A stretch of DNA of 64,000 nt, taken from Deltaproteobacteria bacterium (GTDB lineage Bacteria > Desulfobacterota > Deferrimicrobia > Deferrimicrobiales > Deferrimicrobiaceae). The DNA is taken from assembly GCA_016234845.1 (NCBI GenBank), contig JACRNP010000012.1, positions 478 to 64,477 on the forward strand. The letters run 5' to 3'. A model generated the notes under the pieces. The model saw only the letters and a program-made list of their open reading frames with translations. It was not told where the DNA came from and ran no database searches. This document shows positions 1 to 64,000 of the stretch, piece after piece; positions within the stretch are counted from its first letter, which is position 1, and each line of letters begins with the position of its first letter. The translations under genes were made by a program, and so were the position numbers.

Positions 1-1647
1 GTTTCCTCGTTCAACGTCTTCCGCTCCCCCCTGTTCCTGGTCCCCGGAGCGCTTCTGCTTCTCAACATGCTGTTCTGCGTCGTCCCGAAGGTCCGGGAGA
101 TGCCGGCGGGGAAGCCGCGGACATGGATCTTCGCCTCCCTGCACCTGGGAATCGTGCTGGTTTCGGCGGGGCTCGCGTGGGACGGCTTGTCCGGATTCGT
201 CGGGACGCAATACTATCCGCTGGGACAGCCGTACGCCGGCCACCGCGACTGGCGCGCGGGATCGGACGGGACGTTCCCGTTCACCGTCGAGGTGGTGAGC
301 GCCGACGTGCGGTATCACCCGATCAACCTGCAGATCGGCGTGAAGGACTCCGCGGGGCGGAAAGTGGGACTGTTCGTCGCGCGGGAAGGCGTCCCGTTCG
401 CCGTGGGGAAGGATGCGATGGTCGTCACCCCGCGGAAGTTCCATGTCGACGGGAAGCGGCTTCTGCTGGAGGCGAGCGTCGGCGGGGAACCGGTTCGGAG
501 CCTCGTTGCCACGGAAGGTGCGCCTGCGACCGTTTCCGGGTACTCGATCGTCCCGGTGGCGTTCCGCGACCCTGAGCCGTCCGAATACATCGCCGCGGTG
601 CGATTCCGGCGCCCGGGTCGTCCTCCGGAGGAGCGGACCCTCCGGATCAACACCCCCGCGACCTTCGAGGGGATCTCCTTCTGCATCGTGTCGATGGACC
701 GCGACCGGTACGGGAACACGATCGTCGGCCTCCAGATGACGCGGGAACCGGGCGCGCCGCTGTTCTGGGCAGGGGCGCTGCTGTTCGGAGCGGCGCTGGC
801 CGGCCAGATGTCGCTGAAGATGAGACGGGTCGCCGCGCTCTCCCCGCTCCTGCTCGCGGCGCTCCTTCCCGCGGTGTCCCACGCTTTCGGCGTCGTGGTC
901 GACCGCGACACGACGTGGAGCGGCGAGGTCCGTGTGACCGAGCCGGTTTCCGTGGAAAAAGGGGCGACGCTGCGCATTCTCCCCGGGACCGTGGTGCTCC
1001 TCTCCGGCGACGACCGGAATCGGGACGGCTGCCCCGACGGCGGGATCCTCGTGTACGGAACGTTGCGGGTCGAAGGGGAGCGCGGCAGGCCGGTCCGCTT
1101 CTCCCGGATCGACCCGGCGAAGCCGTGGGACGAGATCTTCCTGAAGGACGCGAACGCGACGATCGCGCACGCCGTGGTCGAAGGGGCGGGGTGGGGGCTC
1201 CATATCCACGACGGGGACGTTCGCGTGGAGAGGACGGTCCTCCGGGGGAACGGCGGGGGGGCGCGGATGCGGGGGACGGGGGTCACGTTCCTCCGGTGCA
1301 CCGTCTCCGGGAACGGGGTCGGGCTCCGCTTCTGGGAAGGCGGACCCCGCGTGTCCGGTTCCGTCATCGAAGGGAACGGAACCGGCATCTTCTATAGGGA
1401 CGGCGCGGGGGGTGGTAAAATCACCGGAAGCCGGATATCGAACCGGGAGTGGGACGTGAAGGTCGGGGATTGGGCAGCCGGCGACCTCGACCTGTCGGGG
1501 AACTTCTGGGGCGGGGCCGGCTCGCGGGGTTCCCCCCGGGTGCGGGATTACCGCGAGCGGAAGGGACCGGGAAAGGTCGCGCTCGACGCGGAGCTCGCGG
1601 CATCGCCCCGGGATGCCGGGGCGGATGCGCCGGAGGGGATGCGATGA
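1..1647 (+). CDS. Cytochrome c biogenesis protein ResB/CcsB-like (5' end lies outside the window) that reads through, via an extra hydrophobic segment, into a C-terminal parallel beta-helix (NosD/CASH-like) domain
   Basis: Frame 1 is open from nt 1. Two TM segments (LFLVPGALLLLNMLFCVV, WIFASLHLGIVLVSAGLAW) are followed by a roughly 190-aa soluble region with a ResB-like motif LRINTPATFEGISFCIVS and then a last TM, PLFWAGALLFGAALAGQM. There is no stop after it. Instead the frame runs into KMRR-VAALSPLLLAALLPAVSHA-FG, which is either a fifth TM or an internal signal peptide (ATG at 808 and 820). Then comes a beta-helix module beginning TWSGEVRVTEPVSVEKGATLRILPGTVVLL with Gly/Asn-rich turns. The first in-frame stop is at 1645-1647. 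Confidence 0.55.
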   Translation, partial: VSSFNVFRSPLFLVPGALLLLNMLFCVVPKVREMPAGKPRTWIFASLHLGIVLVSAGLAWDGLSGFVGTQYYPLGQPYAGHRDWRAGSDGTFPFTVEVVSADVRYHPINLQIGVKDSAGRKVGLFVAREGVPFAVGKDAMVVTPRKFHVDGKRLLLEASVGGEPVRSLVATEGAPATVSGYSIVPVAFRDPEPSEYIAAVRFRRPGRPPEERTLRINTPATFEGISFCIVSMDRDRYGNTIVGLQMTREPGAPLFWAGALLFGAALAGQMSLKMRRVAALSPLLLAALLPAVSHAFGVVVDRDTTWSGEVRVTEPVSVEKGATLRILPGTVVLLSGDDRNRDGCPDGGILVYGTLRVEGERGRPVRFSRIDPAKPWDEIFLKDANATIAHAVVEGAGWGLHIHDGDVRVERTVLRGNGGGARMRGTGVTFLRCTVSGNGVGLRFWEGGPRVSGSVIEGNGTGIFYRDGAGGGKITGSRISNREWDVKVGDWAAGDLDLSGNFWGGAGSRGSPRVRDYRERKGPGKVALDAELAASPRDAGADAPEGMR

Positions 1648-2582
1648 GCGGGCGGTGCCGGAGCCGCAGGGAGTTCCTGAGAGAAGCGGGGTGCGCGGTC
1701 GGGGCGGCGGTTCTGGGCGCCGGGATTCCGATTCCGGGGTTCGCGGCGTCCGGAAAAAGCGTCGACGTCTCGGTCGCGTCGGCCGGAGATCCCGCCGAAT
1801 GCGCGCGAAGGGCCGTCGCGTCGCTGGGCGGGATGAAGTCGTTCGTCTCCCGGGGGGATATCGTCGTCCTGAAGCCCAACATCGGGTGGGACCGCACGCC
1901 CGAGCAGGCGGCCAACACGCACCCGGAGTTCGTCGTGGCGGTCGCGGAGATGTGCCTGGCGGCCGGGGCGAAGTCGGTCCGCGTCTTCGACCGCACGTGC
2001 AACGAACCCAGGCGCTGCTACGCGAGCAGCGGCATCCAGGCCGCCGTGGAGCGGTTCGCGAAGAAGGCGCGCGCGGAGGACGCGCTGCGCGTGTACCACG
2101 CGGAAGACCGGAAATTCGTCCGGACCGCCATCCCGGGAGCGCTGGTCCTCAAGGAATGGGATCTGCACCGGGACGCGCTCGAGGCGGACCGGATCGTGAA
2201 CCTCCCGATCGCAAAGCACCACACGCTGGCTTCCGCCACCCTGGGGATCAAGAACATGATGGGGATCATGGGCGGGAACCGGGGACAGATCCACAACCGG
2301 CTGTCGGAGTGCCTCGCGGACATCCATCGGAGGGTCCCCGTCCACCTGACCGTGATCGACGCGTGGCGCGTGCTGATGCGGAACGGCCCTTCCGGGGGGA
2401 ACCTCGCGGACGTGAAGGCGTTCGGCAAGGCGATCGCCTCCCGGGACGTGGTCGCGGCCGACGTGGTCGCCGCGGAGAGGATCTTCGGCGTCGAAGTGCA
2501 GGATGTTCCGCACGTCCGGAAGGCGCTGGAGGCGGGGATCGGGATCTCTTCCATCGCGCAGATCCGCCGGATCGAGGGTTGA
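1644..2582 (+). CDS. Tat-signal DUF362 family protein (possible Fe-S/redox protein)
   Basis: The ATG at 1644 overlaps the upstream stop (ATGA). The N-terminus MSGRCRSRREFLREAGCAVGAAVLGAG is a twin-arginine signal. The DUF362-like core is IVVLKPNIGWDRTPEQAANTHPEFVVAVAEMCLAAGA...IAKHHTLASATLGIKNMMG. The longer ORF start at 1449 is Arg/Gly-rich read-through of the upstream gene's other frame. Confidence 0.7.
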   Translation: MSGRCRSRREFLREAGCAVGAAVLGAGIPIPGFAASGKSVDVSVASAGDPAECARRAVASLGGMKSFVSRGDIVVLKPNIGWDRTPEQAANTHPEFVVAVAEMCLAAGAKSVRVFDRTCNEPRRCYASSGIQAAVERFAKKARAEDALRVYHAEDRKFVRTAIPGALVLKEWDLHRDALEADRIVNLPIAKHHTLASATLGIKNMMGIMGGNRGQIHNRLSECLADIHRRVPVHLTVIDAWRVLMRNGPSGGNLADVKAFGKAIASRDVVAADVVAAERIFGVEVQDVPHVRKALEAGIGISSIAQIRRIEG

Positions 2583-5500
2583 CCCCGCGGATCCGACGCG
2601 CCGTCTTCTCCGCGCCGGTCCTTCTCTGGCTGGCGGTTTCGGCGTGCGCGCACGCGCCGGCGGGGCCGGCCCCACCGATGCCGGGCGCCGCCGTCCTTCC
2701 GGTCGCGTACATCGCAGCCGATACGGTCTGGAGCGGCGACGTCCACATCGAAGGCGTCGTGCACGTGCGCAAGGGGGCGACGCTCACCGTCGCTCCCGGG
2801 ACGCGCATACACTTCTCCGCCGCGAAGGGGTCCTCTTCGGAAGAGCACGAAGGGTTCGCGGGCGCAGGCATCCGGGTGGACGGGCGGATCGTCGCCGTCG
2901 GAACCGAAGAGTCCCCGATCGTCTTCACCACCGAGGGAAGGCCGGCCGTCCCCGGTTCCTGGGACAAGATCCTCTTCACGTTCAGCGAGGGGAACCGGTT
3001 CGAGCATTGCGTCCTCGAGGGGGCGCGGTACGCCTTCCATTCCCACTTCTCCGGGATAACCGCGCGCCGGTGCGTTTTCCGGGACAACGAGGAGGGAGTG
3101 CGTCTCGGGTTGTCGCGGGTGCGAATCGAGGATTCGGTCTTCACGCGGAACCGGGTCCGCGGGATCAACTTCCGGGAGTCCCGGAACGAGATCGTCGGGA
3201 ACCTGGTGTACGAAAACGGCGACGGGATCTTCCTCCACTCGAAGAGCTCCGGTTCGACGATCCGCGGAAACGCGATCTACTCGAACCGCGGATTCAACCT
3301 GCGCCTCGGCGACCTGCACGCCGACGACGCCGACGTTTCCGGGAACTGGTGGGGGACAGCCTTCGAGGCGGACATCCGGAGCACGATCCACGACGGCGCC
3401 GCGACCCCCGGCACGGGGACCGTCCGGCTCGCGCCGATCCTCCTTCTCCCTCCCGCGACCCGTGGAGCGATCCGGGGGGTGTTCACGAGAAACCTGGTTC
3501 CGGTGGCGGGCGCGGAGGTCCGCGCATACGGTTCGGTCGCACGGGGGTTCTGGGGGGAGCTCCCGATCGCCTCCTCCCGTACCGACGAATCGGGGTACTT
3601 CCGGCTGCCGGTGCCGCCCGGGCGGTACTTCGTCGTCGGGAAGGCGGTCTCCCCGGGAGGGCGCCTGTTCGCTTTCCCGGGCCGGAACCCGATCGCAGTC
3701 GCCCTCGATGAAACGGCGGAGGTCGGGTTGCCGGCCGTCCTGCAGCCGCCGTCGAGCGCCCCTTCGGTGAAGGAGGCGCCCCGCTCCTCGATCGCGGCCA
3801 GGGCGACCATCGATGGGAGACCGGCCGCCGGCGTCTCGGTCCACGCCACCCGCCCCGACCGCCCGGATTTCCGGGGGCCCGGGGAGGCGTCGGCCGTGAC
3901 GAACGCGGAAGGGGTGGCGATCCTTTACCTTCCTCCGGGGAAATATCTCCTCTCCGCGAAGAAACGGACGACCGGGGCGGCGTTCGGGATGGTGGACGAA
4001 GGGGGGCTCTTCGGCGTGTACCCGGACTCCCCGGTCGATCTGTCCGCGGGCCGCGCGGTCGCGGTGGAGATCCCGCTGTTCGAGAAGGTCGGCCTGCTCG
4101 GCGCGTCCTCCGACCGTGAAGAGGGCGGTCTCCGTGATCCCGGTCGGGACGTGTCGAAGGCGGTGGCGGAGGGCGCAACCCGCGCAAGGAGGCCGGCGGC
4201 GGAATTTCCGCCGGGGACGATCGGCGGTTTTCTCTCGGGGAAGATCACCTTGTCGGGACGCGTCGAAGTGACGGAGGATCTCCTCCTCCTCCCGGGCGCG
4301 GAGCTGTCGCTTTCCCCCGGGGCCGAGCTGCGGTTCTCGAAGAGCGAATCGACCAAGGTGGACCCGGAGTTCTACCTCGGGGGGACGGAACTGGTGGTCC
4401 GCGGCACGCTGCGCGCGGAAGGAGCCCGGTTCGTCTTCCCCGACCGGACCGGCGGGGTGGTGGTCGACGGCGGGAGGGCCGAACTTGCGGATGTCGCGAT
4501 CTCCGGCGCCGAGGCGGGGCTCACGATCCTGGGGGGCGGGTCCGCGGCCTTCCACGGAACCGTCGCGGTCGAAAATTGCCGAACCGGCGTTGCGCTCTTT
4601 CCGGCACAGGGCGTCGGGTGGGAGGGGAACGGCACCGTCACGGCCAGGGGAAACGCGGTCGGGGCGGTACGGTTTCCCGGAGCCCCCGCGCTGCCGGCGG
4701 GTTTTCGGGCGGAGGAGAGCGAGGAGGCCGACGTGATCGCGTGGGCGACGCCACCCGGGGACCGGCGTGAAACAGGATCCGCGCCTCCCGCGCCGTCGCG
4801 GGGCGCCCGCAGGATCGTCGACACCTTCCTTGAAACGGATCGCACCCTGGAAGGCGACGTCGTGATCGACGGGATCGTCCGGGTCGCGCCCGGCGCCACC
4901 CTGACGCTTCTCCCGGGGACCCGCCTCTTCTTCACATTCCGGGACACCGACGGCGACGGGATCGGGGAGAACGGGATCTTCCTGCAGGGGAACCTCCGCG
5001 CCCGGGGGACGGCCGATCGGCCGATCGGGTTCCACCCGGAGGCGGGGCGCGGCCCGGGACGCTGGGACTCCATCAATTTCATGGCGAGCGACCGCGGGGA
5101 GAACGTCCTCGAGCACGTCGAGATCGTCGGGGCGTACCGAGGGCTCCACGCCCACTTCAGCCGGCTCGAGGGGAGGTTCGTCCGGATCGCGGAGTGCAAC
5201 CGGGGCGTGCAGTTCCAGGAGTCGGAAGTGTCCTTCATGCACCTTCGCATCGCCTCCTCTTCGAGCGCCGTCCGGTGCCGCGACTCCGAAGTCCGGATCG
5301 ACGGGTTCGAGGCGAGCGACACCGTCTCGGGGGGGAACTTCTTCCGCAGCCGGGTTTCCCTCTCCGGGGTCCGGACCGATCGCTCCGGGTGGTACGGTTT
5401 CCGGTTCCGCGAGAGCCGGGTGGATCTCCGGGACGGCGGTGTGGCCGGATCCCTGGTCGGCGTGTCGATCCAGGAAGGGGAGATTTCCGCGGAAGGGATG

Positions 5501-5788
5501 GAGTTCGTCGGAAACGGGCTGGCCGCCGTGGGTGTGCTGGATGGGGATGTTAAACTGGAGGGATGCGCCCTGAACGACAGCCGCGTCGACGGGATCGGGG
5601 CGACGCGGGGGAAGATATCGGTCCGGGGCGGGGAGATCGCGCGGTACGGCCGGCACGCCGTCAAGCTGGGCGGTCCGGCGGAGGTGGCGTTGCGGGGAAC
5701 GAAGGTGTCGGGGGGAGCGGGCGCATCCCCCGTGATGTATTACGACGGGCGCGCGTCCGCGGGGCTCGGGACGGTTCGCGTTGAGTAG
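2579..5788 (+). CDS. Large lipoprotein with three parallel beta-helix (NosD/CASH-like) modules and a carboxypeptidase-regulatory-like beta-sandwich
   Basis: The TTG at 2579 overlaps the upstream TGA (TTGA). The N-terminus M/LTPRIRRAVFSAPVLLWLAVSAC is a lipoprotein signal with a VSAC lipobox. The motif TVWSGDVHIEGVVHVRKGATLTVAPGTRIHFS recurs at about aa 60, 560 and 750 (DRTLEGDVVIDGIVRVAPGATLTLLPGTRLFFTF) and also in the beta-helix domain of the 1..1647 gene. A CarbopepD_reg-like segment is RGVFTRNLVPVAGAEVRAYGS...GYFRLPVPPGRYFVV. The ORF-track start at 1613 is a spurious N-terminal extension. Confidence 0.7.
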   Translation: MTPRIRRAVFSAPVLLWLAVSACAHAPAGPAPPMPGAAVLPVAYIAADTVWSGDVHIEGVVHVRKGATLTVAPGTRIHFSAAKGSSSEEHEGFAGAGIRVDGRIVAVGTEESPIVFTTEGRPAVPGSWDKILFTFSEGNRFEHCVLEGARYAFHSHFSGITARRCVFRDNEEGVRLGLSRVRIEDSVFTRNRVRGINFRESRNEIVGNLVYENGDGIFLHSKSSGSTIRGNAIYSNRGFNLRLGDLHADDADVSGNWWGTAFEADIRSTIHDGAATPGTGTVRLAPILLLPPATRGAIRGVFTRNLVPVAGAEVRAYGSVARGFWGELPIASSRTDESGYFRLPVPPGRYFVVGKAVSPGGRLFAFPGRNPIAVALDETAEVGLPAVLQPPSSAPSVKEAPRSSIAARATIDGRPAAGVSVHATRPDRPDFRGPGEASAVTNAEGVAILYLPPGKYLLSAKKRTTGAAFGMVDEGGLFGVYPDSPVDLSAGRAVAVEIPLFEKVGLLGASSDREEGGLRDPGRDVSKAVAEGATRARRPAAEFPPGTIGGFLSGKITLSGRVEVTEDLLLLPGAELSLSPGAELRFSKSESTKVDPEFYLGGTELVVRGTLRAEGARFVFPDRTGGVVVDGGRAELADVAISGAEAGLTILGGGSAAFHGTVAVENCRTGVALFPAQGVGWEGNGTVTARGNAVGAVRFPGAPALPAGFRAEESEEADVIAWATPPGDRRETGSAPPAPSRGARRIVDTFLETDRTLEGDVVIDGIVRVAPGATLTLLPGTRLFFTFRDTDGDGIGENGIFLQGNLRARGTADRPIGFHPEAGRGPGRWDSINFMASDRGENVLEHVEIVGAYRGLHAHFSRLEGRFVRIAECNRGVQFQESEVSFMHLRIASSSSAVRCRDSEVRIDGFEASDTVSGGNFFRSRVSLSGVRTDRSGWYGFRFRESRVDLRDGGVAGSLVGVSIQEGEISAEGMEFVGNGLAAVGVLDGDVKLEGCALNDSRVDGIGATRGKISVRGGEIARYGRHAVKLGGPAEVALRGTKVSGGAGASPVMYYDGRASAGLGTVRVE

Positions 5789-6689
5789 AACGACCCGGGT
5801 CGTCTTCCTCCTGCTCCTGGCGGGTACCGCCGCGGTGATCCTCAATGCCGTTTTCCGCCCGCCGAAGGCGCCGCTGCGCGTCGCGTTCCAGGTGTGCAAC
5901 TCGATCGAGGAGAACCGGGAGCGGTTCGAACCGCTGGTCGCGTACCTCGAGACGACGCTGGGACGGAAGGTGATCGCGAGCCACGTCAACACGTTCGACT
6001 TCGTGGAGCGCGCGCAACGCAAGGAGTTCGATGTTCTCCAGGCGAACGGATACATCTACGTCACCGTAAAGGAGAAGGGCGGCGCGACGCTCCTGGCCCG
6101 GGAGGTCAAGCGGGACACGGGGAAGGACACCGGGGGGCTGATCGTGGTCCGCGCCGATTCGCCGGTCCGGGCGCTTGCGGATCTGAAGGGGAGGAAGATG
6201 GCGTTCGGCCCCGTGCTGTCGCCCGGCGGGTACCTGGCCCAGTACCACGCGATGCTGTCGGCGGCGCTGGACCCGGAGAAGGTCCTCGGGAGCTACACGT
6301 TCCTGCCCGGGGCGTGGCAGCACGAGAAGGTGGTGTACTCGATCCTGTACGGGGCGGTGGACGCGGGGGCCGTCAAGGTGGGCGACATCGAACGGATGGA
6401 GGCGGAAGGGAAAGTGCGGAAGGCGGACTTCCGGGTGATCGCGGCGTCGGAACCGGTTCCAAACTGCACCTTCTTCGCACTACCCCATGTGGACGCGGAG
6501 ACGGGAACGCGGGTTCGGGAGGCGCTCCTTCGGCTGTCCGAAAACGATTTCGCTGCAGTAAACGGGGAGCGTCTCAACGTATTGAAGAGGGACGGGACGA
6601 GAGGGTACGTTCCGGCGGCCGACGGGGAGTTCGACGTGTTGCGGAAGATGGCGCGGGCCGCGAACCTCCCGCCATACGAAAAATATTAG
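5781..6689 (+). CDS. PhnD/SsuA-like periplasmic substrate-binding protein (phosphonate/phosphite ABC-type binding-protein family), orphan
   Basis: The start overlaps the upstream stop. It has an N-terminal TM/signal (VVFLLLLAGTAAVIL). The family motif is LRVAFQVCNSIEENRERFEPLVAYLETTLGRKVIASHVNTFDFVERAQRKEFDVLQANGYIYV. No ABC permease or ATPase lies adjacent. Confidence 0.65.
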   Translation: MSRTTRVVFLLLLAGTAAVILNAVFRPPKAPLRVAFQVCNSIEENRERFEPLVAYLETTLGRKVIASHVNTFDFVERAQRKEFDVLQANGYIYVTVKEKGGATLLAREVKRDTGKDTGGLIVVRADSPVRALADLKGRKMAFGPVLSPGGYLAQYHAMLSAALDPEKVLGSYTFLPGAWQHEKVVYSILYGAVDAGAVKVGDIERMEAEGKVRKADFRVIAASEPVPNCTFFALPHVDAETGTRVREALLRLSENDFAAVNGERLNVLKRDGTRGYVPAADGEFDVLRKMARAANLPPYEKY

Positions 6690-6704
6690 AGGGAACGGAG
6701 CCGG

Positions 6705-7109
6705 ATGGAGACGATCTCGGGCAAGCCGCTGACCGTGCTGGCCGTACTCCTCGCCGGGGTGTCGATCGCCGGCGTCTTCGGGGTGGCGATTTCCGGAGGG
6801 ATCGAGGTTCCGGGGCGGACGCCCCGCGGGGACGTCGCCGCGGAAGGGAACGGCCCGGAGAGGGCGGCGGCCGAAGTGGCGCTCGCCCGCTCGGCGGAAC
6901 AGTCCGGGAACGTGGCGGACGCGCTGGCGCACTACCGGGCGGCGGCGCTCCTCGATCCCCGCGTCGTGGATCCGCGGTCGCCGCTCTTCCTCGGCCCCGG
7001 ATTCGAGGCGCGCCTGAAAAAGTGGGTCGGGGGGCAGAAAACGGGCGGCGCCCAGGCCCGCTCCGACGCGGCGTACCTTTTCCGCCGGATGTACGGGGGG
7101 TGCGGGTGA
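6705..7109 (+). CDS. Hypothetical membrane-anchored protein (134 aa)
   Basis: It follows a 15-nt gap after the previous gene. It has an N-terminal TM (LTVLAVLLAGVSIAGVFGVAI) and an Ala/Arg-rich soluble part. Its stop overlaps the next start (GTGA). Confidence 0.45.
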   Translation: METISGKPLTVLAVLLAGVSIAGVFGVAISGGIEVPGRTPRGDVAAEGNGPERAAAEVALARSAEQSGNVADALAHYRAAALLDPRVVDPRSPLFLGPGFEARLKKWVGGQKTGGAQARSDAAYLFRRMYGGCG

Positions 7110-8176
7110 ACCTTCGGCGGATCCTCTACCCGGAGTCTGCCGGGGCGCTCGCCCTGTACGGAGGGGTGTTCGGGGCGGTCGCCGTCCTGCTCGTCAGGCT
7201 GGGAAACCCGGCGGGAACGGGCCTTTGCGCCTCCTGTTTCCTCGTGAACGTCGCCGGCGCGCTCCACCTCCACGCGAAGGAGTCCCAGAGTTACCTGCGC
7301 CCCGAGATCCTCGGGATCGTCCTCGGCGCATTCTTCGCGGCGTTCGCCGGCGGGGAGTTCCGCGCGAGGGGCGGCGGATCGGCGATCCCCCGGTTCCTCG
7401 GGGGGGCGTTCCTCATCTTCGGGTGCGAAGTGTTCCTCGGTTGCCCGATCAAGGCGCTGCTCCGGACCGCCGGGGGCGGCGCGACGGGCGCCGTCGGTCT
7501 TGCCGGACTCGTGGCGGGGGTGCTTTTCGCCGCGCTCTACGTGCGCGACGGATTCGCTCTCCCGGAAGCGCGGCAATTGCCGGAAGGCGCGGGGCTCGCG
7601 CTGCCGACGGCGGCGTTCCTCCTGCTGCTGGCGGGAGCGACGGGCGCGGAAGCGCTCGCCGCCCCGGGATTCCCCGGGGGGGCGCGCCACGCTCCGTTCG
7701 CGGTTTCCGCGGCGGCAGGCCTGTTTTTCGGCGCGGCGGGGCAACGGTCCCGGTTCTGCGTGACGGGAAGCGTCCGCACGGCGTTCCTCGCCCGCGACTT
7801 CCGCGAAGCCGCCGGGACGCTGTCGTTTCTCCTGGCCGCCCTGCTCCTCGCCGCGTTGTCCGGCTCCTTCACCCCGACGCTTTCGCTGGAGCCGGGTGCG
7901 CACACCGACCTGGTCTGGGCGTTCCTGTCCCTTGCGATGGTGGGATTCGGCGCGATCCTGATCGGCGGGTGCCCGTTCCGGCAGATCGTGCTGGCATCCT
8001 CTGGGGAGATGGACGCCGCGGCGGCGGTCGTCGGCATGCTCCTGGCCGCCGGGCTCTCCGTCCGCCTCGGGATCGGCTCCTCTCCGGCGGGCGTGACCGG
8101 CGCGGGGAAGGCGGCGGTCCTCCTCGGTTTCGCCTTCTTCCTCCTCCTCGCCGCATGGAAGCGGAGGAGGGAGTAA
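7106..8176 (+). CDS. YeeE/YedE family transporter (sulfur/selenium-compound transport family)
   Basis: The GTG at 7106 overlaps the upstream stop. The protein is polytopic and has the internally duplicated Cys-containing loops typical of this family (CASCFLVNVAG, FGCEVFLGCPIKAL, IGGCPFRQIV). The 760-aa ORF in the track (5894..8176) is a false 5' extension running through the previous two genes in another frame. Confidence 0.7.
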   Translation: MNLRRILYPESAGALALYGGVFGAVAVLLVRLGNPAGTGLCASCFLVNVAGALHLHAKESQSYLRPEILGIVLGAFFAAFAGGEFRARGGGSAIPRFLGGAFLIFGCEVFLGCPIKALLRTAGGGATGAVGLAGLVAGVLFAALYVRDGFALPEARQLPEGAGLALPTAAFLLLLAGATGAEALAAPGFPGGARHAPFAVSAAAGLFFGAAGQRSRFCVTGSVRTAFLARDFREAAGTLSFLLAALLLAALSGSFTPTLSLEPGAHTDLVWAFLSLAMVGFGAILIGGCPFRQIVLASSGEMDAAAAVVGMLLAAGLSVRLGIGSSPAGVTGAGKAAVLLGFAFFLLLAAWKRRRE

Positions 8177-8179
8177 GGG

Positions 8180-9175
8180 ATGGCCACGGCGGTCGTTCTC
8201 GCGAGGATGTTCCTGGAAGAGGTGTGGCACGTGCTGCCGTACTTCTTGATCGGGGTGTTCCTGGGAGCGGTCATCCGTACCTTCCGCCTCCACGTCCGCA
8301 TGCGGGACAAGCTGGGCCGATTCGGTGGGCTCGCGGTCCCGGCCGCCATCCTGATCGGCACGATCAGCCCGTTGTGCTCCTGCGGGTCGATCCCCCTGTT
8401 CGTCTCGCTGCTCTCCTCGGGAGTCCCGCTGGCGCCGGCGCTGACGCTCCTGCTGGTGTCGCCGCTGATGAGCCCGAGCGGGTACGCGATCACCGCGTGG
8501 GAGCTCGGCCCCGCGTGGGCGAACCTGAAGCTGTTCTCGGCGCTCTTCATGGGATGCTTCGCGGGCGGCATCACGCTCCTGCTCGAGCGGCGCGGCTTCT
8601 TCGGGAACCCCGGGGTGCTGCGGACGGAGTACGGGAAGGTCGACATCCACGCGCCCGATTGCCCGGGGGAGCTGTCGTGCCGCTGCGGCGACCAGTGGAG
8701 CAACCGGCTGGCCCGGAAAGGACACGGCACGGCGGTCGTCTTCCTCGCCAAGGCGTGGGAGCTCACCGTGACGACCGGGAAGTTCACGCTGATCGGGGTG
8801 GCCGCCGCGGTCCTGGCGGAGCGGTTCATACCGCGGGAGTGGATCGCCGGGCACCTCGGGACCGGGTCGCCGGCCAACGTGGTGACGGTCACGCTCCTCG
8901 CCGTTCCGCTGCACGTGAACGAGATCACCGCCGCCGCCATCCTCTACAGCCTCCTGGGGCTGGGGCTGGCGAAGGGGCCGGCGCTCGCCTTCCTGATCGG
9001 AGGCCCGGCGACGTCGATCCCGGCGATGTCGGTGCTTTTGACCATGTGCCGCCGCCGGGTGGTGGGGGTGTTCCTCGGGCTGTGCCTCGCGGGCACGCTG
9101 ATCCTGTCGCTGTCGTTCCAGGCGGCGATCGACCGGTTCCCCGCGTTTTCCACGCTCTTCGACTACGTGAAGTAG
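8180..9175 (+). CDS. DUF318/ArsP-like permease with CSCG motif
   Basis: The ATG sits 4 nt after the upstream stop. Membrane motifs are GTISPLCSCGSIPLFVSLL (compare the ArsP TPFCSCS motif) and a second half-repeat ending LIGGPATSIPAMSVLL. It also has a Cys-rich loop PDCPGELSCRCGD. Confidence 0.7.
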   Translation: MATAVVLARMFLEEVWHVLPYFLIGVFLGAVIRTFRLHVRMRDKLGRFGGLAVPAAILIGTISPLCSCGSIPLFVSLLSSGVPLAPALTLLLVSPLMSPSGYAITAWELGPAWANLKLFSALFMGCFAGGITLLLERRGFFGNPGVLRTEYGKVDIHAPDCPGELSCRCGDQWSNRLARKGHGTAVVFLAKAWELTVTTGKFTLIGVAAAVLAERFIPREWIAGHLGTGSPANVVTVTLLAVPLHVNEITAAAILYSLLGLGLAKGPALAFLIGGPATSIPAMSVLLTMCRRRVVGVFLGLCLAGTLILSLSFQAAIDRFPAFSTLFDYVK

Positions 9176-9186
9176 GGAGGTTTCCG

Positions 9187-9540
9187 ATGATCCTGCCCAA
9201 GCGCAACCCCGAGGTCGTCTGGCGTCTGGAGAAGGGGATCCACGCCATGGCGTGGGACAAGGCGCGCAAGGAGGAGGATTTCGAGGACGTCGGGGTGTTG
9301 ACGCTGATGGTCCAGGGCGGGATCCACCAGCTGAACCTGGTGGGGGCCGAGATCTGGACCCGGATCAACGGGATCAACACCGTCTCGAAGATCTCCGCGG
9401 AAGTGTCGGCGCTGTTCGGATGGGAACCGGGGGAGACGGAAGAGGCGGTGCTCGAGTTCCTGAAAGGGATCGAGGAGAAGGGGTGGGTCACGCTTGCGCC
9501 CGCTCCCGGCCGCGCGCCCGCCCCGGGGGGAAGGGCGTAG
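9187..9540 (+). CDS. PqqD-like peptide-binding protein (RiPP recognition element, RRE)
   Basis: The sequence MILPKRNPEVVWRLEKGIHAMAWD...LNLVGAEIWTRINGINTVSKISAEVSALFGWEPGETEEAVLEFLKGIEEKGWV follows the PqqD/PF05402 pattern (a 'LN.tg..iW.l.dG..tv.ei...l' core with an 'ef...L...gli' tail). It lies directly upstream of a radical SAM/SPASM gene, separated by 3 nt. Confidence 0.7.
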   Translation: MILPKRNPEVVWRLEKGIHAMAWDKARKEEDFEDVGVLTLMVQGGIHQLNLVGAEIWTRINGINTVSKISAEVSALFGWEPGETEEAVLEFLKGIEEKGWVTLAPAPGRAPAPGGRA

Positions 9541-9543
9541 CCG

Positions 9544-10548
9544 ATGCTTCCGTACCTCCCCTCGCCCGTCACCGTCAACTGGGGGATCACGGCGCGCTGC
9601 AACTTCGTCTGCAGCCACTGCTTCTCCCGCCTCGACCCGTCCCCGGAGCTGTCGCCCCCGGAGGCGAGGCGCGTGGTGGACATCCTCGCGGAGCGGTCGG
9701 TGATGTTCCTCAACTACGGGACCGGCGAGCCGCTGCTCCGCCCGGACCTGTTCACGCTTACGGAGCACGCGGTGGGGAGGGGCTTGAAGGTCACGATGAA
9801 CAGCAACGGATCGCTGATCGACGCGGCCGCGGCCCGGAGGATCCGCGAGGCGGGGTTCCACTCCGTGGGGATCAGCATCGATTCGGCGTCGGCGTCCGTC
9901 CACGACTCCTTCCGGAGGATGCCCGGCAGCTTCGGCAAGGCCGTGAAGGCGGCGCGCCTGCTGCGGGAAGAGGGGATCGCCCTCACGATCTCGTCGGTCG
10001 TCTGCAAGGTGAACCACGACGATTTTCCGGCGCTGGTCGCGCTGGCGAAGGAGCTCGGGGCGGGGACCATCGACCTGCACAACTTCAAATGCTCCGGCAT
10101 GGGGGGGCTGAACAAGGAGGCGTTGGACCTGTCGCCCGCGGAGTGGAAGGCGTTCTACCAACGCGCGGTGCCCCTCCGCGACGCGGAACACGGCATCGCC
10201 ATCGCCTTCGACGACCCGATCCTCTCGTTGCTGGGCGGGGAAGACAGGGGCCGGCTCGTCGCCGGATCGGTGTGCGGAAAGTTGTCCCTCTACATCAAGC
10301 CGAACGGGGAGATCACCCCGTGCGGTTTCATCCCGGTGACGATCGGCCATATCCTGCGGGACGATTTCGGCGAGGTGTGGCACGGGTCGGAGCTGCTCGC
10401 CCGGCTGCGAACCAAGGCGGCGGCCGGGAAATGCTCGGGATGCGCGAAATTCTCCTCGTGCCTCGGCGGCTGCACCGCCCGCGCGTTCGCCGTGTACGGC
10501 GCCTGGGACGCTCCCGATCCCCATTGCTGGTCCGACGGGAAATCCTGA
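9544..10548 (+). CDS. Radical SAM/SPASM-domain peptide-modifying enzyme (PqqE/anSME/MftC-like)
   Basis: The N-terminal radical SAM cluster is WGITARCNFVCSHCF (CxxxCxxC). The C-terminal SPASM cysteines are SVCGKL...PCGF...CSGCAKFSSCLGGCTARA. Confidence 0.85.
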   Translation: MLPYLPSPVTVNWGITARCNFVCSHCFSRLDPSPELSPPEARRVVDILAERSVMFLNYGTGEPLLRPDLFTLTEHAVGRGLKVTMNSNGSLIDAAAARRIREAGFHSVGISIDSASASVHDSFRRMPGSFGKAVKAARLLREEGIALTISSVVCKVNHDDFPALVALAKELGAGTIDLHNFKCSGMGGLNKEALDLSPAEWKAFYQRAVPLRDAEHGIAIAFDDPILSLLGGEDRGRLVAGSVCGKLSLYIKPNGEITPCGFIPVTIGHILRDDFGEVWHGSELLARLRTKAAAGKCSGCAKFSSCLGGCTARAFAVYGAWDAPDPHCWSDGKS

Positions 10549-10615
10549 CGCAAGACGCTCCGCCGCACGCCTCCCGCGGTAAAATGTCCGGACTCGTCGC
10601 ATTCGGGAGAGGAAC

Positions 10616-11521
10616 ATGGAGTTTTCGCTGCCCATACGCATCCGGTGGGACGTCGATTTCCGGGGGCGGTCCGGCCGGGTGAAGCGGATCGCACGCCGCG
10701 TCGCGGAAGCGTCCCCGCTCTTCGTGGAGCTTCACATTTCCGGCAATCGCGGATGGAAGGAGTTTCCCGCGATCGTCGCGGAACTCCAGAAGGCGGGGTG
10801 CCGGGTTTCCGCGCACATCGCCCTTTTTCCGGAAGCCGGGGCCGCTCCCCGCAGGGGGTACCCGGTGGATTTCGTCTGGGACATCGGACGAACCGCGGGA
10901 TTCGTCCCGCGACTTCCGGACGGGGCCACCGCGGTCTCCTTCGTTCCCGACGACGAATCGGCGGAAGAGCTGCCGGAAGTGCTCACGGAGTTCGCGGAGT
11001 GCGGGATCTCCGACCTGCACCTGGTGAACGTGAACGCGGTCCGTTCGATCGCGGAACGCGGGCACGTGCCGGTTCCGGCGATCGGCAAGCTCCGGGAGGC
11101 CGTGGCGGAGACCGCCTCCAGGGGGACGGCGCTCGAAGGAAAACGGCTGGTGGTGCACGACTACTTTCTCTGGAAGGCGCTCTCGGACATGTACCCGGGG
11201 ACGACGGGAGAGCGCGTCGAGTTCACCGGGTGCCAGGCCGGCACCGCGCTGGCCTTCGTGGACTGGGAAGGGAACGTGTACCCGTGCGACTCCCTCCCGA
11301 TCCGGCTCGGCAACATCGAGGAGTCCGCCTTCATCGACGTGTGGGATTCTCCGGTGCGGTCGCGGGTGGTCGATTCCATCCGGGGAACGCCGTGGGCGTG
11401 CGACGGGTGCGGCGAATACCGCGGGTGCTTCGGCGGTTGCCGCGGCATGGGGTACCTGGCGGCGGGTTCCCTCGATGCGCCGGACCCGGCGTGTCCTTCG
11501 GTCCCCCGCACCGATCGTTGA
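10616..11521 (+). CDS. Pseudo-radical-SAM/SPASM protein (SPASM-type C-terminal Cys clusters but no CxxxCxxC SAM cluster)
   Basis: It has a good RBS (GGGAGAGG) before the ATG. The C-terminus FTGCQAGTALAFVDWEGNVYPCDSL...WACDGCGEYRGCFGGCRGMGY resembles a SPASM/twitch domain. The first 200 aa contain a single Cys and no CxxxCxxC. Length and the C-terminal layout parallel the adjacent true rSAM. Confidence 0.65.
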   Translation: MEFSLPIRIRWDVDFRGRSGRVKRIARRVAEASPLFVELHISGNRGWKEFPAIVAELQKAGCRVSAHIALFPEAGAAPRRGYPVDFVWDIGRTAGFVPRLPDGATAVSFVPDDESAEELPEVLTEFAECGISDLHLVNVNAVRSIAERGHVPVPAIGKLREAVAETASRGTALEGKRLVVHDYFLWKALSDMYPGTTGERVEFTGCQAGTALAFVDWEGNVYPCDSLPIRLGNIEESAFIDVWDSPVRSRVVDSIRGTPWACDGCGEYRGCFGGCRGMGYLAAGSLDAPDPACPSVPRTDR

Positions 11522-11554
11522 ATACGCCTCGGGTAATATGATGTAATCCACCGG

Positions 11555-12127
11555 ATGGCCTACGAAGACGACTCGAGGCTTGCGCGGAAGGCCCAGCGGG
11601 GGGACCGCGAGGCGTTCGAGGTCATCCTGACGCGATACGAACGACCGATCTTCTCCTTCATCTACCACTTCTTCCACAACCCTTCCCTCTGCGAAGACCT
11701 GACCCAGGAGACGTTCCTTCGCGCGTGGAGGTTCATCAAATCGTTCCGGCCGAAGGAAAAACTTTCGACCTGGCTCTTCTCCATCGCGAAGAACCTCTGC
11801 ATCGACGAGCTGCGGCGGATGCAGAAGGGGACCACCGTCGACATCGACGCCGTGGATCCCGAAGCGCTCGTCTCGGAGGGCGACCGTGCGGGAGACCCCC
11901 TGGACGCGTCGATCCGGCTGCAGGAGGGGGAGATGCTTCGGAAAGCGATCGCACGGATGCCGGATAAATACCGGGCGTGCATCATCCTGTTCTATTTCAA
12001 CGAGCTCAGCTACGAGGAAATCGCGCAAGTCATGGATATTTCCCTCAGCAACACGAAGATTCTCCTGTTCCGGGGGAAAAAGATGCTCGCCGGCCTGTAC
12101 AGGGAGGACCGGGGCGGAAAAGTGTAA
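11555..12127 (+). CDS. ECF-family RNA polymerase sigma-70 factor
   Basis: Region 2 is RGDREAFEVILTRYERPIFSFIYHFF...DLTQETFLRAWRFIKSF. Region 4 is RMPDKYRACIILFYFNELSYEEIAQVMDISLSNTKILLFRGKKML. Confidence 0.85.
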   Translation: MAYEDDSRLARKAQRGDREAFEVILTRYERPIFSFIYHFFHNPSLCEDLTQETFLRAWRFIKSFRPKEKLSTWLFSIAKNLCIDELRRMQKGTTVDIDAVDPEALVSEGDRAGDPLDASIRLQEGEMLRKAIARMPDKYRACIILFYFNELSYEEIAQVMDISLSNTKILLFRGKKMLAGLYREDRGGKV

Positions 12128-12181
12128 CAATCCGGCCCGGTGGATGTAGTAAGGGATGCACGGTACAAGGGGGAGGGTGTT

Positions 12182-12985
12182 TTGACCGGTTGCCGGAAAT
12201 ACGAAGGGATTCTCGCGAAATACCTGGACGGGGACGCGCTGCTCCAGGACCGGGAGGAGCTCGAACAGCATCTTTCCGTCTGCCCCGACTGCGAGCGGCT
12301 GTACCTTGAGCTGTCCGACGTGGACCGGGCATTGCGGGAGCATCCCGGGAAGCAGGTCGATCTCCCGCCGTACCTTCACGCACGGATCGTGGCGAACCTT
12401 CCGGAGAAGCAGGAATTTCCCCTTTGGGCATCCTGGGGCCGCCGGGCCGCGGCATTCGGCGTGGCCGTCGCCGGGGTCATCGCCCTGGCGATCGTTCTCC
12501 GGCAGGGGGATGGCACGCGGGTCGACCGTGTCGCCTCCGCCCCTTCCCCCGCGCCCGTGGTTCAACCCTCCGCACCGTCCGGTCCGCGGGAGATCCCCGT
12601 CCTTTCTTCCCCCGGTGAGCCTCGGGAACTTCCCGCCCGGAAGCCGGAACCGGATGGCGGCGGCAAGCGGGGAACCGAGGTGGCCTCCGCCCCGAAAGTG
12701 CAGGTGATCAAGGAAGTGAAGATCTTCTTCTACTACCCGCCGGCGCGGACCGTCGCCGTGACGGGCGACTTCAACAATTGGGACGCGAACGGCGTGCCGC
12801 TTGCGGTCGCCGGAAAGCCCGGCCTGTGGGAAACCGAGCTGCGGCTCCCCCCCGGCGCCTACTCGTACAACTTCATCGTTGACGGGGAGCTTCTCGTCCC
12901 CGACCCGAACTCGCCGAACCAGATGCCGGACGGGTACGGCGGGACGAACTCGATCCTGCTGGTGCAGGGGGAGACGGCGATATGA
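12182..12985 (+). CDS. Anti-sigma factor: N-terminal zf-HC2, one TM, C-terminal CBM48/E-set (glycogen-binding-like) beta-sandwich
   Basis: The TTG at 12182 is preceded by AGGGGGAGGG; the ORF track begins at the GTG at 12140. The zinc finger is HLSVCPDCERLY. The TM is AAAFGVAVAGVIALAIVL. The C-terminus KIFFYYPPARTVAVTGDFNNWDANGVPLAVAGKPGLWETELRLPPGAYSYNFIVDGELLVPDPNS matches the AMPK-beta/isoamylase-N (CBM48) pattern. It is directly downstream of the ECF sigma gene. Confidence 0.7.
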   Translation: MTGCRKYEGILAKYLDGDALLQDREELEQHLSVCPDCERLYLELSDVDRALREHPGKQVDLPPYLHARIVANLPEKQEFPLWASWGRRAAAFGVAVAGVIALAIVLRQGDGTRVDRVASAPSPAPVVQPSAPSGPREIPVLSSPGEPRELPARKPEPDGGGKRGTEVASAPKVQVIKEVKIFFYYPPARTVAVTGDFNNWDANGVPLAVAGKPGLWETELRLPPGAYSYNFIVDGELLVPDPNSPNQMPDGYGGTNSILLVQGETAI

Positions 12986-13584
12986 GGTATCCGCTGTCGG
13001 GTTTCTTCGCGGCCCTGGCCGTTATCTGGCTGGTCGCCGTTCCCCCGGCCGGCGCACAGCTCACCGGGATCGACGACCTGTGCCGGCTCCACGGGATCGG
13101 GGACGACGAAAGCATCGTCAGGATCCGCACCGCCTATCTGCAGGCGATGGAGACGGGTATCTCGGAAGAGATCCTCTTCCCGTTTGTCGAGGATGTCCTT
13201 CGGCACAAGCTCAACTGCGGTCAGATGGTGCGGGTGCTCGACGTCACGGCGCGGTTGAGAAAGGCGGACCTGCCGTACTTCGTCGTATTCAGCAAGGTGA
13301 GGGAGGGAGTCGCCAAGGAGGCGCCTCCGGCCCGGGTGGTGGAGGCCGCCGAGGCGAAATTTAAGACTTTATCGGAATCCCGCGATGTTTTAAAATCTCT
13401 CGGGTCGATGGGATACGGCATCCGCGACCCGCAGAACGCCGCGGTGGTGGTTTCCTCCTACATCGAAAGGGGATACGCCCCCGCGGAAATCGTGACGCAG
13501 ATCAGGAACAAGGGGATCCAGGGGGGGGGATTTGCCGCGTTGTCCGGCGTGCTGGAGAAACCGGTGAAACGGAAAGCGCACTGA
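12982..13584 (+). CDS. Secreted hypothetical protein (200 aa)
   Basis: The ATG overlaps the upstream stop (ATGA). The signal peptide is MRYPLSGFFAALAVIWLVAVPPAGAQ. I recognised no family. Confidence 0.55.
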   Translation: MRYPLSGFFAALAVIWLVAVPPAGAQLTGIDDLCRLHGIGDDESIVRIRTAYLQAMETGISEEILFPFVEDVLRHKLNCGQMVRVLDVTARLRKADLPYFVVFSKVREGVAKEAPPARVVEAAEAKFKTLSESRDVLKSLGSMGYGIRDPQNAAVVVSSYIERGYAPAEIVTQIRNKGIQGGGFAALSGVLEKPVKRKAH

Positions 13585-13586
13585 CC

Positions 13587-16500
13587 TTGCCGGCGCGCAA
13601 AAAGAGGCCCGCCCTCGGCGCGGCGTCGCGGCTGCCGCTCGCGGCGGTCCTTTTCGCCGCCGGAATCCTCGTCGCCGTCTCCTGGTCCCCGGCGAGCGCC
13701 GGAGTGTCCGGCACGCTGCACGACTTCTCGAAGGACGGCCCCTACGGGCTTTCCACCCCGATCGCCGCGTCGGGGGCCTGTTCCGGGTGCCACATCCCGC
13801 ACGGCGCCGATCCGAACGCTCCCATCTGGGCGCGAAGCCTGGCGGATTACATATCGGGGCTTACGGTGAACGGAGACACGGCGGGCAAGCCGAACTACGT
13901 TCTCCCTCCCACCCGCGCCTGCTACGACTGCCACGACGACCAGAGCTCCTTCCAGAACAACAAGCCGACGGGCTGGGGATTTTCGGCATCCCACACCCCG
14001 CCCGACATCGCCTTCGGGACCCAGGGACCGAGGGCGGGAAAAACCGGGTATTACGAGAACAACCCGCCGAGCTCCGACACCTACGGTGCGGATCCGTCGC
14101 TGAGGCCGCTTGCCACATGGCCGACCGACAACACGGCTTTGAACAAGACCGGCGGCCACTACTTCAAATGGGGCGATCCGACGGGGAGCACCAACGACAC
14201 GTTCGACATCGGCGACAAGCTTCCGTGCAGCGATTGCCACGACCCGCACTCGGGCTCGGGCTTCCAGGCGTTCATCCGCTCGAACCTCCCAAACAGCGGC
14301 GCGAACCCCGGACTCGGATCTTCCTACTCCTCGGTGACGGCGAGCAGCTTCATGTCGAACAACAGCGGGATCACCCGCAGCAACTCCGAGAGCCGGAAGA
14401 TCTGCGTTGCGTGCCACGGCTACTCGAACAACGGCACCCCGGTCAAATATTACGCGATCAATCCAGCCGCGTACGCCAACAACACCGACAACGTTCCGAG
14501 GCCGCCCCCGTCGGTTTCGGACCACGACAGCTCGGCGACCTCCGTCGCATGCGTATCGTGTCACGACCACAACACGGTCGGCGCCTCCTGCTCGACGTGC
14601 CACGGATACCCCCCGCCCGGGTATCCCGCCGGGAACACCCCTACGGCGTACTCTTCCGGGGCGGACAGCCACGCCCGGCACAGAAACGGCTACGCGTACG
14701 CCTGCGGCGTCTGCCACACCGGAAACGCCCACCAGGACAACAACGTGCAGGTGTCGTTCGATACGACCATCCTCGGAGGGCGGCTCGCCCTGGGGTCTTC
14801 GACGAATCCGTCCCCCCCGAAACGGGTGCCGGCGGGCGGGACCCAATGCTCGAACATCTACTGCCACAGCTCCGGCCGCGACGGGATCACCCCGTCGTCG
14901 AATCCGACCCATTACTCCACGGTCCAGTGGGGCGTGCAGTCCGGGCAGGTGATGTGCGACGGTTGCCACGGAAAATTCACGGTCGGCTCCGGCGGTGATT
15001 TTCTCGCGGACAACACGAGCATGCGGTACGGAGCGCCGAACTACGTCAATTCGGGAGCGCCGGGCTCCGCGACCTCGAACTCCCACAGGGCCCACGTAGG
15101 GACGTACGAATGTTCCGTCTGTCACGGGAGCGCTTTCGGCGATTACAACCCGGTATCCAGGACACGGACGATCTCGAGCGTCGCCAACCACGTGAACGGC
15201 ACCCGCAACATATCGTTCACCGGGCCGGCGTTGGGAGGATCGGTAAACTACGATTCCGCCACGAAGACGTGCACCGTTCCCTCCTGCCACGGCGGAGGCG
15301 CGCCGCAGTGGGGAGGAAGCCTCACGGGCTGCTCCGACTGCCACCTGTCGTCGAGCCCGGACTCCGACGTGTACCTGAACCACTCGGCGAGCAACAACCT
15401 GTACGACGCAAACCAGGCGGGGAACATCAACATCACCGAATGGCAATATTCCGGACACGGGAAGACGACGGGCACGTACGACGTATCAGGCCGCCCCGCC
15501 GCCAACTTCTCGGGGGGAGACCCCTGCTACTTCTGCCACAACCCGTACGCGCTGCACGACAACACCTCCAACCCGTTCCGGTTGAAGGACCAGACCGGGG
15601 CGGCCGCGTACCTTTCCGACAAGGGGTGGAACGCGACGTGCCTGGTGTGCCACTACCATGCCACGGCACCGGTCGGCTACAACCCGTTCGGCGGGGCCGC
15701 CGTGAAGGCGACGGCGGCGTTCACCGACAACAACCATTACGGCGCGGATCATGTCGCCGCGGGGACGAACGGCGGAAAGCTCTGCTGGGACTGCCACGAT
15801 CCGCACGGCGACCGGCCGTCGTCCGGCGTGAACAACATCTACATGATCCAGGGGGGTGGCAGCCGCACCGCTCCTGCCGTCGGACAACTGCTCAGGCAGA
15901 GCGACGGCACCTACGGGTTCCGCGGCACAGCGGGGACATTGACGACCAACGCTCCAGCGTTCATCGCGGCCGCCACGGGGACCGACTACGTGGACAATAC
16001 CGGCGTCAACAGGAACGGGATCTGCCAGGTCTGTCACACGACCGCCTCCCACTGGACCGCGACGAGCGGCGACGGGCACAACGCCGGAGCCCGTTGCACC
16101 CAGTGCCACACGCACGATTCGGGATTCGCCCCGTCCGACTGCAGGGGGTGCCACGGGGGGAACGACGGTTTGACGGGGGCGGCGGGAGCGCCATTCGTCA
16201 CGAGGTACTGGGGGGATTCCGGGACGACGGGGATCAAGAGCGGGCACGGAAGGGCGACCAGCCCCGCGATCGGGTGCGGGGATTGCCACGACGCGACTCT
16301 TCCGGGAGGGAGCACTCACAAGACGAACAACACATCGGGGACGGCGCCTTTCAACATCAACACCGAACATTGGCAGGGCAAGACCCGCACGGCCGATACG
16401 GATCCCAACACGAACACGTCCCACCTGATAGCGGCCTATATCGGTACCGGCACCGACGCGCAGAAGCAGATCGCGTTCGACGACGCATGTTACAGTCGCT

Positions 16501-16889
16501 GCCACCAGGGGAAGGGCATTTCGAATCACCGGCATACGAAACAGTCCCCGCTTTACATGGAGTTCGGAAGGAAGGGGACGACCTCGAACCCGAAGCAGTA
16601 CGTCTGGAACAACAACGGTTCCTGGGACTACAAGAACGAATTCTACAAATCGTGGAGCCCCTGGACCATCCGCGACCTGACGACGGATGCGACCTACCCC
16701 GGATCGATGCCTTCCACGCACTATGGAACCTGCGTCTCCTGCCACGACCCCCATGGAACGGGGATCACGGACAACACCGTCACCAACAGCGGACCGAGCT
16801 CGGGGACGTGGACGAACCACATGGTCCGGGGGAAATGGAAAACGGACACGGCGGCCTTCTGCAACGGCGCCTGCCACAGGAAACCGTAA
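13587..16889 (+). CDS. Giant multihaem c-type cytochrome (1100 aa, about 22 haem-binding motifs, mixed CXXCH and CX3-4CH)
   Basis: The TTG start lies 3 nt after the previous stop. The signal peptide is PARKKRPALGAASRLPLAAVLFAAGILVAVSWSPASA. There are many CXXCH motifs (CSGCH, CYDCH, CSDCH, CVACH, CVSCH, CSTCH, CGVCH, CDGCH, CSVCH, CYFCH, CLVCH, CWDCH, CQVCH, CTQCH, CRGCH, CGDCH ...). Non-canonical motifs include CSNIYCH, CTVPSCH, CYSRCH and CNGACH. Confidence 0.9.
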   Translation: MPARKKRPALGAASRLPLAAVLFAAGILVAVSWSPASAGVSGTLHDFSKDGPYGLSTPIAASGACSGCHIPHGADPNAPIWARSLADYISGLTVNGDTAGKPNYVLPPTRACYDCHDDQSSFQNNKPTGWGFSASHTPPDIAFGTQGPRAGKTGYYENNPPSSDTYGADPSLRPLATWPTDNTALNKTGGHYFKWGDPTGSTNDTFDIGDKLPCSDCHDPHSGSGFQAFIRSNLPNSGANPGLGSSYSSVTASSFMSNNSGITRSNSESRKICVACHGYSNNGTPVKYYAINPAAYANNTDNVPRPPPSVSDHDSSATSVACVSCHDHNTVGASCSTCHGYPPPGYPAGNTPTAYSSGADSHARHRNGYAYACGVCHTGNAHQDNNVQVSFDTTILGGRLALGSSTNPSPPKRVPAGGTQCSNIYCHSSGRDGITPSSNPTHYSTVQWGVQSGQVMCDGCHGKFTVGSGGDFLADNTSMRYGAPNYVNSGAPGSATSNSHRAHVGTYECSVCHGSAFGDYNPVSRTRTISSVANHVNGTRNISFTGPALGGSVNYDSATKTCTVPSCHGGGAPQWGGSLTGCSDCHLSSSPDSDVYLNHSASNNLYDANQAGNINITEWQYSGHGKTTGTYDVSGRPAANFSGGDPCYFCHNPYALHDNTSNPFRLKDQTGAAAYLSDKGWNATCLVCHYHATAPVGYNPFGGAAVKATAAFTDNNHYGADHVAAGTNGGKLCWDCHDPHGDRPSSGVNNIYMIQGGGSRTAPAVGQLLRQSDGTYGFRGTAGTLTTNAPAFIAAATGTDYVDNTGVNRNGICQVCHTTASHWTATSGDGHNAGARCTQCHTHDSGFAPSDCRGCHGGNDGLTGAAGAPFVTRYWGDSGTTGIKSGHGRATSPAIGCGDCHDATLPGGSTHKTNNTSGTAPFNINTEHWQGKTRTADTDPNTNTSHLIAAYIGTGTDAQKQIAFDDACYSRCHQGKGISNHRHTKQSPLYMEFGRKGTTSNPKQYVWNNNGSWDYKNEFYKSWSPWTIRDLTTDATYPGSMPSTHYGTCVSCHDPHGTGITDNTVTNSGPSSGTWTNHMVRGKWKTDTAAFCNGACHRKP

Positions 16890-16896
16890 AGATTCC

Positions 16897-17514
16897 ATGG
16901 GAATGATCCGAAATACGCCTCGGACGGCCGGCACGCCGGTCGCGGTGCTCCTGCTCGTGATCGTTGCCGCTTGCGCGTCCGTGGAGCCTCGCAAGCCCGC
17001 TCCCTCCCTGGAAGGAAGGATCCAGGGACAGCTGATACCGCAGGATAATTCGATCCGGCTCGGCGGCGTGGAAATCCGGGCCGCTGGGAAAACCACGGCT
17101 ACCGATGAGGAAGGGCGGTTCGCCTTCGACACGCTGCCCCAGGGGAAGATCTCGATCGTCGCCGAAAAAAGAGCCGGCCGGGAAGATGCCGGCAGAATGA
17201 TGGGAATCACTGTTGTTTATATCGGGGAAAATCCCGTCCAGTTCAAGGTGCCGTTCAGGGACGCGGCGTTCTTGGACCGGTTCTGCGAGGATTGCCACCC
17301 TTACCGGCCGAAACAACCCATCCGGCAGGGGCAGGTCATACGGGATGTGCATGTTTCGGGGATCGTACCGAATAAGGCGACGAAATGGCCGGAAAGCCTC
17401 GATTCGAAGGGGCGGGTCACCTGTGAAAGTTGCCATACGCTCCACGAGACCACCAAGTTCGGGAAATTCCTGGTCGACCTGAAATCGGGTCCGCTGTGCA
17501 AGAAATGCCACTGA
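16897..17514 (+). CDS. Triheme c-type cytochrome lipoprotein
   Basis: The ATG is 8 nt after the previous stop. The lipoprotein signal is MGMIRNTPRTAGTPVAVLLLVIVAAC. A CarbopepD_reg-like N-terminal domain is followed by CEDCH, CESCH and a C-terminal CKKCH. Confidence 0.75.
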   Translation: MGMIRNTPRTAGTPVAVLLLVIVAACASVEPRKPAPSLEGRIQGQLIPQDNSIRLGGVEIRAAGKTTATDEEGRFAFDTLPQGKISIVAEKRAGREDAGRMMGITVVYIGENPVQFKVPFRDAAFLDRFCEDCHPYRPKQPIRQGQVIRDVHVSGIVPNKATKWPESLDSKGRVTCESCHTLHETTKFGKFLVDLKSGPLCKKCH

Positions 17515-17529
17515 GGATGCTCGGAAAGT

Positions 17530-17548
17530 AACGAATTTTTCGTTTTTC
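17530..17548 (+). terminator. Candidate weak intrinsic terminator or regulatory hairpin between the triheme lipoprotein and the giant cytochrome gene
   Basis: AACGAA-ttt-TTCGTT (a 6-bp stem at 17530-17535 and 17539-17544) is followed by TTTT. It sits in an unusually AT-rich 100-bp spacer that also carries a GTATTCGTATTC direct repeat. The stem is weak, with only 2 GC pairs. Confidence 0.3.
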
Positions 17549-17614
17549 CGTATTCGTATTCATTGGCGGTCGGTTCGCGAGCGGTGGACTGCCCAACGTA
17601 CACGGGAGGGATCG

Positions 17615-20600
17615 ATGGAGACGGGAAAAAGGCAAACGGTCGCCCTGATCGGGGGATTTCTCATGTTTGCCGTTTTGATCACGGCCTTCCCGGGCGGTAT
17701 GGGTATGAACGAAGCGCGGGCCGCGCACTCGGACTACATGGGAGGAGCACAGGGGTGCGACGCCTGCCACAACCTGGCCTACACGGCGGTCGATCCCACG
17801 CCGTACACGAGCTACATCCTGAACAGCAAGCTGATGGAGATCAAAGGGCTGAACGCCGGTACCACCCCGGACCTGATGCCGTGCACGTTCTGTCACAGCT
17901 ACACCACCGCGGCCCGCCGGCAGTTCATGACGAACTGGAACGTGATGAAGGAGGAGCGGAGCCAGTTCACGGGGACGGAGGGATACAACGATCCGAAACG
18001 CCATCACCCCGTGGACCGGTCCTACGACCTCGACGATCCGGTCCGCCGGAACGTGAACCTGTATCCGTACGAAGTGAACAACATCACGATGTCGCCATGG
18101 CTCGGGAGCGATCCGTACAGAAGCTGGACCAAGCCGGCCAGCCAGATGGCGTGCACCGATTGCCACGACGTGTCCCTCTACACGGCGGCCTATCCGGACC
18201 ACCCGGCGTTGTGGAACGCGGACAACACGCCGATCACCTCCTCATCCCGTTACAACAATCCGTTCATGCTCCGGAACGTGACCTCCTGGACCTGGTCCGG
18301 CGCCCCCTCGCAGCCGACGGGGAACGCTCCGGATTCCTTCTGCCTCCAGACCTGCCACAACAGCACTTTCGGGCCCGCCACGAAAATGGGCCATTACGGC
18401 TGGGGTGCGTACGGGTTGAACGGAAACGTCCTCCGGGAACCGGGCGGCACCCCGCTGAAGAAATCGTCTTGCGTCGATTGCCACGAGGTCCACTTCTCCG
18501 GCAACACGACTCCCGGCCTGATGGGGGAGGGAAGATCCTCCAACAATACGATCGACGATCAGAACTGCACCTCGATTTGCCACGACGATACGAACTGGAT
18601 CGCCAGCGGGCACAAGAAAGGGCTTGCAGCGAACTACACATGTTCCTCGAACTGCCACACCACGGCGGTGTCGCACCGTGAAGCAGCGAACCCGCTCCGC
18701 CTGTCCGGCGGCGAGGACGCGATCAAATCCGACCTCTCCACCAACGTGGCGAGCGACAACGCCGACAACGACTACAACGGCCTGGCCGACGACGCGGGCG
18801 AGTCCGCGTTCCGGAGGAGCAGGTCCTCGAACTGCAACAACTGCCACCAGGAGCACGGGTACCACAAGGGGAAGATCGTAAGCGCCACCGACAAATCCGC
18901 GGCGTGCACGGATTGCCACGATCCCCATGGGAAGGGCGTTTTCAACGGGACCGACAACAACGCGTACATGATCCGGGCGACCGTGATCGGGAAAAACACG
19001 GTCTATCGCGGGAAGACCGACTTCTACACCGTCGCCGGGACCGGGGTCTGCGACAACCCGAACTGCCACGGGAAGCCTCTCGGTCCGAAGGGGACCGCCG
19101 GCACGATCATGGAGGATGTCGCCGAGCACCGGACCAACGTCACCGTAACCTTCAACTCCGACTGCACGATCTGCCATTCCCACTCCGGTCCGGGGCCGCA
19201 GACGAGCTTCGCCCCCAACTGCAACGGCTGCCACGACTACGCGGGGCAGCCGCACAAGGCCGGCGCGCACGTGCTGAGCCCGGTGCACGACAAGCACTAC
19301 AAGACATTCGCGGACAACGGGTACGAGTTTTCCTGCTCCTCGTGCCACATGGACAATATCCACAACGAATCGATTGTATCGGTGCCGACCCAATGGGGAG
19401 ACCCGAGCCACACGGATCTCATGATCAGCAACAACGTGCAGGTGAAATTCGACGGCCTGAACCCCGCCGGAACGTACTCCCCGGCCGCCGGGAGCCGCAC
19501 GGCCCCCGCCGCGGGAACGTGCTCGAACCTCCGGTGCCACGGGGCTACCCTTCCGGCGAACGCGAAGGGAACGAACCAGACCCCTTCCTGGGACTGGAAC
19601 CAGCGGTCGACCGGCGCGTGCGGTACGTGCCACCGGGTCTACGCCTCCGCTCTGAAGATGGCCACCGGCGCCCATCGGGATCATGCCGACTCCGCCGCGG
19701 GCTACGGTTTCGGCTGCAACACGTGCCATTACGAGACCACTCCCGACGGCCTGACGATCCCCCTTACCTCCGCTCGCTCCTTTCACATCGACAACAGTTC
19801 CCGGGTGACGTTCAACACGTCGGATTGGCGGTTTACCGGGGCCGGCGCCGGATCGTACACGGGCACGACGACGATCGGGGACGCCGGCGGCACGTGCACG
19901 AACGTCTACTGCCACAGCAAGGCCTCAGCGAAAACGAATCCGTACGGCGGCCTCGTGGTGACCCCGGGCTGGGACAACACCACGGCACTGGCATGCTCCG
20001 CCTGCCACGACGCCCCCCCGGCGTACACGAGCGGGACCCCGAAGGCGAACACCCACGCGAAGCATTCCACCGCGCCTGCGGCATTCGGATGTCAGGTGTG
20101 CCATTGGAGGACGACCCAGGACGGGACGTCGGTGCCGCAGTCCGGGAAGGCAAGCCATGTGAACGGCGAGTGGGATGCCGTCTCCGAAGGGGATGTCGCC
20201 GCGAACCCCGGCGCGACCGCGAAGCAGCTTTCCCACAACTTCGCCTACGACAACTCCCTGAAAACGTGCAACTCCGCGGCGTGCCACGGCGGATGGCTGG
20301 TGGGGAACCCGAACGTCCCCGCCTGGGGCGGCGGCACGATCGGCTGCCAGACCTGCCATTCGAACAGCGCGGGCGTGGCGGTTTCCGCGGATACGGACGA
20401 GTTCGTCTGGGACAACGGGGTGATGTCGAAGGTCCACCCCGGGGAGTACGGCGGTTTGAGCAGCGGCGCCGGGCACGGCCGCAGCGGCAGCGCTTACGCG
20501 TCGGGGCGCGCTGCGGCGGGTTTTGCCGGGCCGGCTCCGGACGCGACCGGCTGCCTGTACTGCCACACGACGGGCGTGGGTCATGGGGATTCGACGAACC

Positions 20601-23600
20601 GCTTCCGCCTGGCGAACAAAGGGCCGGCGAGCGGCGTCCAGGACAACGGGTGGAACAACGTGTGCCTGCAGTGCCACGCCACGGGCGGCGCGGGATTCAA
20701 TCCAGGCACGGGATACGGGTCGAAGGACGCCACGTCCACCTTCGTGGACGACAACCATTACGGGTACAAGCACACGGCAGGCACGATGGGAGGGACGTTC
20801 TGCTGGGACTGCCACGATCCCCACGGGGACACGAACGCGTACATGACGCACTCGGGCGACGGGACGGCTCCCGGGAAGGGAGTGACGTCGGTGTCGGACG
20901 GTGTGTTCGGGATCCCGACGACGTCGCGCCCGGTGTGGGTAGGGGACGTGTCGGCGGCCACGGGCGGGGGGTACACCTCGGCCGACCTGGTGGCGTCGAC
21001 GACGAACAGCGTCGTTGCGGACGGGACGTACCAGGGGCTGTGCCAGACGTGCCACGCGGCGAGCGGTGGTGCAAACTACTACAGGCGGAACCTGTACACG
21101 GCGCTTACCGGCCACAACGGGGCGGACACGCAGCTCTGCACGTCCTGTCACTCCCACAACGCCGGCTTCTCCCCGTCGTGCAACGGGTGCCACGGCGAAG
21201 CGTCCGCTTTGAGCGGCGCGCCGCCGTTCGCTCCCTTCGGCGGCAACCGGATCTGGCCGTCCACGGTGGACAACTACGCCGTCCTCGCGGGATTGGGGAA
21301 CCATCGTTCGCGGCCGGCCAGCGGAGTCGACAATTCGGGACACGACCCGTTCACCGGAGCCACCTCCGGCTGTGTCGAGTGCCACACGAACACTCCCGGC
21401 GGCGGTGCGACGCACAACCAGGCGACGAACGTGAACGCCCCGATGACGAACATCTCCAATCACAACTGGTACGCGGGGGCCGCGGCGTCCTGGTCCCGGG
21501 GGACCCTCGACGGCGGGGTGGCGGGGGGGAGCGTCGTGGACGACTCCTGCTCGAACATCAACTGCCACAGCCCGTATTACGGCACTCCCGCGAACCAGTA
21601 CAAGTCGGGCACCCCGGCTCCGTACACGCGGTATTGGCTGAACATGACGCTGTGGGACTGCTACACGTGCCACGCCTACGACGGTCGCACGGCGACCTCG
21701 CGTCCGGCGGGGGCCGACAACACGATATCTACCGGAATGCATTCCCGGCACGTCGGAACCTTGCAGTACGCCTGCTCGCGGTGCCACGACGTGACGGGGT
21801 ATTCGGCGGCGTCGCTGACGGGGAACCACAAGAACGGTTTTGTGAACTGGAGTTTCGCCGGTTCCCTCAACCCGTATGGGTCGACTCCTTCCTACAGCGT
21901 CGCCACCGGGTCCGCCGCGCCGACCGACGACAACGCGGCCGCCGGCCACCGTTCCTGGGGCAGCTGCTCCAACCTGTACTGCCACAGCATCGGCCAGAAG
22001 GCGACCGGTGCGGTGTTGACCGGGGCGGCGGGGGAGTATCTCGTCCCTGCATGGGACAACGTCCTGAGCGGGCAGTGCGGATCGTGCCACAGGTCCGACG
22101 GGGTCCAGGGCACCGCCACCTGGATGGACAGCGCGGGGCACAACAAGCACCTTTCGCTCCCCTACAGGAACTACTACACCTGCTCCACCTGCCACAACGG
22201 TCTGGGATCCGGCGCATCGTCCCATGTGGACAACCAGGTGAATCTCGCCTTCGGAACGACCTTGAACGGAACGACGATCGGCGCGACGTACAACCAGGGG
22301 AACACGCATCCCGTGGGGAACGGCCTCGGGACCTGCACGGCGACCTACTGTCATGGTACCGGGACCCCGGCGCTCACCGGTGGCGCGAACCAGGCGGGCG
22401 TTCCGAACGTCCCCGCCTGGGGAACCGCATCCACCGCGCTCTGCGGGTCGTGCCACGGCGGGTACGGAGGAGCGGTCAACTATCCCGGGAAGGCATCGAA
22501 TTACCCGACCAGCGGCGCGCACGCGCGGCACATGAACGACCTGTCCGGTCCGATGATATCGGCATGCTACGACTGCCACGCCTCGACCCACGCCGACGGG
22601 AAGGTGGATTTCCGGACGCGGTACGACAACACGACGGCGACGACCTTCGCGCTGACCCAGACGTGCGACCCGTGCCACGGGACCGGCGTTGCGACGGCAA
22701 AGGCGAACTGGAACACGGTGGGCTTGGTGGACTGCCTGACGTGCCACGGATCGACGGCGGCGTACACGAATGCCAACGCCACCGGACGCGTTGCGCCGAA
22801 CGTGGGGGGAGACAATTCGACCTACGGAGCGAACGTGCGGGGGCACAACCGCCCGACGGCGAGCGGCGTGTACCCGGTGACGTCCAACCCGGCGGCGAAC
22901 CGGACGTGCGAGCACTGCCACAATCTGTCGATCGCGCACATCGACGGGACGGACAACACGACGTACGCGGGGAACCGGTTGTGGGACAACGTGAACGGGG
23001 TCAGCGGCATATCGACGGTGTCGGGGATGTGCGCGGCGTGCCACACGACGTCCGGGAGCAGCCCGGCGACGAAGAAGGGGATCAACACGCACGGGAACGC
23101 GGGGTACCCCGGGCGTCTCGAGGCGGTGTTCACGGCCCTTTCGTGCAACCAGTGCCACGAGCCGCACGGGATGGTGAACGTTTCGGCCGCTCCGGCGGGT
23201 TTGAACCTGTGGATGATCAACCCGACGATCACGGTGGCGACGGGCGTCACATCGTCGCCGGTGCGCCTGTTCGCGAAGTCGGGGGCGAATTCCTTCGACA
23301 GCACCGGGACCGCTTCCGACATCTGCCGGGTGTGCCACGCCAACACGTCGAATCCCGGATATCCGATGGCGTACAACGTCGGCGGGCAGCACGCGGCGCC
23401 GGGGTATGCGGGGAACGAGACGGGGAAGGACTGCTCCAGTTGCCACTCGCATAACCAGGACGGCGCGATCGGTACGGTGGACGGGTTGATGCCGCTGGAG
23501 TGCAACGGATGCCACAGCTATCCGGGGCTGGACAACACGGGCGCCAACCTGAAGCAGATGAGCGTCGGGCACTGGAAACACGTCGGTCAGCCGCTCCCGG

Positions 23601-24943
23601 TGGGCGATGCCGCGAACAACAAGGGGTTCGACTGCACGCTGTGCCACTACAACTACACGCACAACGAGTCGGGCCTCGCGAAGGGGCAGGCGTGGCCGGC
23701 CGCGTATTTCGACAACGTGAACGTGAACTTCGACCCGTCGTGGAACCCGGGGAGCACGACGTATCGCGGCCTCGCGGTGCCGACCACCGGGAACGGCGGG
23801 ACGGGAGCCTGCGCGGGGCTGTACTGTCACGGCGGAAACGCGACCCTGAACCCGGGCTGGGCCGGTTCGTCGACCTCGCCGGCGTGGAACGGGACGCTGG
23901 CGTGCGGTACGTGCCACGACACGGGGATCGCGGACACCACCCCGGGGACGCTCTTCTCGACGAAGAACCACCCGGTGCACATCGACAACGTGGGCAAGCC
24001 GTATGGCCCGGAGACGTGGCGGTTCAGCGTCGGGACGAACTGCTCGGAGGGTACCGGCTGCCACACGCGGTACGACCTGACTCCGGGCGGCCTGCACGTG
24101 AACAACGCGAAGGATCTTCGTTCGACGCCTTCGGACAACGGGTACGTCGCGGCGACGCTCGCCACGACGCAGGTGTGCCGGAACTGCCACAGCACGTACA
24201 CGTCGGTGAGCATCCCGGTTTCCGGCGATGCGCAGGTGCGGACGCAGGCGAACTGGGACAATCCGGGGTATTTCGTGGATTGCCTCACCTGCCACAACGG
24301 GACGGCCGCCGGGACCCAGGCCACCGCGCGCATCGACGGGAGCGGCGGCGTGGCGGCGGCCATCGAGGGAACGATTTCCACCATGGGGCACGGAACCGCC
24401 GGGATCGGGTGCGGCTGGTGCCACGGCGACATCGGGCATCTGGGCGCCAACCGTCCGGTGAACTCGAACCCGTACCGGCTGACCGGGTACTTCTTCACCG
24501 GGACATACCCTCCGATCACAACGCTGGGGGGGATCGACTACATCTGCAACTACTGCCACGCGATGTTCGGGCCGCCGGACCACACCTGGCGCGTTTCGGG
24601 GAGCGGGGCGTACGGTCCGGAAGCCAAGGGGGCGGCGGATACGCACCCGACCACCGTCCTCGGAGTCGGAACGGACAAGGACCGGTGGTACCAGTTGCCC
24701 TCCAGCCCGCACATACCGCTGTACGGGGACCTGATGGACAACAACTACAACCGGTCGGGCGGGACGAACAACTATGTGCTGTGCGTCTCGTGCCACGATC
24801 CGCACGGCGTCGGCGCATCCGCGGTTCCCTCGTCGGTTCGCAGGTTCTCCGGCCAGAACACCGATCCGAAGGGGACCAAGGCGCTCCGGTTCAACTATTC
24901 GGTCGGTGCGCCCACCGCGCTCTGCTCGCAGTGCCACAAGTAG
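17615..24943 (+). CDS. Giant multihaem c-type cytochrome (2442 aa, about 55 haem-binding motifs) built from repeated CX3-5CH...CXXCH units
   Basis: The RBS is GGGAGGG and the signal peptide is METGKRQTVALIGGFLMFAVLITAFPGG. The non-canonical motif C-x-[NT]-x-[YR]-C-H is repeated about 8 times (CTNVYCH, CSNLRCH, CSNLYCH, CTATYCH, CAGLYCH, CSNINCH, CNSAACH, CDNPNCH). Each is followed 25-40 aa later by a CXXCH. There are many further CXXCH and CX3CH motifs (CTSICH, CSSNCH, CLQTCH). Confidence 0.9.
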   Translation: METGKRQTVALIGGFLMFAVLITAFPGGMGMNEARAAHSDYMGGAQGCDACHNLAYTAVDPTPYTSYILNSKLMEIKGLNAGTTPDLMPCTFCHSYTTAARRQFMTNWNVMKEERSQFTGTEGYNDPKRHHPVDRSYDLDDPVRRNVNLYPYEVNNITMSPWLGSDPYRSWTKPASQMACTDCHDVSLYTAAYPDHPALWNADNTPITSSSRYNNPFMLRNVTSWTWSGAPSQPTGNAPDSFCLQTCHNSTFGPATKMGHYGWGAYGLNGNVLREPGGTPLKKSSCVDCHEVHFSGNTTPGLMGEGRSSNNTIDDQNCTSICHDDTNWIASGHKKGLAANYTCSSNCHTTAVSHREAANPLRLSGGEDAIKSDLSTNVASDNADNDYNGLADDAGESAFRRSRSSNCNNCHQEHGYHKGKIVSATDKSAACTDCHDPHGKGVFNGTDNNAYMIRATVIGKNTVYRGKTDFYTVAGTGVCDNPNCHGKPLGPKGTAGTIMEDVAEHRTNVTVTFNSDCTICHSHSGPGPQTSFAPNCNGCHDYAGQPHKAGAHVLSPVHDKHYKTFADNGYEFSCSSCHMDNIHNESIVSVPTQWGDPSHTDLMISNNVQVKFDGLNPAGTYSPAAGSRTAPAAGTCSNLRCHGATLPANAKGTNQTPSWDWNQRSTGACGTCHRVYASALKMATGAHRDHADSAAGYGFGCNTCHYETTPDGLTIPLTSARSFHIDNSSRVTFNTSDWRFTGAGAGSYTGTTTIGDAGGTCTNVYCHSKASAKTNPYGGLVVTPGWDNTTALACSACHDAPPAYTSGTPKANTHAKHSTAPAAFGCQVCHWRTTQDGTSVPQSGKASHVNGEWDAVSEGDVAANPGATAKQLSHNFAYDNSLKTCNSAACHGGWLVGNPNVPAWGGGTIGCQTCHSNSAGVAVSADTDEFVWDNGVMSKVHPGEYGGLSSGAGHGRSGSAYASGRAAAGFAGPAPDATGCLYCHTTGVGHGDSTNRFRLANKGPASGVQDNGWNNVCLQCHATGGAGFNPGTGYGSKDATSTFVDDNHYGYKHTAGTMGGTFCWDCHDPHGDTNAYMTHSGDGTAPGKGVTSVSDGVFGIPTTSRPVWVGDVSAATGGGYTSADLVASTTNSVVADGTYQGLCQTCHAASGGANYYRRNLYTALTGHNGADTQLCTSCHSHNAGFSPSCNGCHGEASALSGAPPFAPFGGNRIWPSTVDNYAVLAGLGNHRSRPASGVDNSGHDPFTGATSGCVECHTNTPGGGATHNQATNVNAPMTNISNHNWYAGAAASWSRGTLDGGVAGGSVVDDSCSNINCHSPYYGTPANQYKSGTPAPYTRYWLNMTLWDCYTCHAYDGRTATSRPAGADNTISTGMHSRHVGTLQYACSRCHDVTGYSAASLTGNHKNGFVNWSFAGSLNPYGSTPSYSVATGSAAPTDDNAAAGHRSWGSCSNLYCHSIGQKATGAVLTGAAGEYLVPAWDNVLSGQCGSCHRSDGVQGTATWMDSAGHNKHLSLPYRNYYTCSTCHNGLGSGASSHVDNQVNLAFGTTLNGTTIGATYNQGNTHPVGNGLGTCTATYCHGTGTPALTGGANQAGVPNVPAWGTASTALCGSCHGGYGGAVNYPGKASNYPTSGAHARHMNDLSGPMISACYDCHASTHADGKVDFRTRYDNTTATTFALTQTCDPCHGTGVATAKANWNTVGLVDCLTCHGSTAAYTNANATGRVAPNVGGDNSTYGANVRGHNRPTASGVYPVTSNPAANRTCEHCHNLSIAHIDGTDNTTYAGNRLWDNVNGVSGISTVSGMCAACHTTSGSSPATKKGINTHGNAGYPGRLEAVFTALSCNQCHEPHGMVNVSAAPAGLNLWMINPTITVATGVTSSPVRLFAKSGANSFDSTGTASDICRVCHANTSNPGYPMAYNVGGQHAAPGYAGNETGKDCSSCHSHNQDGAIGTVDGLMPLECNGCHSYPGLDNTGANLKQMSVGHWKHVGQPLPVGDAANNKGFDCTLCHYNYTHNESGLAKGQAWPAAYFDNVNVNFDPSWNPGSTTYRGLAVPTTGNGGTGACAGLYCHGGNATLNPGWAGSSTSPAWNGTLACGTCHDTGIADTTPGTLFSTKNHPVHIDNVGKPYGPETWRFSVGTNCSEGTGCHTRYDLTPGGLHVNNAKDLRSTPSDNGYVAATLATTQVCRNCHSTYTSVSIPVSGDAQVRTQANWDNPGYFVDCLTCHNGTAAGTQATARIDGSGGVAAAIEGTISTMGHGTAGIGCGWCHGDIGHLGANRPVNSNPYRLTGYFFTGTYPPITTLGGIDYICNYCHAMFGPPDHTWRVSGSGAYGPEAKGAADTHPTTVLGVGTDKDRWYQLPSSPHIPLYGDLMDNNYNRSGGTNNYVLCVSCHDPHGVGASAVPSSVRRFSGQNTDPKGTKALRFNYSVGAPTALCSQCHK

Positions 24944-24967
24944 GACGGGACCCAGGGAGGTTCGAAG

Positions 24968-25231
24968 ATGGACAAGCGTGATCGTTACCGGGCGGCACTT
25001 CTCGTCCCGGTTCTCCTGGCGGCACTTGCCGGACCGGCGTGGGCGGCGACGCCCGGGGCCAAGGCAAGCCACCATCCAGGGCAGGACTGCTCCGGGTGCC
25101 ACAAGATCCGTGGAAAGTCGACGGGGGGGACGCCCGCGAAATCCTCTCCCGCGACGCCTGCCAAGGGGACTGCGCCGGCGGCGACTCCATCCGGCGCTAC
25201 TCCTGCGAAGGGAGCCCCCCAACCTCGATGA
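24968..25231 (+). CDS. Small secreted monoheme c-type cytochrome with a Pro/Ala/Thr/Lys-rich tail (87 aa)
   Basis: The RBS GGGAGG lies before the ATG. The signal peptide is MDKRDRYRAALLVPVLLAALAGPAWA. It has a single CSGCH motif. The tail is TPAKSSPATPAKGTAPAATPSGATPAKGAPQPR. Confidence 0.6.
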   Translation: MDKRDRYRAALLVPVLLAALAGPAWAATPGAKASHHPGQDCSGCHKIRGKSTGGTPAKSSPATPAKGTAPAATPSGATPAKGAPQPR

Positions 25232-26202
25232 TGGGCGGTTGCCACAGCGTTGCCGCCAGGGGAGCGGCCTGGGCACGAGGGATGGCGGCGGCCATCTCCC
25301 TCCGGATCCTGCTGCTGCCGTTCACCGCGGGAGCCGCGGACGTGCGGGTCGTAACCACCGCGGACGGACTTCCGTCGAACTGGGTGACGGCGCTTGCGCC
25401 GGAGCCGGGGGGGAAACTGTGGGTGGGGACCGGAAACGCCGGGGTATACCTGTTCGAGCCGGCCACGGGGAAAGGGAAAGGGTACCGTGTCGCCGACGGG
25501 CTTTCTTCCGACGAGACCACATCCATCGCCCTCTTCCGGGGGAAAGTGTACGTCGGTACCGCCGCCGGACTCTCCGTGTTCGACGGCTCCAAATGGGAGT
25601 CCATCACCAGGATCGAAAACGTGACCTTGCGGAATGTCCGGCTCGCCGCCTCGCCCGGCGGGAAGGAGTTGTGGGCCTGCTCCGTCTACCTCGCCGGGGG
25701 GACGGTCCGTTTCGATGGTACGAACTGGAAATTCATGGGGGGGAAGGGGCGCGGCCTGTTCAACGATATCGAATCCTTCGCGTTTCCGCCGACGGGCGTG
25801 GTGATGGCGGGCGGATCGGGAATCCCTTACCTGTACGCGGGGGACGAAGTGAAGGTCATCGGCGAGGGCCTGCCTCCGATGAGCCTGTTCGCCGTCGCGG
25901 AGAAGGAAGAGGCGCTTCTGCTCGGCTCGAGCCGGGGGATGTACCGATTCGACGGGAATAAGTGGAAAGAGATGCCGCTGCCGCCCGCGCTCGCCGGATC
26001 GTCGGTTTTTTCGATCGCGGTGCAGGGTGGAAGGGTGATTGCCGGCTCCGACAGGGGAATCGTCCTCGTTGTGGATGGATCAGCGCGTTTTTTAAGCCGG
26101 AACGAGGGCCTGCCGGCCGACCGGGTCACCGCGGTCGCAATCCTGGACGGCAGGGTCGCGGCGGGAACCGCCCGGGGACTTGCGTTGATCTCGAACTGGT
26201 GA
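25228..26202 (+). CDS. Secreted beta-propeller protein (two-component-regulator propeller / Reg_prop-like repeats)
   Basis: The ATG at 25228 overlaps the upstream stop; an alternative ATG at 25282 gives the signal MAAAISLRILLLPFTAGAA. Repeats include TTADGLPSNWVTALAPEPGGKLWVGTGNAGVYLFEP and GLSSDETTSIALFRGKVYVGTAAGLSVFDG. Confidence 0.6.
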   Translation: MMGGCHSVAARGAAWARGMAAAISLRILLLPFTAGAADVRVVTTADGLPSNWVTALAPEPGGKLWVGTGNAGVYLFEPATGKGKGYRVADGLSSDETTSIALFRGKVYVGTAAGLSVFDGSKWESITRIENVTLRNVRLAASPGGKELWACSVYLAGGTVRFDGTNWKFMGGKGRGLFNDIESFAFPPTGVVMAGGSGIPYLYAGDEVKVIGEGLPPMSLFAVAEKEEALLLGSSRGMYRFDGNKWKEMPLPPALAGSSVFSIAVQGGRVIAGSDRGIVLVVDGSARFLSRNEGLPADRVTAVAILDGRVAAGTARGLALISNW

Positions 26203-26227
26203 GCGGGAAGAAACAAAGGGTCCGGTT

Positions 26228-29200
26228 ATGCGTAATATCAATAGAAACGGGAAGATGCGTCTTCGGGGGAGGACATTGCTGATGGGCGATCGGGCCAGAT
26301 TCCGACCGGTGCATTTCATCCTGCTCCTGCTTCTGTTCCTGGTTTTCCTTGGCTGGCCGCCGGGAGCGGACGCTGCCCACGATCTTTCCCAGGATTGCTA
26401 TAACTGCCACAACATCCAGACCGGCCAGGTCTGGGCCGGATCGTACTCGATCTGGTCCGGCAAGGCGATCGGCATGTCGCCGTATTCGCGACCCGTCACC
26501 TGCGACATCTGCCACTCCGACTACGGCAACCGGTTCAAGTCGACCAGCGAATCGCACCACCCGGTTCCGACCATCGGAGTCGGCGCGATGGTGAACGATT
26601 ACGACAACGGCGTCCGGATCGATTGCCGGGACTGCCACAACGGGAATTCCGTAACCACCCTGACGCCCAACCTCATCCCCGATCTCGCCCCGACCGACTA
26701 CCTGAGCACGGCGGGGAACACCGCGACGGACGGGTATCCCAACCACGACGTCCTCTTTCCGAACAACCAGGTCGTCCCGGGGGACAACGCGCACCTGCTG
26801 TCGATGCTCCTCTCCGCCGGGCAGCGCACCGTTTCCGGCTCTTCCGTCTACAACAAGGTCCCCTCCGCGAACCCCGCGACCGACTACGCTTTCTGCTTCG
26901 CATGCCACGACGGCAGCGCGAACACCGCCCGCGCGGTCAACGTCCGCCAGGACTACATCGACAAGGGGCACTACTTCAAGTCGACCGGCGGGGGGATCAC
27001 CGCGGGGGACCGGATCCCGTGCTCGGACTGCCACGCGAGCCACAACAGCGCGACCAACGCCCGCCTCTTCGAGCCCGACAACACCACCTGGACGGGTGCC
27101 CGACCTTCCGGCTTGACGTTCGCCTCTCCGTACGCGCCCACCAACGCGGAGTACCGGGCGGTCTGCATCTTCTGCCACGAGGATTACAATTCCACGGATT
27201 CGGTGACCACGACCAAGCGGGTCAGAAACGTCGCTCCCGCCCCGCGGAAGTGGGGGGTCACAGGACACGCGGCGTCCGATACGCAGTCGTGCAAGCAGTG
27301 CCACAATCCGCACAAGACCCCGGGCGGCGGTCCGGACTGCCTCACCTGCCACACCGCCGGCGGCGCGGCGGGGGCCGTCTACGATTACATCGACGCACTG
27401 TTCAAGGGGGTCGGTTCCGACAACACCGCGACCCAACCGGCATCCGTCGGTTCGCTCACCTGGAGCCAGCACGGCGGATTCGTGTCCGCGGGCGGCGCCG
27501 CGCGGTTCATATACACGTCGCCCTACAACACGAAAGCGGTAAACGACTGCTTCAAGTGCCACGGCGACCGCCACAACAACACGTATTCCCTGATCGACGC
27601 GGACGGCGCCGATTCCTACGCGTACAGCGCCTCGCTGGGGATGCGGGACAACACGGCCTCCGGAATCGCCAACGCGAACGCCTTCTGCCTCACGTGCCAC
27701 GACGGGAACGGCGCATCCGCGGACGTCCAGATCGGGAACGTGGCCCCTCCGAACGTCGCGGCGAACTATGCCGGCGGAGGCCACGGCCGTCCCCAGGCGT
27801 CGGGCGCCTACACCGTTTCCCAGAACAACCCGGCGAACCTGAAGTGCACCGACTGCCACGAGGTGCACGGCTCCAACCACGCGAAACTGCTGCCGGCGAA
27901 GAAAAACGAGGTCACGGCGAACTTCACGATCCCCTCTAACTTCCCCGAGAAGACGTTCCGCAGCGGCGGGAGCACATTGCTCGCCCGCGACGTCGACTTC
28001 ACCGACTACTCCAGCCCCGCTTCCGGGAACGGTTTCGGCACGACCGGGGATCCGGGAGACCAGCGCGCTCCCGCCGGGGCGACCACCGGCTTCTGCGACG
28101 CATGCCACCGGTTCGCCGGCCGCGCCAACCGCGGCACCGACAACGTGACGGGCAAGACGCACACCCACGAGGGGATCGTCGGTGATCTCAACCAGTCGTC
28201 GCCGTCCCAGATGACGTTCACGAAGGATTGCCTCGAGTGTCACGACACGCACGGCACGACGAACCTCGAAATGGTCCGCACGACGATCAACGGGGTCACG
28301 CCGGTGACGTTCACCTCGCGCACGGGGGCGAACTCCTTCGACCCGGTCGAGGGCGGCAGCACGGCGAACGCGAACTCGGTGTGCACCGCGTGCCACCAGA
28401 ATCCGACCGAGAACCCCGCCCTCAACGTGGACCACAACTTCCGCAGCTCCACCGTGAACCCGGACCACAACGAGGACACGAACTGCACGGCGTGCCACCC
28501 CCACGGGACCGCCGCCGACGCGAAGAAGTTCGGCTTCCCGCAGGCGGCGTGCAACTCGTGCCACGGGACGGTTTCCGACACCGCGGGGATGCCCGCATCC
28601 GGGGACACCGGGACGTACCACACCGACGCCAACAACGTGATCGGCACCCGGGCCGGGGACAACACGGCCCACAAGATCCACGTGAACTACCTGGTGAACA
28701 AGCGCGGCGTGGCGCGGAGCTCCTCCTGCTACGTCTGCCACGCCGGGGGCGGTTCCGGCGAGTCGGGCGGACACCCGGGGAACCCCACGAACAAGAATTT
28801 CAAGAGCGGCACGCAACCTTCCGCGGTTCCGTACCTCCAGGTCGCGCTCGACAACACGGGCGCGGTCTGGAACACATGGAACGGCGCCGGGTCGGGCCCG
28901 ACGTACAGCGGCACCCCCGGCCAGGCGGCGGACAATACGAACGGCTGGAAGACGTGCTCCAACACGAAGTGCCATTACGCCCTGTCGCCGTCCTGGTCCG
29001 GAAAACAGCAGATCACGGCCCTGCCGGGCGTGATGACCGTGTCGACTCCCGACGCGCTCCCCGCCGCTGGAAACGTCCTCCAGGGTTCTACCAACAACGT
29101 GATCGACAAGATCCGCCTCCAGACCGATGCCTCGGGTACGGTCATCGACAACCAGTTCAAGGTGCGCATGGGCGTCGGGGCGACGGCGGTGTACGGGACC

Positions 29201-30505
29201 GACATCGCCCGGATCACCTTCTGGGAAGACGCGGACCTGAGCGGAACCGTGAACGGGGGTGACATCCAGATCGGCGGAGACGCGGTTTTCTCGGGGACCG
29301 ACAACGGCTACACGGTTGCGCCGGTCTCCTACTCCGTACCCGCGAGCACCACGAAACAGGTGCTGGTCGTGGTCGACATCGGCGCGGCCGCGGTCAACGG
29401 ACGCACCATGGCGTTCTCCACGGTAAACGGCGAGCTCAAGGCGTCGTACGGCACGATCAACGCGTGGACGACGTTCACCTCGAACACTTTCACCGTCGCC
29501 GCGCCGGGCACCCTCACCGTATCCACGCCCGACGCCTTACCGGCGGCCGGCCCCGTGATGGTGGGTTCTGGGAACAACGTGGTGGACAAGATCAACCTCG
29601 TTGCGAGCGGCGGGTTCTCGACCGTCACGGGCCTCAAGGTGAAGCAGCTGGGCACTGCGGTGAACTCGACCGACATCTCGGCCGTCACCTTCTGGCGGGA
29701 CGTGAACTCGAACGGGACGCTGGAAACCGGCACCGATACGCTTCTCGGAGGCGCGGCCACCTTCAGCGGGGCGGATAATACTTACTCGGTGTCTGGGTTG
29801 TCGCTGACGGTTTCTTCCGGGGCGACGGAGCGGATTCTCGTGGTCGACAACGTGGCGGCGGGAGCCACCACCACGCGGACGATCCAGACCCAGGTGGTCG
29901 ACGCCTCCTACGTGACCCTGTCCGCGGGGACGGTGGCGGGGACCTTCCCGATTACGGCGTCCACGGTACAGACGATCAGCAGCGGAGGGCAGCTCACGGT
30001 GACCACGCCCGACGCGCTTCCCGCGGCCGGGGACATCCGCGGCGCCTCGGACAACAACGTGGTGGACAGGATCACCCTCACCGCGGCTACGGCGAACGTG
30101 ACGGTGAGCGGACTCTGGGTGAAGGAGCTGGGTACCTCGGCGGACGGATCCGACATCTCCGCCGTGTCCTTCGTGGACAACACCGCCGGAGCGGGCACCC
30201 TGCTGGGCACGGCGACGTTCAACGCCGCCGACAACACCTACCGCCTGACGGGGCTGGGTCTCACCGTGGTGGTCGGGACGCCCCGGACGATCGTCGTGAT
30301 GGCGAACATCGCGAACGGAGCAACCGCGGCGAGGACCGTGCAGACCCAGGTGAACGACGGGTACGTCCAGGTTTCGACGGGAACGGTAAACGCCATCACC
30401 TCGTTCAGCTCGACGATCCAGACGATCCGGGCGCTCACCGGCAGACGATCCGGGCGCTCACCGGTCTGGTTATCACGGACACCGCGGGTTCGACGACGCC
30501 GGTGA
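26228..30505 (+). CDS. Giant multihaem c-type cytochrome, N-terminal part (1425 aa, about 18 haem motifs, then three tandem Ig-like repeats); the frame is broken near the 3' end by a 23-bp tandem duplication
   Basis: The signal peptide is MRLRGRTLLMGDRARFRPVHFILLLLLFLVFLGWPPGADA. Haem motifs include CYNCH, CDICH, CRDCH, CFACH, CSDCH, CIFCH, CKQCH, CLTCH, CFKCH, CTDCH, CDACH, CLECH, CTACH, CNSCH, CYVCH and CSNTKCH. Three roughly 160-aa repeats occupy aa 930-1400. The last 20 aa (RRSGRSPVWLSRTPRVRRRR) are out-of-frame translation after the duplication at 30419..30464. Confidence 0.8.
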   Translation: MRNINRNGKMRLRGRTLLMGDRARFRPVHFILLLLLFLVFLGWPPGADAAHDLSQDCYNCHNIQTGQVWAGSYSIWSGKAIGMSPYSRPVTCDICHSDYGNRFKSTSESHHPVPTIGVGAMVNDYDNGVRIDCRDCHNGNSVTTLTPNLIPDLAPTDYLSTAGNTATDGYPNHDVLFPNNQVVPGDNAHLLSMLLSAGQRTVSGSSVYNKVPSANPATDYAFCFACHDGSANTARAVNVRQDYIDKGHYFKSTGGGITAGDRIPCSDCHASHNSATNARLFEPDNTTWTGARPSGLTFASPYAPTNAEYRAVCIFCHEDYNSTDSVTTTKRVRNVAPAPRKWGVTGHAASDTQSCKQCHNPHKTPGGGPDCLTCHTAGGAAGAVYDYIDALFKGVGSDNTATQPASVGSLTWSQHGGFVSAGGAARFIYTSPYNTKAVNDCFKCHGDRHNNTYSLIDADGADSYAYSASLGMRDNTASGIANANAFCLTCHDGNGASADVQIGNVAPPNVAANYAGGGHGRPQASGAYTVSQNNPANLKCTDCHEVHGSNHAKLLPAKKNEVTANFTIPSNFPEKTFRSGGSTLLARDVDFTDYSSPASGNGFGTTGDPGDQRAPAGATTGFCDACHRFAGRANRGTDNVTGKTHTHEGIVGDLNQSSPSQMTFTKDCLECHDTHGTTNLEMVRTTINGVTPVTFTSRTGANSFDPVEGGSTANANSVCTACHQNPTENPALNVDHNFRSSTVNPDHNEDTNCTACHPHGTAADAKKFGFPQAACNSCHGTVSDTAGMPASGDTGTYHTDANNVIGTRAGDNTAHKIHVNYLVNKRGVARSSSCYVCHAGGGSGESGGHPGNPTNKNFKSGTQPSAVPYLQVALDNTGAVWNTWNGAGSGPTYSGTPGQAADNTNGWKTCSNTKCHYALSPSWSGKQQITALPGVMTVSTPDALPAAGNVLQGSTNNVIDKIRLQTDASGTVIDNQFKVRMGVGATAVYGTDIARITFWEDADLSGTVNGGDIQIGGDAVFSGTDNGYTVAPVSYSVPASTTKQVLVVVDIGAAAVNGRTMAFSTVNGELKASYGTINAWTTFTSNTFTVAAPGTLTVSTPDALPAAGPVMVGSGNNVVDKINLVASGGFSTVTGLKVKQLGTAVNSTDISAVTFWRDVNSNGTLETGTDTLLGGAATFSGADNTYSVSGLSLTVSSGATERILVVDNVAAGATTTRTIQTQVVDASYVTLSAGTVAGTFPITASTVQTISSGGQLTVTTPDALPAAGDIRGASDNNVVDRITLTAATANVTVSGLWVKELGTSADGSDISAVSFVDNTAGAGTLLGTATFNAADNTYRLTGLGLTVVVGTPRTIVVMANIANGATAARTVQTQVNDGYVQVSTGTVNAITSFSSTIQTIRALTGRRSGRSPVWLSRTPRVRRRR
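29020..30440 (+). repeat. Three tandem coding repeats of about 480 bp (about 160 aa each) encoding Ig-like/beta-sandwich modules inside the giant cytochrome
   Basis: The protein repeats begin LTVSTPDALPAAG[NPD]V..G[SA].NNV[IV]D[KR]I.L and end ...TFW.D...GT...G.D...GG.A.FSG.DN.Y.V..L.L.V. The DNA copies start near 29027, 29503 and 29989. My by-eye estimate of DNA identity is about 70%. Confidence 0.7.
30419..30464 (+). repeat. Perfect 23-bp tandem duplication (CAGACGATCCGGGCGCTCACCGG x2) that frameshifts the giant cytochrome gene
   Basis: Copy 1 is 30419-30441 and copy 2 is 30442-30464, and the two are identical. Because 23 = 3x7+2, the upstream frame hits a stop at 30503-30505. Removing one copy joins ...IQTIRALTG directly to LVITDTAGSTTPVTTTSLSASGTHQFY..., which is the frame of ORF 30502..35829. 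Confidence 0.85.
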
Positions 30506-33500
30506 CGACGACGAGCCTGAGCGCGAGCGGTACGCACCAGTTCTACTCCACCGCGACGTATTCGAGCGCCGCGTTGAACCAGAACGTGACCACCGGTTCC
30601 GCCTGGTCGCGCGCCGGCACCGCGACGGGGAGCACCGTCGGCGCCGCGACCGGCTTCTACACCGCGGGATCGACGGCGGGGACCGACAACGTGACGGCCA
30701 CCTACCGGGGGCAAACCGATAACACCACGGTGGACGTGACCACCGCCGCCGCGCGCACGTATTTCCTGTTCAGGCCGGGTGTCCAGACGAGCGTAGGCGC
30801 GGACGGCCAGATGCACAACGGTTGGACGAGCGCGACCACGTTTTCCCCGGCGCCCGGGAATACGGGAATGGCGACCTCGGCCTATTCGCCGACGCCAAAC
30901 GGGTGGAACACGGCCGTCAACCTGAGGATCAATTCGACGGGAACCACGACGTACCTTCTGATGCGTGCGTATACGATGGCGAACTACGCATCCGCCAACA
31001 CGATTCCGGCGCAGACCGTGAGCGGGCAGATCGGCCTTCGGAACGGGACCGGAAACGCGACCGCGTACCTGGCCCTCTACGATTACAATCCCGCCGGCGC
31101 CGCCGGGAACGGAACGCAGATCGGAGGCAATTCCGGAACGTTGAGCGTCACGGCAACCCAAACCAACTTCACTTGGTCGATCACGATCCCGTCCTCCTAC
31201 GTGATTCCGGTCGGCCATCGGCTCCAGCTCCGGCTCTATTACACCGCGTCCGTCTCCGCGCAGAGCAACCGCGCATACATAGGGTCCACCACGGTCGGAA
31301 CGAACAGCGGTTCGTTCACGATCACGGAGACCTCCACCGAAAACCTCGCTCCGCCCCGCACCACCGGCGGCGGCACCGCCATCGCCTGCAACACCTGCCA
31401 CCAGTTCGGGCCGGATGACGCGACGGCGGGATACAAGGACAGCAGCCAGTACTACTACGCCCTCCCCGGTTCGCACGCCAAGCACGGCGTTTCCCTGACC
31501 GCGGGGACCGATCCTGTGGCGGACAACGCGATCGACACCTGCACGATCTGCCACCTGGCCGGGACCGGCGCGTTCGGCTCGGACCACATGGACGGAACCG
31601 TCGATCTGCGTTCCGGGTCGATCGGCACACGGACCGCCGGTCCGGCGTACGCCGACGACGGGACGTACGCCGGCGCCTCCCGGACCTGCTCGAATGTGTA
31701 TTGCCACGCGGGACGTTCGACTCCGCAGGCCACCGGCCAATCGTGGGGATACGGAACGTCCACGTGCGGGGTCTGCCACGCGGTGACGCCCCCCTTCGGA
31801 AAGCACGCGCTCCACAACAACGGGAACGTGAACACTACGCCGTCGGACACCTCCACGGCGGGGAATTACAACTTCTCGTGCTACTACTGCCACCCCTCCG
31901 GCGCGGAGCATGTGAATTACCCGGTATCCGCGGTACAGGCGGCGCAGGTCTCCTTCTCCGGGACGCTCGGAGCGCAGACCCTGAGCGGCACCTATACCGC
32001 CGGCGGCACGACGGCCGGCTGGGACAACGTGGCGAGCCAGGGGCTCTCCTGGACGAACGGTTCCTGCGCCGTTTACTGCCACACGAACGGCCAGGGCGGG
32101 GCCGCCCTGGTCACTCCGACATGGAACCATTCGGGGTTCCCGACCGCGACGTGCGTCGGGTGCCACGACACGAGAGGCGCTGCGACGTCGCTGTCGACCC
32201 GCCACCGGAAGCACACAGACGACACCGCGACCACGGGGTACAACTTCTCCTGCGACGAATGCCACGCGACGACGGTGGCAAACGATTCGTGGACGACGTT
32301 ACACGCGACGACGGGCCGCCCCAACCACGTGGACGGCAACCCGACGGTGCAGTTCAGCACGACGCTTCGGGCGACAACGCTCGCCATTTCCGGGACGTTT
32401 ACACAGGGAGTCGACAGCTGCGCGAACACGTACTGCCACAGCGACGGGTCGAGCATCAAGAACGGCGGAACGATCCAGGCGAACTCGATCCGGTGGGACA
32501 ACACCACGACCCCGCTTCCGTGCAACTCGTGCCACGGCGCCGGCGGTCCGGTCTCCGGAGCCCCGAACTACACGACGTCCGGCAGCCGCAGGAACAGCCA
32601 TGCGGCGCACGCGTCGGTGACGTGCCAGACGTGCCACAGCCAGACGACGACGACCGGAAACACGATCACGACCGCGGCCAACCACGTGAACGGTACGTAC
32701 CAGGTGAACGGAACGGGATTCACGTACGCCTTCAACGCCACGACCGGATCCACGTGCGCCTTCACGTCGGGCTGCCACAGCGGCACGGTGACGTGGGGGA
32801 CGCCGCTGACCGGCGGATGCTTCGCCTGCCACACCGGCGCGGAAGTCGCGAACAAGCCGCTGGAGGCCGTGGACGGCGTGCCGAACCCCGTGGACAACAC
32901 ACAGTACAACGGCAACGGCCACGGGAACTCGACCGCCTTCACCTGGGACAGCATCGCCGGCCCGGCGTTCCTCTACAGCTATACCGGTACCCCGAACAGC
33001 GGCTGCTACGAGTGCCACAGCAGCGCGGCGAGCCATGTTCCGAAGAGCGCGGCGGACCCGTACCGGCTGGGCGCGTGGGCTTCGAACGTCGACGGCCTCT
33101 GCAACGACTGCCACGGTCCGTCGGCGACGAATCCGAACAAGGCGTTGAGCGCGCCGAACCTCGGAATCCTCGGTCACAACAAGGTGAACACGGGGTCGGC
33201 CAGGACGTGGCCGGGATCGTATGACTACAAGTGCGTCGATTGCCACGATCCTCACGGCGACGGCAACTACTTCATGGTTCGATCCGCCGTGAACAACCCG
33301 GTAAACTCCACCGACACGAACGCGGGGAGCAATTCCTTCGGCACGCCGAAAGACAACGCTCTCTCGAACGTCACGTTCACGAGCCTCGCCGGCTTCGCGG
33401 CGAACAGCTACGCCGTTTCAGGGACGGCGGACGGTATCTGCGAGGTGTGCCACAACCAGACCACCCTTTTCAACGCCAGCGGCTCCGACAACACCGGCAC

Positions 33501-35829
33501 CCACGCGTCCCGCACCGGCCGCTGCACCTCCTGCCACAAGCACGATACCGGCTTCAAGGGATCGGGAGATTGCGAGGCGTGCCACAACAACGCCCAGGGG
33601 CCGAGGCGCGCGATCACGGCGGAATTCGGATACGCGTCGCACCACAGCCAGGGCGTCACGGCGGCCACGGTGACCAAGGTCACCTGCTCCCAGTGTCACA
33701 TGGAAGCGAACGCGGACGGCTCGATGAGCACGACGTACCACAACAACGGCGCCTCTTCGCCGTACCCGATCGACCTGGTCGTGTACACGACATACCCTAC
33801 GCGCGGAACGCCGGTGTCGATCACGAATCTTGCGCAGGCGGACCTTGCGCCCGCCAGCGCGCATTGCCAGTCGTGCCACAACGCGACGAACCAGGCCGCC
33901 GCGCCGTTCAGCGGGGAGGGCGACACACGCACACCGAGGGTGTATGCATGGGACGCCACGCCGGTGGGTACGAAGTACGGGGCGACGACTACCGCTCCGT
34001 TCGGGAAGGTGTCTTCCACGACATACAATGTGGTTCCGGCTGACCTGATCAACAAGGCGTACTCTCCACACGGCAATCTCGCGAACAACCACGGAGGGTA
34101 CGCCACCAGCGGGGCATGGACGGACCGTTACGCGGCGACCAGCGGGACGGCGGCGCGAACCGCGGTTACGAACGTGGCGTGCCTGGACTGCCACAATTCG
34201 CACGGGTCGGGAGTGACCGGGGGTACCTCGTACGTCAGCCCGGCGTCGAGCTACACCGCGGCGACTTCCGCCCCCGGAAACGGCGGGATACTCAAGGACA
34301 CCGCGGCGTACACCCCCGCCGCGAGCACGACCGCGGGAAACCTGTACAGCGCGCAGGCGGATCTCTGCTTCGACTGTCACCTGGGGGATGACGCCACCGC
34401 CCCGAGGAAATTCACGAGCTACCGCTCGCCCGCGCCGACACAGCCTGTGCAAGGGTACTACGACGCCAACGGTCTCACCGGGGCGACGCGCTGGGGAACC
34501 TCGCAGATTTGGACCGGCAGCTTCGCCTACAAATCCGCGGTGTTCAAGGGAGGCCACTTCGGGGCGAGCACGACCACGGCGAGCGGCACTTCCGCGCTCA
34601 TGAAATCCACTCCCGCGGGGACGATCCTTGGCCTTTGCACGAAGTGCCACGATCCGCACGGGGTGGACCCTGCCGCGGCGAACGCGGCGTACCGGGTCCC
34701 GGCGCTGAAAGGGACGTGGATGACCTCCCCGTACAAGGAGGATCGGGCGGGGGATCTGGTCGGTGCGACCATTAACGACGCGAACACATGGTCCCCCTCG
34801 AACTCGTCGCGGTTTACGGGCACGCCCAAGCCGTACAGCGCGCCGCGGCAGAATCCGAGCTTCGCCTACAATCAGCCCGCCATCGTGGGCGGCGGATTCG
34901 GAACAGGGATCAGTGCTTCCACGTGGGGGAAGGGAGGAACGGGGTACAACGGATACTTCATCGACGACAACTCCTTCGGGAACAGCAAGATCAACGACAC
35001 GACGTACCGCCCGTGGTCGACGGCGATCACCGGGACGTACGTGACCGCCGCGGTTCCCGGGCTGAACGACACCCAGTTCGCGGGGCTGTGCCTGAGCTGC
35101 CACCCGAAGACGGGAACGCTCGCCGCAGGGAGCATCGGGAGCGTACTGACCTCGACGAACGGCCCATACACGTACGACTACTCGGGCCGCGGTAACAATA
35201 CTGCCTATACTAAAACGGTGACCGGCATCAACGACACGATCACGGTCCACCGCACGGTTCTCGGGTGGGACACGATCGCCACCGCGGCGAACCTGTTCAA
35301 ATACTACATGACCCGCCAGCACGCGATGGTCTGGAACGGGGGCGGCGGGCAGGCCGTCCGGTCGATCAGCAGCTATACGACCGCTCCGGGAGCGTACCGC
35401 TGGTCGGTGAATCCCGGGACCACGACGCACGCTGCCAATTGGAACCCGTACACCGATACCGCCTACGACACCGGGAACTACACCCTGGCGGCGGGAGGCC
35501 AGCAGTCGGCCAATTACACCGACAACACGTACCACCGGTTCGTCTGCTCGAAATGCCACACGCCACATGTGGCGCGGCTTCCGCGGTTGATGAAGACGAA
35601 CTGTCTCGATGTGGGGCCCAGCGCGACGCAGGCAACCTCGATCAACAAGCACGGAAGCACTTCCACGGCGTACACCGGCACGGGGTACACTTTCGGGGCG
35701 CAGATCGCCGATACGGACTCGGCCGGATTCAGCTACATGCCGAACGAGCGCCCGATGCACTGCCACAACCAGAAAAAGTCGAACAAGACGGGCGCCGGAG
35801 GGTGGAACACGGTCACGGGGTGGCCGTAA
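30502..35829 (+). CDS. Giant multihaem c-type cytochrome, C-terminal part (1775 aa, about 26 haem motifs); it has no signal peptide of its own and is probably the downstream part of a single roughly 3190-aa protein interrupted by the 23-bp duplication
   Basis: The GTG 'start' is followed by VTTTSLSASGTHQFYSTATYSS, a Thr/Ser-rich stretch that is not a signal peptide. A 280-aa non-haem Ser/Thr/Gly-rich region comes first. Then come CNTCH, CTICH, CSNVYCH, CGVCH, CYYCH, CAVYCH, CVGCH, CDECH, CANTYCH, CNSCH, CQTCH, CAFTSGCH, CFACH, CYECH, CNDCH, CVDCH, CEVCH, CTSCH, CEACH, CSQCH, CQSCH, CLDCH, CFDCH, CTKCH, CLSCH and CSKCH. Confidence 0.8.
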   Translation: MTTTSLSASGTHQFYSTATYSSAALNQNVTTGSAWSRAGTATGSTVGAATGFYTAGSTAGTDNVTATYRGQTDNTTVDVTTAAARTYFLFRPGVQTSVGADGQMHNGWTSATTFSPAPGNTGMATSAYSPTPNGWNTAVNLRINSTGTTTYLLMRAYTMANYASANTIPAQTVSGQIGLRNGTGNATAYLALYDYNPAGAAGNGTQIGGNSGTLSVTATQTNFTWSITIPSSYVIPVGHRLQLRLYYTASVSAQSNRAYIGSTTVGTNSGSFTITETSTENLAPPRTTGGGTAIACNTCHQFGPDDATAGYKDSSQYYYALPGSHAKHGVSLTAGTDPVADNAIDTCTICHLAGTGAFGSDHMDGTVDLRSGSIGTRTAGPAYADDGTYAGASRTCSNVYCHAGRSTPQATGQSWGYGTSTCGVCHAVTPPFGKHALHNNGNVNTTPSDTSTAGNYNFSCYYCHPSGAEHVNYPVSAVQAAQVSFSGTLGAQTLSGTYTAGGTTAGWDNVASQGLSWTNGSCAVYCHTNGQGGAALVTPTWNHSGFPTATCVGCHDTRGAATSLSTRHRKHTDDTATTGYNFSCDECHATTVANDSWTTLHATTGRPNHVDGNPTVQFSTTLRATTLAISGTFTQGVDSCANTYCHSDGSSIKNGGTIQANSIRWDNTTTPLPCNSCHGAGGPVSGAPNYTTSGSRRNSHAAHASVTCQTCHSQTTTTGNTITTAANHVNGTYQVNGTGFTYAFNATTGSTCAFTSGCHSGTVTWGTPLTGGCFACHTGAEVANKPLEAVDGVPNPVDNTQYNGNGHGNSTAFTWDSIAGPAFLYSYTGTPNSGCYECHSSAASHVPKSAADPYRLGAWASNVDGLCNDCHGPSATNPNKALSAPNLGILGHNKVNTGSARTWPGSYDYKCVDCHDPHGDGNYFMVRSAVNNPVNSTDTNAGSNSFGTPKDNALSNVTFTSLAGFAANSYAVSGTADGICEVCHNQTTLFNASGSDNTGTHASRTGRCTSCHKHDTGFKGSGDCEACHNNAQGPRRAITAEFGYASHHSQGVTAATVTKVTCSQCHMEANADGSMSTTYHNNGASSPYPIDLVVYTTYPTRGTPVSITNLAQADLAPASAHCQSCHNATNQAAAPFSGEGDTRTPRVYAWDATPVGTKYGATTTAPFGKVSSTTYNVVPADLINKAYSPHGNLANNHGGYATSGAWTDRYAATSGTAARTAVTNVACLDCHNSHGSGVTGGTSYVSPASSYTAATSAPGNGGILKDTAAYTPAASTTAGNLYSAQADLCFDCHLGDDATAPRKFTSYRSPAPTQPVQGYYDANGLTGATRWGTSQIWTGSFAYKSAVFKGGHFGASTTTASGTSALMKSTPAGTILGLCTKCHDPHGVDPAAANAAYRVPALKGTWMTSPYKEDRAGDLVGATINDANTWSPSNSSRFTGTPKPYSAPRQNPSFAYNQPAIVGGGFGTGISASTWGKGGTGYNGYFIDDNSFGNSKINDTTYRPWSTAITGTYVTAAVPGLNDTQFAGLCLSCHPKTGTLAAGSIGSVLTSTNGPYTYDYSGRGNNTAYTKTVTGINDTITVHRTVLGWDTIATAANLFKYYMTRQHAMVWNGGGGQAVRSISSYTTAPGAYRWSVNPGTTTHAANWNPYTDTAYDTGNYTLAAGGQQSANYTDNTYHRFVCSKCHTPHVARLPRLMKTNCLDVGPSATQATSINKHGSTSTAYTGTGYTFGAQIADTDSAGFSYMPNERPMHCHNQKKSNKTGAGGWNTVTGWP

Positions 35830-35898
35830 CCTCACGGTAACAAAGGGAGATTCGTAACGTATGAATAAGGGCAAGATATTGCGGAACGGGGCGGACAA

Positions 35899-38205
35899 AT
35901 GAAGAAGATCGCGGTAATCGGGATCGCATGGGTTGCCTTCCTGGCCCTGCCCGCGCTCCTTGTTCAAGGTAAGACGCTGGTCGAGGACGACTACACCAGC
36001 GTTGCGCATCCCGGGCGGGAGGCCGTCGGGGGAGAAATCACCGCCGACAACACGGGCAGGGGGTGGAAAGCCAGGGCGGAGGGGGACCACCTCCGCTACC
36101 TTGCTCCCGAGGGGACGTTGCCCGCGCGGGAGGGAACGGTGGAATTGGTGTTCCAACCTGGGTCGCTCGTCGGCCGGGGGTCGGAAGCACTATGCACGTT
36201 CGAGGGACCTGGAGGCAACGCGATCCTGACCCTCTATTTCTCGCGGGCGCGGCGTTTGGAAGGTAAAGACGTGTCCGTCCTTTGGCTCGACGCCGAGGCC
36301 GGCCGCACCAGCCCCTTCGGGGACCTGGTTTCCCTGGACCGGATGGTGGCTTCGGGGGAATCGGTAGTTCTTTCGCTGGCGTGGAGCGCGGGCGATCCGT
36401 CCTCCGGCGGATTCTTCCTGGACGGCAAGCCGCTGCGAAATTTCTACTCCATGTCTTCCGGAACTTTGCTTCGCACCGGGTCGGCCTCTTCCCTTGCCCG
36501 GTTGATCTCGGGCGTGGAGTCGGTCCGCCTGGGAACTGATGGACGGGGGAAACATCCCCTCGTGTCCAACGCGGTCCGGCGGCTGGCGGTCCATGACCGG
36601 AACCTCATGGCCTCCGGGTCGGGAAAGGGGGGAATCGACTCGGTCCGCGACGACTCATTCAAGATCGCCGGAATCTCCGGGAAACTCGTGGCGGGAGACA
36701 CGGTGACCGTCGAACTCACCGCCCCCCCGGGCGGAAAGGCATCGTTCGACATGGGAGTCGCCCTTGGAATCCCCCTTGCGGAGGCGCCTACGGCGTCCGG
36801 ATCCGGGGGCGGTTCCATCCCCCTCCTTTCCGCGTACACGGGGAGCTACGTAATCCGTCCCGGGGACGACTTCGAAAACGGGAGGATCATCGGACGGTAC
36901 GTATCCGGGGACAACGTGGCGTCGGACCCGGTCACGAGCGCGTCGACGTGGACGATCGACACAAAACCGCGCGTCACCTTCGTGATCGACAGGAAGGACC
37001 TGTCGGCGGATTCCACGAGCAAGGCGCGGATCAAGCTCGTCGCGAAAGACGCAAACGGGAGCCCGGTGAAGGGGCGTCACCTGAAGCTGACGCTGGCGAC
37101 CACCGATGAGTATACGGGTACCGTGGGCGCAGGCGATTTCGGCAAGGAGGTGGGCGCCACCGTGGAAACGCGGTGGCGGGGGGAGACCGATTCCTGGGGC
37201 GAGGTGGAGTTCGACTACAAGGCCGGGTTTGCCGCCAAGACGGTCGTCCTCACCGCGAAGGATCTCGATTCCGGCGGAGTCTCCGTCGACTACATAACGG
37301 CCTTCAAGGAAGCGTCGATCGACATCGCGTTGATGCCTCCTGCCAGTCGGGCCGCGGCCCGGCGAAGCGTACAGTACATCCTCAAGGTGGCGGCATCGCG
37401 GACGGAACTGACCGCCGACGGTCGAAGCCGGTCGGTGATCCGCGCGACCCTTCTGGACCCGAACGGGACTCCGGTGACGGGAGATCCCGTGCAGTTTACC
37501 CTTTCGAGCGCCAACGGGACGTTGCGGGCGGTCACCGGGACGAGCGATTCCTCCGGGACGGCCACGGCGGAGTATATAGCGGGCAAGAAGATCGGAATCG
37601 TGGTGGTTTCAGCGACCGCGACTTTGCGAAACGTCACCGGGAACGTGAGCATCACGCTCCTCTCGGACGCTCCGGCGAAGGTGATCCTGAAAGCGCGCCC
37701 CTCCACTCTGCCGGCGGACGGGACCAGCCGCGCCGACATCGGCGTCACGGTGACCGACATCAATGACAACCCGAACGCGAACACGAGGATCGAGTTTCGG
37801 ATCGCCAGGGGAGGCGGGAGGCTCGATTCGCCGGACCGTCTGACCGATCGCTTCGGAGATGCCGCGAACCGGTACACGGCGGGTACGACCGCGGGAGTCG
37901 CGACGATCACCGCCACGGTCCGGTCGAAGACGCCGACGGAATCGGAACTCGCGCGCGCCAGAAACGTGCTCTTCGCCCGCTATTCGGCGGACGGCGACGA
38001 GATCCGGGTGGAGAAGTGGCTGAAGAAAAAGGGCGATACGGCGGTCAAGGGCGAGCCTGTAATGCAGTACACTGTGGGGCGAAGCCGCGATGTGCAGTCT
38101 ATTACCGCCCCGTTCGACCTGCGGATCGATGAAATCCTCGTCGAATACTGGGACCGGGGGGAAATCGGGCAGACGGTGGCAACGGTCACTCCTGTCGTAA
38201 AATAG
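35899..38205 (+). CDS. Secreted cell-surface protein with bacterial Ig-like (Big_1, invasin/intimin-type) domains
   Basis: The signal peptide is MKKIAVIGIAWVAFLALPALLVQG. Big_1-like segments are LTADGRSRSVIRATLLDPNGTPVTGDPVQFTLSSANGTL...GTATAEYIAGKKIGIVVVSATA and LPADGTSRADIGVTVTDINDNPNANTRIEFRIARGGGRL. Confidence 0.65.
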   Translation: MKKIAVIGIAWVAFLALPALLVQGKTLVEDDYTSVAHPGREAVGGEITADNTGRGWKARAEGDHLRYLAPEGTLPAREGTVELVFQPGSLVGRGSEALCTFEGPGGNAILTLYFSRARRLEGKDVSVLWLDAEAGRTSPFGDLVSLDRMVASGESVVLSLAWSAGDPSSGGFFLDGKPLRNFYSMSSGTLLRTGSASSLARLISGVESVRLGTDGRGKHPLVSNAVRRLAVHDRNLMASGSGKGGIDSVRDDSFKIAGISGKLVAGDTVTVELTAPPGGKASFDMGVALGIPLAEAPTASGSGGGSIPLLSAYTGSYVIRPGDDFENGRIIGRYVSGDNVASDPVTSASTWTIDTKPRVTFVIDRKDLSADSTSKARIKLVAKDANGSPVKGRHLKLTLATTDEYTGTVGAGDFGKEVGATVETRWRGETDSWGEVEFDYKAGFAAKTVVLTAKDLDSGGVSVDYITAFKEASIDIALMPPASRAAARRSVQYILKVAASRTELTADGRSRSVIRATLLDPNGTPVTGDPVQFTLSSANGTLRAVTGTSDSSGTATAEYIAGKKIGIVVVSATATLRNVTGNVSITLLSDAPAKVILKARPSTLPADGTSRADIGVTVTDINDNPNANTRIEFRIARGGGRLDSPDRLTDRFGDAANRYTAGTTAGVATITATVRSKTPTESELARARNVLFARYSADGDEIRVEKWLKKKGDTAVKGEPVMQYTVGRSRDVQSITAPFDLRIDEILVEYWDRGEIGQTVATVTPVVK

Positions 38206-38295
38206 AGCAACGGAGTTCGTGCCGGCGGCACCGGTCCGCCGCAGGCGACGGTAAGACACGAGAAGTGAAAGGGCAGGGGCGGCGGTCGGGTTCCC

Positions 38296-40803
38296 ATGAC
38301 GTTCCTTTCGGCCGCGTTTTTCCTTTCCGGGGCGTCGGCGCTCCTGTTCGAAGTGTACTGGATCCGGCAGGTCACCCTGTCCATCGGGTCCTCTCCCGTC
38401 GCCTTCGCCGTCGTGTCATCGCTTTCGATCCTCGGTCTCGGCGTCGGAGCCAGGATGTTCCCCCGGGGGAATCCCGGGGGGAAGCGGCGCGCCTGGGTGG
38501 CGCCGGTGGCCTTCCAGTCGGGATTCGGCGTTTCGAACGCCCTTCTCTCCGGGCTTCCGTTTCCTCCGATTCCGTCCCTCCTCCTCTGTTCCCTGATCTC
38601 AGGTTTCGTCATCGCCGCCGTCATGGAAGAGCGGAGGCGGTCCCCGGCCGCGGATCAGGGAGCTGTCGGCTCTTTGTACGCGTCGAACTTCCTCGGAAGT
38701 GGATTCGGCGTCGCGCTCGGGGGATTTCTCCTCGTGCCTGCGACAGGGGTCTCCTCGACCCGGTGGGCGGCATTGGCGTTCAGCCTCCTGTCCCTGCCGC
38801 TTTACCTTGCCGCATTCCCGGGGGGATCGTCGAAACGGCTCGAATTGGAAACCGATGCACGACCCGCAGGAAAATTCGATCCCGTTCCATCCGCGATGGT
38901 GGCGGTCACCGGTGCGACGGGGATGGGAATGGAGATCCTGTGGGGCCGCTGGATCTCGCAAATGGCGGGCTCCTCGGTCTACACCTACTATTCGGTCCTC
39001 GCGGTCGCAATCGTCGCGTTCGGGGCAGGATGCCTCTCTCCACGCGTCATCGGGGGAGGGAGGCGATGTCTTTACGCCTATCTTTCGCTTGCGGTGGTTT
39101 ATCCTCTGTCGCTGCTCGTCGCCTTGCTCTCATTCGGCGAATTCGGGGTGTCTCCATATCGGTACGTCGCCGCCTTGACGGGTGGAAGTCCCGGGCCGGC
39201 CGTCCTGTCGTTCACGATCGTCGTAATGTCCCCGATTCTCTTCGGTTCGGGGCTCTTCTTCTCCTTCGCGGTCGGCGGCGGACTGTCGGACCGTCCGCCG
39301 CAGCACCGGACGCTGTTCATGCTCAATTGTCTGGGTGCGTCGGCAGGCGCCCTCGTCGTGCCGTTTGCCCTCATTCCGGCCGTCGGCACCGGGCCGGCTC
39401 TTTCCGCGGTGTGCGCGGCGAACCTCATCCCTGCGGCGGCCGTGGCGCTCCGCGCCGAGATGAAAGATCGTCGTCGCTGCATGTGGGCCGTCCTCGCTTC
39501 CGTTCCCTGCGTTGCTGCGGCAGCCTTCTGGCTCGCGGGTCGTCCCGCGATCTTTCTCCTGCACCGGGAGGGCGTCGGACTCGCCGGGAATGATGCGCCG
39601 TGGGGCGCATCCCCCGAGTTTCTCGAAGAGGGGCCGTTCTCCACGGTGATCGTCGGGGGGAAGCGGGGGCACGAGGTGCTTGTAGTGGACGGAAAACCCG
39701 AATCGCACGCGCTCCGGGACCGGCCGACACAGACGATGCTTGCCCAGCTTCCCTACCTCCTGAAGGGGGAAACGTTACGGGATGTGCTCCTGATCGGGCT
39801 CGGAAGCGGGGCCACCTTGGACGGGATTCTCCTGCACTCCGCCCGCGCCGTCGACTGCGTCGAGATCTCCCCCGAAGTCGTACGCGCGGTTCGCGAAGGA
39901 TACGGCCGCCGGTACGCCCCGGCCCTGTCGCGCCCGGGGGTTCGCATCGTCGTCGGTGATGGGCGGAGGTTCCTGCGGGATGCCGGGAAACGGTACGACC
40001 TCATCGTGTCCCAGCCATCCAACCCCTGGGTGATCGGCGCGTCCTCCCTGTTCTCCAGGGAGGCGTTCCTTGCCATGAGGCGCGCACTGGCGCCCGGCGG
40101 GGTCGCGGTAATATGGTTCCAGACATACGGCGTGTCGGCGGAGGATTTGCGCGTGGAACGCGACACGGTCCTGTCCGTATTCCGGGGCGTGCTCGCCTTC
40201 TCCTATTCGCCGGGAGACATCCTGTTCGTCTGCACCGCGGAACCGCTCGCCGTCGACGTACAAACGCTCAGGGACGGTCTTTCCGATCCGGCAATCCGGA
40301 AATACCTCCAACGGGAGGTCGGCATATCCACTCCTTCGGAACTCCTCGGGGGATTCCTGGGGGGCGCGAAGCGGGAAGGGACGCGGAACATGGAGTGGAA
40401 CACCGACGACCTTCCCGTCCTGGAGTACCGCATGGCGCGGTCCTTCCCGTTTCGCGATCCGTATCCTCCGTACGCGGAGATCATCGAGCCGCTCCAGGCG
40501 CGGGTGGAGCGAATCGCCGGATTACCGCCGGAAGGGACAAGGAGCAGGGGGGAATTCTTCCTGGAGTGGGGGGAGGCAGCATCGACATTCGGCCTGGCCC
40601 GGTTCGCGGAGGATCTGTTCCGCGAGGCGGTCCGCCTTCGCGGGGAGGACAGTCGATCGTTGAACGACCTCGGCATTGTCCGGTTCGAACGGAAGGAATA
40701 CAATGAATCATCCGACTTTTTCGAGGCCGCTTTGCGCCTCGATCCCGGGAACACCGTCGCCCGGGAGAACCTGGATGCCATCGGAAGGATGAGGCGAAGG
40801 TGA
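38296..40803 (+). CDS. Polytopic membrane protein fused to a spermidine-synthase-like (aminopropyltransferase / class I MTase fold) domain and a C-terminal TPR
   Basis: There are about 12 predicted TM segments in the first 400 aa. The SpeE-like core is VLLIGLGSGATLDGILLHSARAVDCVEISPEVV...VRIVVGDGRRFLRDAGKRYDLIVSQPSNPW. The C-terminal TPR is SLNDLGIVRFERKEYNESSDFFEAALRLDPGN. Confidence 0.7.
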   Translation: MTFLSAAFFLSGASALLFEVYWIRQVTLSIGSSPVAFAVVSSLSILGLGVGARMFPRGNPGGKRRAWVAPVAFQSGFGVSNALLSGLPFPPIPSLLLCSLISGFVIAAVMEERRRSPAADQGAVGSLYASNFLGSGFGVALGGFLLVPATGVSSTRWAALAFSLLSLPLYLAAFPGGSSKRLELETDARPAGKFDPVPSAMVAVTGATGMGMEILWGRWISQMAGSSVYTYYSVLAVAIVAFGAGCLSPRVIGGGRRCLYAYLSLAVVYPLSLLVALLSFGEFGVSPYRYVAALTGGSPGPAVLSFTIVVMSPILFGSGLFFSFAVGGGLSDRPPQHRTLFMLNCLGASAGALVVPFALIPAVGTGPALSAVCAANLIPAAAVALRAEMKDRRRCMWAVLASVPCVAAAAFWLAGRPAIFLLHREGVGLAGNDAPWGASPEFLEEGPFSTVIVGGKRGHEVLVVDGKPESHALRDRPTQTMLAQLPYLLKGETLRDVLLIGLGSGATLDGILLHSARAVDCVEISPEVVRAVREGYGRRYAPALSRPGVRIVVGDGRRFLRDAGKRYDLIVSQPSNPWVIGASSLFSREAFLAMRRALAPGGVAVIWFQTYGVSAEDLRVERDTVLSVFRGVLAFSYSPGDILFVCTAEPLAVDVQTLRDGLSDPAIRKYLQREVGISTPSELLGGFLGGAKREGTRNMEWNTDDLPVLEYRMARSFPFRDPYPPYAEIIEPLQARVERIAGLPPEGTRSRGEFFLEWGEAASTFGLARFAEDLFREAVRLRGEDSRSLNDLGIVRFERKEYNESSDFFEAALRLDPGNTVARENLDAIGRMRRR

Positions 40804-42170
40804 CTCGAACGAGAGCGCCGTTCCCGCTCCATCTCGGAATCCTCGCCGGGGTTCTGCTCCTCTCCCTTTGCGGTTGCCTGGGGGGTGGTTCCGCCGGGGT
40901 GGATCCCCCCGGGACGATTACGGGCACCGTTTCGATTCCCTCCACCGGGAAAACGGCGGGCATCGCTGTCCTGTTGCCCGCCCTCCGCCTGAAGACCGTC
41001 ACGGACAACACGGGGGCGTTCACCTTCGCGAACCTGCCGGCGGGTCCGTACACGGTCCAGGCGGAGGACAACGCCTACCGGCTGCAGGACCGGAAAACCG
41101 TGACGGTGAACGCCGGGCGGTCTTCAGGCGTTGTATTGACGCTCGTGCCGGATAACACGATCGGTACGGTGGTCGGCTCGGTTCCACGATCCGCGCTCGA
41201 TCCGTCGGGCAGGACCATCACCGCTTCGGTGCGGGACAACTACCTTTTCCTGGGAGATCACTTCGGCGGGGCGCCGATCGTCGATGTCGCCGACCCGCGG
41301 AATCCCGTCGTTCAATCGATCATCGGGCCGATCTCCATCCTGCCTCGTGGAACGACGTACATGACGTACCCCACGGAGGACGGGGACCATCTCGCAATCG
41401 TGAACAATATCGACGGGTTCCTGTATTACGACATCACGGACAAGGCAGCGCCGATCCTGTTGCGGCAGGTATACCTGGTCGACAATGCGATCGGCGGGAT
41501 CGATCCCGCCAGCCTGACCGACTATCCATATGCAGTACCGGCCGGGAAATTTGTCCTCTACCCGCAGTCCGTGACGGGCAAGGGAGACACCCTCTACGTG
41601 GCCGGCATGGACGTGATCCTGATCTACGACATCTCGAACCGCGCGAACCCTGTCCAGACCGGAGCGGTGGACAGGACGCGGATTGCCGGGGACGGCGCCG
41701 ATATCCACATTCACGACAACACCCTGCTGTATTCCGGCTCCGACCTGGTGGTATTCGATATCACGAATCCGCGGGCTCCTGCCCGTCTCGGCTCGTACAC
41801 CCCCGTGGGCGGATGGTCTCCGACGGGAGCGGCCGGATTCGGAAAGATCGTCGGAATGTCGACGATCGGCCATTTGGGACTGGGCATCCCCGGCATTCAA
41901 TTCATTAACGTCACCGATCCCGCTTCGCCGTCGGCCCTTGCCTCGTTCCCCGCCATTTCCCAAGGGATGGACTCCTCCTGGGATGGCTACTTCTACGCGG
42001 GAACCGACAATTCGATGACCGTGTACAAGGCGGACGAGGCGGCCATGAGCATCAGCGAGATGTACTCGGTGCCGGTGGTGGAGGATTACGCCATGAACGT
42101 GGCGGTGTCCGGCGACTATGCCTACGTGTCGGACAAGACGAAAGGGTTGAAGATCGTCAAGATCAAGTGA
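40800..42170 (+). CDS. Lipoprotein with a CarbopepD_reg-like domain and an LVIVD-repeat beta-propeller
   Basis: The GTG overlaps the upstream stop (GTGA). The lipobox is LLLSLCGC. The N-terminal domain is ITGTVSIPSTGKTAGIAVLL...FANLPAGPYTV. LVIVD-type repeats appear (for example DYAYVSDKTKGLKIVKI and GDTLYVAGMDVILIYDISNRANP). Confidence 0.65.
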   Translation: MTRTRAPFPLHLGILAGVLLLSLCGCLGGGSAGVDPPGTITGTVSIPSTGKTAGIAVLLPALRLKTVTDNTGAFTFANLPAGPYTVQAEDNAYRLQDRKTVTVNAGRSSGVVLTLVPDNTIGTVVGSVPRSALDPSGRTITASVRDNYLFLGDHFGGAPIVDVADPRNPVVQSIIGPISILPRGTTYMTYPTEDGDHLAIVNNIDGFLYYDITDKAAPILLRQVYLVDNAIGGIDPASLTDYPYAVPAGKFVLYPQSVTGKGDTLYVAGMDVILIYDISNRANPVQTGAVDRTRIAGDGADIHIHDNTLLYSGSDLVVFDITNPRAPARLGSYTPVGGWSPTGAAGFGKIVGMSTIGHLGLGIPGIQFINVTDPASPSALASFPAISQGMDSSWDGYFYAGTDNSMTVYKADEAAMSISEMYSVPVVEDYAMNVAVSGDYAYVSDKTKGLKIVKIK

Positions 42171-42178
42171 CGTCCCGT

Positions 42179-44500
42179 TCACTTCCGCCCCATTGCTCCC
42201 GGGGCGGAAACGTTCCGGTCGCGGACCGTTCCGAGTCTGGCCGCCCGGCGCAAATCCTCCGCTCCGCCCTCCGTGTCCCCGGCCCCGTTTCTTGCGATTC
42301 CTCGCAGAAAATACGATTCCGCGTCTCCAGGTGAAAGCGCGATTGCCGCGGAAAGGGATCTGACGGCTTCCGCGTACTTTCCCTCCGCACCCTGGACCTC
42401 GCCCAGCCGCCGCCAGGACTGGGGATTCCCCGGCGCGTATCTTGTCGCCCGCACCAGGTACTCCTCGGCCTTTCCCGGATCTCCCGCGGCGATGTGGCAT
42501 TCCCCGAGATTGTGAAGAGCGGGAGCGTAACTTCCGTTGACGGAGAGGGAAAGCTCGAACGCACGGATTGCTCCATCGAGGTCTCCCGTTTCAAACCGGA
42601 TGATACCCAACTTCGCGTAGGCGTCCTCGGAAGGGATGATCCGGATCGCCTCCCGGAGCTGTTCCTCCGCTCCCGGGGCGTCTCCCCATCCCTTGTAAAG
42701 GAGTATCCCTGCGAAGTACCGGGCCCAATAGTGGTCGGGCGCCGCGGCAAGGGAGTTGCGGAGCGTATCCGCCGCCTCGTCCCGCCGACCCAGAAACAAC
42801 GATCTTTCCGATGACATCCTGTGCATGTCGGAAACCAGTTCCCGGGTCCGATGATCCGGTCGGGGACCGGACGTCCGAAAGAAGGGTGTCGTGATGAACC
42901 GATCGCTCCGGAGATCGGGGAGATTCCCCGTCTTTGCCATGGAGAAGCCGTGGAGGAGTCCGAACGGGATGGAGACCTCCTCTCCGCCGGGGGCGTAGGG
43001 AGCCACCTGGTTGCTGAAATAGAGCTGCCCGGCATGTTTTCTCGATAGGGTTCGATCGATCTCCTTTCGTATCCGATCCTGTTCGGCGGGAAGGTCCTCG
43101 CCGTAAGCGGCGTTGTAATCGGTCCGGAAGAGGCGACCGCTGCGGCCGTACAAGGCCACGTCCTCCCGGTATCCTTCGACCAGGCGGAAGTAGAGGAGGG
43201 GGAACGTCGGAACGTCGTACTCCGTCGCCAGGGCGGATGACGGCGGAAGGGGATCCAGGAGATTGAGGGTGTATGCGTGCAGTTGCAGCGCTTCGGATCG
43301 GTCGGCCCGATCCCGGTTCGCGCGGATGGTCGCCGCCACCAGAAGAGCCAGGACGGAGAGGCAGATGGCTCCGGAAACGCGGCGGAAGGCCGCACCGGGT
43401 CGTCTCGCGGCGAATGCGGCGACCCATTCCCATATCTGCGCGGCGCCGAACGTGCATGCCAGCGCGAGCATCGCGTACGTTCCAAGGAACTTGTTGGAGC
43501 TGATCCCGAGAAAAATCTCCGGACTCGGATCGTTCAGGAGGAATATCGTACCCGCGGCGGGGAGGAGAAGCAGCATGAGGAACGCAGGAAGAAGATCGAG
43601 TCGGAATCGCCGCCAGAGAAGCCATGCTCCCGGCGGAAGGAGGAACGCGAAGGGCCACGGCCATTGCCCGCCGACGAGCCGAACGAGGTCCACTGTCCTT
43701 CGAAGAAGGCGTCCCCAGGAAAAATCGAGGGAAGGCCTCTCGGAGTACTGGGTCCAGAAGATATGACCGATGAAATTGGCGGCGGTTGATACTTCCCCCC
43801 AGTTCAGCGGCGGTCCGGTCGCAGCCCGCAGGGGAAGCAGAAGGAACAGGGACCAGCCGGCGGCTCCGCAGAGGATTGCATGGGGAATCGATCGCGCGGC
43901 GGCCCTCCACCCCGTTCTTCTTGCGAAGAGGAACGCGATTCCCGGAAGCGCGAACAGGATGAAATAGTGGATCCCCAGCATGAATCCGAAAAGGAACGCC
44001 GCGGAGCAAATGCGGTGATGATCGCGACGGGATCTTTCGGAACCGCCGATACCCGGAGGGACGGGAGGTGCCTGCGCGGCCAGCAAGAGGAGCAGCATGA
44101 GGCCGAATAAGTGGAGCGTATATACTTCCGCGGATCCGGATTGCGCCCAGATATCCGCGGAGAGGACCATCAGGATGGCTCCGAGAATCGAAGGGGCCGC
44201 GAGGCCGGTGACACGGAGCGCAAACAGGGCGAATACGGAAGACGCCGCGGCGGTCCCGATGGCAGACAGCAAGTTCAGACGGAACGCGGTGTTTCCGAGC
44301 GGGAGGAGTTCCGCGATCTTCCCGAGGACGACGTAGTGCGGGTACCCGGGAGGGTGGGGGATCCCGAGGACGTGGGCGGCGGCGGTGAACTCCGGGCTGT
44401 CTCCGGGATAGATCGATGGCGCAACGGTGAAGGAGAGCGCCCCCATCGCCGCGACGAAAGGAACCAGAACAACGGCGAGGAGGCGCCTTCGCTCATCCAC
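42179..44500 (-). CDS. DUF2723/PMT-like (GT39/GT83-type) polytopic glycosyltransferase-family membrane protein with C-terminal TPR repeats
   Basis: It is convergent with the upstream + gene, 8 bp apart. The N-terminal 520 aa are very hydrophobic (more than 10 TM) and carry the family-like N-terminal motif YPGDSPEFTAAAHVLGIPHPPGYP. The C-terminal 250 aa are TPRs (AGILLYKGWGD..., ALHNLGECHIAAGDPGKAEEYL..., SWRRLGEVQGAEGKYAEAVRSL...). Confidence 0.7.
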   Translation of the reverse strand: MDERRRLLAVVLVPFVAAMGALSFTVAPSIYPGDSPEFTAAAHVLGIPHPPGYPHYVVLGKIAELLPLGNTAFRLNLLSAIGTAAASSVFALFALRVTGLAAPSILGAILMVLSADIWAQSGSAEVYTLHLFGLMLLLLLAAQAPPVPPGIGGSERSRRDHHRICSAAFLFGFMLGIHYFILFALPGIAFLFARRTGWRAAARSIPHAILCGAAGWSLFLLLPLRAATGPPLNWGEVSTAANFIGHIFWTQYSERPSLDFSWGRLLRRTVDLVRLVGGQWPWPFAFLLPPGAWLLWRRFRLDLLPAFLMLLLLPAAGTIFLLNDPSPEIFLGISSNKFLGTYAMLALACTFGAAQIWEWVAAFAARRPGAAFRRVSGAICLSVLALLVAATIRANRDRADRSEALQLHAYTLNLLDPLPPSSALATEYDVPTFPLLYFRLVEGYREDVALYGRSGRLFRTDYNAAYGEDLPAEQDRIRKEIDRTLSRKHAGQLYFSNQVAPYAPGGEEVSIPFGLLHGFSMAKTGNLPDLRSDRFITTPFFRTSGPRPDHRTRELVSDMHRMSSERSLFLGRRDEAADTLRNSLAAAPDHYWARYFAGILLYKGWGDAPGAEEQLREAIRIIPSEDAYAKLGIIRFETGDLDGAIRAFELSLSVNGSYAPALHNLGECHIAAGDPGKAEEYLVRATRYAPGNPQSWRRLGEVQGAEGKYAEAVRSLSAAIALSPGDAESYFLRGIARNGAGDTEGGAEDLRRAARLGTVRDRNVSAPGAMGRK

Positions 44501-45986
44501 GGTCGGACACCATCGCCATTATCCGTGCCGCCACCCGGGCCTTCCGGATTAGTTCGCCCGGTGAACCGATGGACAACATCTGCCGACCCACGTATTTCCA
44601 ATTCAGATAGAACTCCCGGTAGGCGCTCCGCAGGCACCGTTCCAGTTCCGCGGAAGGAATCCCGGAAAACAGGTGGTTGTGTACGGGAGCGGAGTGGAGG
44701 CCGTGAAGCGCATTCTTCCCGATGTAGGTGGAGGAGCGGACTCCGCAGTTGCGCTCGAGGTCTCCGTACAGCTCGGTGCCGGGGAAAGGGGTGCAGATCG
44801 ACATGGTGAAATAGGTCGGGCGAATCTCCCGAATGAGGCGGATCGTCTCCTGGAAGTCCGCCGGCGATTCTCCGGGAAGCCCGACCATGGTATGGGAATG
44901 CGTGGATAGTCCCGACTTCCGGCAAGCCTCGAAAGCGGCCACGGTATCGGCCACGGAGATCCCTTTCCGGATCCGGTCGAGGACCGGCTGGCTTCCCGAC
45001 TCCACCCCCATCCGCACGAGGTGGCATCCGGCGGACCGCATCGCCCTTGCGGCCTCCTCATCGATCATATCCACCCGGGTGCTGCATATCCATTCGATCC
45101 GGATGCCCAGGCGGGATATTTCCGAACAGATCCGGAAGAGCCGCCGTCGATCCCCCGTGAACAGTTCATCCCGGAAGAATACCTCCCGATACCCTTCGTC
45201 GCGGACGACGCGCAGCTCGGATATGACGGACTCCGCGGACCGATATCGGGCTCTCCCCCCGAAGAATCCGGGCGAGGAGCAGAAGGTGCACCGGCCGAAG
45301 CAGCCGCGGGACGTGAACATCGTGGTGAAGCGCCGATGCCGCACGACCGGATTGAAGTACCTCCGGCTGTCCGGCAGCAGTTTTCGATCGGGAACCGGGA
45401 GGGAGTCCAGGTCCGGAGATGGCCCGGTGGTTTCCGGGAGCTCGACGACCCCGCCCCTCCTCCGGCCGACTCCGGGGATCTCTCCGAACCGGTATCCACC
45501 GTCGGTGAGGGATCGGCAGAGGCCGGAGAGGGCCGTCTCCGGCTCTCCGCATACGATGTAATCGATGCCGTCCCGGGCCAGCGCCTCCGCCGGCTGGAAG
45601 GTAGGAAAAGCACCGAGAAGAACGGTACGGGCGCCGGTGTTCGACCGCATCCGCCGGAGAAACGGGACGTCGATTTCCGCGCTGAGAGGCGAGGAAACGC
45701 AGATCAACAGGTCCTCCGGTGAAAGACGCGCTGCGACTTCCGACTCGGAGAGTCCTTCCGCCGGCGCGTCGGCGATCCGTGCGGGAATCCCTTCGCGGAG
45801 CAACATCGTCGCCATCTGGGCGAGGGGGACGGGGGGGAATTCGATGCCGCCGACCCTCCTGCCGCCGCACCAGCACCCGTGCATCAGGTCCCGGACAAGT
45901 CCCCGGTTTCCCGGCAGCGGGGGATTAACGAACAGTGCGCGCAACGATTTTCCCCCTCGATGTCTCCCGATTTCCCACGAGGCAAC
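44493..45986 (-). CDS. B12-binding-domain radical SAM protein (class B rSAM, methyltransferase-like)
   Basis: A cobalamin-binding-like N-terminus (ALFVNPPLP...IADAPAEGL...DLLICVSS) is followed by the rSAM cluster TSRGCFGRCTFCSS. The start is uncertain: the ORF track gives 46031, while a GTG near 45986 would reduce overlap with the upstream gene. Confidence 0.75.
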   Translation of the reverse strand, partial: VASWEIGRHRGGKSLRALFVNPPLPGNRGLVRDLMHGCWCGGRRVGGIEFPPVPLAQMATMLLREGIPARIADAPAEGLSESEVAARLSPEDLLICVSSPLSAEIDVPFLRRMRSNTGARTVLLGAFPTFQPAEALARDGIDYIVCGEPETALSGLCRSLTDGGYRFGEIPGVGRRRGGVVELPETTGPSPDLDSLPVPDRKLLPDSRRYFNPVVRHRRFTTMFTSRGCFGRCTFCSSPGFFGGRARYRSAESVISELRVVRDEGYREVFFRDELFTGDRRRLFRICSEISRLGIRIEWICSTRVDMIDEEAARAMRSAGCHLVRMGVESGSQPVLDRIRKGISVADTVAAFEACRKSGLSTHSHTMVGLPGESPADFQETIRLIREIRPTYFTMSICTPFPGTELYGDLERNCGVRSSTYIGKNALHGLHSAPVHNHLFSGIPSAELERCLRSAYREFYLNWKYVGRQMLSIGSPGELIRKARVAARIMAMVSDRG

Positions 45987-47625
45987 GGTAGGAGATTTCC
46001 TGCCCGCTCGTCTCGAATCCGAGGTCCACATTCACCGTGCCGCCGGTGCGCCACGCATCCGAGATGGCCGCCGCGGTATCCCCGGAGAGGATCGGGGGAA
46101 GGGAGAGCTCGAGCTCGGAAAACATCTGGGACGAGGGATGGTTCGAGGGTCCGCCTCCCGGAACGGTGTACAGCTCCGTTCCCCGCGCGGCCCGTGAAGC
46201 GTCGAGGGAGTCAAGGATCCGGATGGTTCCGGGTAGAATATCGATCCGACGGCGAAGGCGGGCCGGTCCGGGCGCACCGGGGCCAAACGCGTACGACTTG
46301 ATCCGGGTTTCGATCCATCCTCCCGCGCCGAACAGTCGTCCACCGGCGAGACAGGACGAAACCAGCCGCGCGTGCCGACTTCCCCCGGGGAGGGATCGGA
46401 AGGTGGCGGACCCCTCCACCGCATCTCCGGCCGCATGAAGGAAACTCCCGTCCCAGTACGGAATGAAGATTTCACGCCGGGAGCGGAGACAATACGTGTG
46501 CCCGATCCATATCGTCCGGTGCAATGTGTTCGAAAACACCGCGATCCCTCCCCTCCTCTCCTGGAGGTGAACCCGGAACGCATCACCGGAGAACACCCGC
46601 ACCCCCCCCTGTTCCCTGTGGGACGATTTTGGGACATCCTCCCCGGGTTCGACGACCGCATCGGAGCAGCGAAAATGGGCGTCCACGTAAGAGGGGAGGA
46701 AAAAATGGGCGGTATACCGCCGATCGGCAGTCGACGGCGTCGGGATCCTCCCCTCGAAAGCCGCGAGGCGGATCCGGCGCGCGACACGCCGGGCGGCCGG
46801 CTCCTCCTCCGCCCAGCGTTCGATGGCGTAGGGCACGATGAAGTTCGTTCCGCGCCATGAAAGCGAGGAAGGGCTGGAGCCGTCGGGCAGGACGGAGGCG
46901 TCGAGAAATTCCAGCCCGGACCGGATCGCGTCCCGGACTCCCCGGAGTCCGCGGTCGAAGCAGCGCGTGAGGGAATCCAGCGTCAGGGATTCGTACCCCG
47001 GATCGGGCCCGCCGTACTCGGAAGTCCATCCTTCCCGCGTGCGCCCGGACAGGATCCTTTCCAGGAAGCGGTCCCTGGATCGGCCCCACCGGGATCCGAG
47101 GAGGGAGCAAGAGTTGTGGAAGGCGAGAAGCGCGGCGGCGGACTGGTTCCCGGGATGGGATTCCTTTACGCGAGCCATCCAGGCGGCGGCGCGCTCCAGA
47201 ACGGCAAGCACGCTCCGCCTTCCGGCGGAACCGGAGGGATCTCCCGGTTGCAGAAGTACTTCCGAGAGATACGCGGAAAGGTACGCCGTAGCGCAGAAAC
47301 TCGGCTGGCCGGGATACCATTCGGGGAAAGAACCGTTTTTGTTCTGCCGCGATGCGGTAAAGACGAGTGCCCCGCGAAGCAGCCGGAGGAGTTCGTCGTT
47401 CCGATGATACGGATTGCCCCGTCCGTCCTCCGACCAAAGACGGGCGAGGGGATAGACGGCGCACTGCAGGGTCGCCGGGTGGAAATCGCCGGCGAAACGG
47501 TAGAGCCAGGACTCCCGATTGAAGCTCCCCTCCAGCAGGGAGCCCGGGGAACGGTCGAGATCCCCGAGTAGGCGATGCAGGGCGGGGGTGATATGATCCC
47601 AGTATGGTGTTGCGGGAAGGCTCAT
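45925..47625 (-). CDS. Hypothetical (alpha/alpha)-toroid-like protein, possibly heparinase II/III-like or a six-hairpin lyase/glycosidase; function uncertain
   Basis: It is a 566-aa ORF in an operon-like arrangement with the glycosylation/modification genes. Segments such as ASRQNKNGSFPEWYPGQPSFCATAYLSAYL are typical of toroid-fold carbohydrate-active proteins. The family assignment is tentative. Confidence 0.45.
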   Translation of the reverse strand: MSLPATPYWDHITPALHRLLGDLDRSPGSLLEGSFNRESWLYRFAGDFHPATLQCAVYPLARLWSEDGRGNPYHRNDELLRLLRGALVFTASRQNKNGSFPEWYPGQPSFCATAYLSAYLSEVLLQPGDPSGSAGRRSVLAVLERAAAWMARVKESHPGNQSAAALLAFHNSCSLLGSRWGRSRDRFLERILSGRTREGWTSEYGGPDPGYESLTLDSLTRCFDRGLRGVRDAIRSGLEFLDASVLPDGSSPSSLSWRGTNFIVPYAIERWAEEEPAARRVARRIRLAAFEGRIPTPSTADRRYTAHFFLPSYVDAHFRCSDAVVEPGEDVPKSSHREQGGVRVFSGDAFRVHLQERRGGIAVFSNTLHRTIWIGHTYCLRSRREIFIPYWDGSFLHAAGDAVEGSATFRSLPGGSRHARLVSSCLAGGRLFGAGGWIETRIKSYAFGPGAPGPARLRRRIDILPGTIRILDSLDASRAARGTELYTVPGGGPSNHPSSQMFSELELSLPPILSGDTAAAISDAWRTGGTVNVDLGFETSGQEISYRCLVGNRETSRGKIVARTVR

Positions 47626-47633
47626 CTTATCGG

Positions 47634-48215
47634 GTGTACGTCGTACCCGCCGTGGCGGTTACTCTCATTGCTCTCATCTTCATCATAATACGTTTGGAGC
47701 GGGACTCTTCCCGGTATTTGCGGCTCGGCGACCAGTCGGTCCGCAGCGGGCGGACCGCGGAAGCACTTTTCTACTGGAAGATGTCCCTGCTGATGTACGT
47801 GCCGTACTCACCCGCATCCCGTCAGGCGGGCGAACGGATAAGGGCCACCGCGGTGGCGTCCCTGGAGAGGGGGGATGTCGAAACCGCAGCGCGTGCCTTC
47901 GGGTACCTGAGATCCGGTCTCCTCGGGATCCGGCACATCGCGCAACCGATGCCCGACCTGCTTCTCGACGCGGAAAAACATCTCATCGTTCTTCGGCCTT
48001 CCGTGTCGCGGGATACGGAGGATTCAAGGTTCCGGCCGGGAGGATCCGCCCTCGCGGGTACGGCACTCCTTTGCGCCGGATTTCTCGCGTGGCCGATATC
48101 CTTTTTCTGGATGCTGCACGGCTGGGGGAAGTTCGGCCGACCGCTCCAGCCGCGTTATGCGCTTCCCGGTACGATTTCACTCCTGATGCTCGCCGCGGGT
48201 GCCTTGCTCGCCTGA
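47634..48215 (+). CDS. Hypothetical small membrane protein
   Basis: The GTG at 47634 gives VYVVPAVAVTLIALIFIII (TM) and a C-terminal TM (GFLAWPISFFWMLHGW). The region is locally less GC-rich. The ORF-track start at 47604 would overlap the divergent gene start. Confidence 0.4.
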   Translation: MYVVPAVAVTLIALIFIIIRLERDSSRYLRLGDQSVRSGRTAEALFYWKMSLLMYVPYSPASRQAGERIRATAVASLERGDVETAARAFGYLRSGLLGIRHIAQPMPDLLLDAEKHLIVLRPSVSRDTEDSRFRPGGSALAGTALLCAGFLAWPISFFWMLHGWGKFGRPLQPRYALPGTISLLMLAAGALLA

Positions 48216-48230
48216 GGACTTCGAATCCGG

Positions 48231-49589
48231 TTACGGTTTCGTAAGGACCGCCACTCCCAACGTGCCGAAACGGGACTCCTTCCCGGCGTCTCTTCCGAGT
48301 CGCCGCTCCATCCAGCCGGCGAAACGGTTCTCCGGCACTTCACGGTGGAGGTAGGTCCGTCCTCCCGATCGACGGTACTGCTGATAAAGTCGGAAGAATT
48401 CCGGGAGGAGCGGGGGAACCGGGAACCTTCGGTGGATTTTCACGCGGAATCCCGCATCCCGGGCGTGGCGCGCGACCGTATCGGGGCGGACCGGCCGGTA
48501 CGGGCCGAAGAAGGAGTGGACAGCCGTCTTCCGAAGGTTGTCGCCGCGGGACGCGAGCAGGAGGCGGTGGAGGGCCCCATACAGGGAGGATGATATCCGG
48601 AATACGACCAGGAAGCGGCCTCCGGACCGGAGCAACCGCCAGATCCGCTCGAAGAGACGCCGGTACTCCCGCTCCGGCAGCCGCTCGATCCGGAATATCA
48701 GCGTGGCGTTGTCGAAAACGCCGTCCGGAAATGGATCGAGCCGTTCGAAGGTTAGGAATGATGCCTCGGGAAAGGTCCGCGCCAGCGTTTCGCGGGAGTA
48801 CCCGGATGTCTCCTCGGAGAGGTCGGCGAAGGTGGCCAGGCACTTGACGGGCCGAAAGAACTCGAGTGAAGAATGCCCGTCGTAGGAGAACAGGTCCAGG
48901 CAGGTTCCGCCCTCCAGCGGGAACAGGGATCGGGCCTCGGAGATCTCCAGGGGGGAGAAGATGTCCTGGGGGGTACCTTGAATGGTCTTCCCGCACTCCA
49001 GCCGCTGGTGTGTCCGGATCTGCTCCAGGTTCCAGCGATCGGCGTCGTGGGTCAGCGGATAGGCAGGCGCTTCGGAAAAGCGTCCCCAATGGGTTATCTC
49101 CTCGATCGGCTTCCTGGAGGGAGGGGGAGGGGCCTCGTCCGGATATCCCGTCAGAACGATCGATGTCAGGAAATATTCCGGCGGGTAACCGAGGATCTTC
49201 CGGCAGCGGGCCTCGTTCCCGAAGGAGTTGAGCCAGAGCGCACCCAGTCCCTGGTTCCCCGCCTCGATGAGCATATTTTCGATTGCGGCGGAAGAGGACT
49301 GGAATCCTTCCGCCATGTTTTCGTTCCTGTACAGGCATGCGATCGCGACGGGCGCCTCCTTCAGCAGGCGGGACGCTCCCGCATCCCGTACGAGCGCGGC
49401 TCTCGCTTCGGCATCTTCGATCACGATGAAGTGCCAATCCTGGCGGTTGCATGCGGAAGGCGCGATCCGCGCGGCTTCGAGAAGCGCGAGGATTTTCCCC
49501 CGTTCCACGGGCCGATGCCGGAATCGGCGTACGCTCCTCCGGTTCCGAAGGAGTTCGGATATCGGCGGGATCCTATTTTCCGGCGACAT
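48231..49589 (-). CDS. Nitroreductase-family domain fused to a class I SAM-methyltransferase-like domain
   Basis: The N-terminus is LRNRRSVRRFRHRPVERGKILALLEAARIAPSACNRQDWHFIVIED (nitroreductase). The C-terminal half has methyltransferase-like motifs GGTCLDLFSYDGHSS...LLRSGGRFLVVF. Confidence 0.65.
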   Translation of the reverse strand: MSPENRIPPISELLRNRRSVRRFRHRPVERGKILALLEAARIAPSACNRQDWHFIVIEDAEARAALVRDAGASRLLKEAPVAIACLYRNENMAEGFQSSSAAIENMLIEAGNQGLGALWLNSFGNEARCRKILGYPPEYFLTSIVLTGYPDEAPPPPSRKPIEEITHWGRFSEAPAYPLTHDADRWNLEQIRTHQRLECGKTIQGTPQDIFSPLEISEARSLFPLEGGTCLDLFSYDGHSSLEFFRPVKCLATFADLSEETSGYSRETLARTFPEASFLTFERLDPFPDGVFDNATLIFRIERLPEREYRRLFERIWRLLRSGGRFLVVFRISSSLYGALHRLLLASRGDNLRKTAVHSFFGPYRPVRPDTVARHARDAGFRVKIHRRFPVPPLLPEFFRLYQQYRRSGGRTYLHREVPENRFAGWMERRLGRDAGKESRFGTLGVAVLTKP

Positions 49590-50301
49590 AAAACTGGCGC
49601 AACCCGAGATCGGAAAGACCGAGGGCGTTCATGGCAGGTGCAATCCGCTCCGCGAGGGAAAGGAGTGCCCCGCACTCGACGGGGAGAAAGAGGGTCCCTT
49701 GATGCTCGCGCAGCCGGAATCCCGCCGCCGCCAGCATCCGCTTCACCTCCCAGGAGAAATAGAACCGGTGGGGCCCCTCCCCGTGGTCCGCTGTCGCCCG
49801 TTCGTATAGGCGTTGGGGGAGTTCCATGACGGCTGTCGGCGCGCTCAGGATGAGGATCCCCTCGGGACGGAGCGCCCGGAAAAGACCCGAGAGAAACGCT
49901 TTCGGATCGGGGGAGTGTTCCAGCGTTTCCAGGCTGAGGAGGAAATGGAACGGTTCGCGGAACCGCATCGTTTCGGGGGTCAGATCCGTCATTCCGAACG
50001 ATTCGAGGGGAAATTTCTTCCGGCTGATCCCGATCATCACCTCCGACGCCTCCAGGTTCGCGATCTCCGCGTCCGGCATCCGTTTTCTCAGGTAGGGGAG
50101 AGCTTCCCCGGTGCGGGACCACACATTGAGGATTCGGAGCGGACGAATGCCGTCCAGATGCCGCCCGTGGATATTCCAAAGGTCTATCGCCTTCCGGAAT
50201 CTCTGGTGGTGGATCCGACGAACGCGGTCGTTCGAATTGTCGTATTCGTCCCCGACGGCGTCCCAGTGCGCCCGCACCGCTTCGATGGTGAATCCGGCCA
50301 T
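49573..50301 (-). CDS. Class I SAM-dependent methyltransferase
   Basis: Motifs RILNVWSRTGEALPYL (motif I-like) and RALRPEGILILSAP are present. The likely start is MAGFTIEAV at 50301, overlapping the upstream stop. Confidence 0.65.
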   Translation of the reverse strand: MAGFTIEAVRAHWDAVGDEYDNSNDRVRRIHHQRFRKAIDLWNIHGRHLDGIRPLRILNVWSRTGEALPYLRKRMPDAEIANLEASEVMIGISRKKFPLESFGMTDLTPETMRFREPFHFLLSLETLEHSPDPKAFLSGLFRALRPEGILILSAPTAVMELPQRLYERATADHGEGPHRFYFSWEVKRMLAAAGFRLREHQGTLFLPVECGALLSLAERIAPAMNALGLSDLGLRQFYVAGK

Positions 50302-50302
50302 C

Positions 50303-51211
50303 TCACCCCCTCCGGTCGATGAGATCGGCAAGTACTCCGATTGCTCCCGTAAGAAGGAAGGCCACCCAGACGATGACCGTCTTTTCCGTGATATCGTTTA
50401 AATGGATGATGTCGTAAAGAGTAAGGGTCACCGCGGAGGCGCCCGCGGCGAGGCACAAGGGAAGGAAGAATTTCAGCGGGTCGAAATGGACCACGGTTCG
50501 GACGATCAAGTGGAGGAAAAGCACCGTGTCGCGGAGGGGACGGATCTTGGAGACGCCTACCCTCGGGTGATAGGGGATGGGAACATATGCGACCCGGTAG
50601 GCGTTCATCAGGAGCGCCAGCGTGATCGTGGAGGTCAAGGAAAATCCGTCGGGGAGCATGCGGAAAAATTTCTCCAGCAGCTCCTTCCGGATGATCCGGA
50701 GGCCGGAGTTCAGATCCGGAATCGGGTGACGTACCAGGCGATGCGCCAGGGCCCGGATCATCCATTTGCCTGCCCTCCGTCCGAGGGAGGGACCCGCCCC
50801 GCCGCCCGGCCGGGCACCGACGACCATGTCCGAGTGAGGAAGTTCCGCGATGATTCCGGGGATTGCCTCCGCCGGATAGGATCCGTCGCCGTCGATCAAC
50901 AGGATCCACGGGTGCCGGGCGGCCCGGAACCCCTTCTTGATCGAGTATCCGTATCCCGTGTTGACGGGGTTGTGGATCACCCGGCAGCAGGGGAGGGAGA
51001 CGGCGTCAAGGATGGCCCCGGTGGCGTCGGTGGAACCGTCGTCGACGATCAGGATCTCGTACGATTCCGTGCAGCTTTCGAGAATGCGCTGAAGCCGGCG
51101 GAGCGTGTCCTCGATGGCCCCCTCCTCGTTGTAAACAGGGAGGATGGCGGATATGTTCCTATCCGGAGTATCGGATGCCAAGGGGTCGCAGGGTGACTTT
51201 TTTTGCTTCAT
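50303..51211 (-). CDS. Family-2 glycosyltransferase, polyprenyl/dolichyl-phosphate sugar synthase-like (DPM1/GtrB/ArnC-type) with C-terminal TM helices
   Basis: Motifs are ISAILPVYNEEGAIEDTL...YEILIVDDGSTDAT...LLIDGDGSYP. Two C-terminal TM helices follow (TVLFLHLIVRTV..., LPLCLAAGASAVTLTLY). The likely start is MKQKK at 51211; the ORF track gives 51259. Confidence 0.75.
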   Translation of the reverse strand: MKQKKSPCDPLASDTPDRNISAILPVYNEEGAIEDTLRRLQRILESCTESYEILIVDDGSTDATGAILDAVSLPCCRVIHNPVNTGYGYSIKKGFRAARHPWILLIDGDGSYPAEAIPGIIAELPHSDMVVGARPGGGAGPSLGRRAGKWMIRALAHRLVRHPIPDLNSGLRIIRKELLEKFFRMLPDGFSLTSTITLALLMNAYRVAYVPIPYHPRVGVSKIRPLRDTVLFLHLIVRTVVHFDPLKFFLPLCLAAGASAVTLTLYDIIHLNDITEKTVIVWVAFLLTGAIGVLADLIDRRG

Positions 51212-51255
51212 GTTACACGGGATTCTCCTTTCGCGCCATCCACCTTGGCGTAGCG

Positions 51256-52389
51256 GCAATGGTTCTGGTCATTTCAGTCGTCAACGTGTCGATCGCCGCG
51301 GAAGCCGATCCCGTCCATATACGCGATGCGGATTGGTTTAAACGGGGTGGTGTGCCGGAAATCCTCGCTTCGGATCCGGGCGCTCCCATGCTGCTTTTCT
51401 CCGCGGACGACCAGGTCCGCACCCTCCTGCCCGGAAGATTTTCTTCCGCTCCGGTTCGACTCACGCAAGTGGTTCCGCTGGAATCCGGAGTCGACCAATC
51501 CCACTTCGAACGGTGGCTCGCCACGCTTCCGGTCGATGTCCGCAACGCAGGGCGGTTCACCCTCGACAATGGCGTCATCCGCGGCAAGGGGGGATTCGGG
51601 GAAGCCACCGTGACAGCGCTGGACCGGCCGGGGGAGTGGCCTCGACGTCCGATCCTCGTGATCGATACCGCCTTCCTTCTCTCCCTGTACAAGGATGAAG
51701 TCCGCACGCCGATGGTCCCTCTGGTTGTAAAATTGTACGCGACGATCCGGAGAGCGGATATCGCTCCCATATCGGTCTGGATCGTCAGCAGGAACCGAGA
51801 AGTATCTTTCCCACTGGAGTTCGGGTACCTTCCGGTCCTCGTCCGGGAGATATTCTCCACCCCGCGCAACTTTCGGGAAGAGCTCCCGGAGACCTGGAGG
51901 CGAGTGCAATCCGCCCAGCAGCTTGTTTTTTTCGGTCAAACCGATGAGGCGCTCGAAGCATTGAAGGAACTTCTCTTCCCGGAAACCGCGTCGTACGCAT
52001 ACTACCAATCGGCGGTACTGCAGTTCCGGGAGGCGCGGATCGAAGAAGGAGTGCGGAATCTTCGAGCCGGGTCTTCGATCGATTCCGACTACGGAAGGGG
52101 GTTTCTCCTCCAGGCAGGCGCTTTTTGGGCCAAGGGAGAAGTCGGGATCGCCGAATTCATTCTCCGCGAAGGATTTTCGATGTTCCCCGGAGAGACATCC
52201 TTGGCCGTAGGTTTGGCCAGGTCGCTGGCGGAGCAGGCGATCGGTGAGAGGGATGAGGCGCCTGACCGGTCGATGATGCGAATTCGAGAGGCCATCGGTT
52301 TGCCCATCCCGGATGAGTTACGGAAAGAGATCCTGCATGCTTACGGCGGTCCGCCGATTGATTCGGGGGCGGCTGGGAATTCCGAGTGA
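51256..52389 (+). CDS. Secreted hypothetical protein
   Basis: It is divergent from the GT2 gene. The signal peptide is MVLVISVVNVSIAAEA. I recognised no family. The ORF-track start at 51175 would overlap the divergent gene. Confidence 0.5.
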   Translation, partial: AMVLVISVVNVSIAAEADPVHIRDADWFKRGGVPEILASDPGAPMLLFSADDQVRTLLPGRFSSAPVRLTQVVPLESGVDQSHFERWLATLPVDVRNAGRFTLDNGVIRGKGGFGEATVTALDRPGEWPRRPILVIDTAFLLSLYKDEVRTPMVPLVVKLYATIRRADIAPISVWIVSRNREVSFPLEFGYLPVLVREIFSTPRNFREELPETWRRVQSAQQLVFFGQTDEALEALKELLFPETASYAYYQSAVLQFREARIEEGVRNLRAGSSIDSDYGRGFLLQAGAFWAKGEVGIAEFILREGFSMFPGETSLAVGLARSLAEQAIGERDEAPDRSMMRIREAIGLPIPDELRKEILHAYGGPPIDSGAAGNSE

Positions 52390-52424
52390 ATACTCGATCC
52401 AATCAATCCCGAAGGAATTATCGA

Positions 52425-52453
52425 TTGTTTTGACCGGTAAAATCACCTATAAT
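52425..52453 (+). promoter_or_regulatory. Candidate sigma70-type promoter for the metalloprotease gene
   Basis: TTGTTT (52425-52430) is followed by a 17-nt spacer and a perfect TATAAT (52448-52453). This sits in the only markedly AT-rich intergenic region (52390..52512). A T8 run at 52462-52469 lies downstream. Confidence 0.35.
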
Positions 52454-52512
52454 TCCAGCGGTTTTTTTTACGTTTCCCGGAGGGCGGGTGCGCTTAGGGG
52501 CTCGATGACGCG

Positions 52513-55500
52513 ATGACGAGAAAGGCGATTGGACTAGTTGCATTGGCCGTGTACTTCGGCTACGGAGCGGCACCGACGATCGCGTTGCCTCCCCCGCGAC
52601 CCGGTCTCGTCGATCCCCTGACGCATCGATACCGGACCACCGGAGCGAAAACCCCCGTCATTCCAAAAGAAGTCCGGACATACCGCCGGGCGGCGCCGCT
52701 GGGCGGGAAAGTGCCGCTGGCGACGAAGTCAACCTCTTCCAAGGCGGCAGGGCTCCCCCGTGCCATCAGTTCCGCGACCGATAACCAGGTCGCTCCGCTC
52801 GTCCTGCTGATCGATTTTTCCACGCGCCCGGCCTCGGCCAGCCCCTCGATATCGGACAATGCGGTGTTCGCAAGCCTCTTCTTCGGGACGGGCGCGACCG
52901 ATCTCTCCGTCGCCAACTACTGGCGCGAGGTGTCGTACGGCAAGTTCGTCCTCGCGCGTCCGCGGGACAAGGCGCCGATCGATCCGTCCCGCCCGGACGT
53001 CGCGGGATGGTTGCGCGCGGACGCTTTCTCCGCGATCACGCCCGCGGACATCGCCGGTGTCCAGGTGGCGAACGTGCGGCAGCTCCTGTCGGACGCGGTC
53101 GGGTTCCTCGCAGGGCAGGGTTTCGACTTCCGGCCGTACGTGCGCGCCTCGGACCTTACGTTCCACTCCGTGATCATCGTCCACCCCGGGTACGGGCAGG
53201 AGGATGCCGGGGCGGCAGGCGACCCGTACTCCCACACCGCCGGTCTTTCCGTCCCGATTCCCGTGTCGATTTCCGGAACGACCTACAGCATCGTGGACTA
53301 CACGATCGTCCCGGGGTTGCAGGCTCCCTCGACGGGGGCGACGAATCCCGCGGTGGACCCGAGGATCGGCGCGGGGGTCATCGTCCACGAGATGGGCCAT
53401 CTGTTCGGCCTGCCCGACCTGTATCCGACCTCCACGGCGGGGCAGGTCGCAACGGACAACGTGTTTTCGGGAGCCGGCGTCTTCGACCTGATGGCGTACG
53501 GGATGTGGGGGAATAACCTTCTTCAGAACCCGTCGAACCCAGCGCACCTCTCCGCGTGGTCCAAGGCGCACCTCGGTTGGCTCGTTCCGACCCTGGTCAC
53601 CTCCAGCAGCCCGCGGACGTTGCGCCCGGTCGAGATCTTCCCCGAGGTCGACAAGGTCTGGTCGAACAGTCCGGCGGACCCGACGCAATATTTCCTGGTG
53701 GAGAACCGGGAACAGTCGAGCTCGCTGGGGAGCTGGCTGTTCGACCAGACCGGGATGGCGGGCGCGCTGATCTGGCAGATCGACGAAGAGGTGATCAACG
53801 CGCACCTGGCCACCAACGACGTGAACTCCAATCCCGCGTTCCGAGGCGTATACGTGAAGGAGGCGGACGGGATCCCCCACATGGGGCAGACGATCCCGCT
53901 GACGGGAACCCCGAACGACCGGGCGCCGTACTTCGGGCAGCAGGCGGACCTCTTTCTCACCGCCGGCCAGACGTTCAACCGAACGACACCGTCCACTACC
54001 GTGAACTCCACGCCGATCCTGGACAATACCTTCACGGACCATCCGTTCGATTTCGGACAGCAGGTGGCCTTGGTATCCTTCAGCCGCCTCGTTTCCAACG
54101 CGATCGATTACACGGTCAGCATCGTCGGAGGCGGCACGAGCGTCCCGTCGTGGAAGACGTTCAACATCGCGAGCACCACCGGCAGGTACGCGGACCCGAT
54201 GCGGAGCGACGATATCCTCTCGATCGCGTTCGATTCCGGCAACAACGTCTGGCTGGGGAGCAAGGATCGCGGAATCGCCCGGTTCACCGGCACCAACTTC
54301 GACATCCTGAACACCCTCGACGGACTCCCGGCGGGGACGTCGACCGAGGCGGCGCCGATCCTCTCGATGGCGCCCGAGACCCGGTCCGGGAGCATGTGGG
54401 TCGGGACCGACCGGGGGATGTTCAAGATGCGGGATTCCGGCTCCGGGTTCCGGGTCCTCTCCTCCCTGACGGAGTCGTCCTCCGGGAACCGGAAGCTCCC
54501 CGCGGGGACGGGGACGATCCGCTCGATCGTGGTTCGGGGCGGGTTCCTTTCGGGCACCACGCCGATCGACATCAAGTACGCGGCCACCCCCCAGGGGGTG
54601 ATCCGGGTGAACGACCTCGACACGGACGCCGATCCGGTCGACCCGATCTCGGTGATCCTCGTCGGGGACATGTCGGCGGTGGCGCTGGACGACAACGGGA
54701 ACACGACCGCGGCGGACGATCTGCTGTGGGTCGGAGACCGGTCCGGAAACGTGTACCGGTCTCGGTTGCCCGGGGCGGACGGCGGCCCCGCGAGCGCGGA
54801 TCCCACGTTCGACGCCCAGTTCAAGCGGATGTTCACGCTGACCGGGAGCCAGGTGACCTCCCTCGCGGTGGACAAGAATGGGCGCCTTTGGATCGGGACC
54901 GACACGCTCGGGCTCCGGGTGTTCGACATCGGCGAAACGCTCACCCCCGCGGCGGCGAACCTGGGCGATCCTTTCGATTTCGACAACGACGGAGACACGA
55001 CGGAAACGGTCGGGCCGCCGTTCCTGGACGCCGGGAGGGGGCTGGCCTCCAACAACGTGGGTTCGATCGCGTTCCAGTCGACAACGGATACGGATGCCGT
55101 CGCCTGGGTCGCACACCTTCGGGATTCGTTGGGAAACGAGGGGGGCGCAAGCCGGTTCAACGCGAACGCGACCAACGACAACACCACCGTCGTGGACGAG
55201 CGGGTGACGGTGTTCCGTCCGGACCCCGCGGTTCCGCTGCCGGAGAACCAGGTGACCGGCCCGGCGTCGACGTCCGTCGTCGCCGCCGCCGCGGACAGCG
55301 CCGGAAACGTCTGGTTCGGGACGACGACCCCCGGCGCCGCCGGCGCGTCCCGGTTCGGGAACGCCGGGATCGTGTCGCTCGACCGCAGCAACTACGTCAA
55401 CATCTCCGTCATCGCGACGGCGACGCTCCAGGACGACGGCCTGAACACGGACCCGGGGGTCGTGGACGTCGCCATCGTCCGGGTCACCAGCGCTTCGGAC

Positions 55501-56061
55501 GCAACCGGGTTCTTCCTGGTCCTGACGGAGACGGGCGCGGATACCGGGATCTTCCAGGGGCGGTTCGGGTTCACCGAGGGCGCCACCGACGCGACCGCGT
55601 CCCCCCCGATCATCCAGGTGGCGAGCGGCAACGGCGTGACCGTAACATACGTCGATTTCGACCCTCCGGGGGCGAGGACCGCCGCGGCCACCTGGAGGAG
55701 GGTATTCCCGTTCAGCGACGGCCTGTTCATCGAGGATTTCCGCTGCTTCATCGCCACGGCGGCGTTCGGGTCCCCGATGGCACAGGAGGTCGCCACGTTC
55801 CGCGCATTCCGCGACCGGGTGCTCCTCTCCCTCCCCTTCGGCGACGCCGTGGTGGGGTGGTATTACCGTCTAAGCCCGACAGCGGCCGGATACATCGCGG
55901 AATCCCCCTTCTTGAAATTCGCGGCGAGATTCGTGCTGGTTCCCCTTTCCATGGCCGCCGGGATCGCGGTCGGCGACACCACCGGAACGGTCGTGATCCT
56001 CTTGATCCTAATCGGGATTCCATCGGCGTGGTGGCTGCTCCGCGGCCGTTTCCCGGCGTGA
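52513..56061 (+). CDS. M6-family (InhA-like) zinc metalloprotease with two-component-regulator-propeller repeats and a conserved C-terminal CFIATAAFGSP...hydrophobic tail
   Basis: The N-terminal signal is MTRKAIGLVALAVYFGYGAAPTIALP. The zinc motif is VIVHEMGHLFGLPDLY. Propeller-like repeats include DGLPAGTSTEAAPILSMAPETRSGSMWVGTDRGMFKM. The C-terminus is FRCFIATAAFGSPMAQEVATFRAFRDRVLL... and ends in hydrophobic stretches (LVPLSMAAGIAV, VVILLILIGIPSAWWLL). Confidence 0.8.
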   Translation: MTRKAIGLVALAVYFGYGAAPTIALPPPRPGLVDPLTHRYRTTGAKTPVIPKEVRTYRRAAPLGGKVPLATKSTSSKAAGLPRAISSATDNQVAPLVLLIDFSTRPASASPSISDNAVFASLFFGTGATDLSVANYWREVSYGKFVLARPRDKAPIDPSRPDVAGWLRADAFSAITPADIAGVQVANVRQLLSDAVGFLAGQGFDFRPYVRASDLTFHSVIIVHPGYGQEDAGAAGDPYSHTAGLSVPIPVSISGTTYSIVDYTIVPGLQAPSTGATNPAVDPRIGAGVIVHEMGHLFGLPDLYPTSTAGQVATDNVFSGAGVFDLMAYGMWGNNLLQNPSNPAHLSAWSKAHLGWLVPTLVTSSSPRTLRPVEIFPEVDKVWSNSPADPTQYFLVENREQSSSLGSWLFDQTGMAGALIWQIDEEVINAHLATNDVNSNPAFRGVYVKEADGIPHMGQTIPLTGTPNDRAPYFGQQADLFLTAGQTFNRTTPSTTVNSTPILDNTFTDHPFDFGQQVALVSFSRLVSNAIDYTVSIVGGGTSVPSWKTFNIASTTGRYADPMRSDDILSIAFDSGNNVWLGSKDRGIARFTGTNFDILNTLDGLPAGTSTEAAPILSMAPETRSGSMWVGTDRGMFKMRDSGSGFRVLSSLTESSSGNRKLPAGTGTIRSIVVRGGFLSGTTPIDIKYAATPQGVIRVNDLDTDADPVDPISVILVGDMSAVALDDNGNTTAADDLLWVGDRSGNVYRSRLPGADGGPASADPTFDAQFKRMFTLTGSQVTSLAVDKNGRLWIGTDTLGLRVFDIGETLTPAAANLGDPFDFDNDGDTTETVGPPFLDAGRGLASNNVGSIAFQSTTDTDAVAWVAHLRDSLGNEGGASRFNANATNDNTTVVDERVTVFRPDPAVPLPENQVTGPASTSVVAAAADSAGNVWFGTTTPGAAGASRFGNAGIVSLDRSNYVNISVIATATLQDDGLNTDPGVVDVAIVRVTSASDATGFFLVLTETGADTGIFQGRFGFTEGATDATASPPIIQVASGNGVTVTYVDFDPPGARTAAATWRRVFPFSDGLFIEDFRCFIATAAFGSPMAQEVATFRAFRDRVLLSLPFGDAVVGWYYRLSPTAAGYIAESPFLKFAARFVLVPLSMAAGIAVGDTTGTVVILLILIGIPSAWWLLRGRFPA

Positions 56062-56233
56062 TGGCGGGATCGACAGGGAATATGAGGGAATGCTTCTTGC
56101 TGTTTCACCCCGGAACGGATGCGCCCACCCCGGGGTGCGCGATTTGACGCAGCGGACGAGGGAAATTACCTACAGGCGGGTAACGATCCGGGTGCTGAAG
56201 GGGAGGGGAGGCCGGCTTGCTCCGGGATTGCTG

Positions 56234-58006
56234 ATGGCGGTTTCCTTTTTGATGATGGCGCCGGGCCTCCGGGGGACCGGGTCGGCCGCCGGGCTCGTTT
56301 CGGGGAACTACCAGTTGAACTGGGATCAGACGGTCGACAAGACCGATCAGGAAACCCGGGATGTCCGGAAACTGAGGCAGGCGGTCGAGATCAAGTCGAA
56401 AGGCACCACGTCCCCGGTGATCACGAACGAGGTCACGTTCAAGGTCGAGCAGGAGGTCAACTCCGATTCGCCGGACGTCGTCCGGCTGCTCCCGACCATC
56501 GACCTCGGTTTCAAGGGGAGTTACTGGGAAGCCAAGGCGGGGCTGAAACGGACCGACGAGAATTCCGACGAGCCGGGGAAGAGCCCGAAAACCACCGATG
56601 CGATATTCTTCGAGTGGTTCTACCTCCCGCCGAAGAGCGTTCCGGACCTGAAGGGGAAATACACGCTCGACATCGAAAAGGAATCCGGGACGACCGACAC
56701 GGAGAAGCACGGCGTGACCCTCTCGTCTGTGTACAACCCGAACGGGTGGCTGAACGTCCGGGGCGACTACAACCGGAACCGGCTCCACGACAAGCTCAAG
56801 GCCGACTCCGACACGGAAGACGAGAAGGTGGGAGGTTCGATCGGGTTGCGCCATGTCCTGTACGACAAGATAAAGATGGACACCACCTACACCGTGGATG
56901 TCACACGGGGCGCGACGCTGAAGAGCGACGGCACGGGTTCGGTCGCCGCGAACGACAAGAACGACCAGGTGCACACCTGGAAGAATCTCGTCACGTTCCG
57001 CCCGTTCCGGGACACGTCCATCGACGGATCGTACGATATCGACCTGAAGCAGAACATCGCGAAAGGCGAACATACCCAGACGACCAACTCGAAGGCCACC
57101 GTGGCCCAGAAGATCGGCACGCCGTTCGATCTGCGCGGGGAGTTCCTCCGCGTCGTCACGGAAGCACGGCACACGGTGGACGACAACGAGAAGACCGAGG
57201 AAACCTGGACGGCCGATTTCAAGGCGCGATTCTCGAAGATCGTCGACCTGTCGTTCCGATACCAGAAAAAGGACACGGTCGAGGACCACCTGGACGACAC
57301 GAAAGACACCACGTCCGGAACGCTCAACCGGAACGTGACCTGGACCGGGGACCTGGCTCCGTTCTGGAAGGCGTCCGCCTCGTTCGACATGACCGACACC
57401 CTGGTGAAGGACGTGAAGACCATCGTCGACACGAAATTCAGCATGAAGACGACGTTCGATTTCAAGGCGGTGAGCCTCACGCTCGACCCGTCCTACGACA
57501 TCACCTTCAAGGACGACCTGCTGAAGCCCGAGTACACCGCGATCCGCGATTTCAAGTTCAAGGTGGCGTACAAGGTGTTTTCCACGCGGACCTTCGAGGG
57601 GAAGTTCGACCACACCTACGGCAGGAAGGTCGACACGGGAGCCCGGAACATCCAGCGGACCGACAGCACCAACGGGAACCTGACGTGGAAGGACGGCGTC
57701 CCGGGGTGGACGGCCGCGTTCGACCTGACCCGCCAGGCGACCGATACCAGCCAGGATGACCTGGCCGCGGACATCACGTCCACGTTCGGCTTCAAGGCCG
57801 ATTACAAGTACGAGTGGCTTTCCCTCGGGACGAGCTACAAGTACGACAAGCGGTCCCTGACCGACAACAGCGAGAATTTCGACGCCAAATTGGGATGGGC
57901 GGCGCCGAAATGGGACACGACCCTGATCTACACGTTCAAGAAGACTTTTTCGACCGTGTTGAACGAAGGGTATACCATCAGCCTCACGTTTAAATATAAT
58001 CTCTAA
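56234..58006 (+). CDS. Putative outer-membrane beta-barrel protein
   Basis: The signal peptide is MAVSFLMMAPGLRGTGSAAG. Composition is strongly Asp/Thr/Lys/Tyr-rich and amphipathic throughout, with a C-terminal ...YTISLTFKYNL. This is unlike the cytoplasmic proteins in the window. The ORF-track start at 56090 is a 5' extension. Confidence 0.55.
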   Translation: MAVSFLMMAPGLRGTGSAAGLVSGNYQLNWDQTVDKTDQETRDVRKLRQAVEIKSKGTTSPVITNEVTFKVEQEVNSDSPDVVRLLPTIDLGFKGSYWEAKAGLKRTDENSDEPGKSPKTTDAIFFEWFYLPPKSVPDLKGKYTLDIEKESGTTDTEKHGVTLSSVYNPNGWLNVRGDYNRNRLHDKLKADSDTEDEKVGGSIGLRHVLYDKIKMDTTYTVDVTRGATLKSDGTGSVAANDKNDQVHTWKNLVTFRPFRDTSIDGSYDIDLKQNIAKGEHTQTTNSKATVAQKIGTPFDLRGEFLRVVTEARHTVDDNEKTEETWTADFKARFSKIVDLSFRYQKKDTVEDHLDDTKDTTSGTLNRNVTWTGDLAPFWKASASFDMTDTLVKDVKTIVDTKFSMKTTFDFKAVSLTLDPSYDITFKDDLLKPEYTAIRDFKFKVAYKVFSTRTFEGKFDHTYGRKVDTGARNIQRTDSTNGNLTWKDGVPGWTAAFDLTRQATDTSQDDLAADITSTFGFKADYKYEWLSLGTSYKYDKRSLTDNSENFDAKLGWAAPKWDTTLIYTFKKTFSTVLNEGYTISLTFKYNL

Positions 58007-58033
58007 GGTACAGCGACCGAACGAGGAGGGGAG

Positions 58034-59131
58034 ATGAGCGTCTGGAAAAAAACCGTGTTGTTGATCGCGGCCCTGTCGGTGGCGGCCGGCTGTTCGCGTC
58101 CGGTGCTGATCTCCAGCAGCCAGCCGTCGAAGACCAAGGACCAGTATCTGCGCGTAAAGAAGGTTTCCGTCTTCCCGTTCGAGAACTACTCGGACCTGAA
58201 GGACGCCGACAAGGCGATCGACGCCCTGCTCGTCCCGGCCCTTCGGGACCTGGAAGTGTTCGACGCCGTCGAGGACACCCGCTTCACGCGGGACATCATG
58301 AAGAAGCTCAAGATCACCTCCACCGACATTCTCGACAAGGAGCTGATGAAGAAGTTCGGCGACGAGATGAACGTCCAGGCGATCGTCTTCGGGAAGATCG
58401 TCTCCTTCGGCAAGGGGAAGGAGAAGGACTCGTCGAGCCAGGTCACCATGGACCTGTCCCTGTTCGATCCCTCCACGGGCTCTGTTCTGTGGGCCGGAAA
58501 CGTCAGCGCTTACGGGGGGCTGACGGCGGGGAAGGTGTTCGGGGTCACCGAGGGGATGCTCGACATCGAGGTGGCGCGCGACGCCGTGAAGCGGATCACC
58601 AGGGCGATGGCGTCCGACATCCGCGACGCCCGGAACCGGGAACGGAAGGGGGTCATCGCCGAGATCCGGAAGGAAGAGGAGCAGGAGCGGGCGCGCCTCG
58701 AGAAGCTGAAGGGCGAGACCGGGAAGATCCAGGCGACCATCGACAAGGCGAAGGCGGAGGCCCAGGGGATCCGCGATTCCGCGGCGAAGGACGCGGAGAA
58801 GAGCAAGACCGACCTCGAGCTGCAGAAGGCGGCGTTCGAGGCCGAGAAGACCAGGACGCAGGCCGCGCAGCAGGAGATCGACCAGGAGAAGTTGAAGGTC
58901 GAGGTCGAGCGGAAGAAGGTAGCGGAAGAGCTGAAGCGGATAGAGGACGAGAAGCGGGCGCTTGAAGAGGCCCGCAGGAAAGCCGAGGAGGCGAAGAAGG
59001 CCGCGGAATCCCCCGCCGCGTCCCCGCCTCCGGCGACGCCCCCCGCGCCGGCGGACTCCTCCGGGACTCCCCCGGCTCCGGCCGTGCCGGAAACCGCTCC
59101 CGCGCCGCCGGCGGGAAAAACGGGGCCGTAG
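58034..59131 (+). CDS. Lipoprotein with an N-terminal globular domain, a long coiled coil and a Pro/Ala-rich C-terminus
   Basis: The lipobox is LLIAALSVAAGCS. The coiled coil is ERARLEKLKGETGKIQATIDKAKAEAQ...ELKRIEDEKRALEEARRKAEEAKKAAE. The tail is PAASPPPATPPAPADSSGTPPAPAVPETAPAPPAGKTGP. Confidence 0.65.
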   Translation: MSVWKKTVLLIAALSVAAGCSRPVLISSSQPSKTKDQYLRVKKVSVFPFENYSDLKDADKAIDALLVPALRDLEVFDAVEDTRFTRDIMKKLKITSTDILDKELMKKFGDEMNVQAIVFGKIVSFGKGKEKDSSSQVTMDLSLFDPSTGSVLWAGNVSAYGGLTAGKVFGVTEGMLDIEVARDAVKRITRAMASDIRDARNRERKGVIAEIRKEEEQERARLEKLKGETGKIQATIDKAKAEAQGIRDSAAKDAEKSKTDLELQKAAFEAEKTRTQAAQQEIDQEKLKVEVERKKVAEELKRIEDEKRALEEARRKAEEAKKAAESPAASPPPATPPAPADSSGTPPAPAVPETAPAPPAGKTGP

Positions 59132-59150
59132 GGGACGGAGAAGGGACGAA

Positions 59151-59198
59151 AGGGGTTTCGATCCGGGAACCCCTGGCGGCACGCCCGCCGGGGGTTTT
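59151..59198 (+). terminator. Candidate stem-loops and short T-run after the lipoprotein gene
   Basis: AGGGGTT(59151-59157)...AACCCCT(59168-59174) forms a 7-bp stem. Then GGCGG(59176-80)-cacg-CCGCC(59185-89) is followed by GGGGGTTTT(59190-59198). The T-run is short, so this is weak. Confidence 0.3.
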
Positions 59199-59202
59199 CC
59201 AT

Positions 59203-60303
59203 ATGAAGCGACGAGAGGAGAAAGCCAAGTTGCGAAACGTGCGCGAAACGATGTTCGCGGCGCTTGCGATCGCCGCGATGGTGATCGCCGTCGGCTGTTC
59301 GAAGAAGGATGTCCGGGACGAAGCGGTGGCTTCGGTGAACGGCGAGGACGTAAAGGTCTCGGAGCTGCGGGAGTTCCTCGGGGTCCGCGGCGGAGTCGCA
59401 CCCGCGGGGTCGGTTCCCGTCGAGAAAAAGAAGGAGGCGCTCGACCGGCTGGTGGCGGGTCGCCTGCTCGCCCAGGAGGCCCGGGCGATGGGGCTGGACA
59501 ACACCGAGCAGTTCCGGGGCGCGGCTTCCCGCAACGAGCAGGGGGTCTGGATCAATGCGCTCGTGCGGAAGGAGATCGCCTCGAAGTTGAAGGTCGCCGA
59601 TTCGGACGTCGAGGGCGAGGCGAAGAAGATGCGGAGCGCGGACAACGCCATCACCGAGGCCGACGCGAAGGGGAGGGCGACCCAGGCGGTCGCCGACCGG
59701 CAGCTGCGCAAGATCGAGGAGGAGCTCCTGGAGGCGGCGAGGAAGGAGTTTCCCGCGGCGGTGGACAACGAGGCGATCGGAAGGATCGGCAAGGGCGATG
59801 CGGTCAGGGACGACGCGGTGCTCGCCACCGTGGGAGGGGAGAAGGTCAGCTACGGGGATGTGAAATCCCTCCTCGCCGGGATGTCGCCCGGCACGCACGG
59901 CAGCCAGGACCTGTCGAGGAACCCGAACGCCGTGGCGAAGGTGCTCGAACGCGAGGCGATGGGGAAATCGCTGTACGCCTACGCGAAGAAACAGGGACTC
60001 GACGGGACGGAGTGGCTGAAATCGGTCCGGTCCGACATGGAGCGGGGCGTCCTCATCAACCTGCTGGCCGAAAGGATCGCGAAGGATGTCTCCGTGACCG
60101 ACGAGGAGATCCGCGCGGCGTACGCCGAGCACGCCCAGATGCTGGTCCGGGACGGAAAGAAGATCCCCCTCGCGCAGGTGAAGGATCAGCTCCGCGGGTT
60201 CCTCGAGAACGCCAAGCGGAGGAAGGTCCTCGAGGAGCGGGTCGAAGCGCTGCGGAAGAAGGCGAAGATCACGGTCAACGAGGCGACGCTGCCGAAGGTG
60301 TGA
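59203..60303 (+). CDS. SurA-N/PpiD-like periplasmic chaperone lipoprotein
   Basis: The lipobox is AIAAMVIAVGCS; an alternative start is the ATG at 59251. SurA_N-like segments are VASVNGEDVKVSELREFL... and ...KKIPLAQVKDQLRGFLENAKRRKVLEERVEALRKKAKITVN. Confidence 0.6.
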   Translation: MKRREEKAKLRNVRETMFAALAIAAMVIAVGCSKKDVRDEAVASVNGEDVKVSELREFLGVRGGVAPAGSVPVEKKKEALDRLVAGRLLAQEARAMGLDNTEQFRGAASRNEQGVWINALVRKEIASKLKVADSDVEGEAKKMRSADNAITEADAKGRATQAVADRQLRKIEEELLEAARKEFPAAVDNEAIGRIGKGDAVRDDAVLATVGGEKVSYGDVKSLLAGMSPGTHGSQDLSRNPNAVAKVLEREAMGKSLYAYAKKQGLDGTEWLKSVRSDMERGVLINLLAERIAKDVSVTDEEIRAAYAEHAQMLVRDGKKIPLAQVKDQLRGFLENAKRRKVLEERVEALRKKAKITVNEATLPKV

Positions 60304-60340
60304 CGCCCGGGTGAATTCCATCGCCGTGAAGGACGTACCA

Positions 60341-61300
60341 ATGGAACGGAGGGCGGGCATGGGGTACCGGGTTCTGGCCGCCGTTGCGGTGTGTGCCGTG
60401 GTCGCCGGCCCGATCCGGGCGCTGGCGGGGGTATCGTTCGATTTCCTCGACGCGACGGGCGGGTTCGGAATCGGCCGGGAAAGCTTCGACCGCCCCGTGG
60501 ACGTCGTCCAGGACCGCGAGGAGAACCTGTACGTCGTGGATCGGGGGAACAACCGGATCCAGGTGCTGGACCGGAGGGGGAGGTTCGTCCGCGAATGGGG
60601 CGGGCGCGGTTTTTCCCCGGGATCGTTCGACGCTCCGTCGGCGATCGCGATCGACCGCGCGGCCGGCGTCCTGTTCGTCGTCGACACGGGGAACCACCGC
60701 ATCCAGAAGTTCGACCTGAACGGGAAGGCGCTCCTGTCGTTCGGCCGGCTGGGTTCCGGAACCGGGGATTTCAATAAACCGCTGGACGTCGCCCTGGACC
60801 GGAAGGGGAACGTCTACGTGGCGGATTCCGGCAATAACCGGATCCAGAAGTTCGACTCCTCCGGGAAGTTCCTGGTCGAATGGGGGAGGTTCGCGAGGAG
60901 GAAGGGCGCGGAGCTCAACAACCCGGTTTCCCTCGCGTATTCGGAGGAGGGATTCGGGTTCGTCTACGTCCTCAACTCCCCGGAATGCAGGGTCCAGAAG
61001 TACGACATCGAGGGAAACCTCTCCAAGGAATGGCCGATGCACCGGAAGGGCGAAGGGGCCCTGTGCGGCCCTTCCCGCATCCGGATTGAACCCCGAAAAT
61101 ATACGGTGTATATTGCGGACACGGAGAACGACCGGGTGATCCTGTTCGACCGGGACGGCGAGCCGCTCGGGGACCTGAAAACGGGGAAGGCCGGATTCCG
61201 CAAACCGGCGGGGGTATCCGTGGACGTGACCTTCGACGAGAACGTGGTCGTTGCCGACACCGGGAACCATCTCATCCAGAAATTCAGGAGGACAAGGTGA
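60341..61300 (+). CDS. Secreted NHL-repeat beta-propeller protein
   Basis: AAGGA lies before the ATG at 60341; the ORF-track start is the GTG at 60311. The signal is MERRAGMGYRVLAAVAVCAVVAGPIRALAG. NHL repeats include LYVVDRGNNRIQVLD, LFVVDTGNHRIQKFD, VYVADSGNNRIQKFD and VYIADTENDRVILFD. Confidence 0.75.
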   Translation: MERRAGMGYRVLAAVAVCAVVAGPIRALAGVSFDFLDATGGFGIGRESFDRPVDVVQDREENLYVVDRGNNRIQVLDRRGRFVREWGGRGFSPGSFDAPSAIAIDRAAGVLFVVDTGNHRIQKFDLNGKALLSFGRLGSGTGDFNKPLDVALDRKGNVYVADSGNNRIQKFDSSGKFLVEWGRFARRKGAELNNPVSLAYSEEGFGFVYVLNSPECRVQKYDIEGNLSKEWPMHRKGEGALCGPSRIRIEPRKYTVYIADTENDRVILFDRDGEPLGDLKTGKAGFRKPAGVSVDVTFDENVVVADTGNHLIQKFRRTR

Positions 61301-61887
61301 CGATGCGCCTCTTTCCGAAGCAGAAATGCCGGGCGGGGATTCTCGCCGCGCTGGTGCTCCTGGCCGCTTCCGCCGGATTCGCGGAAGAGAGGAACATGAC
61401 CCCCCTTTCGGGCGGGGTGCCGATGATCGAGGGGATCAAGATGCTCGAGGCCGGAGCGGTCGCCCCCGATTTCACGGTGAAGGACACGGACGGGACCTCT
61501 TTCCGGTTCGCCGAGGAAGCGGCGAAGAAGCCGGTCCTCATCGTCTTCTGGTCCATCTTCTGCGAGCCGTGCCGGTTCGAGATGCCGGTGATACAGAAAC
61601 TCTTTGAAAAGCACAGGGATGCGATCTCCGTGGCGGCGGTCGCCCTCGACGGCGAGCCGCTGAAGAACAGCATCGTGGGGTTCGTGAAGCAGGAAGGGTA
61701 CACGTTCAAGGTCCTGGTGGACGAGCTCGACGAGAGGGAGATGTTCAAGGTCGCCGACCCGTTCGGCGTCGCCGGGACCCCGACCGTGTTCCTCGTCGAG
61801 AAGGGGGGGAAGATCGCCCTCGCCAAGGTCGGCCGTTTCAAGGAAGAGGATCTCGAGAAGGCCATCCAGTCCGTCCTGAAGAAATGA
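61297..61887 (+). CDS. TlpA/ResA-like periplasmic thiol-disulfide oxidoreductase (thioredoxin fold, CEPC active site)
   Basis: AGGAGG lies before the GTG at 61297; an ATG alternative is at 61303. The signal is MRLFPKQKCRAGILAALVLLAASAGFA. The redoxin motif is PVLIVFWSIFCEPCRFEMPVIQKL. Confidence 0.8.
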   Translation: MTMRLFPKQKCRAGILAALVLLAASAGFAEERNMTPLSGGVPMIEGIKMLEAGAVAPDFTVKDTDGTSFRFAEEAAKKPVLIVFWSIFCEPCRFEMPVIQKLFEKHRDAISVAAVALDGEPLKNSIVGFVKQEGYTFKVLVDELDEREMFKVADPFGVAGTPTVFLVEKGGKIALAKVGRFKEEDLEKAIQSVLKK

Positions 61888-61894
61888 GATCGGA

Positions 61895-63436
61895 ATGCGG
61901 GTGATCCGGACCGCCTGCCTCGCCCTGCTTCTCCTCCTGGTCGCGGCGCCCGCCTTCGGAGTCGCCGTGGGCGAGCGGGCCGTGCCCTTCGAAGGGGAAA
62001 CGCTCGGGGGGGAGCGATTCCGGCTGGCGGATTCGATCGGCAAGAAGGTGATCCTCCTCAAGTTCGGATCGATCTACTGCTCCACCTGCGTTTCCTCGCT
62101 CGAGGACGTCTCCCGCATACAGAGACGGTTCAAGGCGTCCGACCTGCAGATCGTCGGCGTGAACCTCGACGTGTACGGGCTGTCGCGGGTCCGGCGCTTC
62201 TACCGCGGATACGCGAACCTGATCAAGTACCCGATGGTCATCGACGAAAAGCTCGCCGCCTCCCGGCCGTACGACATCCAGTCGATCCCCGCGCACGTGA
62301 TCATCGACCGGCAGGGGGTGGTCCGGTTCGTTTCCACCGGCGCTTCCGGCGACGACCTGAAAATCCTCGAAGAGGCGCTCGGCAAGGTCATCCGGGGAGA
62401 GTCCGGGATCGAAAAACTGGCGAAGGAGCTCCCCCTTCAGGTATTCCTTCCGATCAACTTCACGAAGACGCTGCAGGATTCGATGTACATCGTCGGGAAG
62501 GCGAAGCGGGGAGCGCGGGTCACGCTGGCGCTGAACGGCGGCTCCCGGCAGTCCGTGACCGTGATGCGGGACCTCTTCTACATCCGGACCCCCCTGTCGC
62601 TCGGCTCCAACTATCTCGAAGTGTCGATCGTCGATCCGGTCGGCGGAAGGGTGAACCAGGGAGTCGTGATCTTCCGCGAGCCGAAGATGGGGTCGGGGAT
62701 CGAGTCTCCCTTCCCGGAATACCGCTTCCACAACGAGAAGAACGAGGCGCCTTGCCGGGCATGCCACAACATGAACCCTCCGGAGCAGGGCGCGCAGGGG
62801 TTCGCGACGGCCACCCAGTTCTGCCTCGGGTGCCACAAGGAGCTGACCGGGCAGCGGCAGGTCCACGGTCCGATCACCATCGGCGGGTGCGCCCCGTGCC
62901 ACCAGTTCAACTCCCGCCCGAACCGGTACGAGGTGATCGCGCAGGGGCAGGATCTCTGCTTCAAGTGCCACGAGGAGAAGCGGAAGGACCTCATCAAGTC
63001 GTTCCTTCACGGCCCGATGTCCGCGGGGCTCTGCACGATCTGCCACAGCCCCCACGCCTCGTCGGAAAAGTACCAGCTTCGCCGGTTCATGGGAGACCTC
63101 TGCGTGATGTGCCACGAGGCGATGAAGGCGGTATCGTTCCGGAAGGTGGTCCACAAACCGGTCAACGACGGGGCGTGCGGCGGTTGCCACGAATCGCACT
63201 CCTCCGACCGGAACGACAACTTCGTGAAGAAGCCGGGGAACGCCCTGTGTTTTTCTTGTCACCCGAACATTACCAAGTCGACGCACAATCATCCGTTCGG
63301 AGTCCCTCCGAAGAAGGAGCGGGTGATCAAGCTGGACAAGGAGGGGAACCTGATTTGCGTCTCCTGCCACGAGCCGCACGCGGGCGACGAGAGCAAACTT
63401 CTGGTCAAGGGCGGATGCGCGAAGTGCCACTCCTGA
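61895..63436 (+). CDS. Fusion of a thioredoxin-like (CSTC) domain to a roughly decaheme c-type cytochrome
   Basis: The signal is MRVIRTACLALLLLLVAAPAFG. The N-terminal redoxin domain is VILLKFGSIYCSTCVSSLEDV...IVGVNLD...IPAHVIIDRQGVVRFV. The C-terminal half has CRACH, CLGCH, CAPCH, CFKCH, CTICH, CVMCH, CGGCH, CFSCH, CVSCH and CAKCH. Confidence 0.85.
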   Translation: MRVIRTACLALLLLLVAAPAFGVAVGERAVPFEGETLGGERFRLADSIGKKVILLKFGSIYCSTCVSSLEDVSRIQRRFKASDLQIVGVNLDVYGLSRVRRFYRGYANLIKYPMVIDEKLAASRPYDIQSIPAHVIIDRQGVVRFVSTGASGDDLKILEEALGKVIRGESGIEKLAKELPLQVFLPINFTKTLQDSMYIVGKAKRGARVTLALNGGSRQSVTVMRDLFYIRTPLSLGSNYLEVSIVDPVGGRVNQGVVIFREPKMGSGIESPFPEYRFHNEKNEAPCRACHNMNPPEQGAQGFATATQFCLGCHKELTGQRQVHGPITIGGCAPCHQFNSRPNRYEVIAQGQDLCFKCHEEKRKDLIKSFLHGPMSAGLCTICHSPHASSEKYQLRRFMGDLCVMCHEAMKAVSFRKVVHKPVNDGACGGCHESHSSDRNDNFVKKPGNALCFSCHPNITKSTHNHPFGVPPKKERVIKLDKEGNLICVSCHEPHAGDESKLLVKGGCAKCHS

Positions 63437-63470
63437 CGGACGGAGCCGCAGGCCGGGAAAGGTGCGGGCG

Positions 63471-64000
63471 TTGACGAAGATCCACGGGACCCTGGGCTTC
63501 AAGCTGGTGATGGCCTCCATGGTCCTGGCCCTCGTCACCATCGGGCTGGGCGGCGTCATCGTGTACAAGGTCAGCGAGGACGCCATCAAGGTCGACGCGC
63601 AGGCCACGGTCAAGGAACTGGCCGCCGACCTCGACAACATGAACGTCGTCGGCGACGGCGGGGGGCAGGACCTGCTGGACCGCCTCACGCGGCTCAAGGT
63701 CCAGAAATTCGGGGCCGCCTGGGTGATGGACCGGAACGGATTCCTCATCGCCCACATGGATCCACGGTACCGGGGCGACGCCGAGGCGCGCCAGTTCATC
63801 GGCGACTACGTGGTGAACCTGAACGTCGGCGAGCAGCCCATCCAGCAGCTGGGAGAGAAGAACGTCGCTCACAAGCTGAAGCTTCTGGACCTCATGGACA
63901 AGTTCACGGCGGGGTTCGGCAGCTACACGTTCCGCGGGGAGACCGAGCTGATCGCCTTCAAGGTCCTGAAGGAGAAAGGGTGGTTCGTCGCGGTCGACCA
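63471..64000 (+). CDS. Periplasmic sensor-domain protein (Cache-like N-terminus of a chemoreceptor or kinase), 3'-truncated by the window edge
   Basis: The TTG at 63471 (or the GTG at 63462) is preceded by GGGAAAGG. The TM is LGFKLVMASMVLALVTIGLGGVIV, followed by a soluble region NGFLIAHMDPRYRGDAEARQFIGDYVVNLNVGEQP... The frame is open to the end of the window. Confidence 0.4.
   Translation, partial: MTKIHGTLGFKLVMASMVLALVTIGLGGVIVYKVSEDAIKVDAQATVKELAADLDNMNVVGDGGGQDLLDRLTRLKVQKFGAAWVMDRNGFLIAHMDPRYRGDAEARQFIGDYVVNLNVGEQPIQQLGEKNVAHKLKLLDLMDKFTAGFGSYTFRGETELIAFKVLKEKGWFVAVD

Follow-up and report, generated by a model that had tools for sequence, protein, structure and literature searches.

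The first gene of the window (the whole stretch of DNA analysed, 64,000 nucleotides) encodes a bipartite ResB-like/beta-helix envelope protein of 585 amino acids that is fixed in a conserved gene cluster, where it may play an accessory role; the probability assigned to this overall reading is about 0.6. The open reading frame (ORF A) corresponds, at 100% identity, to residues 38-585 of the full-length protein (P0259; MBI5904130.1), which is annotated as a beta-helix protein only. ORF A is a true, conserved in-frame fusion of both modules. The positions of its parts and of the two genes following it are listed in Table 1.

Table 1. Features of ORF A, ORF B and ORF C in the window
Feature	Position (nt)	Strand	Basis or remark
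ORF A, ResB-like/beta-helix fusion gene	1..1647	+	Translation; gene cut by the left edge of the window; stop TGA 1645-1647
TM2	28-99	+	AF2 helix 47-70; near-invariant Cys at 76-78 (C63 of full protein)
TM3	115-192	+	AF2 helix 76-101; invariant His at 142-144 (H85)
ResB-like periplasmic beta-rich domain	196..741	+	Full-length residues 103-284; AF2 secondary structure; Foldseek to CcsBA
TM4, after conserved ResB motif GLQMTREPG..LFW.G	754..819	+	AF2 helix 289-310; Pfam ResB match
Junction	817..885	+	Basic cytoplasmic loop KMRR (817-828); signal-peptide-like hydrophobic segment VAALSPLLLAALLPAVSHA (829-885)
Right-handed periplasmic beta-helix domain	886..1644	+	PF13229 match; AF2; ~250 aa
N-cap motif of ORF A beta-helix	913-990	+	
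Invariant W-G-L-H-x-H motif	His codons 1201-1203, 1207-1209	+	Homologue alignment
ORF B, DUF362 protein with Tat signal	1644..2582	+	SRREFL at 1662-1679; start overlaps ORF A stop
ORF C, 1069-aa lipoprotein	2579..5788	+	TTG start overlapping ORF B stop; Pfam, NCBIfam
ORF C lipobox LAVSA-C23	Cys23 at 2645-2647	+	
ORF C beta-helix module 1	2720-3361	+	NosD Pfam match
ORF C transthyretin-like CarboxypepD_reg/DUF4198 domains	about 3497-3961	+	Pfam/NCBIfam
ORF C beta-helix module 2, degenerate	about 4247-4798	+	
ORF C beta-helix module 3	4829-5785	+	

Translation of ORF A in frame 1 revealed no internal stop, and the GC content of third codon positions was unbroken across the junction (0.87 for positions 1-807, 0.90 for 808-900 and 0.87 for 901-1644), in line with the sequence-only reading that the ResB-like frame continues past its last transmembrane (TM) helix into the beta-helix. 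A sequencing error is ruled out, as independent assemblies keep the same frame. About 85 near-full-length homologues (580-662 aa) were retrieved, and the fusion is in frame in at least 53 aligned ones, which share 48-81% identity with the reference homologue P0001 and carry linkers of 31 to 105 residues. All hosts are uncultured MAGs, and the fusion occurs in one iron-reducer-like clade. One sublineage (L002, L004 and L005) has a MNT/HEPN toxin-antitoxin pair inserted exactly at the linker. At these split loci, the ResB part (330-341 aa) is intact across variants of 78-90% identity, and the beta-helix half is intact as well, starting with its own Met and a signal peptide equivalent to the VAALSPLLLAALLPAVSHA segment, indicating that both halves can be separated as modules. 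The viability of a stand-alone secreted beta-helix, together with in-frame ATGs at 808 and 820 directly preceding the hydrophobic segment, would suit two ordinary proteins, the beta-helix being made mostly from an internal start and secreted via Sec, with incidental read-through. This is highly improbable, as the long product must be made when no stop intervenes, no Shine-Dalgarno sequence precedes either ATG of the window, a Met near the hydrophobic segment occurs in only 8 of the 53 homologues, and the frame is kept despite highly variable linkers. Of the two options initially left side by side, the true fusion thus stands and the internal start is unneeded.

The N-terminal 310 residues constitute a short module of the ResB/CcsB superfamily, comprising four TM helices plus a periplasmic beta-rich domain of about 180 aa. 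Its homology to ResB is thin in sequence and strong in fold. Indeed, the Pfam model PF05140 (ResB) matched with 44.5 bits (cut-off 24.6) over residues 240-277 only. The AF2 model of a 90%-identical full-length homologue (mean pLDDT 86.8), consisting of two well-folded domains with a low-confidence linker between them, retrieved CcsBA of H. hepaticus as best PDB matches in Foldseek (7S9Y and 7S9Z; E 6e-11 and 1e-9; 356 alignment columns). As in CcsB/ResB of System II, TM helices surround a large periplasmic beta-rich domain, a TM His is invariant, a conserved Cys is situated close to the cytoplasmic side, and the fusion point is at the C-terminus. Differences concern the size (about 310 aa for the module versus 450-550 aa for canonical CcsB/ResB), the lack of a fused or nearby CcsA/WWD partner and, compared with CcsBA, a beta-helix as fusion partner, attached via an extra signal-peptide-like helix. 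Among diverse ResB-like representatives at the 50% cluster level, H85 was present in 128 out of 128 and C63 in 126. The TM-haem of CcsBA is located in the inner leaflet with TM histidines as ligands (PMC10663686), and ResB of B. subtilis binds haem, probably via a Cys (PMC3884852); judged by these conserved residues, the ResB-like module may bind haem too. The standalone short ResB outgroup P0389 is surrounded by TPR, PMT_2 glycosyltransferase and radical-SAM genes, with neither CcsA nor cytochromes among them, so that the short-ResB subfamily may have a non-haem function.

The junction reads ...FWAGALLFGAALAGQMSL-KMRR-VAALSPLLLAALLPAVSHA-FGVVVDRDTTWSGE..., and its hydrophobic segment ends in SHA directly before FG, with a putative signal peptidase I site after SHA. 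Such a segment was found in all 53 fused homologues (mean Kyte-Doolittle value of 2.63), terminating in most of them in an [SA]xA box before FG, and basic residues precede it in all homologues. This agrees with the earlier proposal of a Sec signal or fifth TM helix following KMRR. Given the predicted topology, the end of TM4 would be cytoplasmic, so that the KMRR loop and the signal-peptide-like helix would be needed to return the beta-helix to the periplasm. There, the exported domain would be either tethered via a fifth TM helix or freed by signal peptidase I at the [SA]xA box, cleavage being an even bet. FbcH of Bradyrhizobium (cytochrome b-c1) is a polyprotein of which an internal signal sequence exports and releases a periplasmic domain. 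By analogy, ORF A may combine a polytopic membrane module, an internal signal sequence and a periplasmic domain, although both proteins are unrelated and cleavage of the ORF A product is putative. The C-terminal extension of unfused CcsB is cytoplasmic (PMC10663686), whereas that of ORF A would be exported according to its topology.

The beta-helix domain of ORF A (AF2 pLDDT 94.3, pTM 0.91) had alginate epimerases/lyases and pectate lyase as its best fold matches in Foldseek (E 5e-4 to 1e-2), headed by the AlgE4 A-module (2PYG), AlgG (4OZY), 8JA4 and pectate lyase Pel9A (E 5e-4 to 3e-3). This closeness to polysaccharide epimerases and lyases points to glycan chemistry rather than to a cofactor role. 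The W-G-L-H-x-H motif may resemble the active-site motif of mannuronan C5-epimerases, YG(F/I)DPH(D/E). Combined with a TMEM260/PMT-like glycosyltransferase and a GT2 in the window, and with the PMT_2 gene adjoining P0389, this could suggest an envelope glycan machinery, in which the beta-helices would bind or modify polysaccharide, the short ResB would act as an anchor or handle lipid-linked substrates, and the giant cytochromes would be anchored by a matrix or glycan coat that the cluster assembles or remodels. Such a machinery is unlikely, given that E values of 5e-4 or weaker are modest and typical for any right-handed beta-helix, the identity to the epimerases/lyases is 12-15%, the domain does not conserve the catalytic acidic residues of the epimerase motif (D441 is variable among homologues), alginate genes are absent, and the core cluster lacks genes for polysaccharide synthase or export. 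Moreover, the strictly conserved His and Cys of ResB would be needless in a mere anchor.

As had been described, a Tat-exported DUF362 protein (ORF B) lies between ORF A and the lipoprotein (ORF C), all overlapping at their stops (ATGA, 1644-1647, and TTGA, 2579-2582). ORF B matched PF04015 (DUF362; E 3.9e-48), its start has a perfect GGAGG 7 nt upstream, and its SRREFL twin-arginine signal scored 19.4 bits with TIGR01409 (cut-off 16.7). In BLASTP, the beta-helix of ORF A was 35% identical to module 1 of ORF C over 214 aa (E 1e-28) and 27% identical to module 3 over 176 aa (E 1e-13), and module 2 was matched by its cap only (E 2e-4); at the sequence level, this amounts to whole-domain paralogy beyond the cap alone. 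The cap motif, claimed to recur three times in the lipoprotein, does recur, but as two good copies and a degenerate one (residues 51, 757 and 558, respectively), its literal form being confined to ORF A. In most relatives, ORF C corresponds to two genes, of which the second encodes a signal peptide of its own; ORF C unites two periplasmic proteins and has lost this internal signal peptide, which fits a signal peptide being kept only where topology demands it.

A periplasmic right-handed beta-helix on an inner-membrane protein within an accessory gene cluster is also reminiscent of NosD in N2O-reductase assembly (NosDFY-NosL), all the more as ORF C module 1, the paralogue of the ORF A beta-helix, matches Pfam NosD. 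In a comparable metallocentre assembly, the beta-helix, with its invariant His-x-His, would accept a metal or sulfur species from the membrane module for delivery to a client in the periplasm. Compatible with this are the NapH/NosH-like Fer4_5 polyferredoxins encoded in the cluster of relatives, as well as the YeeE-like sulfur-transport and ArsP-like permeases downstream. Such an assembly system is nevertheless very unlikely. The ORF A beta-helix matched the generic Beta_helix family (PF13229) only, remaining below the NosD models of Pfam and NCBIfam, and NosD structures were absent from its top 50 fold matches. Canonical NosD is defined by a His-Met-Met copper motif (PMC13452462), which ORF A lacks; no Met is conserved in its beta-helix in the homologue alignment. 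Furthermore, neither a NosF/NosY ABC pair nor a NosZ-like client was found.

In Deferrimicrobiota-like MAGs, the gene is always part of an uncharacterised cluster, which is conserved and comprises about 20 genes. This cluster starts with transthyretin-like/DUF4198 and beta-helix lipoproteins, a U32 pair, an AAA+ ATPase and a small OpuAC-like secreted protein, continues with the ResB-beta-helix, Tat-DUF362, beta-helix lipoprotein(s) and a PhnD-like binding protein, and ends with YeeE-like and ArsP-like permeases and PqqD/radical-SAM-SPASM proteins. Directly downstream of it, an ECF sigma/anti-sigma pair and giant multihaem cytochromes follow without exception, and the whole is syntenic in relatives of 51%, 63% and 64% identity. 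The trio of AAA, OpuAC-like and ResB-like genes is retained even at a standalone relative of 36% identity. Instead of a part in maturation, cytochrome synteny could also reflect co-regulated envelope functions.

The sequence-only reading had placed ORF A beside cytochromes full of CX3-5CH sites and suggested a dedicated haem lyase variant comparable to NrfI and CcsA1. The synteny holds, but the cytochromes contain 21 CX3-5CH sites versus 100 CXXCH sites (about 17% non-canonical). In such a System II variant, CcsA would be encoded elsewhere and the beta-helix would hold the substrate. The ResB fold with its conserved His and Cys would suit this function, as would the conserved synteny with cytochromes carrying GSu_C4xC__C2xCH motifs, the precedent of CcsBA enzymes specialised in CXXCK or CX15CH (PMC10663686), and the extra ResB proteins of Geobacter, each co-transcribed with a ResC-like protein (PMC2700814). 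Like these Geobacter ResB/ResC (HemX-like) pairs, ORF A is a ResB paralogue near multihaem cytochromes with CX4CH-type motifs in a metal-reducer-like lineage; unlike them, it lacks ResC, carries a beta-helix, and has ten non-cytochrome genes, including the sigma/anti-sigma pair, between itself and the first cytochrome. However, NrfI and CcsA1 both belong to the CcsBA proteins and contain a WWD domain, and no CcsA/ResC (PF01578) was detected in the window in any Pfam scan, no ccsA in the Pfam listings of the 10 kb upstream in a 90%-identical contig and three other relatives, and no WWD motif in 455 kb comprising the window and 48 related loci. In addition, the constant partners are the AAA+ ATPase, the small OpuAC-like protein and beta-helix proteins, with no ResC. 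A dedicated haem lyase is therefore decidedly unlikely.

With CcsA absent from the neighbourhood, the canonical ResB mechanism cannot run locally, and it is unlikely that the ORF A protein acts as a haem lyase by itself. The lack of a nearby CcsA (WWD) partner would rather suit an accessory factor. Tentatively, the ResB-like module would handle haem, or else a hydrophobic cofactor related to it, at an inner-leaflet His/Cys site, and the physically coupled periplasmic beta-helix modules, as scaffold or enzyme, would assist in the maturation, modification or anchoring of the giant cytochromes. For the family, the fusion constitutes a new architectural variant within the known ResB proteins.

ORF A, the ResB-like/beta-helix reading frame at the left edge of the window (G+C content of approximately 69%), is open in frame 1 from base 1 to a TGA stop codon at 1645-1647. 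The product of ORF A matches residues 38-585 of MBI5904130.1, the full-length protein (585 amino acids) of this same gene, with 100% identity, and the window therefore begins 111 nt inside the gene. MBI5904130.1 comes from the MAG of a "Deltaproteobacteria bacterium", and its sole annotation is "right-handed parallel beta-helix repeat-containing protein". Indeed, the ResB half is missed by public annotation, which calls such products "hypothetical" or "beta-helix repeat protein". The single continuous frame proposed in the sequence-only reading held: no stop codon interrupts it, the GC3 value is steady (0.87 for 1-807, 0.90 for 808-900, and 0.87 for 901-1644), with an unchanged codon-position signature across the junction, and independent assemblies keep the frame, so that both a sequencing error and a pseudogene were ruled out as the source of the fusion. 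The overlaps of the three genes at their stop codons were found as well (Table).

Table. Coordinates of the features discussed, in the window or in related loci (L-numbers)
Feature	Location	Remark
ORF A, ResB-like/beta-helix fusion	1-1647 (+)	Open at the left edge
ORF B, DUF362 protein	1644-2582	ATGA overlap with ORF A at the start; perfect GGAGG 7 nt upstream
ORF C, beta-helix lipoprotein (1069 aa)	2579-5788	TTG start; overlaps the stop codon of ORF B
Two-gene equivalents of ORF C	L021:12722-16227; L023:12744-16273	
[WY]-x-[GA]-[LF]-H-x-H motif	1201-1209; ORF C residues ~153-157 and ~859-863	Common to the ORF A beta-helix and ORF C modules 1 and 3
AAA+ ATPase and OpuAC-like pair	L001:8468-9984; L021:8455-9981; L042:178-1689	
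PqqD-like protein, radical-SAM/SPASM enzyme, SPASM-only protein	9178-11521	Conserved, end of the cluster
Giant multihaem cytochromes	13365-35829	1174, 2486, 1438 and 2016 aa with 18, 43, 17 and 22 CXXCH
MNT/HEPN insertion	L004:9041-9743; L002:9063-9765; L005:3381-4083	Two intact genes result
AbiEii toxin and small partner	L045:7403-8302 (-)	Between the radical-SAM and SPASM genes
Surroundings of standalone short ResB P0389	L047:8001-12604	
Minus-strand block	42179-44500 (-); 44493-46031 (-); 48231-51268 (-)	
Redoxin/ResA-like gene	61090-61887	Precedes the AhpC/TSA-cytochrome fusion
AhpC/TSA-cytochrome fusion	61880-63436	Five Paired_CXXCH matches

The N-terminal half of ORF A is homologous to ResB, as had been supposed, and this is established by the PF05140 match, the CcsBA fold matches, and the fit of two conserved residues to known ResB/CcsB proteins. 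The PF05140 (ResB/CcsB) match reached 44.5 bits (cut-off of 24.6) and covered only residues 240-277, representing the TM4 motif; no NCBIfam model matched ORF A. The structure of a 90%-identical full-length homologue was predicted (AF2) and 53 homologues were aligned. The model (mean pLDDT of 86.8) has helices at 8-28, 47-70, 76-101 and 289-310, with residues 103-284 forming a beta-rich domain, a predicted arrangement of TM helices around a large periplasmic beta-rich domain that corresponds to the CcsB half of CcsBA. Its sole strong PDB matches in Foldseek were the H. hepaticus CcsBA structures 7S9Y (E-value of 6e-11) and 7S9Z (E-value of 1e-9), aligned over 356 columns with a probability of 1.0. 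These were retrieved by fold comparison only; at the sequence level, PDB searches started from the full-length homologue, the family profile, ORF B, or ORF C yielded no useful match. Furthermore, a TM3 histidine (H85; H48 in window numbering) is conserved in 128 of 128 short-ResB representatives and a TM2 cysteine (C63; C26 in window numbering) in 126 of 128, both being present in the window. These residues agree with published knowledge of ResB/CcsB, given that the TM-haem of CcsBA is located in the inner leaflet and ligated by TM histidines (PMC10663686) and that ResB of B. subtilis binds haem, probably via a cysteine (PMC3884852). H85 would be the positional counterpart of the haem ligand TM-His1 of CcsBA, and a candidate haem-type site in the ResB-like module is plausible.

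A profile of standalone short ResB relatives retrieved 2,747 representatives (50% cluster level) among 1.84 billion proteins, mostly of 300-420 amino acids. Of these representatives, only one is of the fused type, so that the fusion identifies a single clade. The species-level genome collection yielded 15 related loci, all from uncultured MAGs. One relative is labelled Candidatus Deferrimicrobia, a lineage with abundant, very large multihaem cytochromes (PMC9386147). No CcsA was found nearby in the three surroundings seen, namely those of the fused clade and of the standalone proteins P0105 and P0389. The latter, an outgroup carrying a ResB annotation, is surrounded by genes for TPR proteins, a PMT_2 glycosyltransferase, and radical-SAM proteins, and CcsA is absent within 8 kb of it. 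The subfamily of short ResB proteins may lack a tie to System II.

The fusion of the ResB-like module with the beta-helix is real, conserved, and topologically sensible. After TM4, ORF A continues with K-M-R-R, then VAALSPLLLAALLPAVSHA, and then FGVVVDRDTTWSGE. All 53 fused homologues of the alignment (48-81% identity to the reference homologue P0001) possess basic residues, a linker of 31-105 residues, and a strongly hydrophobic stretch (Kyte-Doolittle mean of 2.63, minimum of 1.91). In most of them, [SA]xA directly precedes a conserved FG or SG, the combination of [SA]xA with [FS]G occurring in at least 30 of the 53. The internal segment thus displays the basic n-region, the hydrophobic h-region, and the small residues at -3/-1 of a Sec signal peptide or anchor; AF2 confidence is low in this junction and high in the two domains that flank it. 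A signal peptide or signal-anchor would be required to export the C-terminal domain, because TM4 would end in the cytoplasm while, in the simplest reading, that domain lies outside. The beta-helix of ORF A would then be periplasmic, and is possibly released by signal peptidase I. The alternative of a secreted beta-helix protein made from an internal start was not upheld, as a methionine occurs near the hydrophobic segment in only eight of 53 homologues and no Shine-Dalgarno sequence was found before the ATG codons at 808 and 820 of the window, and these codons were rejected as the start of the main product.

In one sublineage (loci L002, L004, and L005), the linker between ResB and the beta-helix is the exact site at which an MNT (NTP_transf_2)/HEPN toxin-antitoxin pair has been inserted. 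The resulting ResB-like ORFs (330-341 amino acids) end shortly after TM4, and the beta-helix ORF starts with MLPLLNAAVGASLLLFLCLSPVASHV or MIPRWNDVAALVLLFVAALPSPSHA, followed by FGVVIDRD. The ResB-like halves are intact and 78-90% identical to one another, and the beta-helix ORFs are intact in the two loci read. Since both halves survive the split, each module can function as a polypeptide of its own, and the hydrophobic segment can act as an ordinary signal peptide. The segment following K-M-R-R, earlier read as a Sec signal or fifth TM, is hydrophobic throughout the fused homologues and the signal peptide of an ORF of its own in the split variants. This toxin-antitoxin-induced fission amounts to nature's own test of how modular the fusion is. 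In L004 and L045, a second such pair (69 amino acids and PIN) was seen between the two genes equivalent to ORF C, and the AbiEii pair of L045 is a third case inside the operon.

The beta-helix domain of ORF A was modelled with high confidence (AF2; pLDDT of 94.3, pTM of 0.91). Comparison with ORF C gave 35% identity over 214 amino acids for module 1 (E-value of 1e-28), 27% over 176 amino acids for module 3 (E-value of 1e-13), and a cap-only match for module 2 (E-value of 2e-4). The cap motif is thus the N-terminal end of a whole-domain paralogy between the two proteins. It had been reported to recur three times in ORF C; as written it occurs in ORF A only, and in relaxed form it is present at ORF C residues 51, 558, and 757. 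A W-G-L-H-x-H motif (H438 and H440) is invariant in the beta-helix, along with W413, E415, R480, R503, and W528, and has AFHSH and GLHAH as its counterparts in ORF C. The His-x-His motif could represent a metal, cofactor, or catalytic site; we take it to resemble the YG(F/I)DPH(D/E) motif of mannuronan epimerases. The best structural neighbours were alginate epimerases/lyases (8JA4, AlgE4 2PYG, and AlgG 4OZY) and pectate lyase Pel9A, with E-values of 5e-4 to 3e-3, and PF13229 was the only family match of the ORF A beta-helix. Glycan-active beta-helices, to which these neighbours would point, are a doubtful explanation.

A NosD-like metal relay is improbable. Module 1 of ORF C reached the Pfam NosD model (PF05048; 53.9 versus 23.6) and missed TIGR04247 (33 versus 300). 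Canonical NosD carries a His-Met-Met copper motif and NosY-docking elements and is accompanied by NosF/NosY genes (PMC13452462). No methionine is conserved in the beta-helix of the 53 homologues and the copper motif is therefore absent; a NosF/NosY-type ABC pair was not found in the cluster of the relatives. For the ORF A beta-helix, a NosD identity was rejected, given its single family match, the lack of a conserved methionine, and the absence of NosD among its top 50 fold matches.

Both neighbours of ORF A carry export signals. ORF B contains the twin-arginine motif SRREFL and matches TIGR01409 (19.4 versus a cut-off of 16.7), in line with the Tat-exported DUF362 protein noted between the two beta-helix genes; the Pfam clan of DUF362 also includes the N-terminal domain of LarA (PMC11770544). 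ORF C possesses a lipobox, MTPRIRRAVFSAPVLLWLAVSA-C23, read directly from the sequence. Most relatives have a pair of neighbouring genes in place of ORF C (~610-624 and 502-558 amino acids), the second with its own signal peptide. The fused ORF C of the window has no hydrophobic segment at the join, this signal peptide having been lost, as expected because both fused partners are already periplasmic.

The gene order around ORF A is kept in relatives down to approximately 50% identity, the upstream context being read from the 90%-identical contig L001, standing in for the contig of MBI5904130.1 itself. The cluster consists of DUF4198/CarboxypepD_reg and beta-helix lipoproteins (sometimes with a Fer4_5 polyferredoxin), a U32 pair, an AAA+ ATPase, a small OpuAC-like secreted protein, the ResB-beta-helix protein, the Tat-DUF362 protein, one or more beta-helix lipoproteins, a PhnD-like binding protein, a small TPR protein, YeeE-like and ArsP-like permeases, and finally PqqD, a radical-SAM/SPASM protein, and a SPASM protein. 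The CbbX/SpoVK-type AAA+ ATPase (292 amino acids) and the OpuAC-like protein (~205 amino acids) are always directly upstream of the ResB-like gene, and this trio persists even beside a 36%-identical standalone relative. The PqqD and radical-SAM/SPASM genes suggest peptide or cofactor modification. The SPASM-only protein has a 70%-identical homologue in an unrelated context without cytochromes (L025-L027; metagenome scan), and the link to cytochromes was therefore re-tested from the anti-sigma gene. No published account of the architecture or the cluster was found (ResB with beta-helix and multihaem; DUF362 with NosD; multihaem with NosD and beta-helix). The ResB-beta-helix protein adds a new domain architecture to the ResB/CcsB family.

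Downstream in the window, genes for an ECF sigma factor, an anti-sigma factor, and a 233-amino-acid protein precede four giant cytochromes. The junction between cluster and cytochromes is conserved in the relatives L034 (63% identity), L046 (64%), and L045 (51%), so that the cytochrome neighbourhood stands as synteny and the cluster is established as a conserved envelope gene cluster tied to giant multihaem cytochromes. The CX3-5CH sites of which these cytochromes had been said to be full are present, but in a minority (21 versus 100 CXXCH in the four proteins together); GSu_C4xC__C2xCH Pfam matches occur in three of the four, not in the 1438-amino-acid protein. Elsewhere in the window, a multihaem cytochrome carries a fused AhpC/TSA thioredoxin-like domain, perhaps a thiol-reduction module, and a distinct Redoxin/ResA-like gene lies ahead of this fusion. 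The products of a block on the minus strand are a TMEM260/PMT-like glycosyltransferase with TPR repeats, a B12-binding radical-SAM enzyme, a nitroreductase-methyltransferase fusion, a methyltransferase, and a GT2 protein.

ResB/CcsB proteins work together with a WWD-domain partner, CcsA/ResC, which is mostly fused to them or encoded next to them. CcsA/ResC (PF01578) was found neither in Pfam scans of the window nor in the Pfam-listed flanks of the relatives, and no WWD motif occurred in 455 kb of window and related loci; an adjacent or fused partner is thus lacking within the loci searched. Hence, the ccsA/resC gene that the sequence-only reading proposed to look for just upstream was not found in these loci, and its dedicated haem lyase variant, with ORF A as a self-contained specialised haem lyase, is not supported. 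In Geobacter, a ResC accompanies each additional ResB located near multihaem cytochromes (PMC2700814), whereas ORF A has none in these loci. NrfI and CcsA1, both dedicated lyases, are of the CcsBA type (PMC10663686), whereas no CcsA was found around ORF A in the same loci. The ResB-like module may handle haem or a similar ligand, and the cluster would assist the maturation, modification, or anchoring of the giant cytochromes. In its most specific form, a CcsA-less ResB-like module would export haem, or some other hydrophobic cofactor, directly to the beta-helix of the same protein, whether still tethered or released, and this domain would bind it via the invariant His-x-His with Trp and Arg residues at its sides. 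The ResB-beta-helix protein, the AAA+ ATPase, the OpuAC-like protein, the Tat-DUF362 protein, and the beta-helix/transthyretin-like lipoproteins would form an unrecognised periplasmic apparatus for the maturation or assembly of giant cytochromes (with as many as 43 CXXCH here) in Deferrimicrobiota-like bacteria, a reading that is unlikely as a whole (probability of about 0.15).

We know of no mechanism for the maturation and positioning of cytochromes with dozens of haems, and extracytoplasmic haem trafficking is, to our knowledge, understood for only a few machines. The locus, a conserved CcsA-less ResB relative joined to a periplasmic beta-helix upstream of giant cytochromes, is a candidate accessory system. 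It offers a handle on the servicing of very large multihaem cytochromes and on the role of CcsA-less short ResB proteins, a large subfamily whose three surroundings seen raise the question of ResB-like roles beyond System II.

Follow-up and report, generated by a model that had tools for sequence, protein, structure and literature searches.

The three adjacent genes listed first in Table 1 belong to GeoRSP, a set of families that is already named and curated in NCBIfam (TIGR04302, TIGR04303, and TIGR04304) and that is uncharacterised. The earlier note on this DNA treated the cluster as unclassified; since the trio matches GeoRSP, it is not an orphan cluster. With moderate confidence we read it as a divergent GeoRSP copy in which a PqqD protein, a radical SAM enzyme, and a SPASM-only partner act on a short peptide. 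In relatives such a peptide is encoded by a tiny gene lying close to the trio, while the Deferrimicrobiaceae-type lineage represented by the window (the whole 64-kb stretch of DNA that was analysed) retains the machinery without a precursor gene in cis.

The three ORFs lie on the + strand exactly where the earlier note had placed them, PqqD first, radical SAM next, and SPASM-only last, with gaps of 3 nt (9540/9544) and 67 nt (10548/10616), and the Pfam matches agree with its description of each. The first product matches PqqD (PF05402) with 40.3 bits (cut-off 23.4), the second matches Radical_SAM (PF04055) with 82 bits and SPASM (PF13186) with 35 bits, and SPASM (37.5 bits) is the sole Pfam match of the third. 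The CxxxCxxC motif of the enzyme, CNFVCSHC, is encoded at nt 9598-9621. A recognition element (RRE), an intact SAM-cluster motif, and the SPASM cysteines are thus all present, which bears out the RiPP-type layout proposed previously. Judged from its motifs, this layout is that of a radical SAM machinery for peptide maturation that depends on a recognition element and includes a partner predicted to be catalytically dead. Two motifs of the PqqD protein, RNP[DE]VVWR.E and HQLNLVG.EIW, recur in the canonical copies and in those from the candidate-phyla-radiation (CPR), and are conserved between the window lineage and peptide-bearing loci.

Table 1. The GeoRSP trio and its surroundings in the window.
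Feature	Position	Strand	Basis or remark
PqqD-family recognition protein (RRE), GeoRSP type	9187..9540	+	PF05402; TIGR04302 best match
Active radical SAM/SPASM enzyme (GeoRSP_rSAM)	9544..10548	+	PF04055, PF13186, TIGR04303
SPASM-only pseudo-radical-SAM protein	10616..11521	+	PF13186; TIGR04304 best match; without CxxxCxxC
Spacer where relatives hold the precursor gene	10549..10615	+	67 nt, no ORF
ResB-like/beta-helix protein	67-1647	+	Upstream cluster member
DUF362 protein	~1653-2576	+	Upstream cluster member
NosD-like right-handed beta-helix protein	2579..5788	+	PF05048, PF13229; tblastn against L004 genes
PhnD-like periplasmic binding protein	5781..6689	+	PF12974, 168 bits
Small protein (single membrane helix at the N-terminus, TPR-like region, C-terminal YLFRRMYGGCG)	6705..7109	+	Homologue alignment
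YedE-family putative selenium/sulfur transporter	7106..8176	+	TIGR04112, 304.5 bits (cut-off 200)
ArsP_1 permease with CSCG motif	8180..9175	+	PF03773, 129 bits
ECF sigma factor, anti-sigma factor (zf-HC2 + CBM48), and secreted 200-aa protein	11555..13584	+	
First of four giant multihaem cytochromes, 18 CxxCH motifs	13587..16889	+	

The radical SAM enzyme passes the equivalog model TIGR04303 with 412.6 bits (cut-off 400), as it does the general radical SAM and SPASM models. The other two proteins also have their best NCBIfam matches in GeoRSP, but both remain under the family cut-offs: the PqqD protein scores 49.7 bits with TIGR04302 (cut-off 100) and the SPASM-only protein 102.4 bits with TIGR04304 (cut-off 300), the latter over residues 105-293. 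Canonical loci have the trio in identical order and pass all three cut-offs, with 165 bits for PqqD (locus L008), 618 for the enzyme, and 341-371 for the SPASM-only protein. Proteins 67% identical to the SPASM-only protein of the window carry the GeoRSP name at NCBI and JGI. GeoRSP occurs in Desulfobacterota-type bacteria that reduce metals and in at least one genome of the CPR; a tblastn search of plasmids returned only enzymes of about 33% identity, none of them of the GeoRSP type. A literature search on GeoRSP, its family accessions, the peptide motif, and PqqD plus SPASM in Geobacter gave nothing relevant.

Other radical SAM families match the enzyme below their cut-offs, namely AhbD (186 bits, cut-off 500), the NirJ families (160-181 bits, cut-offs 500-515; NirJ2 reaches 181 against 500), MftC (179 bits, cut-off 265), and PqqE (110.8 bits, cut-off 381). 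Among solved structures PqqE is the nearest in sequence (69.5 bits). With AhbD and NirJ2 among the next-best families, and with ResB-like genes and giant multihaem cytochromes nearby, the enzyme might be imagined to resemble AhbD or NirJ and to modify, for the cytochromes next to it, a tetrapyrrole or haem and not a peptide. We consider this highly improbable, as the AhbD, NirJ2, and MftC scores are far under the cut-offs and the enzyme occurs together with a peptide chaperone of the PqqD type and with a conserved candidate precursor peptide. Moreover, no cytochrome-domain genes are found within 10 kb of the trio at L010 and L093/L094 (Desulfuromonas-type) or at the CPR locus L012.

Direct reading of the 301-residue SPASM-only product agrees with the earlier note in that CxxxCxxC is missing from the whole sequence, while seven SPASM cysteines are kept (C206, C224, C262, C265, C271, C275, and C293). 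Among 110 relatives C293 is nearly invariant and the other six are fully so. The CxxxCxxC motif is missing from the N-terminal region in 111/111 full-length representatives; a single one of the 149 representatives inspected has it, and this is a 663-residue fusion protein (P0224). The AlphaFold2 model of the window protein (pLDDT 94.2) can be superposed along its entire chain on four radical SAM/SPASM maturases (SuiB, PqqE, anSME, and CteB) with a TM score of about 0.6. As predicted by this model the fold is kept where the SAM-cluster motif is gone, and it is the superposition that makes pseudo-radical-SAM an accurate label. Similarity to the neighbouring enzyme is confined to the SPASM part (31% over 91 residues). 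Pairs of a maturase and a pseudo-radical-SAM protein exist elsewhere, for example in the GG-Bacteroidales system, and resemble GeoRSP in that an active maturase stands beside a paralogue-like protein without the SAM cluster. The family differs, however; TIGR04347, which we take to be a pseudo-SAM/SPASM family, gives only 22.8 bits on the window protein. Because the broad alignment of 110 SPASM-only sequences proved too heterogeneous for scanning metagenomes, an alignment of the radical SAM enzyme was used in its place.

The candidate precursor, encoded in relatives with 50-55% identity in the radical SAM enzyme, is a peptide of 18-20 residues, MKKYxKPxVVGSSNVHPC followed by the stop codon, in which the Tyr, the Pro, and the C-terminal His-Pro-Cys are invariant. 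Its gene was found in 40 loci (35 distinct DNA sequences). It either separates the radical SAM gene from the SPASM-only gene, which is its place in Desulfuromonas-type and CPR loci, or lies upstream of the gene for the NosD-like protein. It has a clear coding signature. AAGGAGG-type Shine-Dalgarno sites lie 5-9 nt upstream, the entropy is 1.34 at third codon positions vs 0.50 at first and 0.36 at second, and pairwise comparison of codons gives 3599 synonymous vs 1860 non-synonymous differences. A fourth locus type (L057, L058, and L068) has GA-rich spacers, and these display no coding signal. The peptide gene is present in all Desulfuromonas-type loci where the spacer is covered, in the CPR genome (a single lineage), which is without the transporter module, and in five loci of canonical architecture (L008, L009, L070, L074, and L091). 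Four of the latter were scored (L008 and L009, which share protein P0162, L070, and L074) and all are above the TIGR04304 cut-off. Within 10 kb of several other canonical-type loci no peptide is detectable. The peptide is probably the precursor and substrate of the GeoRSP machinery.

The peptide has been missed by gene callers; when 5.8 billion protein clusters were searched with concatenated peptides, a single prediction came up, itself over-extended, and neither NCBIfam nor Pfam has a model that matches the peptide. The peptide itself is unannotated, and is new here relative to the family definition of GeoRSP. The earlier note had held that a clearly conserved precursor gene in homologous loci would make the cluster an ordinary known system. 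Such a small co-occurring ORF does emerge from the comparison of gene neighbourhoods, and a dedicated peptide gene in homologous loci makes the architecture ordinary; the peptide is nevertheless unannotated and absent from the lineage of the window.

In the window itself the absence of a precursor ORF is borne out. All gaps of the operon from 5781 to 16889 are at most 67 nt, and no small conserved ORF turns up in it, whether by profile scanning or by looking for C-termini that are conserved. The best score of the stop-anchored peptide profile in the 64 kb is 11, vs 57-72 for true peptides. The spacer in which relatives hold the gene instead has a TAAAAT/TACAAT-like motif that is conserved in other loci of the lineage; a consensus promoter scan found nothing. 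No VHPC-type precursor was found in at least 12 loci of the Deferrimicrobiaceae-type lineage, nor in L098, nor 10 kb further upstream in three relatives (L095-L097). The scans of the lineage by regular expression, by stop-anchored and unanchored profiles, with a TGA (selenocysteine) variant, and for conserved C-termini were all negative. Since the gene is not in cis, the substrate would have to be encoded elsewhere in the genome, or have changed. That the trio is instead a decaying remnant, its precursor and function lost, could be read from the missing peptide and from the loss of PqqD in L003 and of the radical SAM enzyme in L007. Such decay is very unlikely, as all members of the trio are intact and keep their synteny across loci where the SPASM-only protein ranges from 35% to 96% identity, and the enzyme, 50-80% identical to those of precursor-bearing loci, retains every residue that is invariant across locus types.

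The YeeE/YedE transporter and the CSCG permease upstream of the trio, which the earlier note listed as neighbours, are not unrelated to it but are its conserved partners across distant lineages. Among 26 loci covered for 5 kb or more to either side of the trio, PqqD is found in 25, the SPASM-only protein in 26, YedE and the PhnD-like protein in 24 each, the small protein and the NosD-like protein in 22 each, and the ArsP_1 permease, which occurs in the window lineage and in canonical loci, in 14. The YedE, PhnD-like, small GGCG protein, and NosD-like genes are thus conserved partners of the trio, canonical GeoRSP loci included, and the accessory genes of the canonical loci (YedE, PhnD-like, small GGC protein, NosD-like, ArsP_1, and ResB-like) match those of the window. 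The nearest NCBIfam family of the permease is the SO_0444 Cu/Zn efflux family (85.6 bits, cut-off 300). The NosD-like protein is a single ORF in the window and two genes in relatives, and the order ResB-like, DUF362 is repeated in L004 and L095-L098. All-against-all clustering of flank ORFs gave no new partner and was swamped by high-GC shadow ORFs.

The small protein ends in G[GS]C[EGS]-stop in 49/49 homologues, and its gene is always placed between the PhnD-like and YedE genes. It could itself be the substrate, its invariant C-terminal Cys being modified by the radical SAM enzyme. It is present in the window lineage, where the peptide is absent, and as substrate it would explain why this lineage can dispense with the short peptide. 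We regard it as a minority candidate and as rather improbable. Its gene travels with the PhnD-like and YedE genes and not with the trio, even where the block is inverted or moved (L075 and L078), and is absent from the CPR locus and L003, though the enzyme is kept in both. In addition, the protein has an N-terminal membrane helix, and its tail is unlike the VHPC peptide.

The YedE protein is above the TIGR04112 cut-off, and Desulfuromonas-type loci add an SclA-like cysteine desulfurase/selenocysteine lyase (TIGR01977, 472 bits, cut-off 377), which recalls selenium trafficking by YedE/YedF and SclA-type proteins; in contrast to such systems, neither YedF nor SelD was seen in GeoRSP loci. The specificity of YedE for selenium is predicted, and comes with the name of the family (PMC9312934).

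In the peptide-maturation reading that we favour, the PqqD protein would bind the candidate VHPC peptide and the radical SAM enzyme would modify it at or near the C-terminal Cys. The modification may be a thioether link, or else an oxidative decarboxylation, the reaction of MftC, AhbD, and NirJ, which are closest to the enzyme by family score. The SPASM-only protein would have no catalytic role of its own but would provide Fe-S clusters or keep the substrate in place, and the product may be used in handling chalcogens or metals for redox proteins of the periplasm. What suggests this chemistry, and the link to selenium, sulfur, or metals, is the names of the families and the adjacency of the genes. 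The likeness to mycofactocin (MftA/MftB/MftC) and PQQ (PqqA/PqqD/PqqE) lies in the combination of a PqqD-type chaperone with a SPASM radical SAM enzyme, and in a very short precursor with its conserved residues at the C-terminus. GeoRSP differs from both in that its enzyme is below the cut-offs of their families (265 and 381), that the candidate precursor ends in His-Pro-Cys where theirs have Val-Tyr or Glu-x3-Tyr, that there is an extra partner without the SAM cluster, and that no downstream Mft or Pqq genes are found at the trio.

A more far-reaching reading, which we hold to be unlikely, is that GeoRSP adds to PQQ and mycofactocin a third type of cofactor or carrier made from a peptide. An 18-residue His-Pro-Cys precursor would receive sulfur or selenium from the YedE module, delivered by the partner lacking the SAM cluster or by the desulfurase, and the product would be needed for the maturation of periplasmic or extracellular redox proteins. 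The Deferrimicrobiaceae would then have wired the system through the ECF sigma factor to giant multihaem cytochromes, with the precursor in trans. If the product were a new peptide-derived cofactor or chalcogen carrier, it would bear on how the extracellular electron-transfer apparatus is built. The candidate precursor, the linked putative selenium/sulfur transporter module, and a lineage without a precursor in cis together make GeoRSP experimentally tractable.

Beyond lacking a cis VHPC peptide gene, which is not part of the curated definition, the window differs from canonical GeoRSP loci in what follows the trio, namely the sigma/anti-sigma pair, the 200-aa protein, and the multihaem cytochromes. 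The earlier note saw in the 200-aa protein (12982-13584) or a cytochrome segment a possible substrate for QhpD-like cross-linking. The sigma, anti-sigma, 200-aa, and cytochrome genes do follow the trio throughout the lineage, down to 35-44% identity of the SPASM-only protein. Those for sigma, anti-sigma, and the 200-aa protein are found downstream of it in L001, L003, L017, L018, L025, and L098. They are, however, specific to this lineage and missing from Desulfuromonas-type, canonical, and CPR loci, so that comparison lends the proposal no support. The 200-aa protein also carries a signal peptide, and no family score stands behind the analogy, as no QhpD-type family is among the best 25 NCBIfam matches; cross-linking of this kind is therefore very improbable. 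The count of at least 130 haem motifs given earlier for the downstream cytochromes is to be replaced by 100 CxxCH motifs and 19 CxxxCH/CxxxxCH variants in four proteins, and a cytochrome gene occupies the same position as the first of these in L003 and L098.

The three genes that the earlier note had read as peptide-maturation machinery lie in a compact operon on the forward strand of the window (about 65-70% G+C), and their open reading frames sit where that note had placed them (see table). The Pfam matches bear out its description of a PqqD protein, a radical SAM/SPASM enzyme and a SPASM-only protein. An NCBIfam search assigned the trio to the GeoRSP system, which is also the top match of the PqqD and SPASM-only proteins, though both score under the cut-offs. 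The next-best families for the radical SAM enzyme, AhbD (186), NirJ2 (181), and MftC (179), are all far under their own cut-offs, and PqqE is its nearest solved structure by sequence. Some SPASM-only relatives with 67% identity carry the NCBI/JGI name "GeoRSP system SPASM domain protein," and no paper naming GeoRSP or its accessions was found in a literature search. The cluster is a divergent variant of this named but uncharacterised system. The earlier interpretation is partly right: the trio is real, but a conserved gene for a candidate precursor is found in homologous loci. What the analysis adds to the named family is this candidate precursor, together with the conserved transporter module and a lineage without a precursor in cis.

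Features of the window, with NCBIfam scores for the GeoRSP trio
Feature	Coordinates	Strand	Description	Model	Score (cut-off)
NosD-like region	2579-5788		single continuous frame, ~1070 codons		
Small GGCG protein	6705-7109				
PqqD protein	9187-9540	+	117 aa; Pfam PqqD	TIGR04302	49.7 (100)
Radical SAM enzyme	9544-10548	+	334 aa; Radical_SAM and SPASM; CNFVCSHC at nt 9598	TIGR04303	412.6 (400)
Spacer	10549-10615		67 nt		
SPASM-only protein	10616-11521	+	301 aa; SPASM the sole domain	TIGR04304	102.4 (300)
200-aa protein	12982-13584		secreted; two conserved Cys		
Four giant multihaem cytochromes	13587-35829		1100, 2442, 1425, 1775 aa		
Second, unrelated radical SAM enzyme	44493-46031	-	B12-binding type		
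Nitroreductase	48231-49589	-	with methyltransferase-like region		

The SPASM-only protein belongs to a large family (176 representatives at 50% identity, E 1e-10 or better) of proteins of about 300 aa that share an N-terminal "PxRxxWDL" strand and have no SAM-cluster motif. Relatives of the window protein are labelled Candidatus Deferrimicrobiaceae, and an identical copy is found in a Deltaproteobacteria metagenome-assembled genome (MAG). When the window protein is aligned with 109 relatives, C206, C224, C262, C265, C271, and C275 are invariant, and C293, P6, W11, H181, and D182 are nearly so. The BLASTP similarity to the adjacent radical SAM enzyme (31%) is restricted to the SPASM domain. The confident AlphaFold2 model (pLDDT 94.2) superposes over its full length on the radical SAM/SPASM maturases SuiB, PqqE, anSME, CteB, TigE, and SkfB. 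Since this fold is combined with the absence of CxxxCxxC, already remarked on in the earlier note, the protein is a true pseudo-radical-SAM protein.

The 98 loci gathered, with ORFs classed by BLASTP, display four architectures. Type A comprises the window and Deferrimicrobiaceae-type relatives, down to 35-44% SPASM-only identity. Its gene order is ResB-like, DUF362, NosD-like, PhnD-like, small protein, YedE, ArsP_1, PqqD, radical SAM, SPASM-only, ECF sigma, anti-sigma, 200-aa protein, and multihaem cytochromes. In three type A relatives (L095-L097, 1-10000) the cluster runs at least 10 kb farther upstream than the window start, with repeated NosD-like and CarboxypepD_reg/DUF4198-like genes, a NosR-like Fer4_5 protein, Peptidase_U32, an AAA ATPase, and an OpuAC-like protein. 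The Desulfuromonas-type loci (type B) have the order NosD-like, PhnD-like, small protein, YedE, PqqD, radical SAM, SPASM-only, and a cysteine desulfurase scoring 472 on TIGR01977 (cut-off 377) and 347 on SclA. The canonical loci (type C) pass all three GeoRSP models and are arranged as NosD-like, DUF4198-like, OpuAC-like, ResB-like, ArsP_1, cupin, PqqD, radical SAM, SPASM-only, optional FmdE, PhnD-like, small protein, and YedE. A single lineage of the candidate phyla radiation (CPR), a Candidatus Portnoybacteria genome, has the trio alone.

In the 26 loci covered for 5 kb or more on both sides of the radical SAM enzyme, the SPASM-only protein is present in all, PqqD in 25, YedE and the PhnD-like protein in 24 each, and the small and NosD-like proteins in 22 each. 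The window YedE exceeds the cut-off of TIGR04112, "YedE family putative selenium transporter" (304.5 vs 200); the selenium role of this family is a comparative-genomics prediction (PMC9312934). The small protein has one N-terminal hydrophobic helix, a weak TPR-like region, and a C-terminus, Y[LF]xxR[LM]xG[GS]C[EGS]-stop, kept in 49 of 49 copies. That it is the substrate is nevertheless unlikely, as its gene moves with the PhnD-like and YedE genes and not with the trio, and is missing from locus L003 and the CPR locus. A QhpD-like reaction that cross-links neighbouring proteins is still harder to credit, the proposed targets being confined to the lineage of the window. Modification of haem by the radical SAM enzyme is also improbable, and conflicts with the presence of the PqqD protein, of the peptide described below, and of loci without cytochromes.

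Where the window has one NosD-like frame, L004 and L096-L098 have two genes (about 610 and 560 aa); the single frame could be a fusion or reflect a lost stop codon. The four cytochromes contain 100 CxxCH and 19 CxxxCH/CxxxxCH motifs, and three match the Geobacter CxxxxCH...CxxCH domain. The 200-aa protein matches no Pfam or NCBIfam family, and its gene is kept 3' of the anti-sigma gene throughout type A.

A neighbourhood comparison of the kind proposed in the earlier note did reveal a co-occurring small ORF. In type B and the CPR genome the radical SAM and SPASM-only genes are separated by 140-370 nt holding a conserved ORF of 18-19 codons. The type B product reads MKKY[MIS]KP[RQ][VI]VGSSNVHPC-stop, and the CPR one MKIKYIQPKIVGSS[SN]IHPC. 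MKK..YVRPRIVGSAVVHPC or a close variant is encoded in five loci of type C, just 5' of the NosD-like gene in four and about 1.8 kb 5' of it in L091. The start codon is preceded at a distance of 5-9 nt by a Shine-Dalgarno site of the AAGGAGG type. Among 35 distinct DNA sequences each of the 15 third codon positions is variable (entropy 1.34, compared with 0.50 for first and 0.36 for second positions), pairwise codon differences are 3599 synonymous vs 1860 non-synonymous, and Tyr, Pro, and the terminal His-Pro-Cys are invariant. These sequence features together indicate that the ORF is a real gene. It is effectively unannotated: the peptide matches no NCBIfam or Pfam model, its motif was found in no paper in a literature search, and among 5.8 billion protein clusters it is contained in only one prediction, over-extended to 47 aa, from a type B locus.

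The earlier note saw no precursor ORF flanking the trio, and the present scans agree. Each intergenic gap across 5781-16889 is at most 67 nt, so this operon has no space for an unannotated gene. With a profile anchored at the stop codon, true peptides reach 57-72 and the best match in the 64 kb window 11; the best unanchored score there is 28. The profile gave no matches in type A loci, including three reaching 10 kb past the 5' end of the window and the distant L098, and a search for conserved C-termini in 12 type A loci returned only known gene ends and their frame shadows. The 10549-10615 spacer contains no ORF; it has a CCGGGTACAAT-like motif common to type A spacers. In some type A relatives (L013, L016, L020, and L021 were considered) the spacer is expanded by toxin-antitoxin-like (HicB-like) insertions.

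Decay of the trio in type A would be one explanation, but it is improbable, as the genes are intact over deep divergence. Because type A PqqD retains motifs common to the peptide-bearing systems, and the window enzyme every residue invariant across types, a precursor encoded in trans is favoured over loss of function. In L003 a 445-nt non-coding spacer (8837-9280) replaces PqqD, and the small GGC protein is also missing. In L007 (9880-11060) PqqD is followed directly by SPASM-only; the radical SAM enzyme, sigma, and anti-sigma genes are missing and the 200-aa gene is reduced to a 3' remnant.

The PqqD protein may bind the VHPC peptide, which the radical SAM enzyme would alter at or near the C-terminal Cys, with the SPASM-only protein as a putative Fe-S-bearing partner without radical chemistry. 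MftC, AhbD, NirJ, and BlsE, the last a near solved relative of the window enzyme, catalyse oxidative decarboxylation or are related to enzymes that do, and by analogy the free C-terminal Cys would suit this reaction; the alternative is thioether formation, the second chemistry common among SPASM enzymes. YedE, the SclA-like desulfurase, the NosD-like proteins, and ArsP_1 suggest that the product might be linked to chalcogen or metal trafficking.

A Nitrospirota MAG (L011, 10001-10900) has a lone SPASM-only homologue, without PqqD or radical SAM enzyme, that adjoins folate-metabolism genes (MTHFR, FolD-like), with an FmdE/zinc-ribbon gene 6 kb away. In a fourth locus type (L057, L058, and L068) the SPASM-only protein begins MEFDLPIRIHW, and the GA-rich stretch of 190-310 nt that separates the two genes holds neither the VHPC peptide nor an evident ORF. 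At NCBI, two homologous proteins (P0014 and P0327) that share 63-69% identity with the SPASM-only and ResB-like products of the window bear the label Candidatus Methanoperedens, which could reflect a binning error or gene transfer.

Follow-up and report, generated by a model that had tools for sequence, protein, structure and literature searches.

The CxxxxCH/CxxCH family was first defined on proteins of Geobacter sulfurreducens. Its members are secreted, very haem-rich and uncharacterised, with a CX4CH site followed by CXXCH, and its giants abound in subsurface bacteria and metal reducers. Large Geobacter representatives with 27 haems are predicted to form single-chain "nanowires" of 350 Angstrom, and the periplasm is approximately 170 Angstrom wide (PMC11492766). 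GSU1996 is a linear 12-haem wire composed of four tri-haem domains (PMC10138318). An electron-capacitor role has been proposed for GSU1996, GSU0592 and GSU2210 of Geobacter. Genomes of MBNT15 encode 13-55 multihaem cytochromes with up to 43 CxxCH motifs each, and iron reduction was proposed as a hallmark of this phylum (PMC9386147).

The locus described here occupies positions 13587-35829 of the window, the whole 64,000-nucleotide stretch of DNA that was analysed. Its cytochromes are impressive but recognisable members of the already catalogued CxxxxCH/CxxCH family, sharing the secretion, haem richness and order of sites noted above. Compared with the 27-haem proteins of Geobacter (PMC11492766), cytochromes D (55 haems) and FG (44) carry approximately twice as many haems; unlike the Geobacter examples, the genes belong to a different phylum-level lineage and are arranged as a fixed operon of several genes with an ECF sigma factor at its head. 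The HMMs of the family describe a two-motif domain of 36-73 residues, whereas the unit found here is a tri-haem module of approximately 125 residues. GSU1996 (3OV0) resembles the giant cytochromes in having tandem tri-haem domains on a single chain and was matched repeatedly by the module profile. However, the module is longer (~125 versus ~80 residues), the number of haems per protein is greater (22-55 versus 12), and the first site is CX4CH preceded by a beta-strand lead-in that is not alignable to c7. Furthermore, each domain of GSU1996 has one His-Met haem, whereas the modules of the locus have three distal His and no conserved Met.

The role proposed for the giants, long-range extracellular electron transport through stacked bis-His haems, would be like that of OmcS, OmcE, OmcZ and their archaeal counterparts. 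No sequence relationship to these filaments was found: the 60 matches listed from the PDB for the module profile include no chain labelled OmcS, OmcE or OmcZ. Filaments of the OmcS type gain length by polymerising subunits of 4-8 haems, whereas here it would derive from one very long polypeptide. The combination of a lipoprotein cytochrome (C) with secreted multihaem cytochromes in one operon is reminiscent of MtrCAB of Shewanella and Pcc/Ext of Geobacter, although no beta-barrel gene was found in or beside the operon and the similarity to DmsE/MtrA is below threshold. The source organism, uncultured and probably an iron reducer, most likely belongs to the same lineage as MBNT15 (Ca. Deferrimicrobiota), judging from synteny and the names of related MAGs, and cytochrome D contains exactly 43 CXXCH motifs, the maximum reported; that study counted CxxCH only, and the giants, the operon, the non-canonical sites and the modules were outside its analysis (PMC9386147). 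The locus is a clean and conserved operon of five cytochromes for which the regulator is defined; it supplies a resolved module of ~125 residues with one distal His per haem, and its orthologue set could guide expression of single modules for structural and redox work.

Organization of the gene block

The interval lies at the core of a conserved block of genes on the same strand with an ECF sigma/anti-sigma pair at its head (Table 1). The gene order is common to at least seven metagenomic loci (L001, L003, L081, L082, L083, L085 and L057) and is identical in L085, assigned to Ca. Deferrimicrobiaceae. The sizes given in the earlier note for the giant cytochromes (1100, 2442 and about 3190 residues, the last split) were recovered, as were the tri-haem lipoprotein, the monohaem protein and the sigma/anti-sigma pair directly upstream. 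The host DNA is 65% G+C and contains many spurious long ORFs.

Table 1. Features of the gene block and adjoining genes, with positions in the window.
Feature	Position	Strand	Evidence or remark
GeoRSP trio (PqqD, rSAM/SPASM, SPASM-only)	9196..11521	+	ends 33 nt upstream of sigma gene
ECF-type sigma-70 factor, 190 aa	11555..12127	+	Sigma70_r2 71 bits, Sigma70_r4_2 59 bits (Pfam)
Anti-sigma factor	12140..12985	+	Pfam zf-HC2 28 bits, AMPK1_CBM 43 bits, CBM_48 31 bits
Protein A, 200 aa, signal peptide	12982..13584	+	N-terminal hydrophobic segment
Cytochrome B, 1100 aa, 22 haem sites, signal peptide	13587..16889	+	
Lipoprotein C, 205 aa, 3 CXXCH	16897..17514	+	lipobox LLLVIVAAC at true start 16897
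Cytochrome D, 2442 aa, 55 haem sites, signal peptide	17615..24943	+	
Monohaem protein, 87 aa, signal peptide, CSGCH, Pro/Ala/Lys-rich tail (probable gene)	24968..25231	+	
Secreted beta-propeller (Reg_prop-type), ~306 aa	25282..26202	+	Pfam Reg_prop 22.5 bits, signal-like N-terminus
F, N-terminal part of FG, 1425 aa, signal peptide, 18 haem sites	26228..30505	+	
Exact tandem duplication of 23-bp unit CAGACGATCCGGGCGCTCACCGG	30419..30464	.	frameshifts FG
G, C-terminal part of FG, 26 haem sites	30465..35829	+	ORF of 1775 aa at 30502-35829
H, secreted, 768 aa, Big_1/invasin-type Ig-like repeats	35899..38205	+	Big_1 98 bits, Invasin_D3 84 bits
Two genes: spermine-synthase-like protein with TPR; CarboxypepD_reg/LVIVD protein	38296..42170	+	Pfam

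The sigma factor contains Sigma70 regions 2 and 4 only, scored 108.7 bits against the sigma70-ECF model TIGR02937 of NCBIfam (cut-off 42.9) and is followed by a membrane anti-sigma factor of the zf-HC2 type. It occupies the same position, with 68-81% identity, in L081, L082, L085 and L057; the anti-sigma factor adjoins it in all four, and the pair lies within the conserved gene order. In the anti-sigma factor the zf-HC2 domain is N-terminal, one transmembrane segment spans residues 100-118 according to hydrophobicity, and a C-terminal beta-sandwich resembling CBM48/AMPK1_CBM is located outside the membrane. The gene for protein A overlaps the stop codon of the anti-sigma gene and stops 2 nt short of B. 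Protein A had no match in Pfam or NCBIfam and is retained at 64-78% identity in the same four loci.

The products form a set of Sec-exported proteins: one N-terminal hydrophobic segment is present in each of A to D, in the monohaem protein and the propeller, and in F and H; G has neither a hydrophobic N-terminus nor a signal peptide. Lipoprotein C, for which the identical start is called in a Logan assembly and homologues occur in 8 loci, also showed Pfam matches to a CarboxypepD_reg/transthyretin-like beta domain that were weak and below the cut-off. The ORF of the monohaem protein is probably a genuine gene. It is conserved in L083 (82%), L001 (49%) and L002 (100%); L081 and L082 leave no space for it, and no GC3 bias was observed at its position. 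The start of the propeller gene is uncertain, between 25096 and 25282, and the gene holds the same position in 9 loci. No beta-barrel was detected in protein H, the N-terminal half of which gave only a weak extra Big_1 match. Its gene lies downstream of an FG-like one in L083, L057, L006 and L059, and in L031 it is close to a D-like cytochrome. The synteny of the two genes that follow H was observed in the closest relative (L083) only, and their membership in the cytochrome unit is uncertain.

The largest cytochrome had been noted as split in two. The split is real in this sequence; its cause is the 23-bp tandem duplication and not the presence of two genes. The last ~14 codons of the F ORF are out of frame. 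In L002, a near-identical independent Logan assembly that differs by 9 mismatches over 14,660 bp, the duplicated unit is single-copy and the gene reads through. Three orthologues (P0065, P0066 and P0067) are each encoded by one uninterrupted ORF, 2990-3166 residues long, and none contains the duplication. Since the split derives from a duplication missing in L002 and in the orthologues, F and G are one gene, and the repaired FG is a protein of 3192 residues with 44 haem sites. The duplication is either a strain variant or an error in assembly joining.

Between its two haem-bearing parts FG contains a beta-rich, haem-free insert of approximately 800 residues. The 18 sites of F are followed by three haem-free repeats of 160 residues, and the 26 sites of G are preceded by a Big_2-like segment, recognised by eye and with no Pfam match, and by a beta-rich haem-free segment. 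The insert had no match in Pfam or the PDB; its tandem-repeat domain occurs elsewhere in up to 26 copies in proteins of more than 5000 residues. Long non-haem inserts and Ig-like repeats had been ascribed to the cytochromes. FG does have a haem-free insert, but no Ig-like repeats were confirmed within the cytochromes; the confirmed Big_1 repeats belong to H, which lies outside the interval.

Haem sites and the tri-haem module

A motif count gave 125 haem sites in 13587-35829, close to the previous estimate of about 120 in 22 kb: 104 CXXCH, 13 CX4CH, 6 CX3CH and 2 CX5CH. They are distributed over B (22), C (3), D (55), the monohaem protein (1) and the repaired FG (44). Cytochrome B has 18 CXXCH, 2 CX3CH and 2 CX4CH, and D has 43 CXXCH, 3 CX3CH, 8 CX4CH and 1 CX5CH. 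Composition-preserving shuffles gave a chance expectation of 0.34 CXXCH and 1.2 CX3-5CH (means). In agreement with the motif periodicity on one strand reported previously, the three reverse frames contained no CXXCH and a single CX3-5CH. Nearly every Cys is part of a haem motif (44 of 44 in B, 110 of 110 in D and 88 of 90 in the repaired FG), and GC3 in the called frames is 0.83-0.88. The non-canonical sites are real but constitute just 21 of the 125 (17%), and the description of the proteins as built from non-canonical modules was overstated. The proposed pairing of CX4CH with a CXXCH some 25-40 residues later was observed for 11 of the 13 CX4CH sites, at 26-38 residues from start to start. 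One of the remaining two has its CXXCH at 20 residues and the other borders the haem-free insert.

The sites are strongly conserved, including the CX3-5CH sites, the loss of which in orthologues the earlier note had named as grounds for refutation. In D, 54 of the 55 sites are invariant in 8 orthologues of 48-57% identity; all 12 non-canonical sites and 42 of the 43 canonical sites are kept in every one. Every site of B is kept in three orthologues at approximately 38% identity, one apparent loss being an alignment shift, and all 44 sites of FG are kept in three orthologues. The length of the loop at the first site varies from CX3 to CX6 between orthologues. Haem attachment at the CX4CH sites is predicted from the conserved motifs. 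The same 8 orthologues of D share 56 invariant His outside the motifs for 55 haems, together with 10 invariant Met, none of which falls at a recurring position in the module. Motifs of the [ST]-P-[ST] "haematite-binding" type are sparse, at 0.14-0.23 per 100 residues.

The proteins are almost certainly multihaem cytochromes of the CxxxxCH/CxxCH family, as the earlier note suggested. B, D and G exceed the cut-offs of PF09698 (27.7, 53.1 and 38.7 bits, cut-off 21.7) and TIGR01904 (47.2, 107.9 over 6 stretches, and 70.6 bits, cut-off 27). F alone, the N-terminal part of FG, matched neither of the two models. PF14522 (Cytochrome_C7) was above its cut-off of 24.8 in B (55.2), D (132.6), F (42.4) and G (56.5), and PF09699 and PF14537 were likewise above cut-off in F (Pfam). 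Homologues are named "CxxxxCH/CxxCH domain-containing protein" in the databases, and relatives that share 24-30% identity were found in Geobacter, Geomonas, Geotalea, Desulfuromonas, Anaeromyxobacter and Nitrospirota. The sole match to TIGR04257 (nanowire_3heme) was G, with a score of 22 bits and thus under the cut-off of 40, and scores against TIGR03508, the DmsE/MtrA-type decahaem model, were 28.3 bits for F and 43.3 bits for G, below the cut-off of 192.2.

The true repeat is the tri-haem module of ~125 residues (CX4CH, CXXCH, HxxH, CXXCH), chains of which make up a large share of each giant cytochrome, with seven in D. The order of elements is a beta-strand lead-in, G-x-C-[ST]-N-x-Y-C-H, P-x-W, C-G-x-C-H, H-x-x-H, C-x-x-C-H and an extra His, and the residues C, C, H, W, C, C, H, H, H, C and H are invariant in the consensus built from 47 modules. 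From this order, each module comprises three haem attachment sites and three distal His. The best match of the module profile in the PDB was 3OV0 (GSU1996, E = 3e-6), spanning only the CGxCH..HxxH..CxxCH half with the second and third haem sites. A phmmer search of the PDB with D returned no chain at E <= 0.01, and two AlphaFold2 predictions were of low quality (mean pLDDT 33 and 46).

Proposed function of the giant cytochromes

The haem density, the one conserved distal His per haem and the remote homology of the module to GSU1996 argue for an electron conduit, and an electron-wire or electron-storage function is likely. The best explanation for the locus overall, an operon of single-chain electron wires or stores that is probably for extracellular electron transfer, is advanced with more reserve, as reasonably probable; that the giants are specifically extracellular is a tentative and somewhat doubtful part of it. 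According to this explanation all haems would be low-spin, bis-His and packed in continuous chains, and each polypeptide would constitute a long single-molecule electron wire or store outside the cytoplasm. Extrapolation from the 27-haem, 350 Angstrom Geobacter model would yield wires tens of nanometres in length. The operon, which may serve for example in Fe(III) reduction, would be switched on via the ECF sigma pair. C would tether the system to a membrane, and FG and H would presumably turn their beta-rich domains towards the cell surface.

No outer-membrane beta-barrel or porin was detected with Pfam or NCBIfam among the ORFs between 1 and 64 kb, a search by family profiles that assigned no family to protein A, 45925-47658 or 56012-58006. 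No inner-membrane quinol-oxidising component was found in the locus either. On the basis of these searches the locus is not a self-contained conduit. Of the dedicated electron-conduit locus with its own regulation and maturation factors envisaged in the earlier note, the exported cytochromes and the ECF pair stand, but dedicated maturation factors are not supported.

The giants might instead stay in the periplasm as a capacitor that buffers electrons when acceptors are scarce, which is rather unlikely. GSU1996, the closest solved relative of the module, is described as a periplasmic "nanowire" or capacitor (PMC10138318); no porin, type II secretion genes or sorting signal were found in the locus, and 125 redox centres in all proteins together would suit a store. 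A 55-haem chain, by extrapolation from PMC11492766, would be several times longer than the ~170 Angstrom periplasm unless folded back, an argument that is not decisive. Also against retention in the periplasm, and likewise not decisive, are the 800-residue repeat insert of FG and the Big_1 Ig-like, LVIVD and CarboxypepD_reg proteins of the operon. These domain types are typical of surface proteins.

A bolder form of the extracellular explanation, in itself quite improbable, is a porin-independent system of single-polypeptide wires in which the 55- and 44-haem monomers would each exceed 50 nm and the GeoRSP proteins would perhaps be maturation machinery. C, the 160-residue tandem-repeat stalk in FG and H would hold the wires at the cell surface and project them from it, and the ECF pair would act as a cell-surface-signalling switch with the CBM48-like domain as sensor. 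Such a system, if true, would represent a third route of long-range extracellular electron transfer besides porin-cytochrome complexes and polymerised filaments of the OmcS type.

Neighbouring genes and remaining alternatives

The GeoRSP trio that precedes the sigma gene is an adjacent module and at most a putative member of the cytochrome unit. The rSAM protein scored 412.5 bits against TIGR04303, above the cut-off of 400. The PqqD (49.5 versus 100 bits) and SPASM-only (102.3 versus 300 bits) proteins were below their NCBIfam cut-offs, although TIGR04302 and TIGR04304 were still their best matches. It is decidedly improbable that the radical-SAM, SPASM and PqqD proteins are a dedicated maturation system for the cytochromes or protein A, the 35-kb block then being one unit. 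This proposal draws on the co-directional position of the trio immediately 5' of the sigma gene, with a gap of 33 nt, and on L085, in which the SPASM and sigma genes overlap. The window shares this adjacency with L081, L082 and L085; L057 retains PqqD and the SPASM-only gene with no clear rSAM gene. Homologues of the rSAM protein occur mainly in metal- and electrode-reducing Desulfuromonadia. However, the order PqqD, rSAM, SPASM is identical in Desulfuromonas versatilis, where the block is followed by an aminotransferase and housekeeping genes and no ECF sigma factor, protein A or giant cytochrome is found within 10 kb. The trio was present within 10 kb of none of approximately 70 more distant cytochrome loci; the adjacency is limited to one clade and may therefore be plain conserved synteny. 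Two of the three proteins score below their cut-offs, as given above, and no candidate precursor peptide was identified.

The factors to which maturation had been ascribed previously belong elsewhere. The supposed ResB variant amounts to 38 ResB-like residues within a beta-helix protein with no NCBIfam match, the gene for which belongs to the NosD / PhnD-like / Sulf_transp / PqqD / rSAM / SPASM (GeoRSP) block that D. versatilis carries with no cytochromes or ECF sigma factor nearby. The thioredoxins are encoded 25 kb downstream in a different gene cluster, past a block of the opposite orientation.

Enzymes also make use of multihaem modules, and the module profile matched NrfA and other catalytic multihaem proteins weakly (E = 2e-4 to 0.03). 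That the giants are themselves enzymes that reduce or oxidise soluble N, S or metal species, and not electron carriers, is nevertheless very unlikely: the NrfA matches cover generic haem-packing segments only, each haem has one invariant distal His, no CXXCK or long-loop catalytic motifs were found, and neither Pfam nor NCBIfam revealed a catalytic domain. An array of unexpressed high-GC open frames or pseudogenes, which the abundance of spurious long ORFs in a 65% G+C genome and the one frameshifted gene could suggest, is refuted by the motif statistics, strand asymmetry and GC3, by full-length orthologues with conserved sites, by HMM scores above curated cut-offs and by the read-through of the frameshifted gene in the near-identical assembly.

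For annotation, the apparent gene pair F and G is to be read as one gene encoding 3192 residues. The results also show that counting CXXCH alone underestimates haem content, as in D with 43 CXXCH versus 55 sites, which touches surveys such as that of MBNT15.

Organization and conservation of the cytochrome operon

The window encodes a regulated and conserved operon of exported, extremely haem-dense CxxxxCH/CxxCH cytochromes, with the features listed in the table below. The G+C content of the window is 60-70% and spurious long ORFs are therefore plentiful; third-position G+C of 0.83-0.88 singled out one frame at each position of the cytochrome interval. The ORFs called agreed with the sizes of 1100, 2442 and about 3190 aa noted earlier for the giant cytochromes B, D and FG, the last a single gene split into F and G. 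Regular expressions located 125 haem-attachment motifs (104 CXXCH, 13 CX4CH, 6 CX3CH and 2 CX5CH), in agreement with the earlier estimate of about 120 and far above chance, as shuffled sequences of the same amino-acid composition averaged 0.34 CXXCH and 1.2 CX3-5CH and the opposite strand, translated in all three frames, contained no CXXCH and one CX3-5CH. All 44 Cys residues of B, all 110 of D and 88 of the 90 of FG are inside motifs. One N-terminal hydrophobic segment each was found in A, B, C, D, the monohaem protein, the propeller, F and H, and C contains a lipobox.

Features of the window (nucleotide positions)
Feature	Position	Strand	Description
GeoRSP block	1-11521		Conserved; upstream of the sigma gene
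ResB-like/beta-helix ORF	1-1647		Short (38-residue) ResB-like stretch fused to beta-helix
ECF sigma factor	11555-12127		Directly upstream of the cytochrome genes
Anti-sigma factor	12140-12985		zf-HC2, one membrane span, external CBM48-like domain
A	12982-13584		Secreted, 200 aa, no known family; follows anti-sigma
B, cytochrome	13587-16889	+	1100 aa, 22 haem motifs
C, lipoprotein	16897-17514	+	205 aa from corrected start, 3 haem motifs
D, cytochrome	17615-24943	+	2442 aa, 55 haem motifs
Monohaem ORF	24968-25231	+	87 aa, 1 haem motif
Beta-propeller	about 25282-26202	+	About 306 aa
F	26228-30505	+	1425 aa; 44 haem motifs together with G
Three tandem 160-aa repeats	29036-30457		FG residues 937-1410; begin (L/M)TV(S/T)TPDALPAAG
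23-bp unit, two copies	30419-30441, 30442-30464		Exact tandem duplication
Beta-rich domain	30465-31370		FG residues 1410-1712
G	30502-35829	+	1775 aa; motifs counted jointly with F
H	35899-38205		Secreted Big_1/invasin-type Ig-like repeat protein, downstream of FG
Minus-strand gene cluster	42179-51268	-	See text
M6 peptidase/Reg_prop gene	52498-56061		1187 aa
Gene after M6 peptidase gene	56012-58006		664 aa, no family
Thioredoxin-fold gene	61090-61887		Directly before redoxin-decahaem fusion
Redoxin-decahaem fusion	61880-63436		About 518 aa; signal peptide, ResA/TlpA-like redoxin domain, 10 CXXCH

The ECF sigma/anti-sigma pair previously noted upstream of the cytochromes was confirmed. In the related loci L081 and L082 the genes again run sigma, anti-sigma, A, B, C, D, propeller and FG-like gene, and L085 contains the upstream part of the block through B. 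The genes for a B-like protein, C, D, the propeller and FG are kept in L001 and L083, the latter with H after FG, and parts of the block in L003, L057, L059 and L006. Amino-acid identity across the syntenic loci ranges from about 35% to 94%; the closest relative is L083 (GCA_003598145.1) with 94% for D and 85% for FG. The monohaem ORF is present in L083, L001 and L002 and absent from L081 and L082. An extra giant cytochrome of 2893 aa was found inside the operon of L001 (519-9200), and one of 1657 aa accompanied by a second propeller inside that of L082 (17164-24093). The operon appears to grow by duplication of cytochrome-propeller pairs. Scans for promoters and terminators between 5 and 45 kb returned counts at or below shuffle expectation and were uninformative, and an Rfam scan of the window gave no match.

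The gene order of the window is matched over 17 kb by L085, annotated Ca. Deferrimicrobiaceae, which belongs to Ca. Deferrimicrobiota, the former MBNT15. Genomes of MBNT15 encode 13-55 multihaem cytochromes each with up to 43 CxxCH per protein, and iron reduction has been proposed as a hallmark of the phylum (PMC9386147). The cytochromes of strain SHF-111, as entered in Supplementary Table 5 of that report, have 16 haems at most (PMC9386147). The CXXCH count of D is 43, the same as the maximum reported for MBNT15, and a count of CXXCH only would overlook 12 further sites. Giant cytochromes of MBNT15 were noted previously; the resolution of the operon and its conservation are new here.

The tri-haem module and its relatives

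The earlier note described the cytochromes as built from non-canonical modules, which is an overstatement, as only 17% of all sites are non-canonical. The CX4CH sites do mark a genuine repeat. D contains seven units of about 125 aa, each composed of a beta-strand lead-in, G-x-C-[ST]-N-x-Y-C-H, about 25 residues, P-x-W and C-G-x-C-H, followed by about 20 residues, H-x-x-H, about 10 residues, C-x-x-C-H and a further H-x-N-G. Alignment of 47 modules from B, D, FG and orthologues revealed the invariant columns C, C, H, W, C, C, H, H, H, C and H. Across D, the 55 haems are accompanied by 56 invariant His outside the motifs and Met does not recur, a pattern that is consistent with bis-His ligation throughout and argues against catalytic haems of open coordination. 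Judged by sequence, each haem has one conserved distal His and the tandem tri-haem module is partly homologous to c7 domains. The module with its ligand set and the corrected haem counts are among the new results. AlphaFold2 models were unusable both for D residues 560-1710 (22 sequences, mean pLDDT 33) and for a two-module slice, D 606-858 (33 paired-module rows, pLDDT 46, pTM 0.33).

A search with D recovered 64 relatives at E <= 1e-10, including eight full-length orthologues of 2403-2465 aa that are 48-57% identical in the alignment. All eight keep 54 of the 55 sites of D, including all 12 of its non-canonical sites, the loop length of the latter being nearly always unchanged. Every site of B is kept in three orthologues at about 38% identity, as are 44/44 sites of FG in three orthologues at 60-85% identity. 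Loop length drifts at a few orthologous non-canonical sites (CX3, CX4, CX5 and CX6, or CX3 versus CX2; B residues 562 and 968, FG residues 1939 and 2169, D residue 343) with both Cys and the His constant, which is how a tolerated haem-binding loop would be expected to appear. The proposal had been staked on conservation of the sites in orthologues and on the presence of export signals and homologues; it withstood this test, the sites being kept and the N-termini hydrophobic.

The family named in the earlier note, PF09698/TIGR01904, was confirmed by Pfam and NCBIfam scores and by database names. Matches above the Pfam gathering cut-off were obtained with PF09698 (B, D and G), PF14522 (c7; B, D, F and G), PF14537 (D, F and G) and PF09699 (F and G). 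The NCBIfam model TIGR01904, 'CxxxxCH/CxxCH domain c-type cytochrome', scored 47.2, 107.9 and 70.6 bits with B, D and G against a cut-off of 27, and homologues carry the CxxxxCH/CxxCH-domain name in database sources. The domain family itself is already known, being curated in Pfam and NCBIfam. More distant relatives, 24-30% identical, are present in Geobacter, Geomonas, Desulfuromonas, Anaeromyxobacter and Nitrospirota. Computational work has described giant single-chain 'nanowire-like' members of the family in Desulfuromonadia, and a record of 113 motifs is cited (PMC11492766).

A direct sequence search of the PDB with D found no related solved structure. The 47-module profile gave a best PDB match to 3OV0 (E = 3e-6), whose domains were matched repeatedly over haem sites two and three and the HxxH pair. 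The 3OV0 protein is GSU1996, comprised of four tri-haem c7-type domains in a linear haem wire, for which a role as nanowire or capacitor in the periplasm has been discussed (PMC10138318). In contrast to GSU1996, the module described here is longer, begins with a CX4CH site and is without a His-Met haem; since in addition the TIGR04257 match reached 22 bits against a cut-off of 40, the cytochromes are placed outside the GSU1996 family proper. No chain labelled OmcS, OmcE or OmcZ was among the PDB matches listed for D or the module profile.

The split gene FG and its haem-free insert

F ends in an Arg-rich tail that is out of frame, and G is without a signal peptide. At the junction the 23-bp unit CAGACGATCCGGGCGCTCACCGG is exactly duplicated in tandem, and removal of one copy yielded a single ORF of 3192 aa with 44 sites. 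The independent Logan assembly L002 (SRR12113393), which spans the window from 15782 onward, differs at 9/14,660 positions before the junction and 0/789 after; its 23-bp unit is single-copy and the FG gene reads through. The orthologues P0065 (3166 aa, 85% identity), P0066 (2990 aa) and P0067 (3106 aa) are each one ORF. These results indicate that FG is natively one gene, the duplication being either a strain-level lesion or an artefact of an assembly join. The truncated F product had no exact match among recorded sequences, consistent with a frameshift private to the assembly of the window. The explanation of the split gene is also new.

Residues 916-1715 of FG, about 800 in all, form a haem-free insert with a high content of Thr, Ala, Gly, Val and Ser, in which three 160-aa repeats are followed by a segment that is Big_2-like by eye and a beta-rich domain. 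The insert and repeat had no Pfam match at E <= 5 and no PDB match by sequence or with a 12-row profile, so that an Ig-like assignment of the insert is tentative. The repeat was recovered by an exhaustive HMMER search from 675 cluster representatives, 62 of them at E <= 1e-30, and proteins of more than 5000 aa contain as many as 26 matched stretches as tandem copies; most of the proteins carry no other Pfam domain. The repeat looks like an unannotated domain of giant secreted proteins. The beta-rich domain is unconserved in P0065, P0066 and P0067, the last having a precomputed MAM-domain (PF00629) match apparently at the same position, and more distant paralogues contain fn3 or Pur_ac_phosph_N. 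The haem-free insert looks like a swappable cassette.

Proposed function and neighbouring genes

The haems would form continuous chains, making each polypeptide a long electron wire or store, and the operon may serve extracellular electron transfer. For a Geobacter relative with 27 haems a length of 350 Angstrom has been predicted (PMC11492766), which extrapolates to roughly double for D. Big_1, LVIVD, CarboxypepD_reg and the FG-type repeat stalk are domain types typical of surface proteins. An extracellular location is weakly favoured, since the predicted length exceeds the periplasm and surface-type domains are present in the operon. A periplasmic capacitor is a somewhat less probable alternative, for which GSU1996 is a precedent and which agrees with the window: no outer-membrane beta-barrel, quinol-oxidising membrane subunit or secretion genes were found throughout its length. 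H was considered as the missing outer-membrane porin (an inverse autotransporter) and rejected, its N-terminal 494 aa giving a weak extra Big_1 match and resembling, by eye, a soluble lectin-type domain. The operon is a useful target for structural and biochemical work and would not surprise a specialist.

The locus had also been credited with its own maturation factors, a claim that found no support. The ResB-like gene is part of the GeoRSP block; it was dismissed as a cytochrome c maturation factor on its 38-residue stretch, the lack of any NCBIfam match and its conservation with the NosD/GeoRSP genes. The thioredoxin-fold genes are 25 kb from the cytochromes, past an opposite-strand block. 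The redoxin-decahaem fusion has a Paired_CXXCH match and is weakly similar to GSU2203/DmsE-like decahaem proteins, with NHL-repeat and SurA-like genes nearby.

In the GeoRSP block the ResB-like ORF is followed by genes for DUF362, a NosD/beta-helix protein, a PhnD-like binding protein, a YeeE/Sulf_transp-like membrane protein (assigned by eye in the window, the Pfam family being that of the L081 and L085 orthologues), an ArsP-type permease, PqqD, a radical-SAM/SPASM protein and a SPASM-only protein. The radical-SAM protein scored 412.5 bits with TIGR04303 ('GeoRSP system'), passing the NCBIfam cut-off of 400; GeoRSP models were also the best matches of PqqD and the SPASM-only protein, both below cut-off. 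The block adjoins the sigma gene in the window, L081, L082 and L085, with the full order also in L085, and L057 retains PqqD and the SPASM-only gene. In Desulfuromonas versatilis (L084) the core of NosD, PhnD-like, Sulf_transp, PqqD, radical-SAM and SPASM genes occurs without cytochromes and is followed by an aminotransferase and housekeeping genes, and GeoRSP was not found within 10 kb of about 70 distant cytochrome loci. These results rule out GeoRSP as a general cytochrome partner, and it is therefore treated as a separate neighbouring module; that it matures the cytochromes in this clade has a low probability. A literature search on 'GeoRSP' found no relevant paper. P0083, a GeoRSP radical-SAM protein 84% identical to that of the window, carries the NCBI label 'Candidatus Methanoperedens sp.' and is most closely related to bacterial proteins, which suggests a mis-binned contig.

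The M6 domain of the 1187-aa downstream protein is immune inhibitor A-like and is joined to Reg_prop propeller repeats. The minus-strand cluster encodes a TMEM260-like O-mannosyltransferase with TPR, a B12-binding radical-SAM protein, a 577-aa protein without family, a nitroreductase-methyltransferase fusion, a methyltransferase and a GT2 glycosyltransferase. The cluster may function in glycosylation or modification, and L083 shows synteny for its first two genes.
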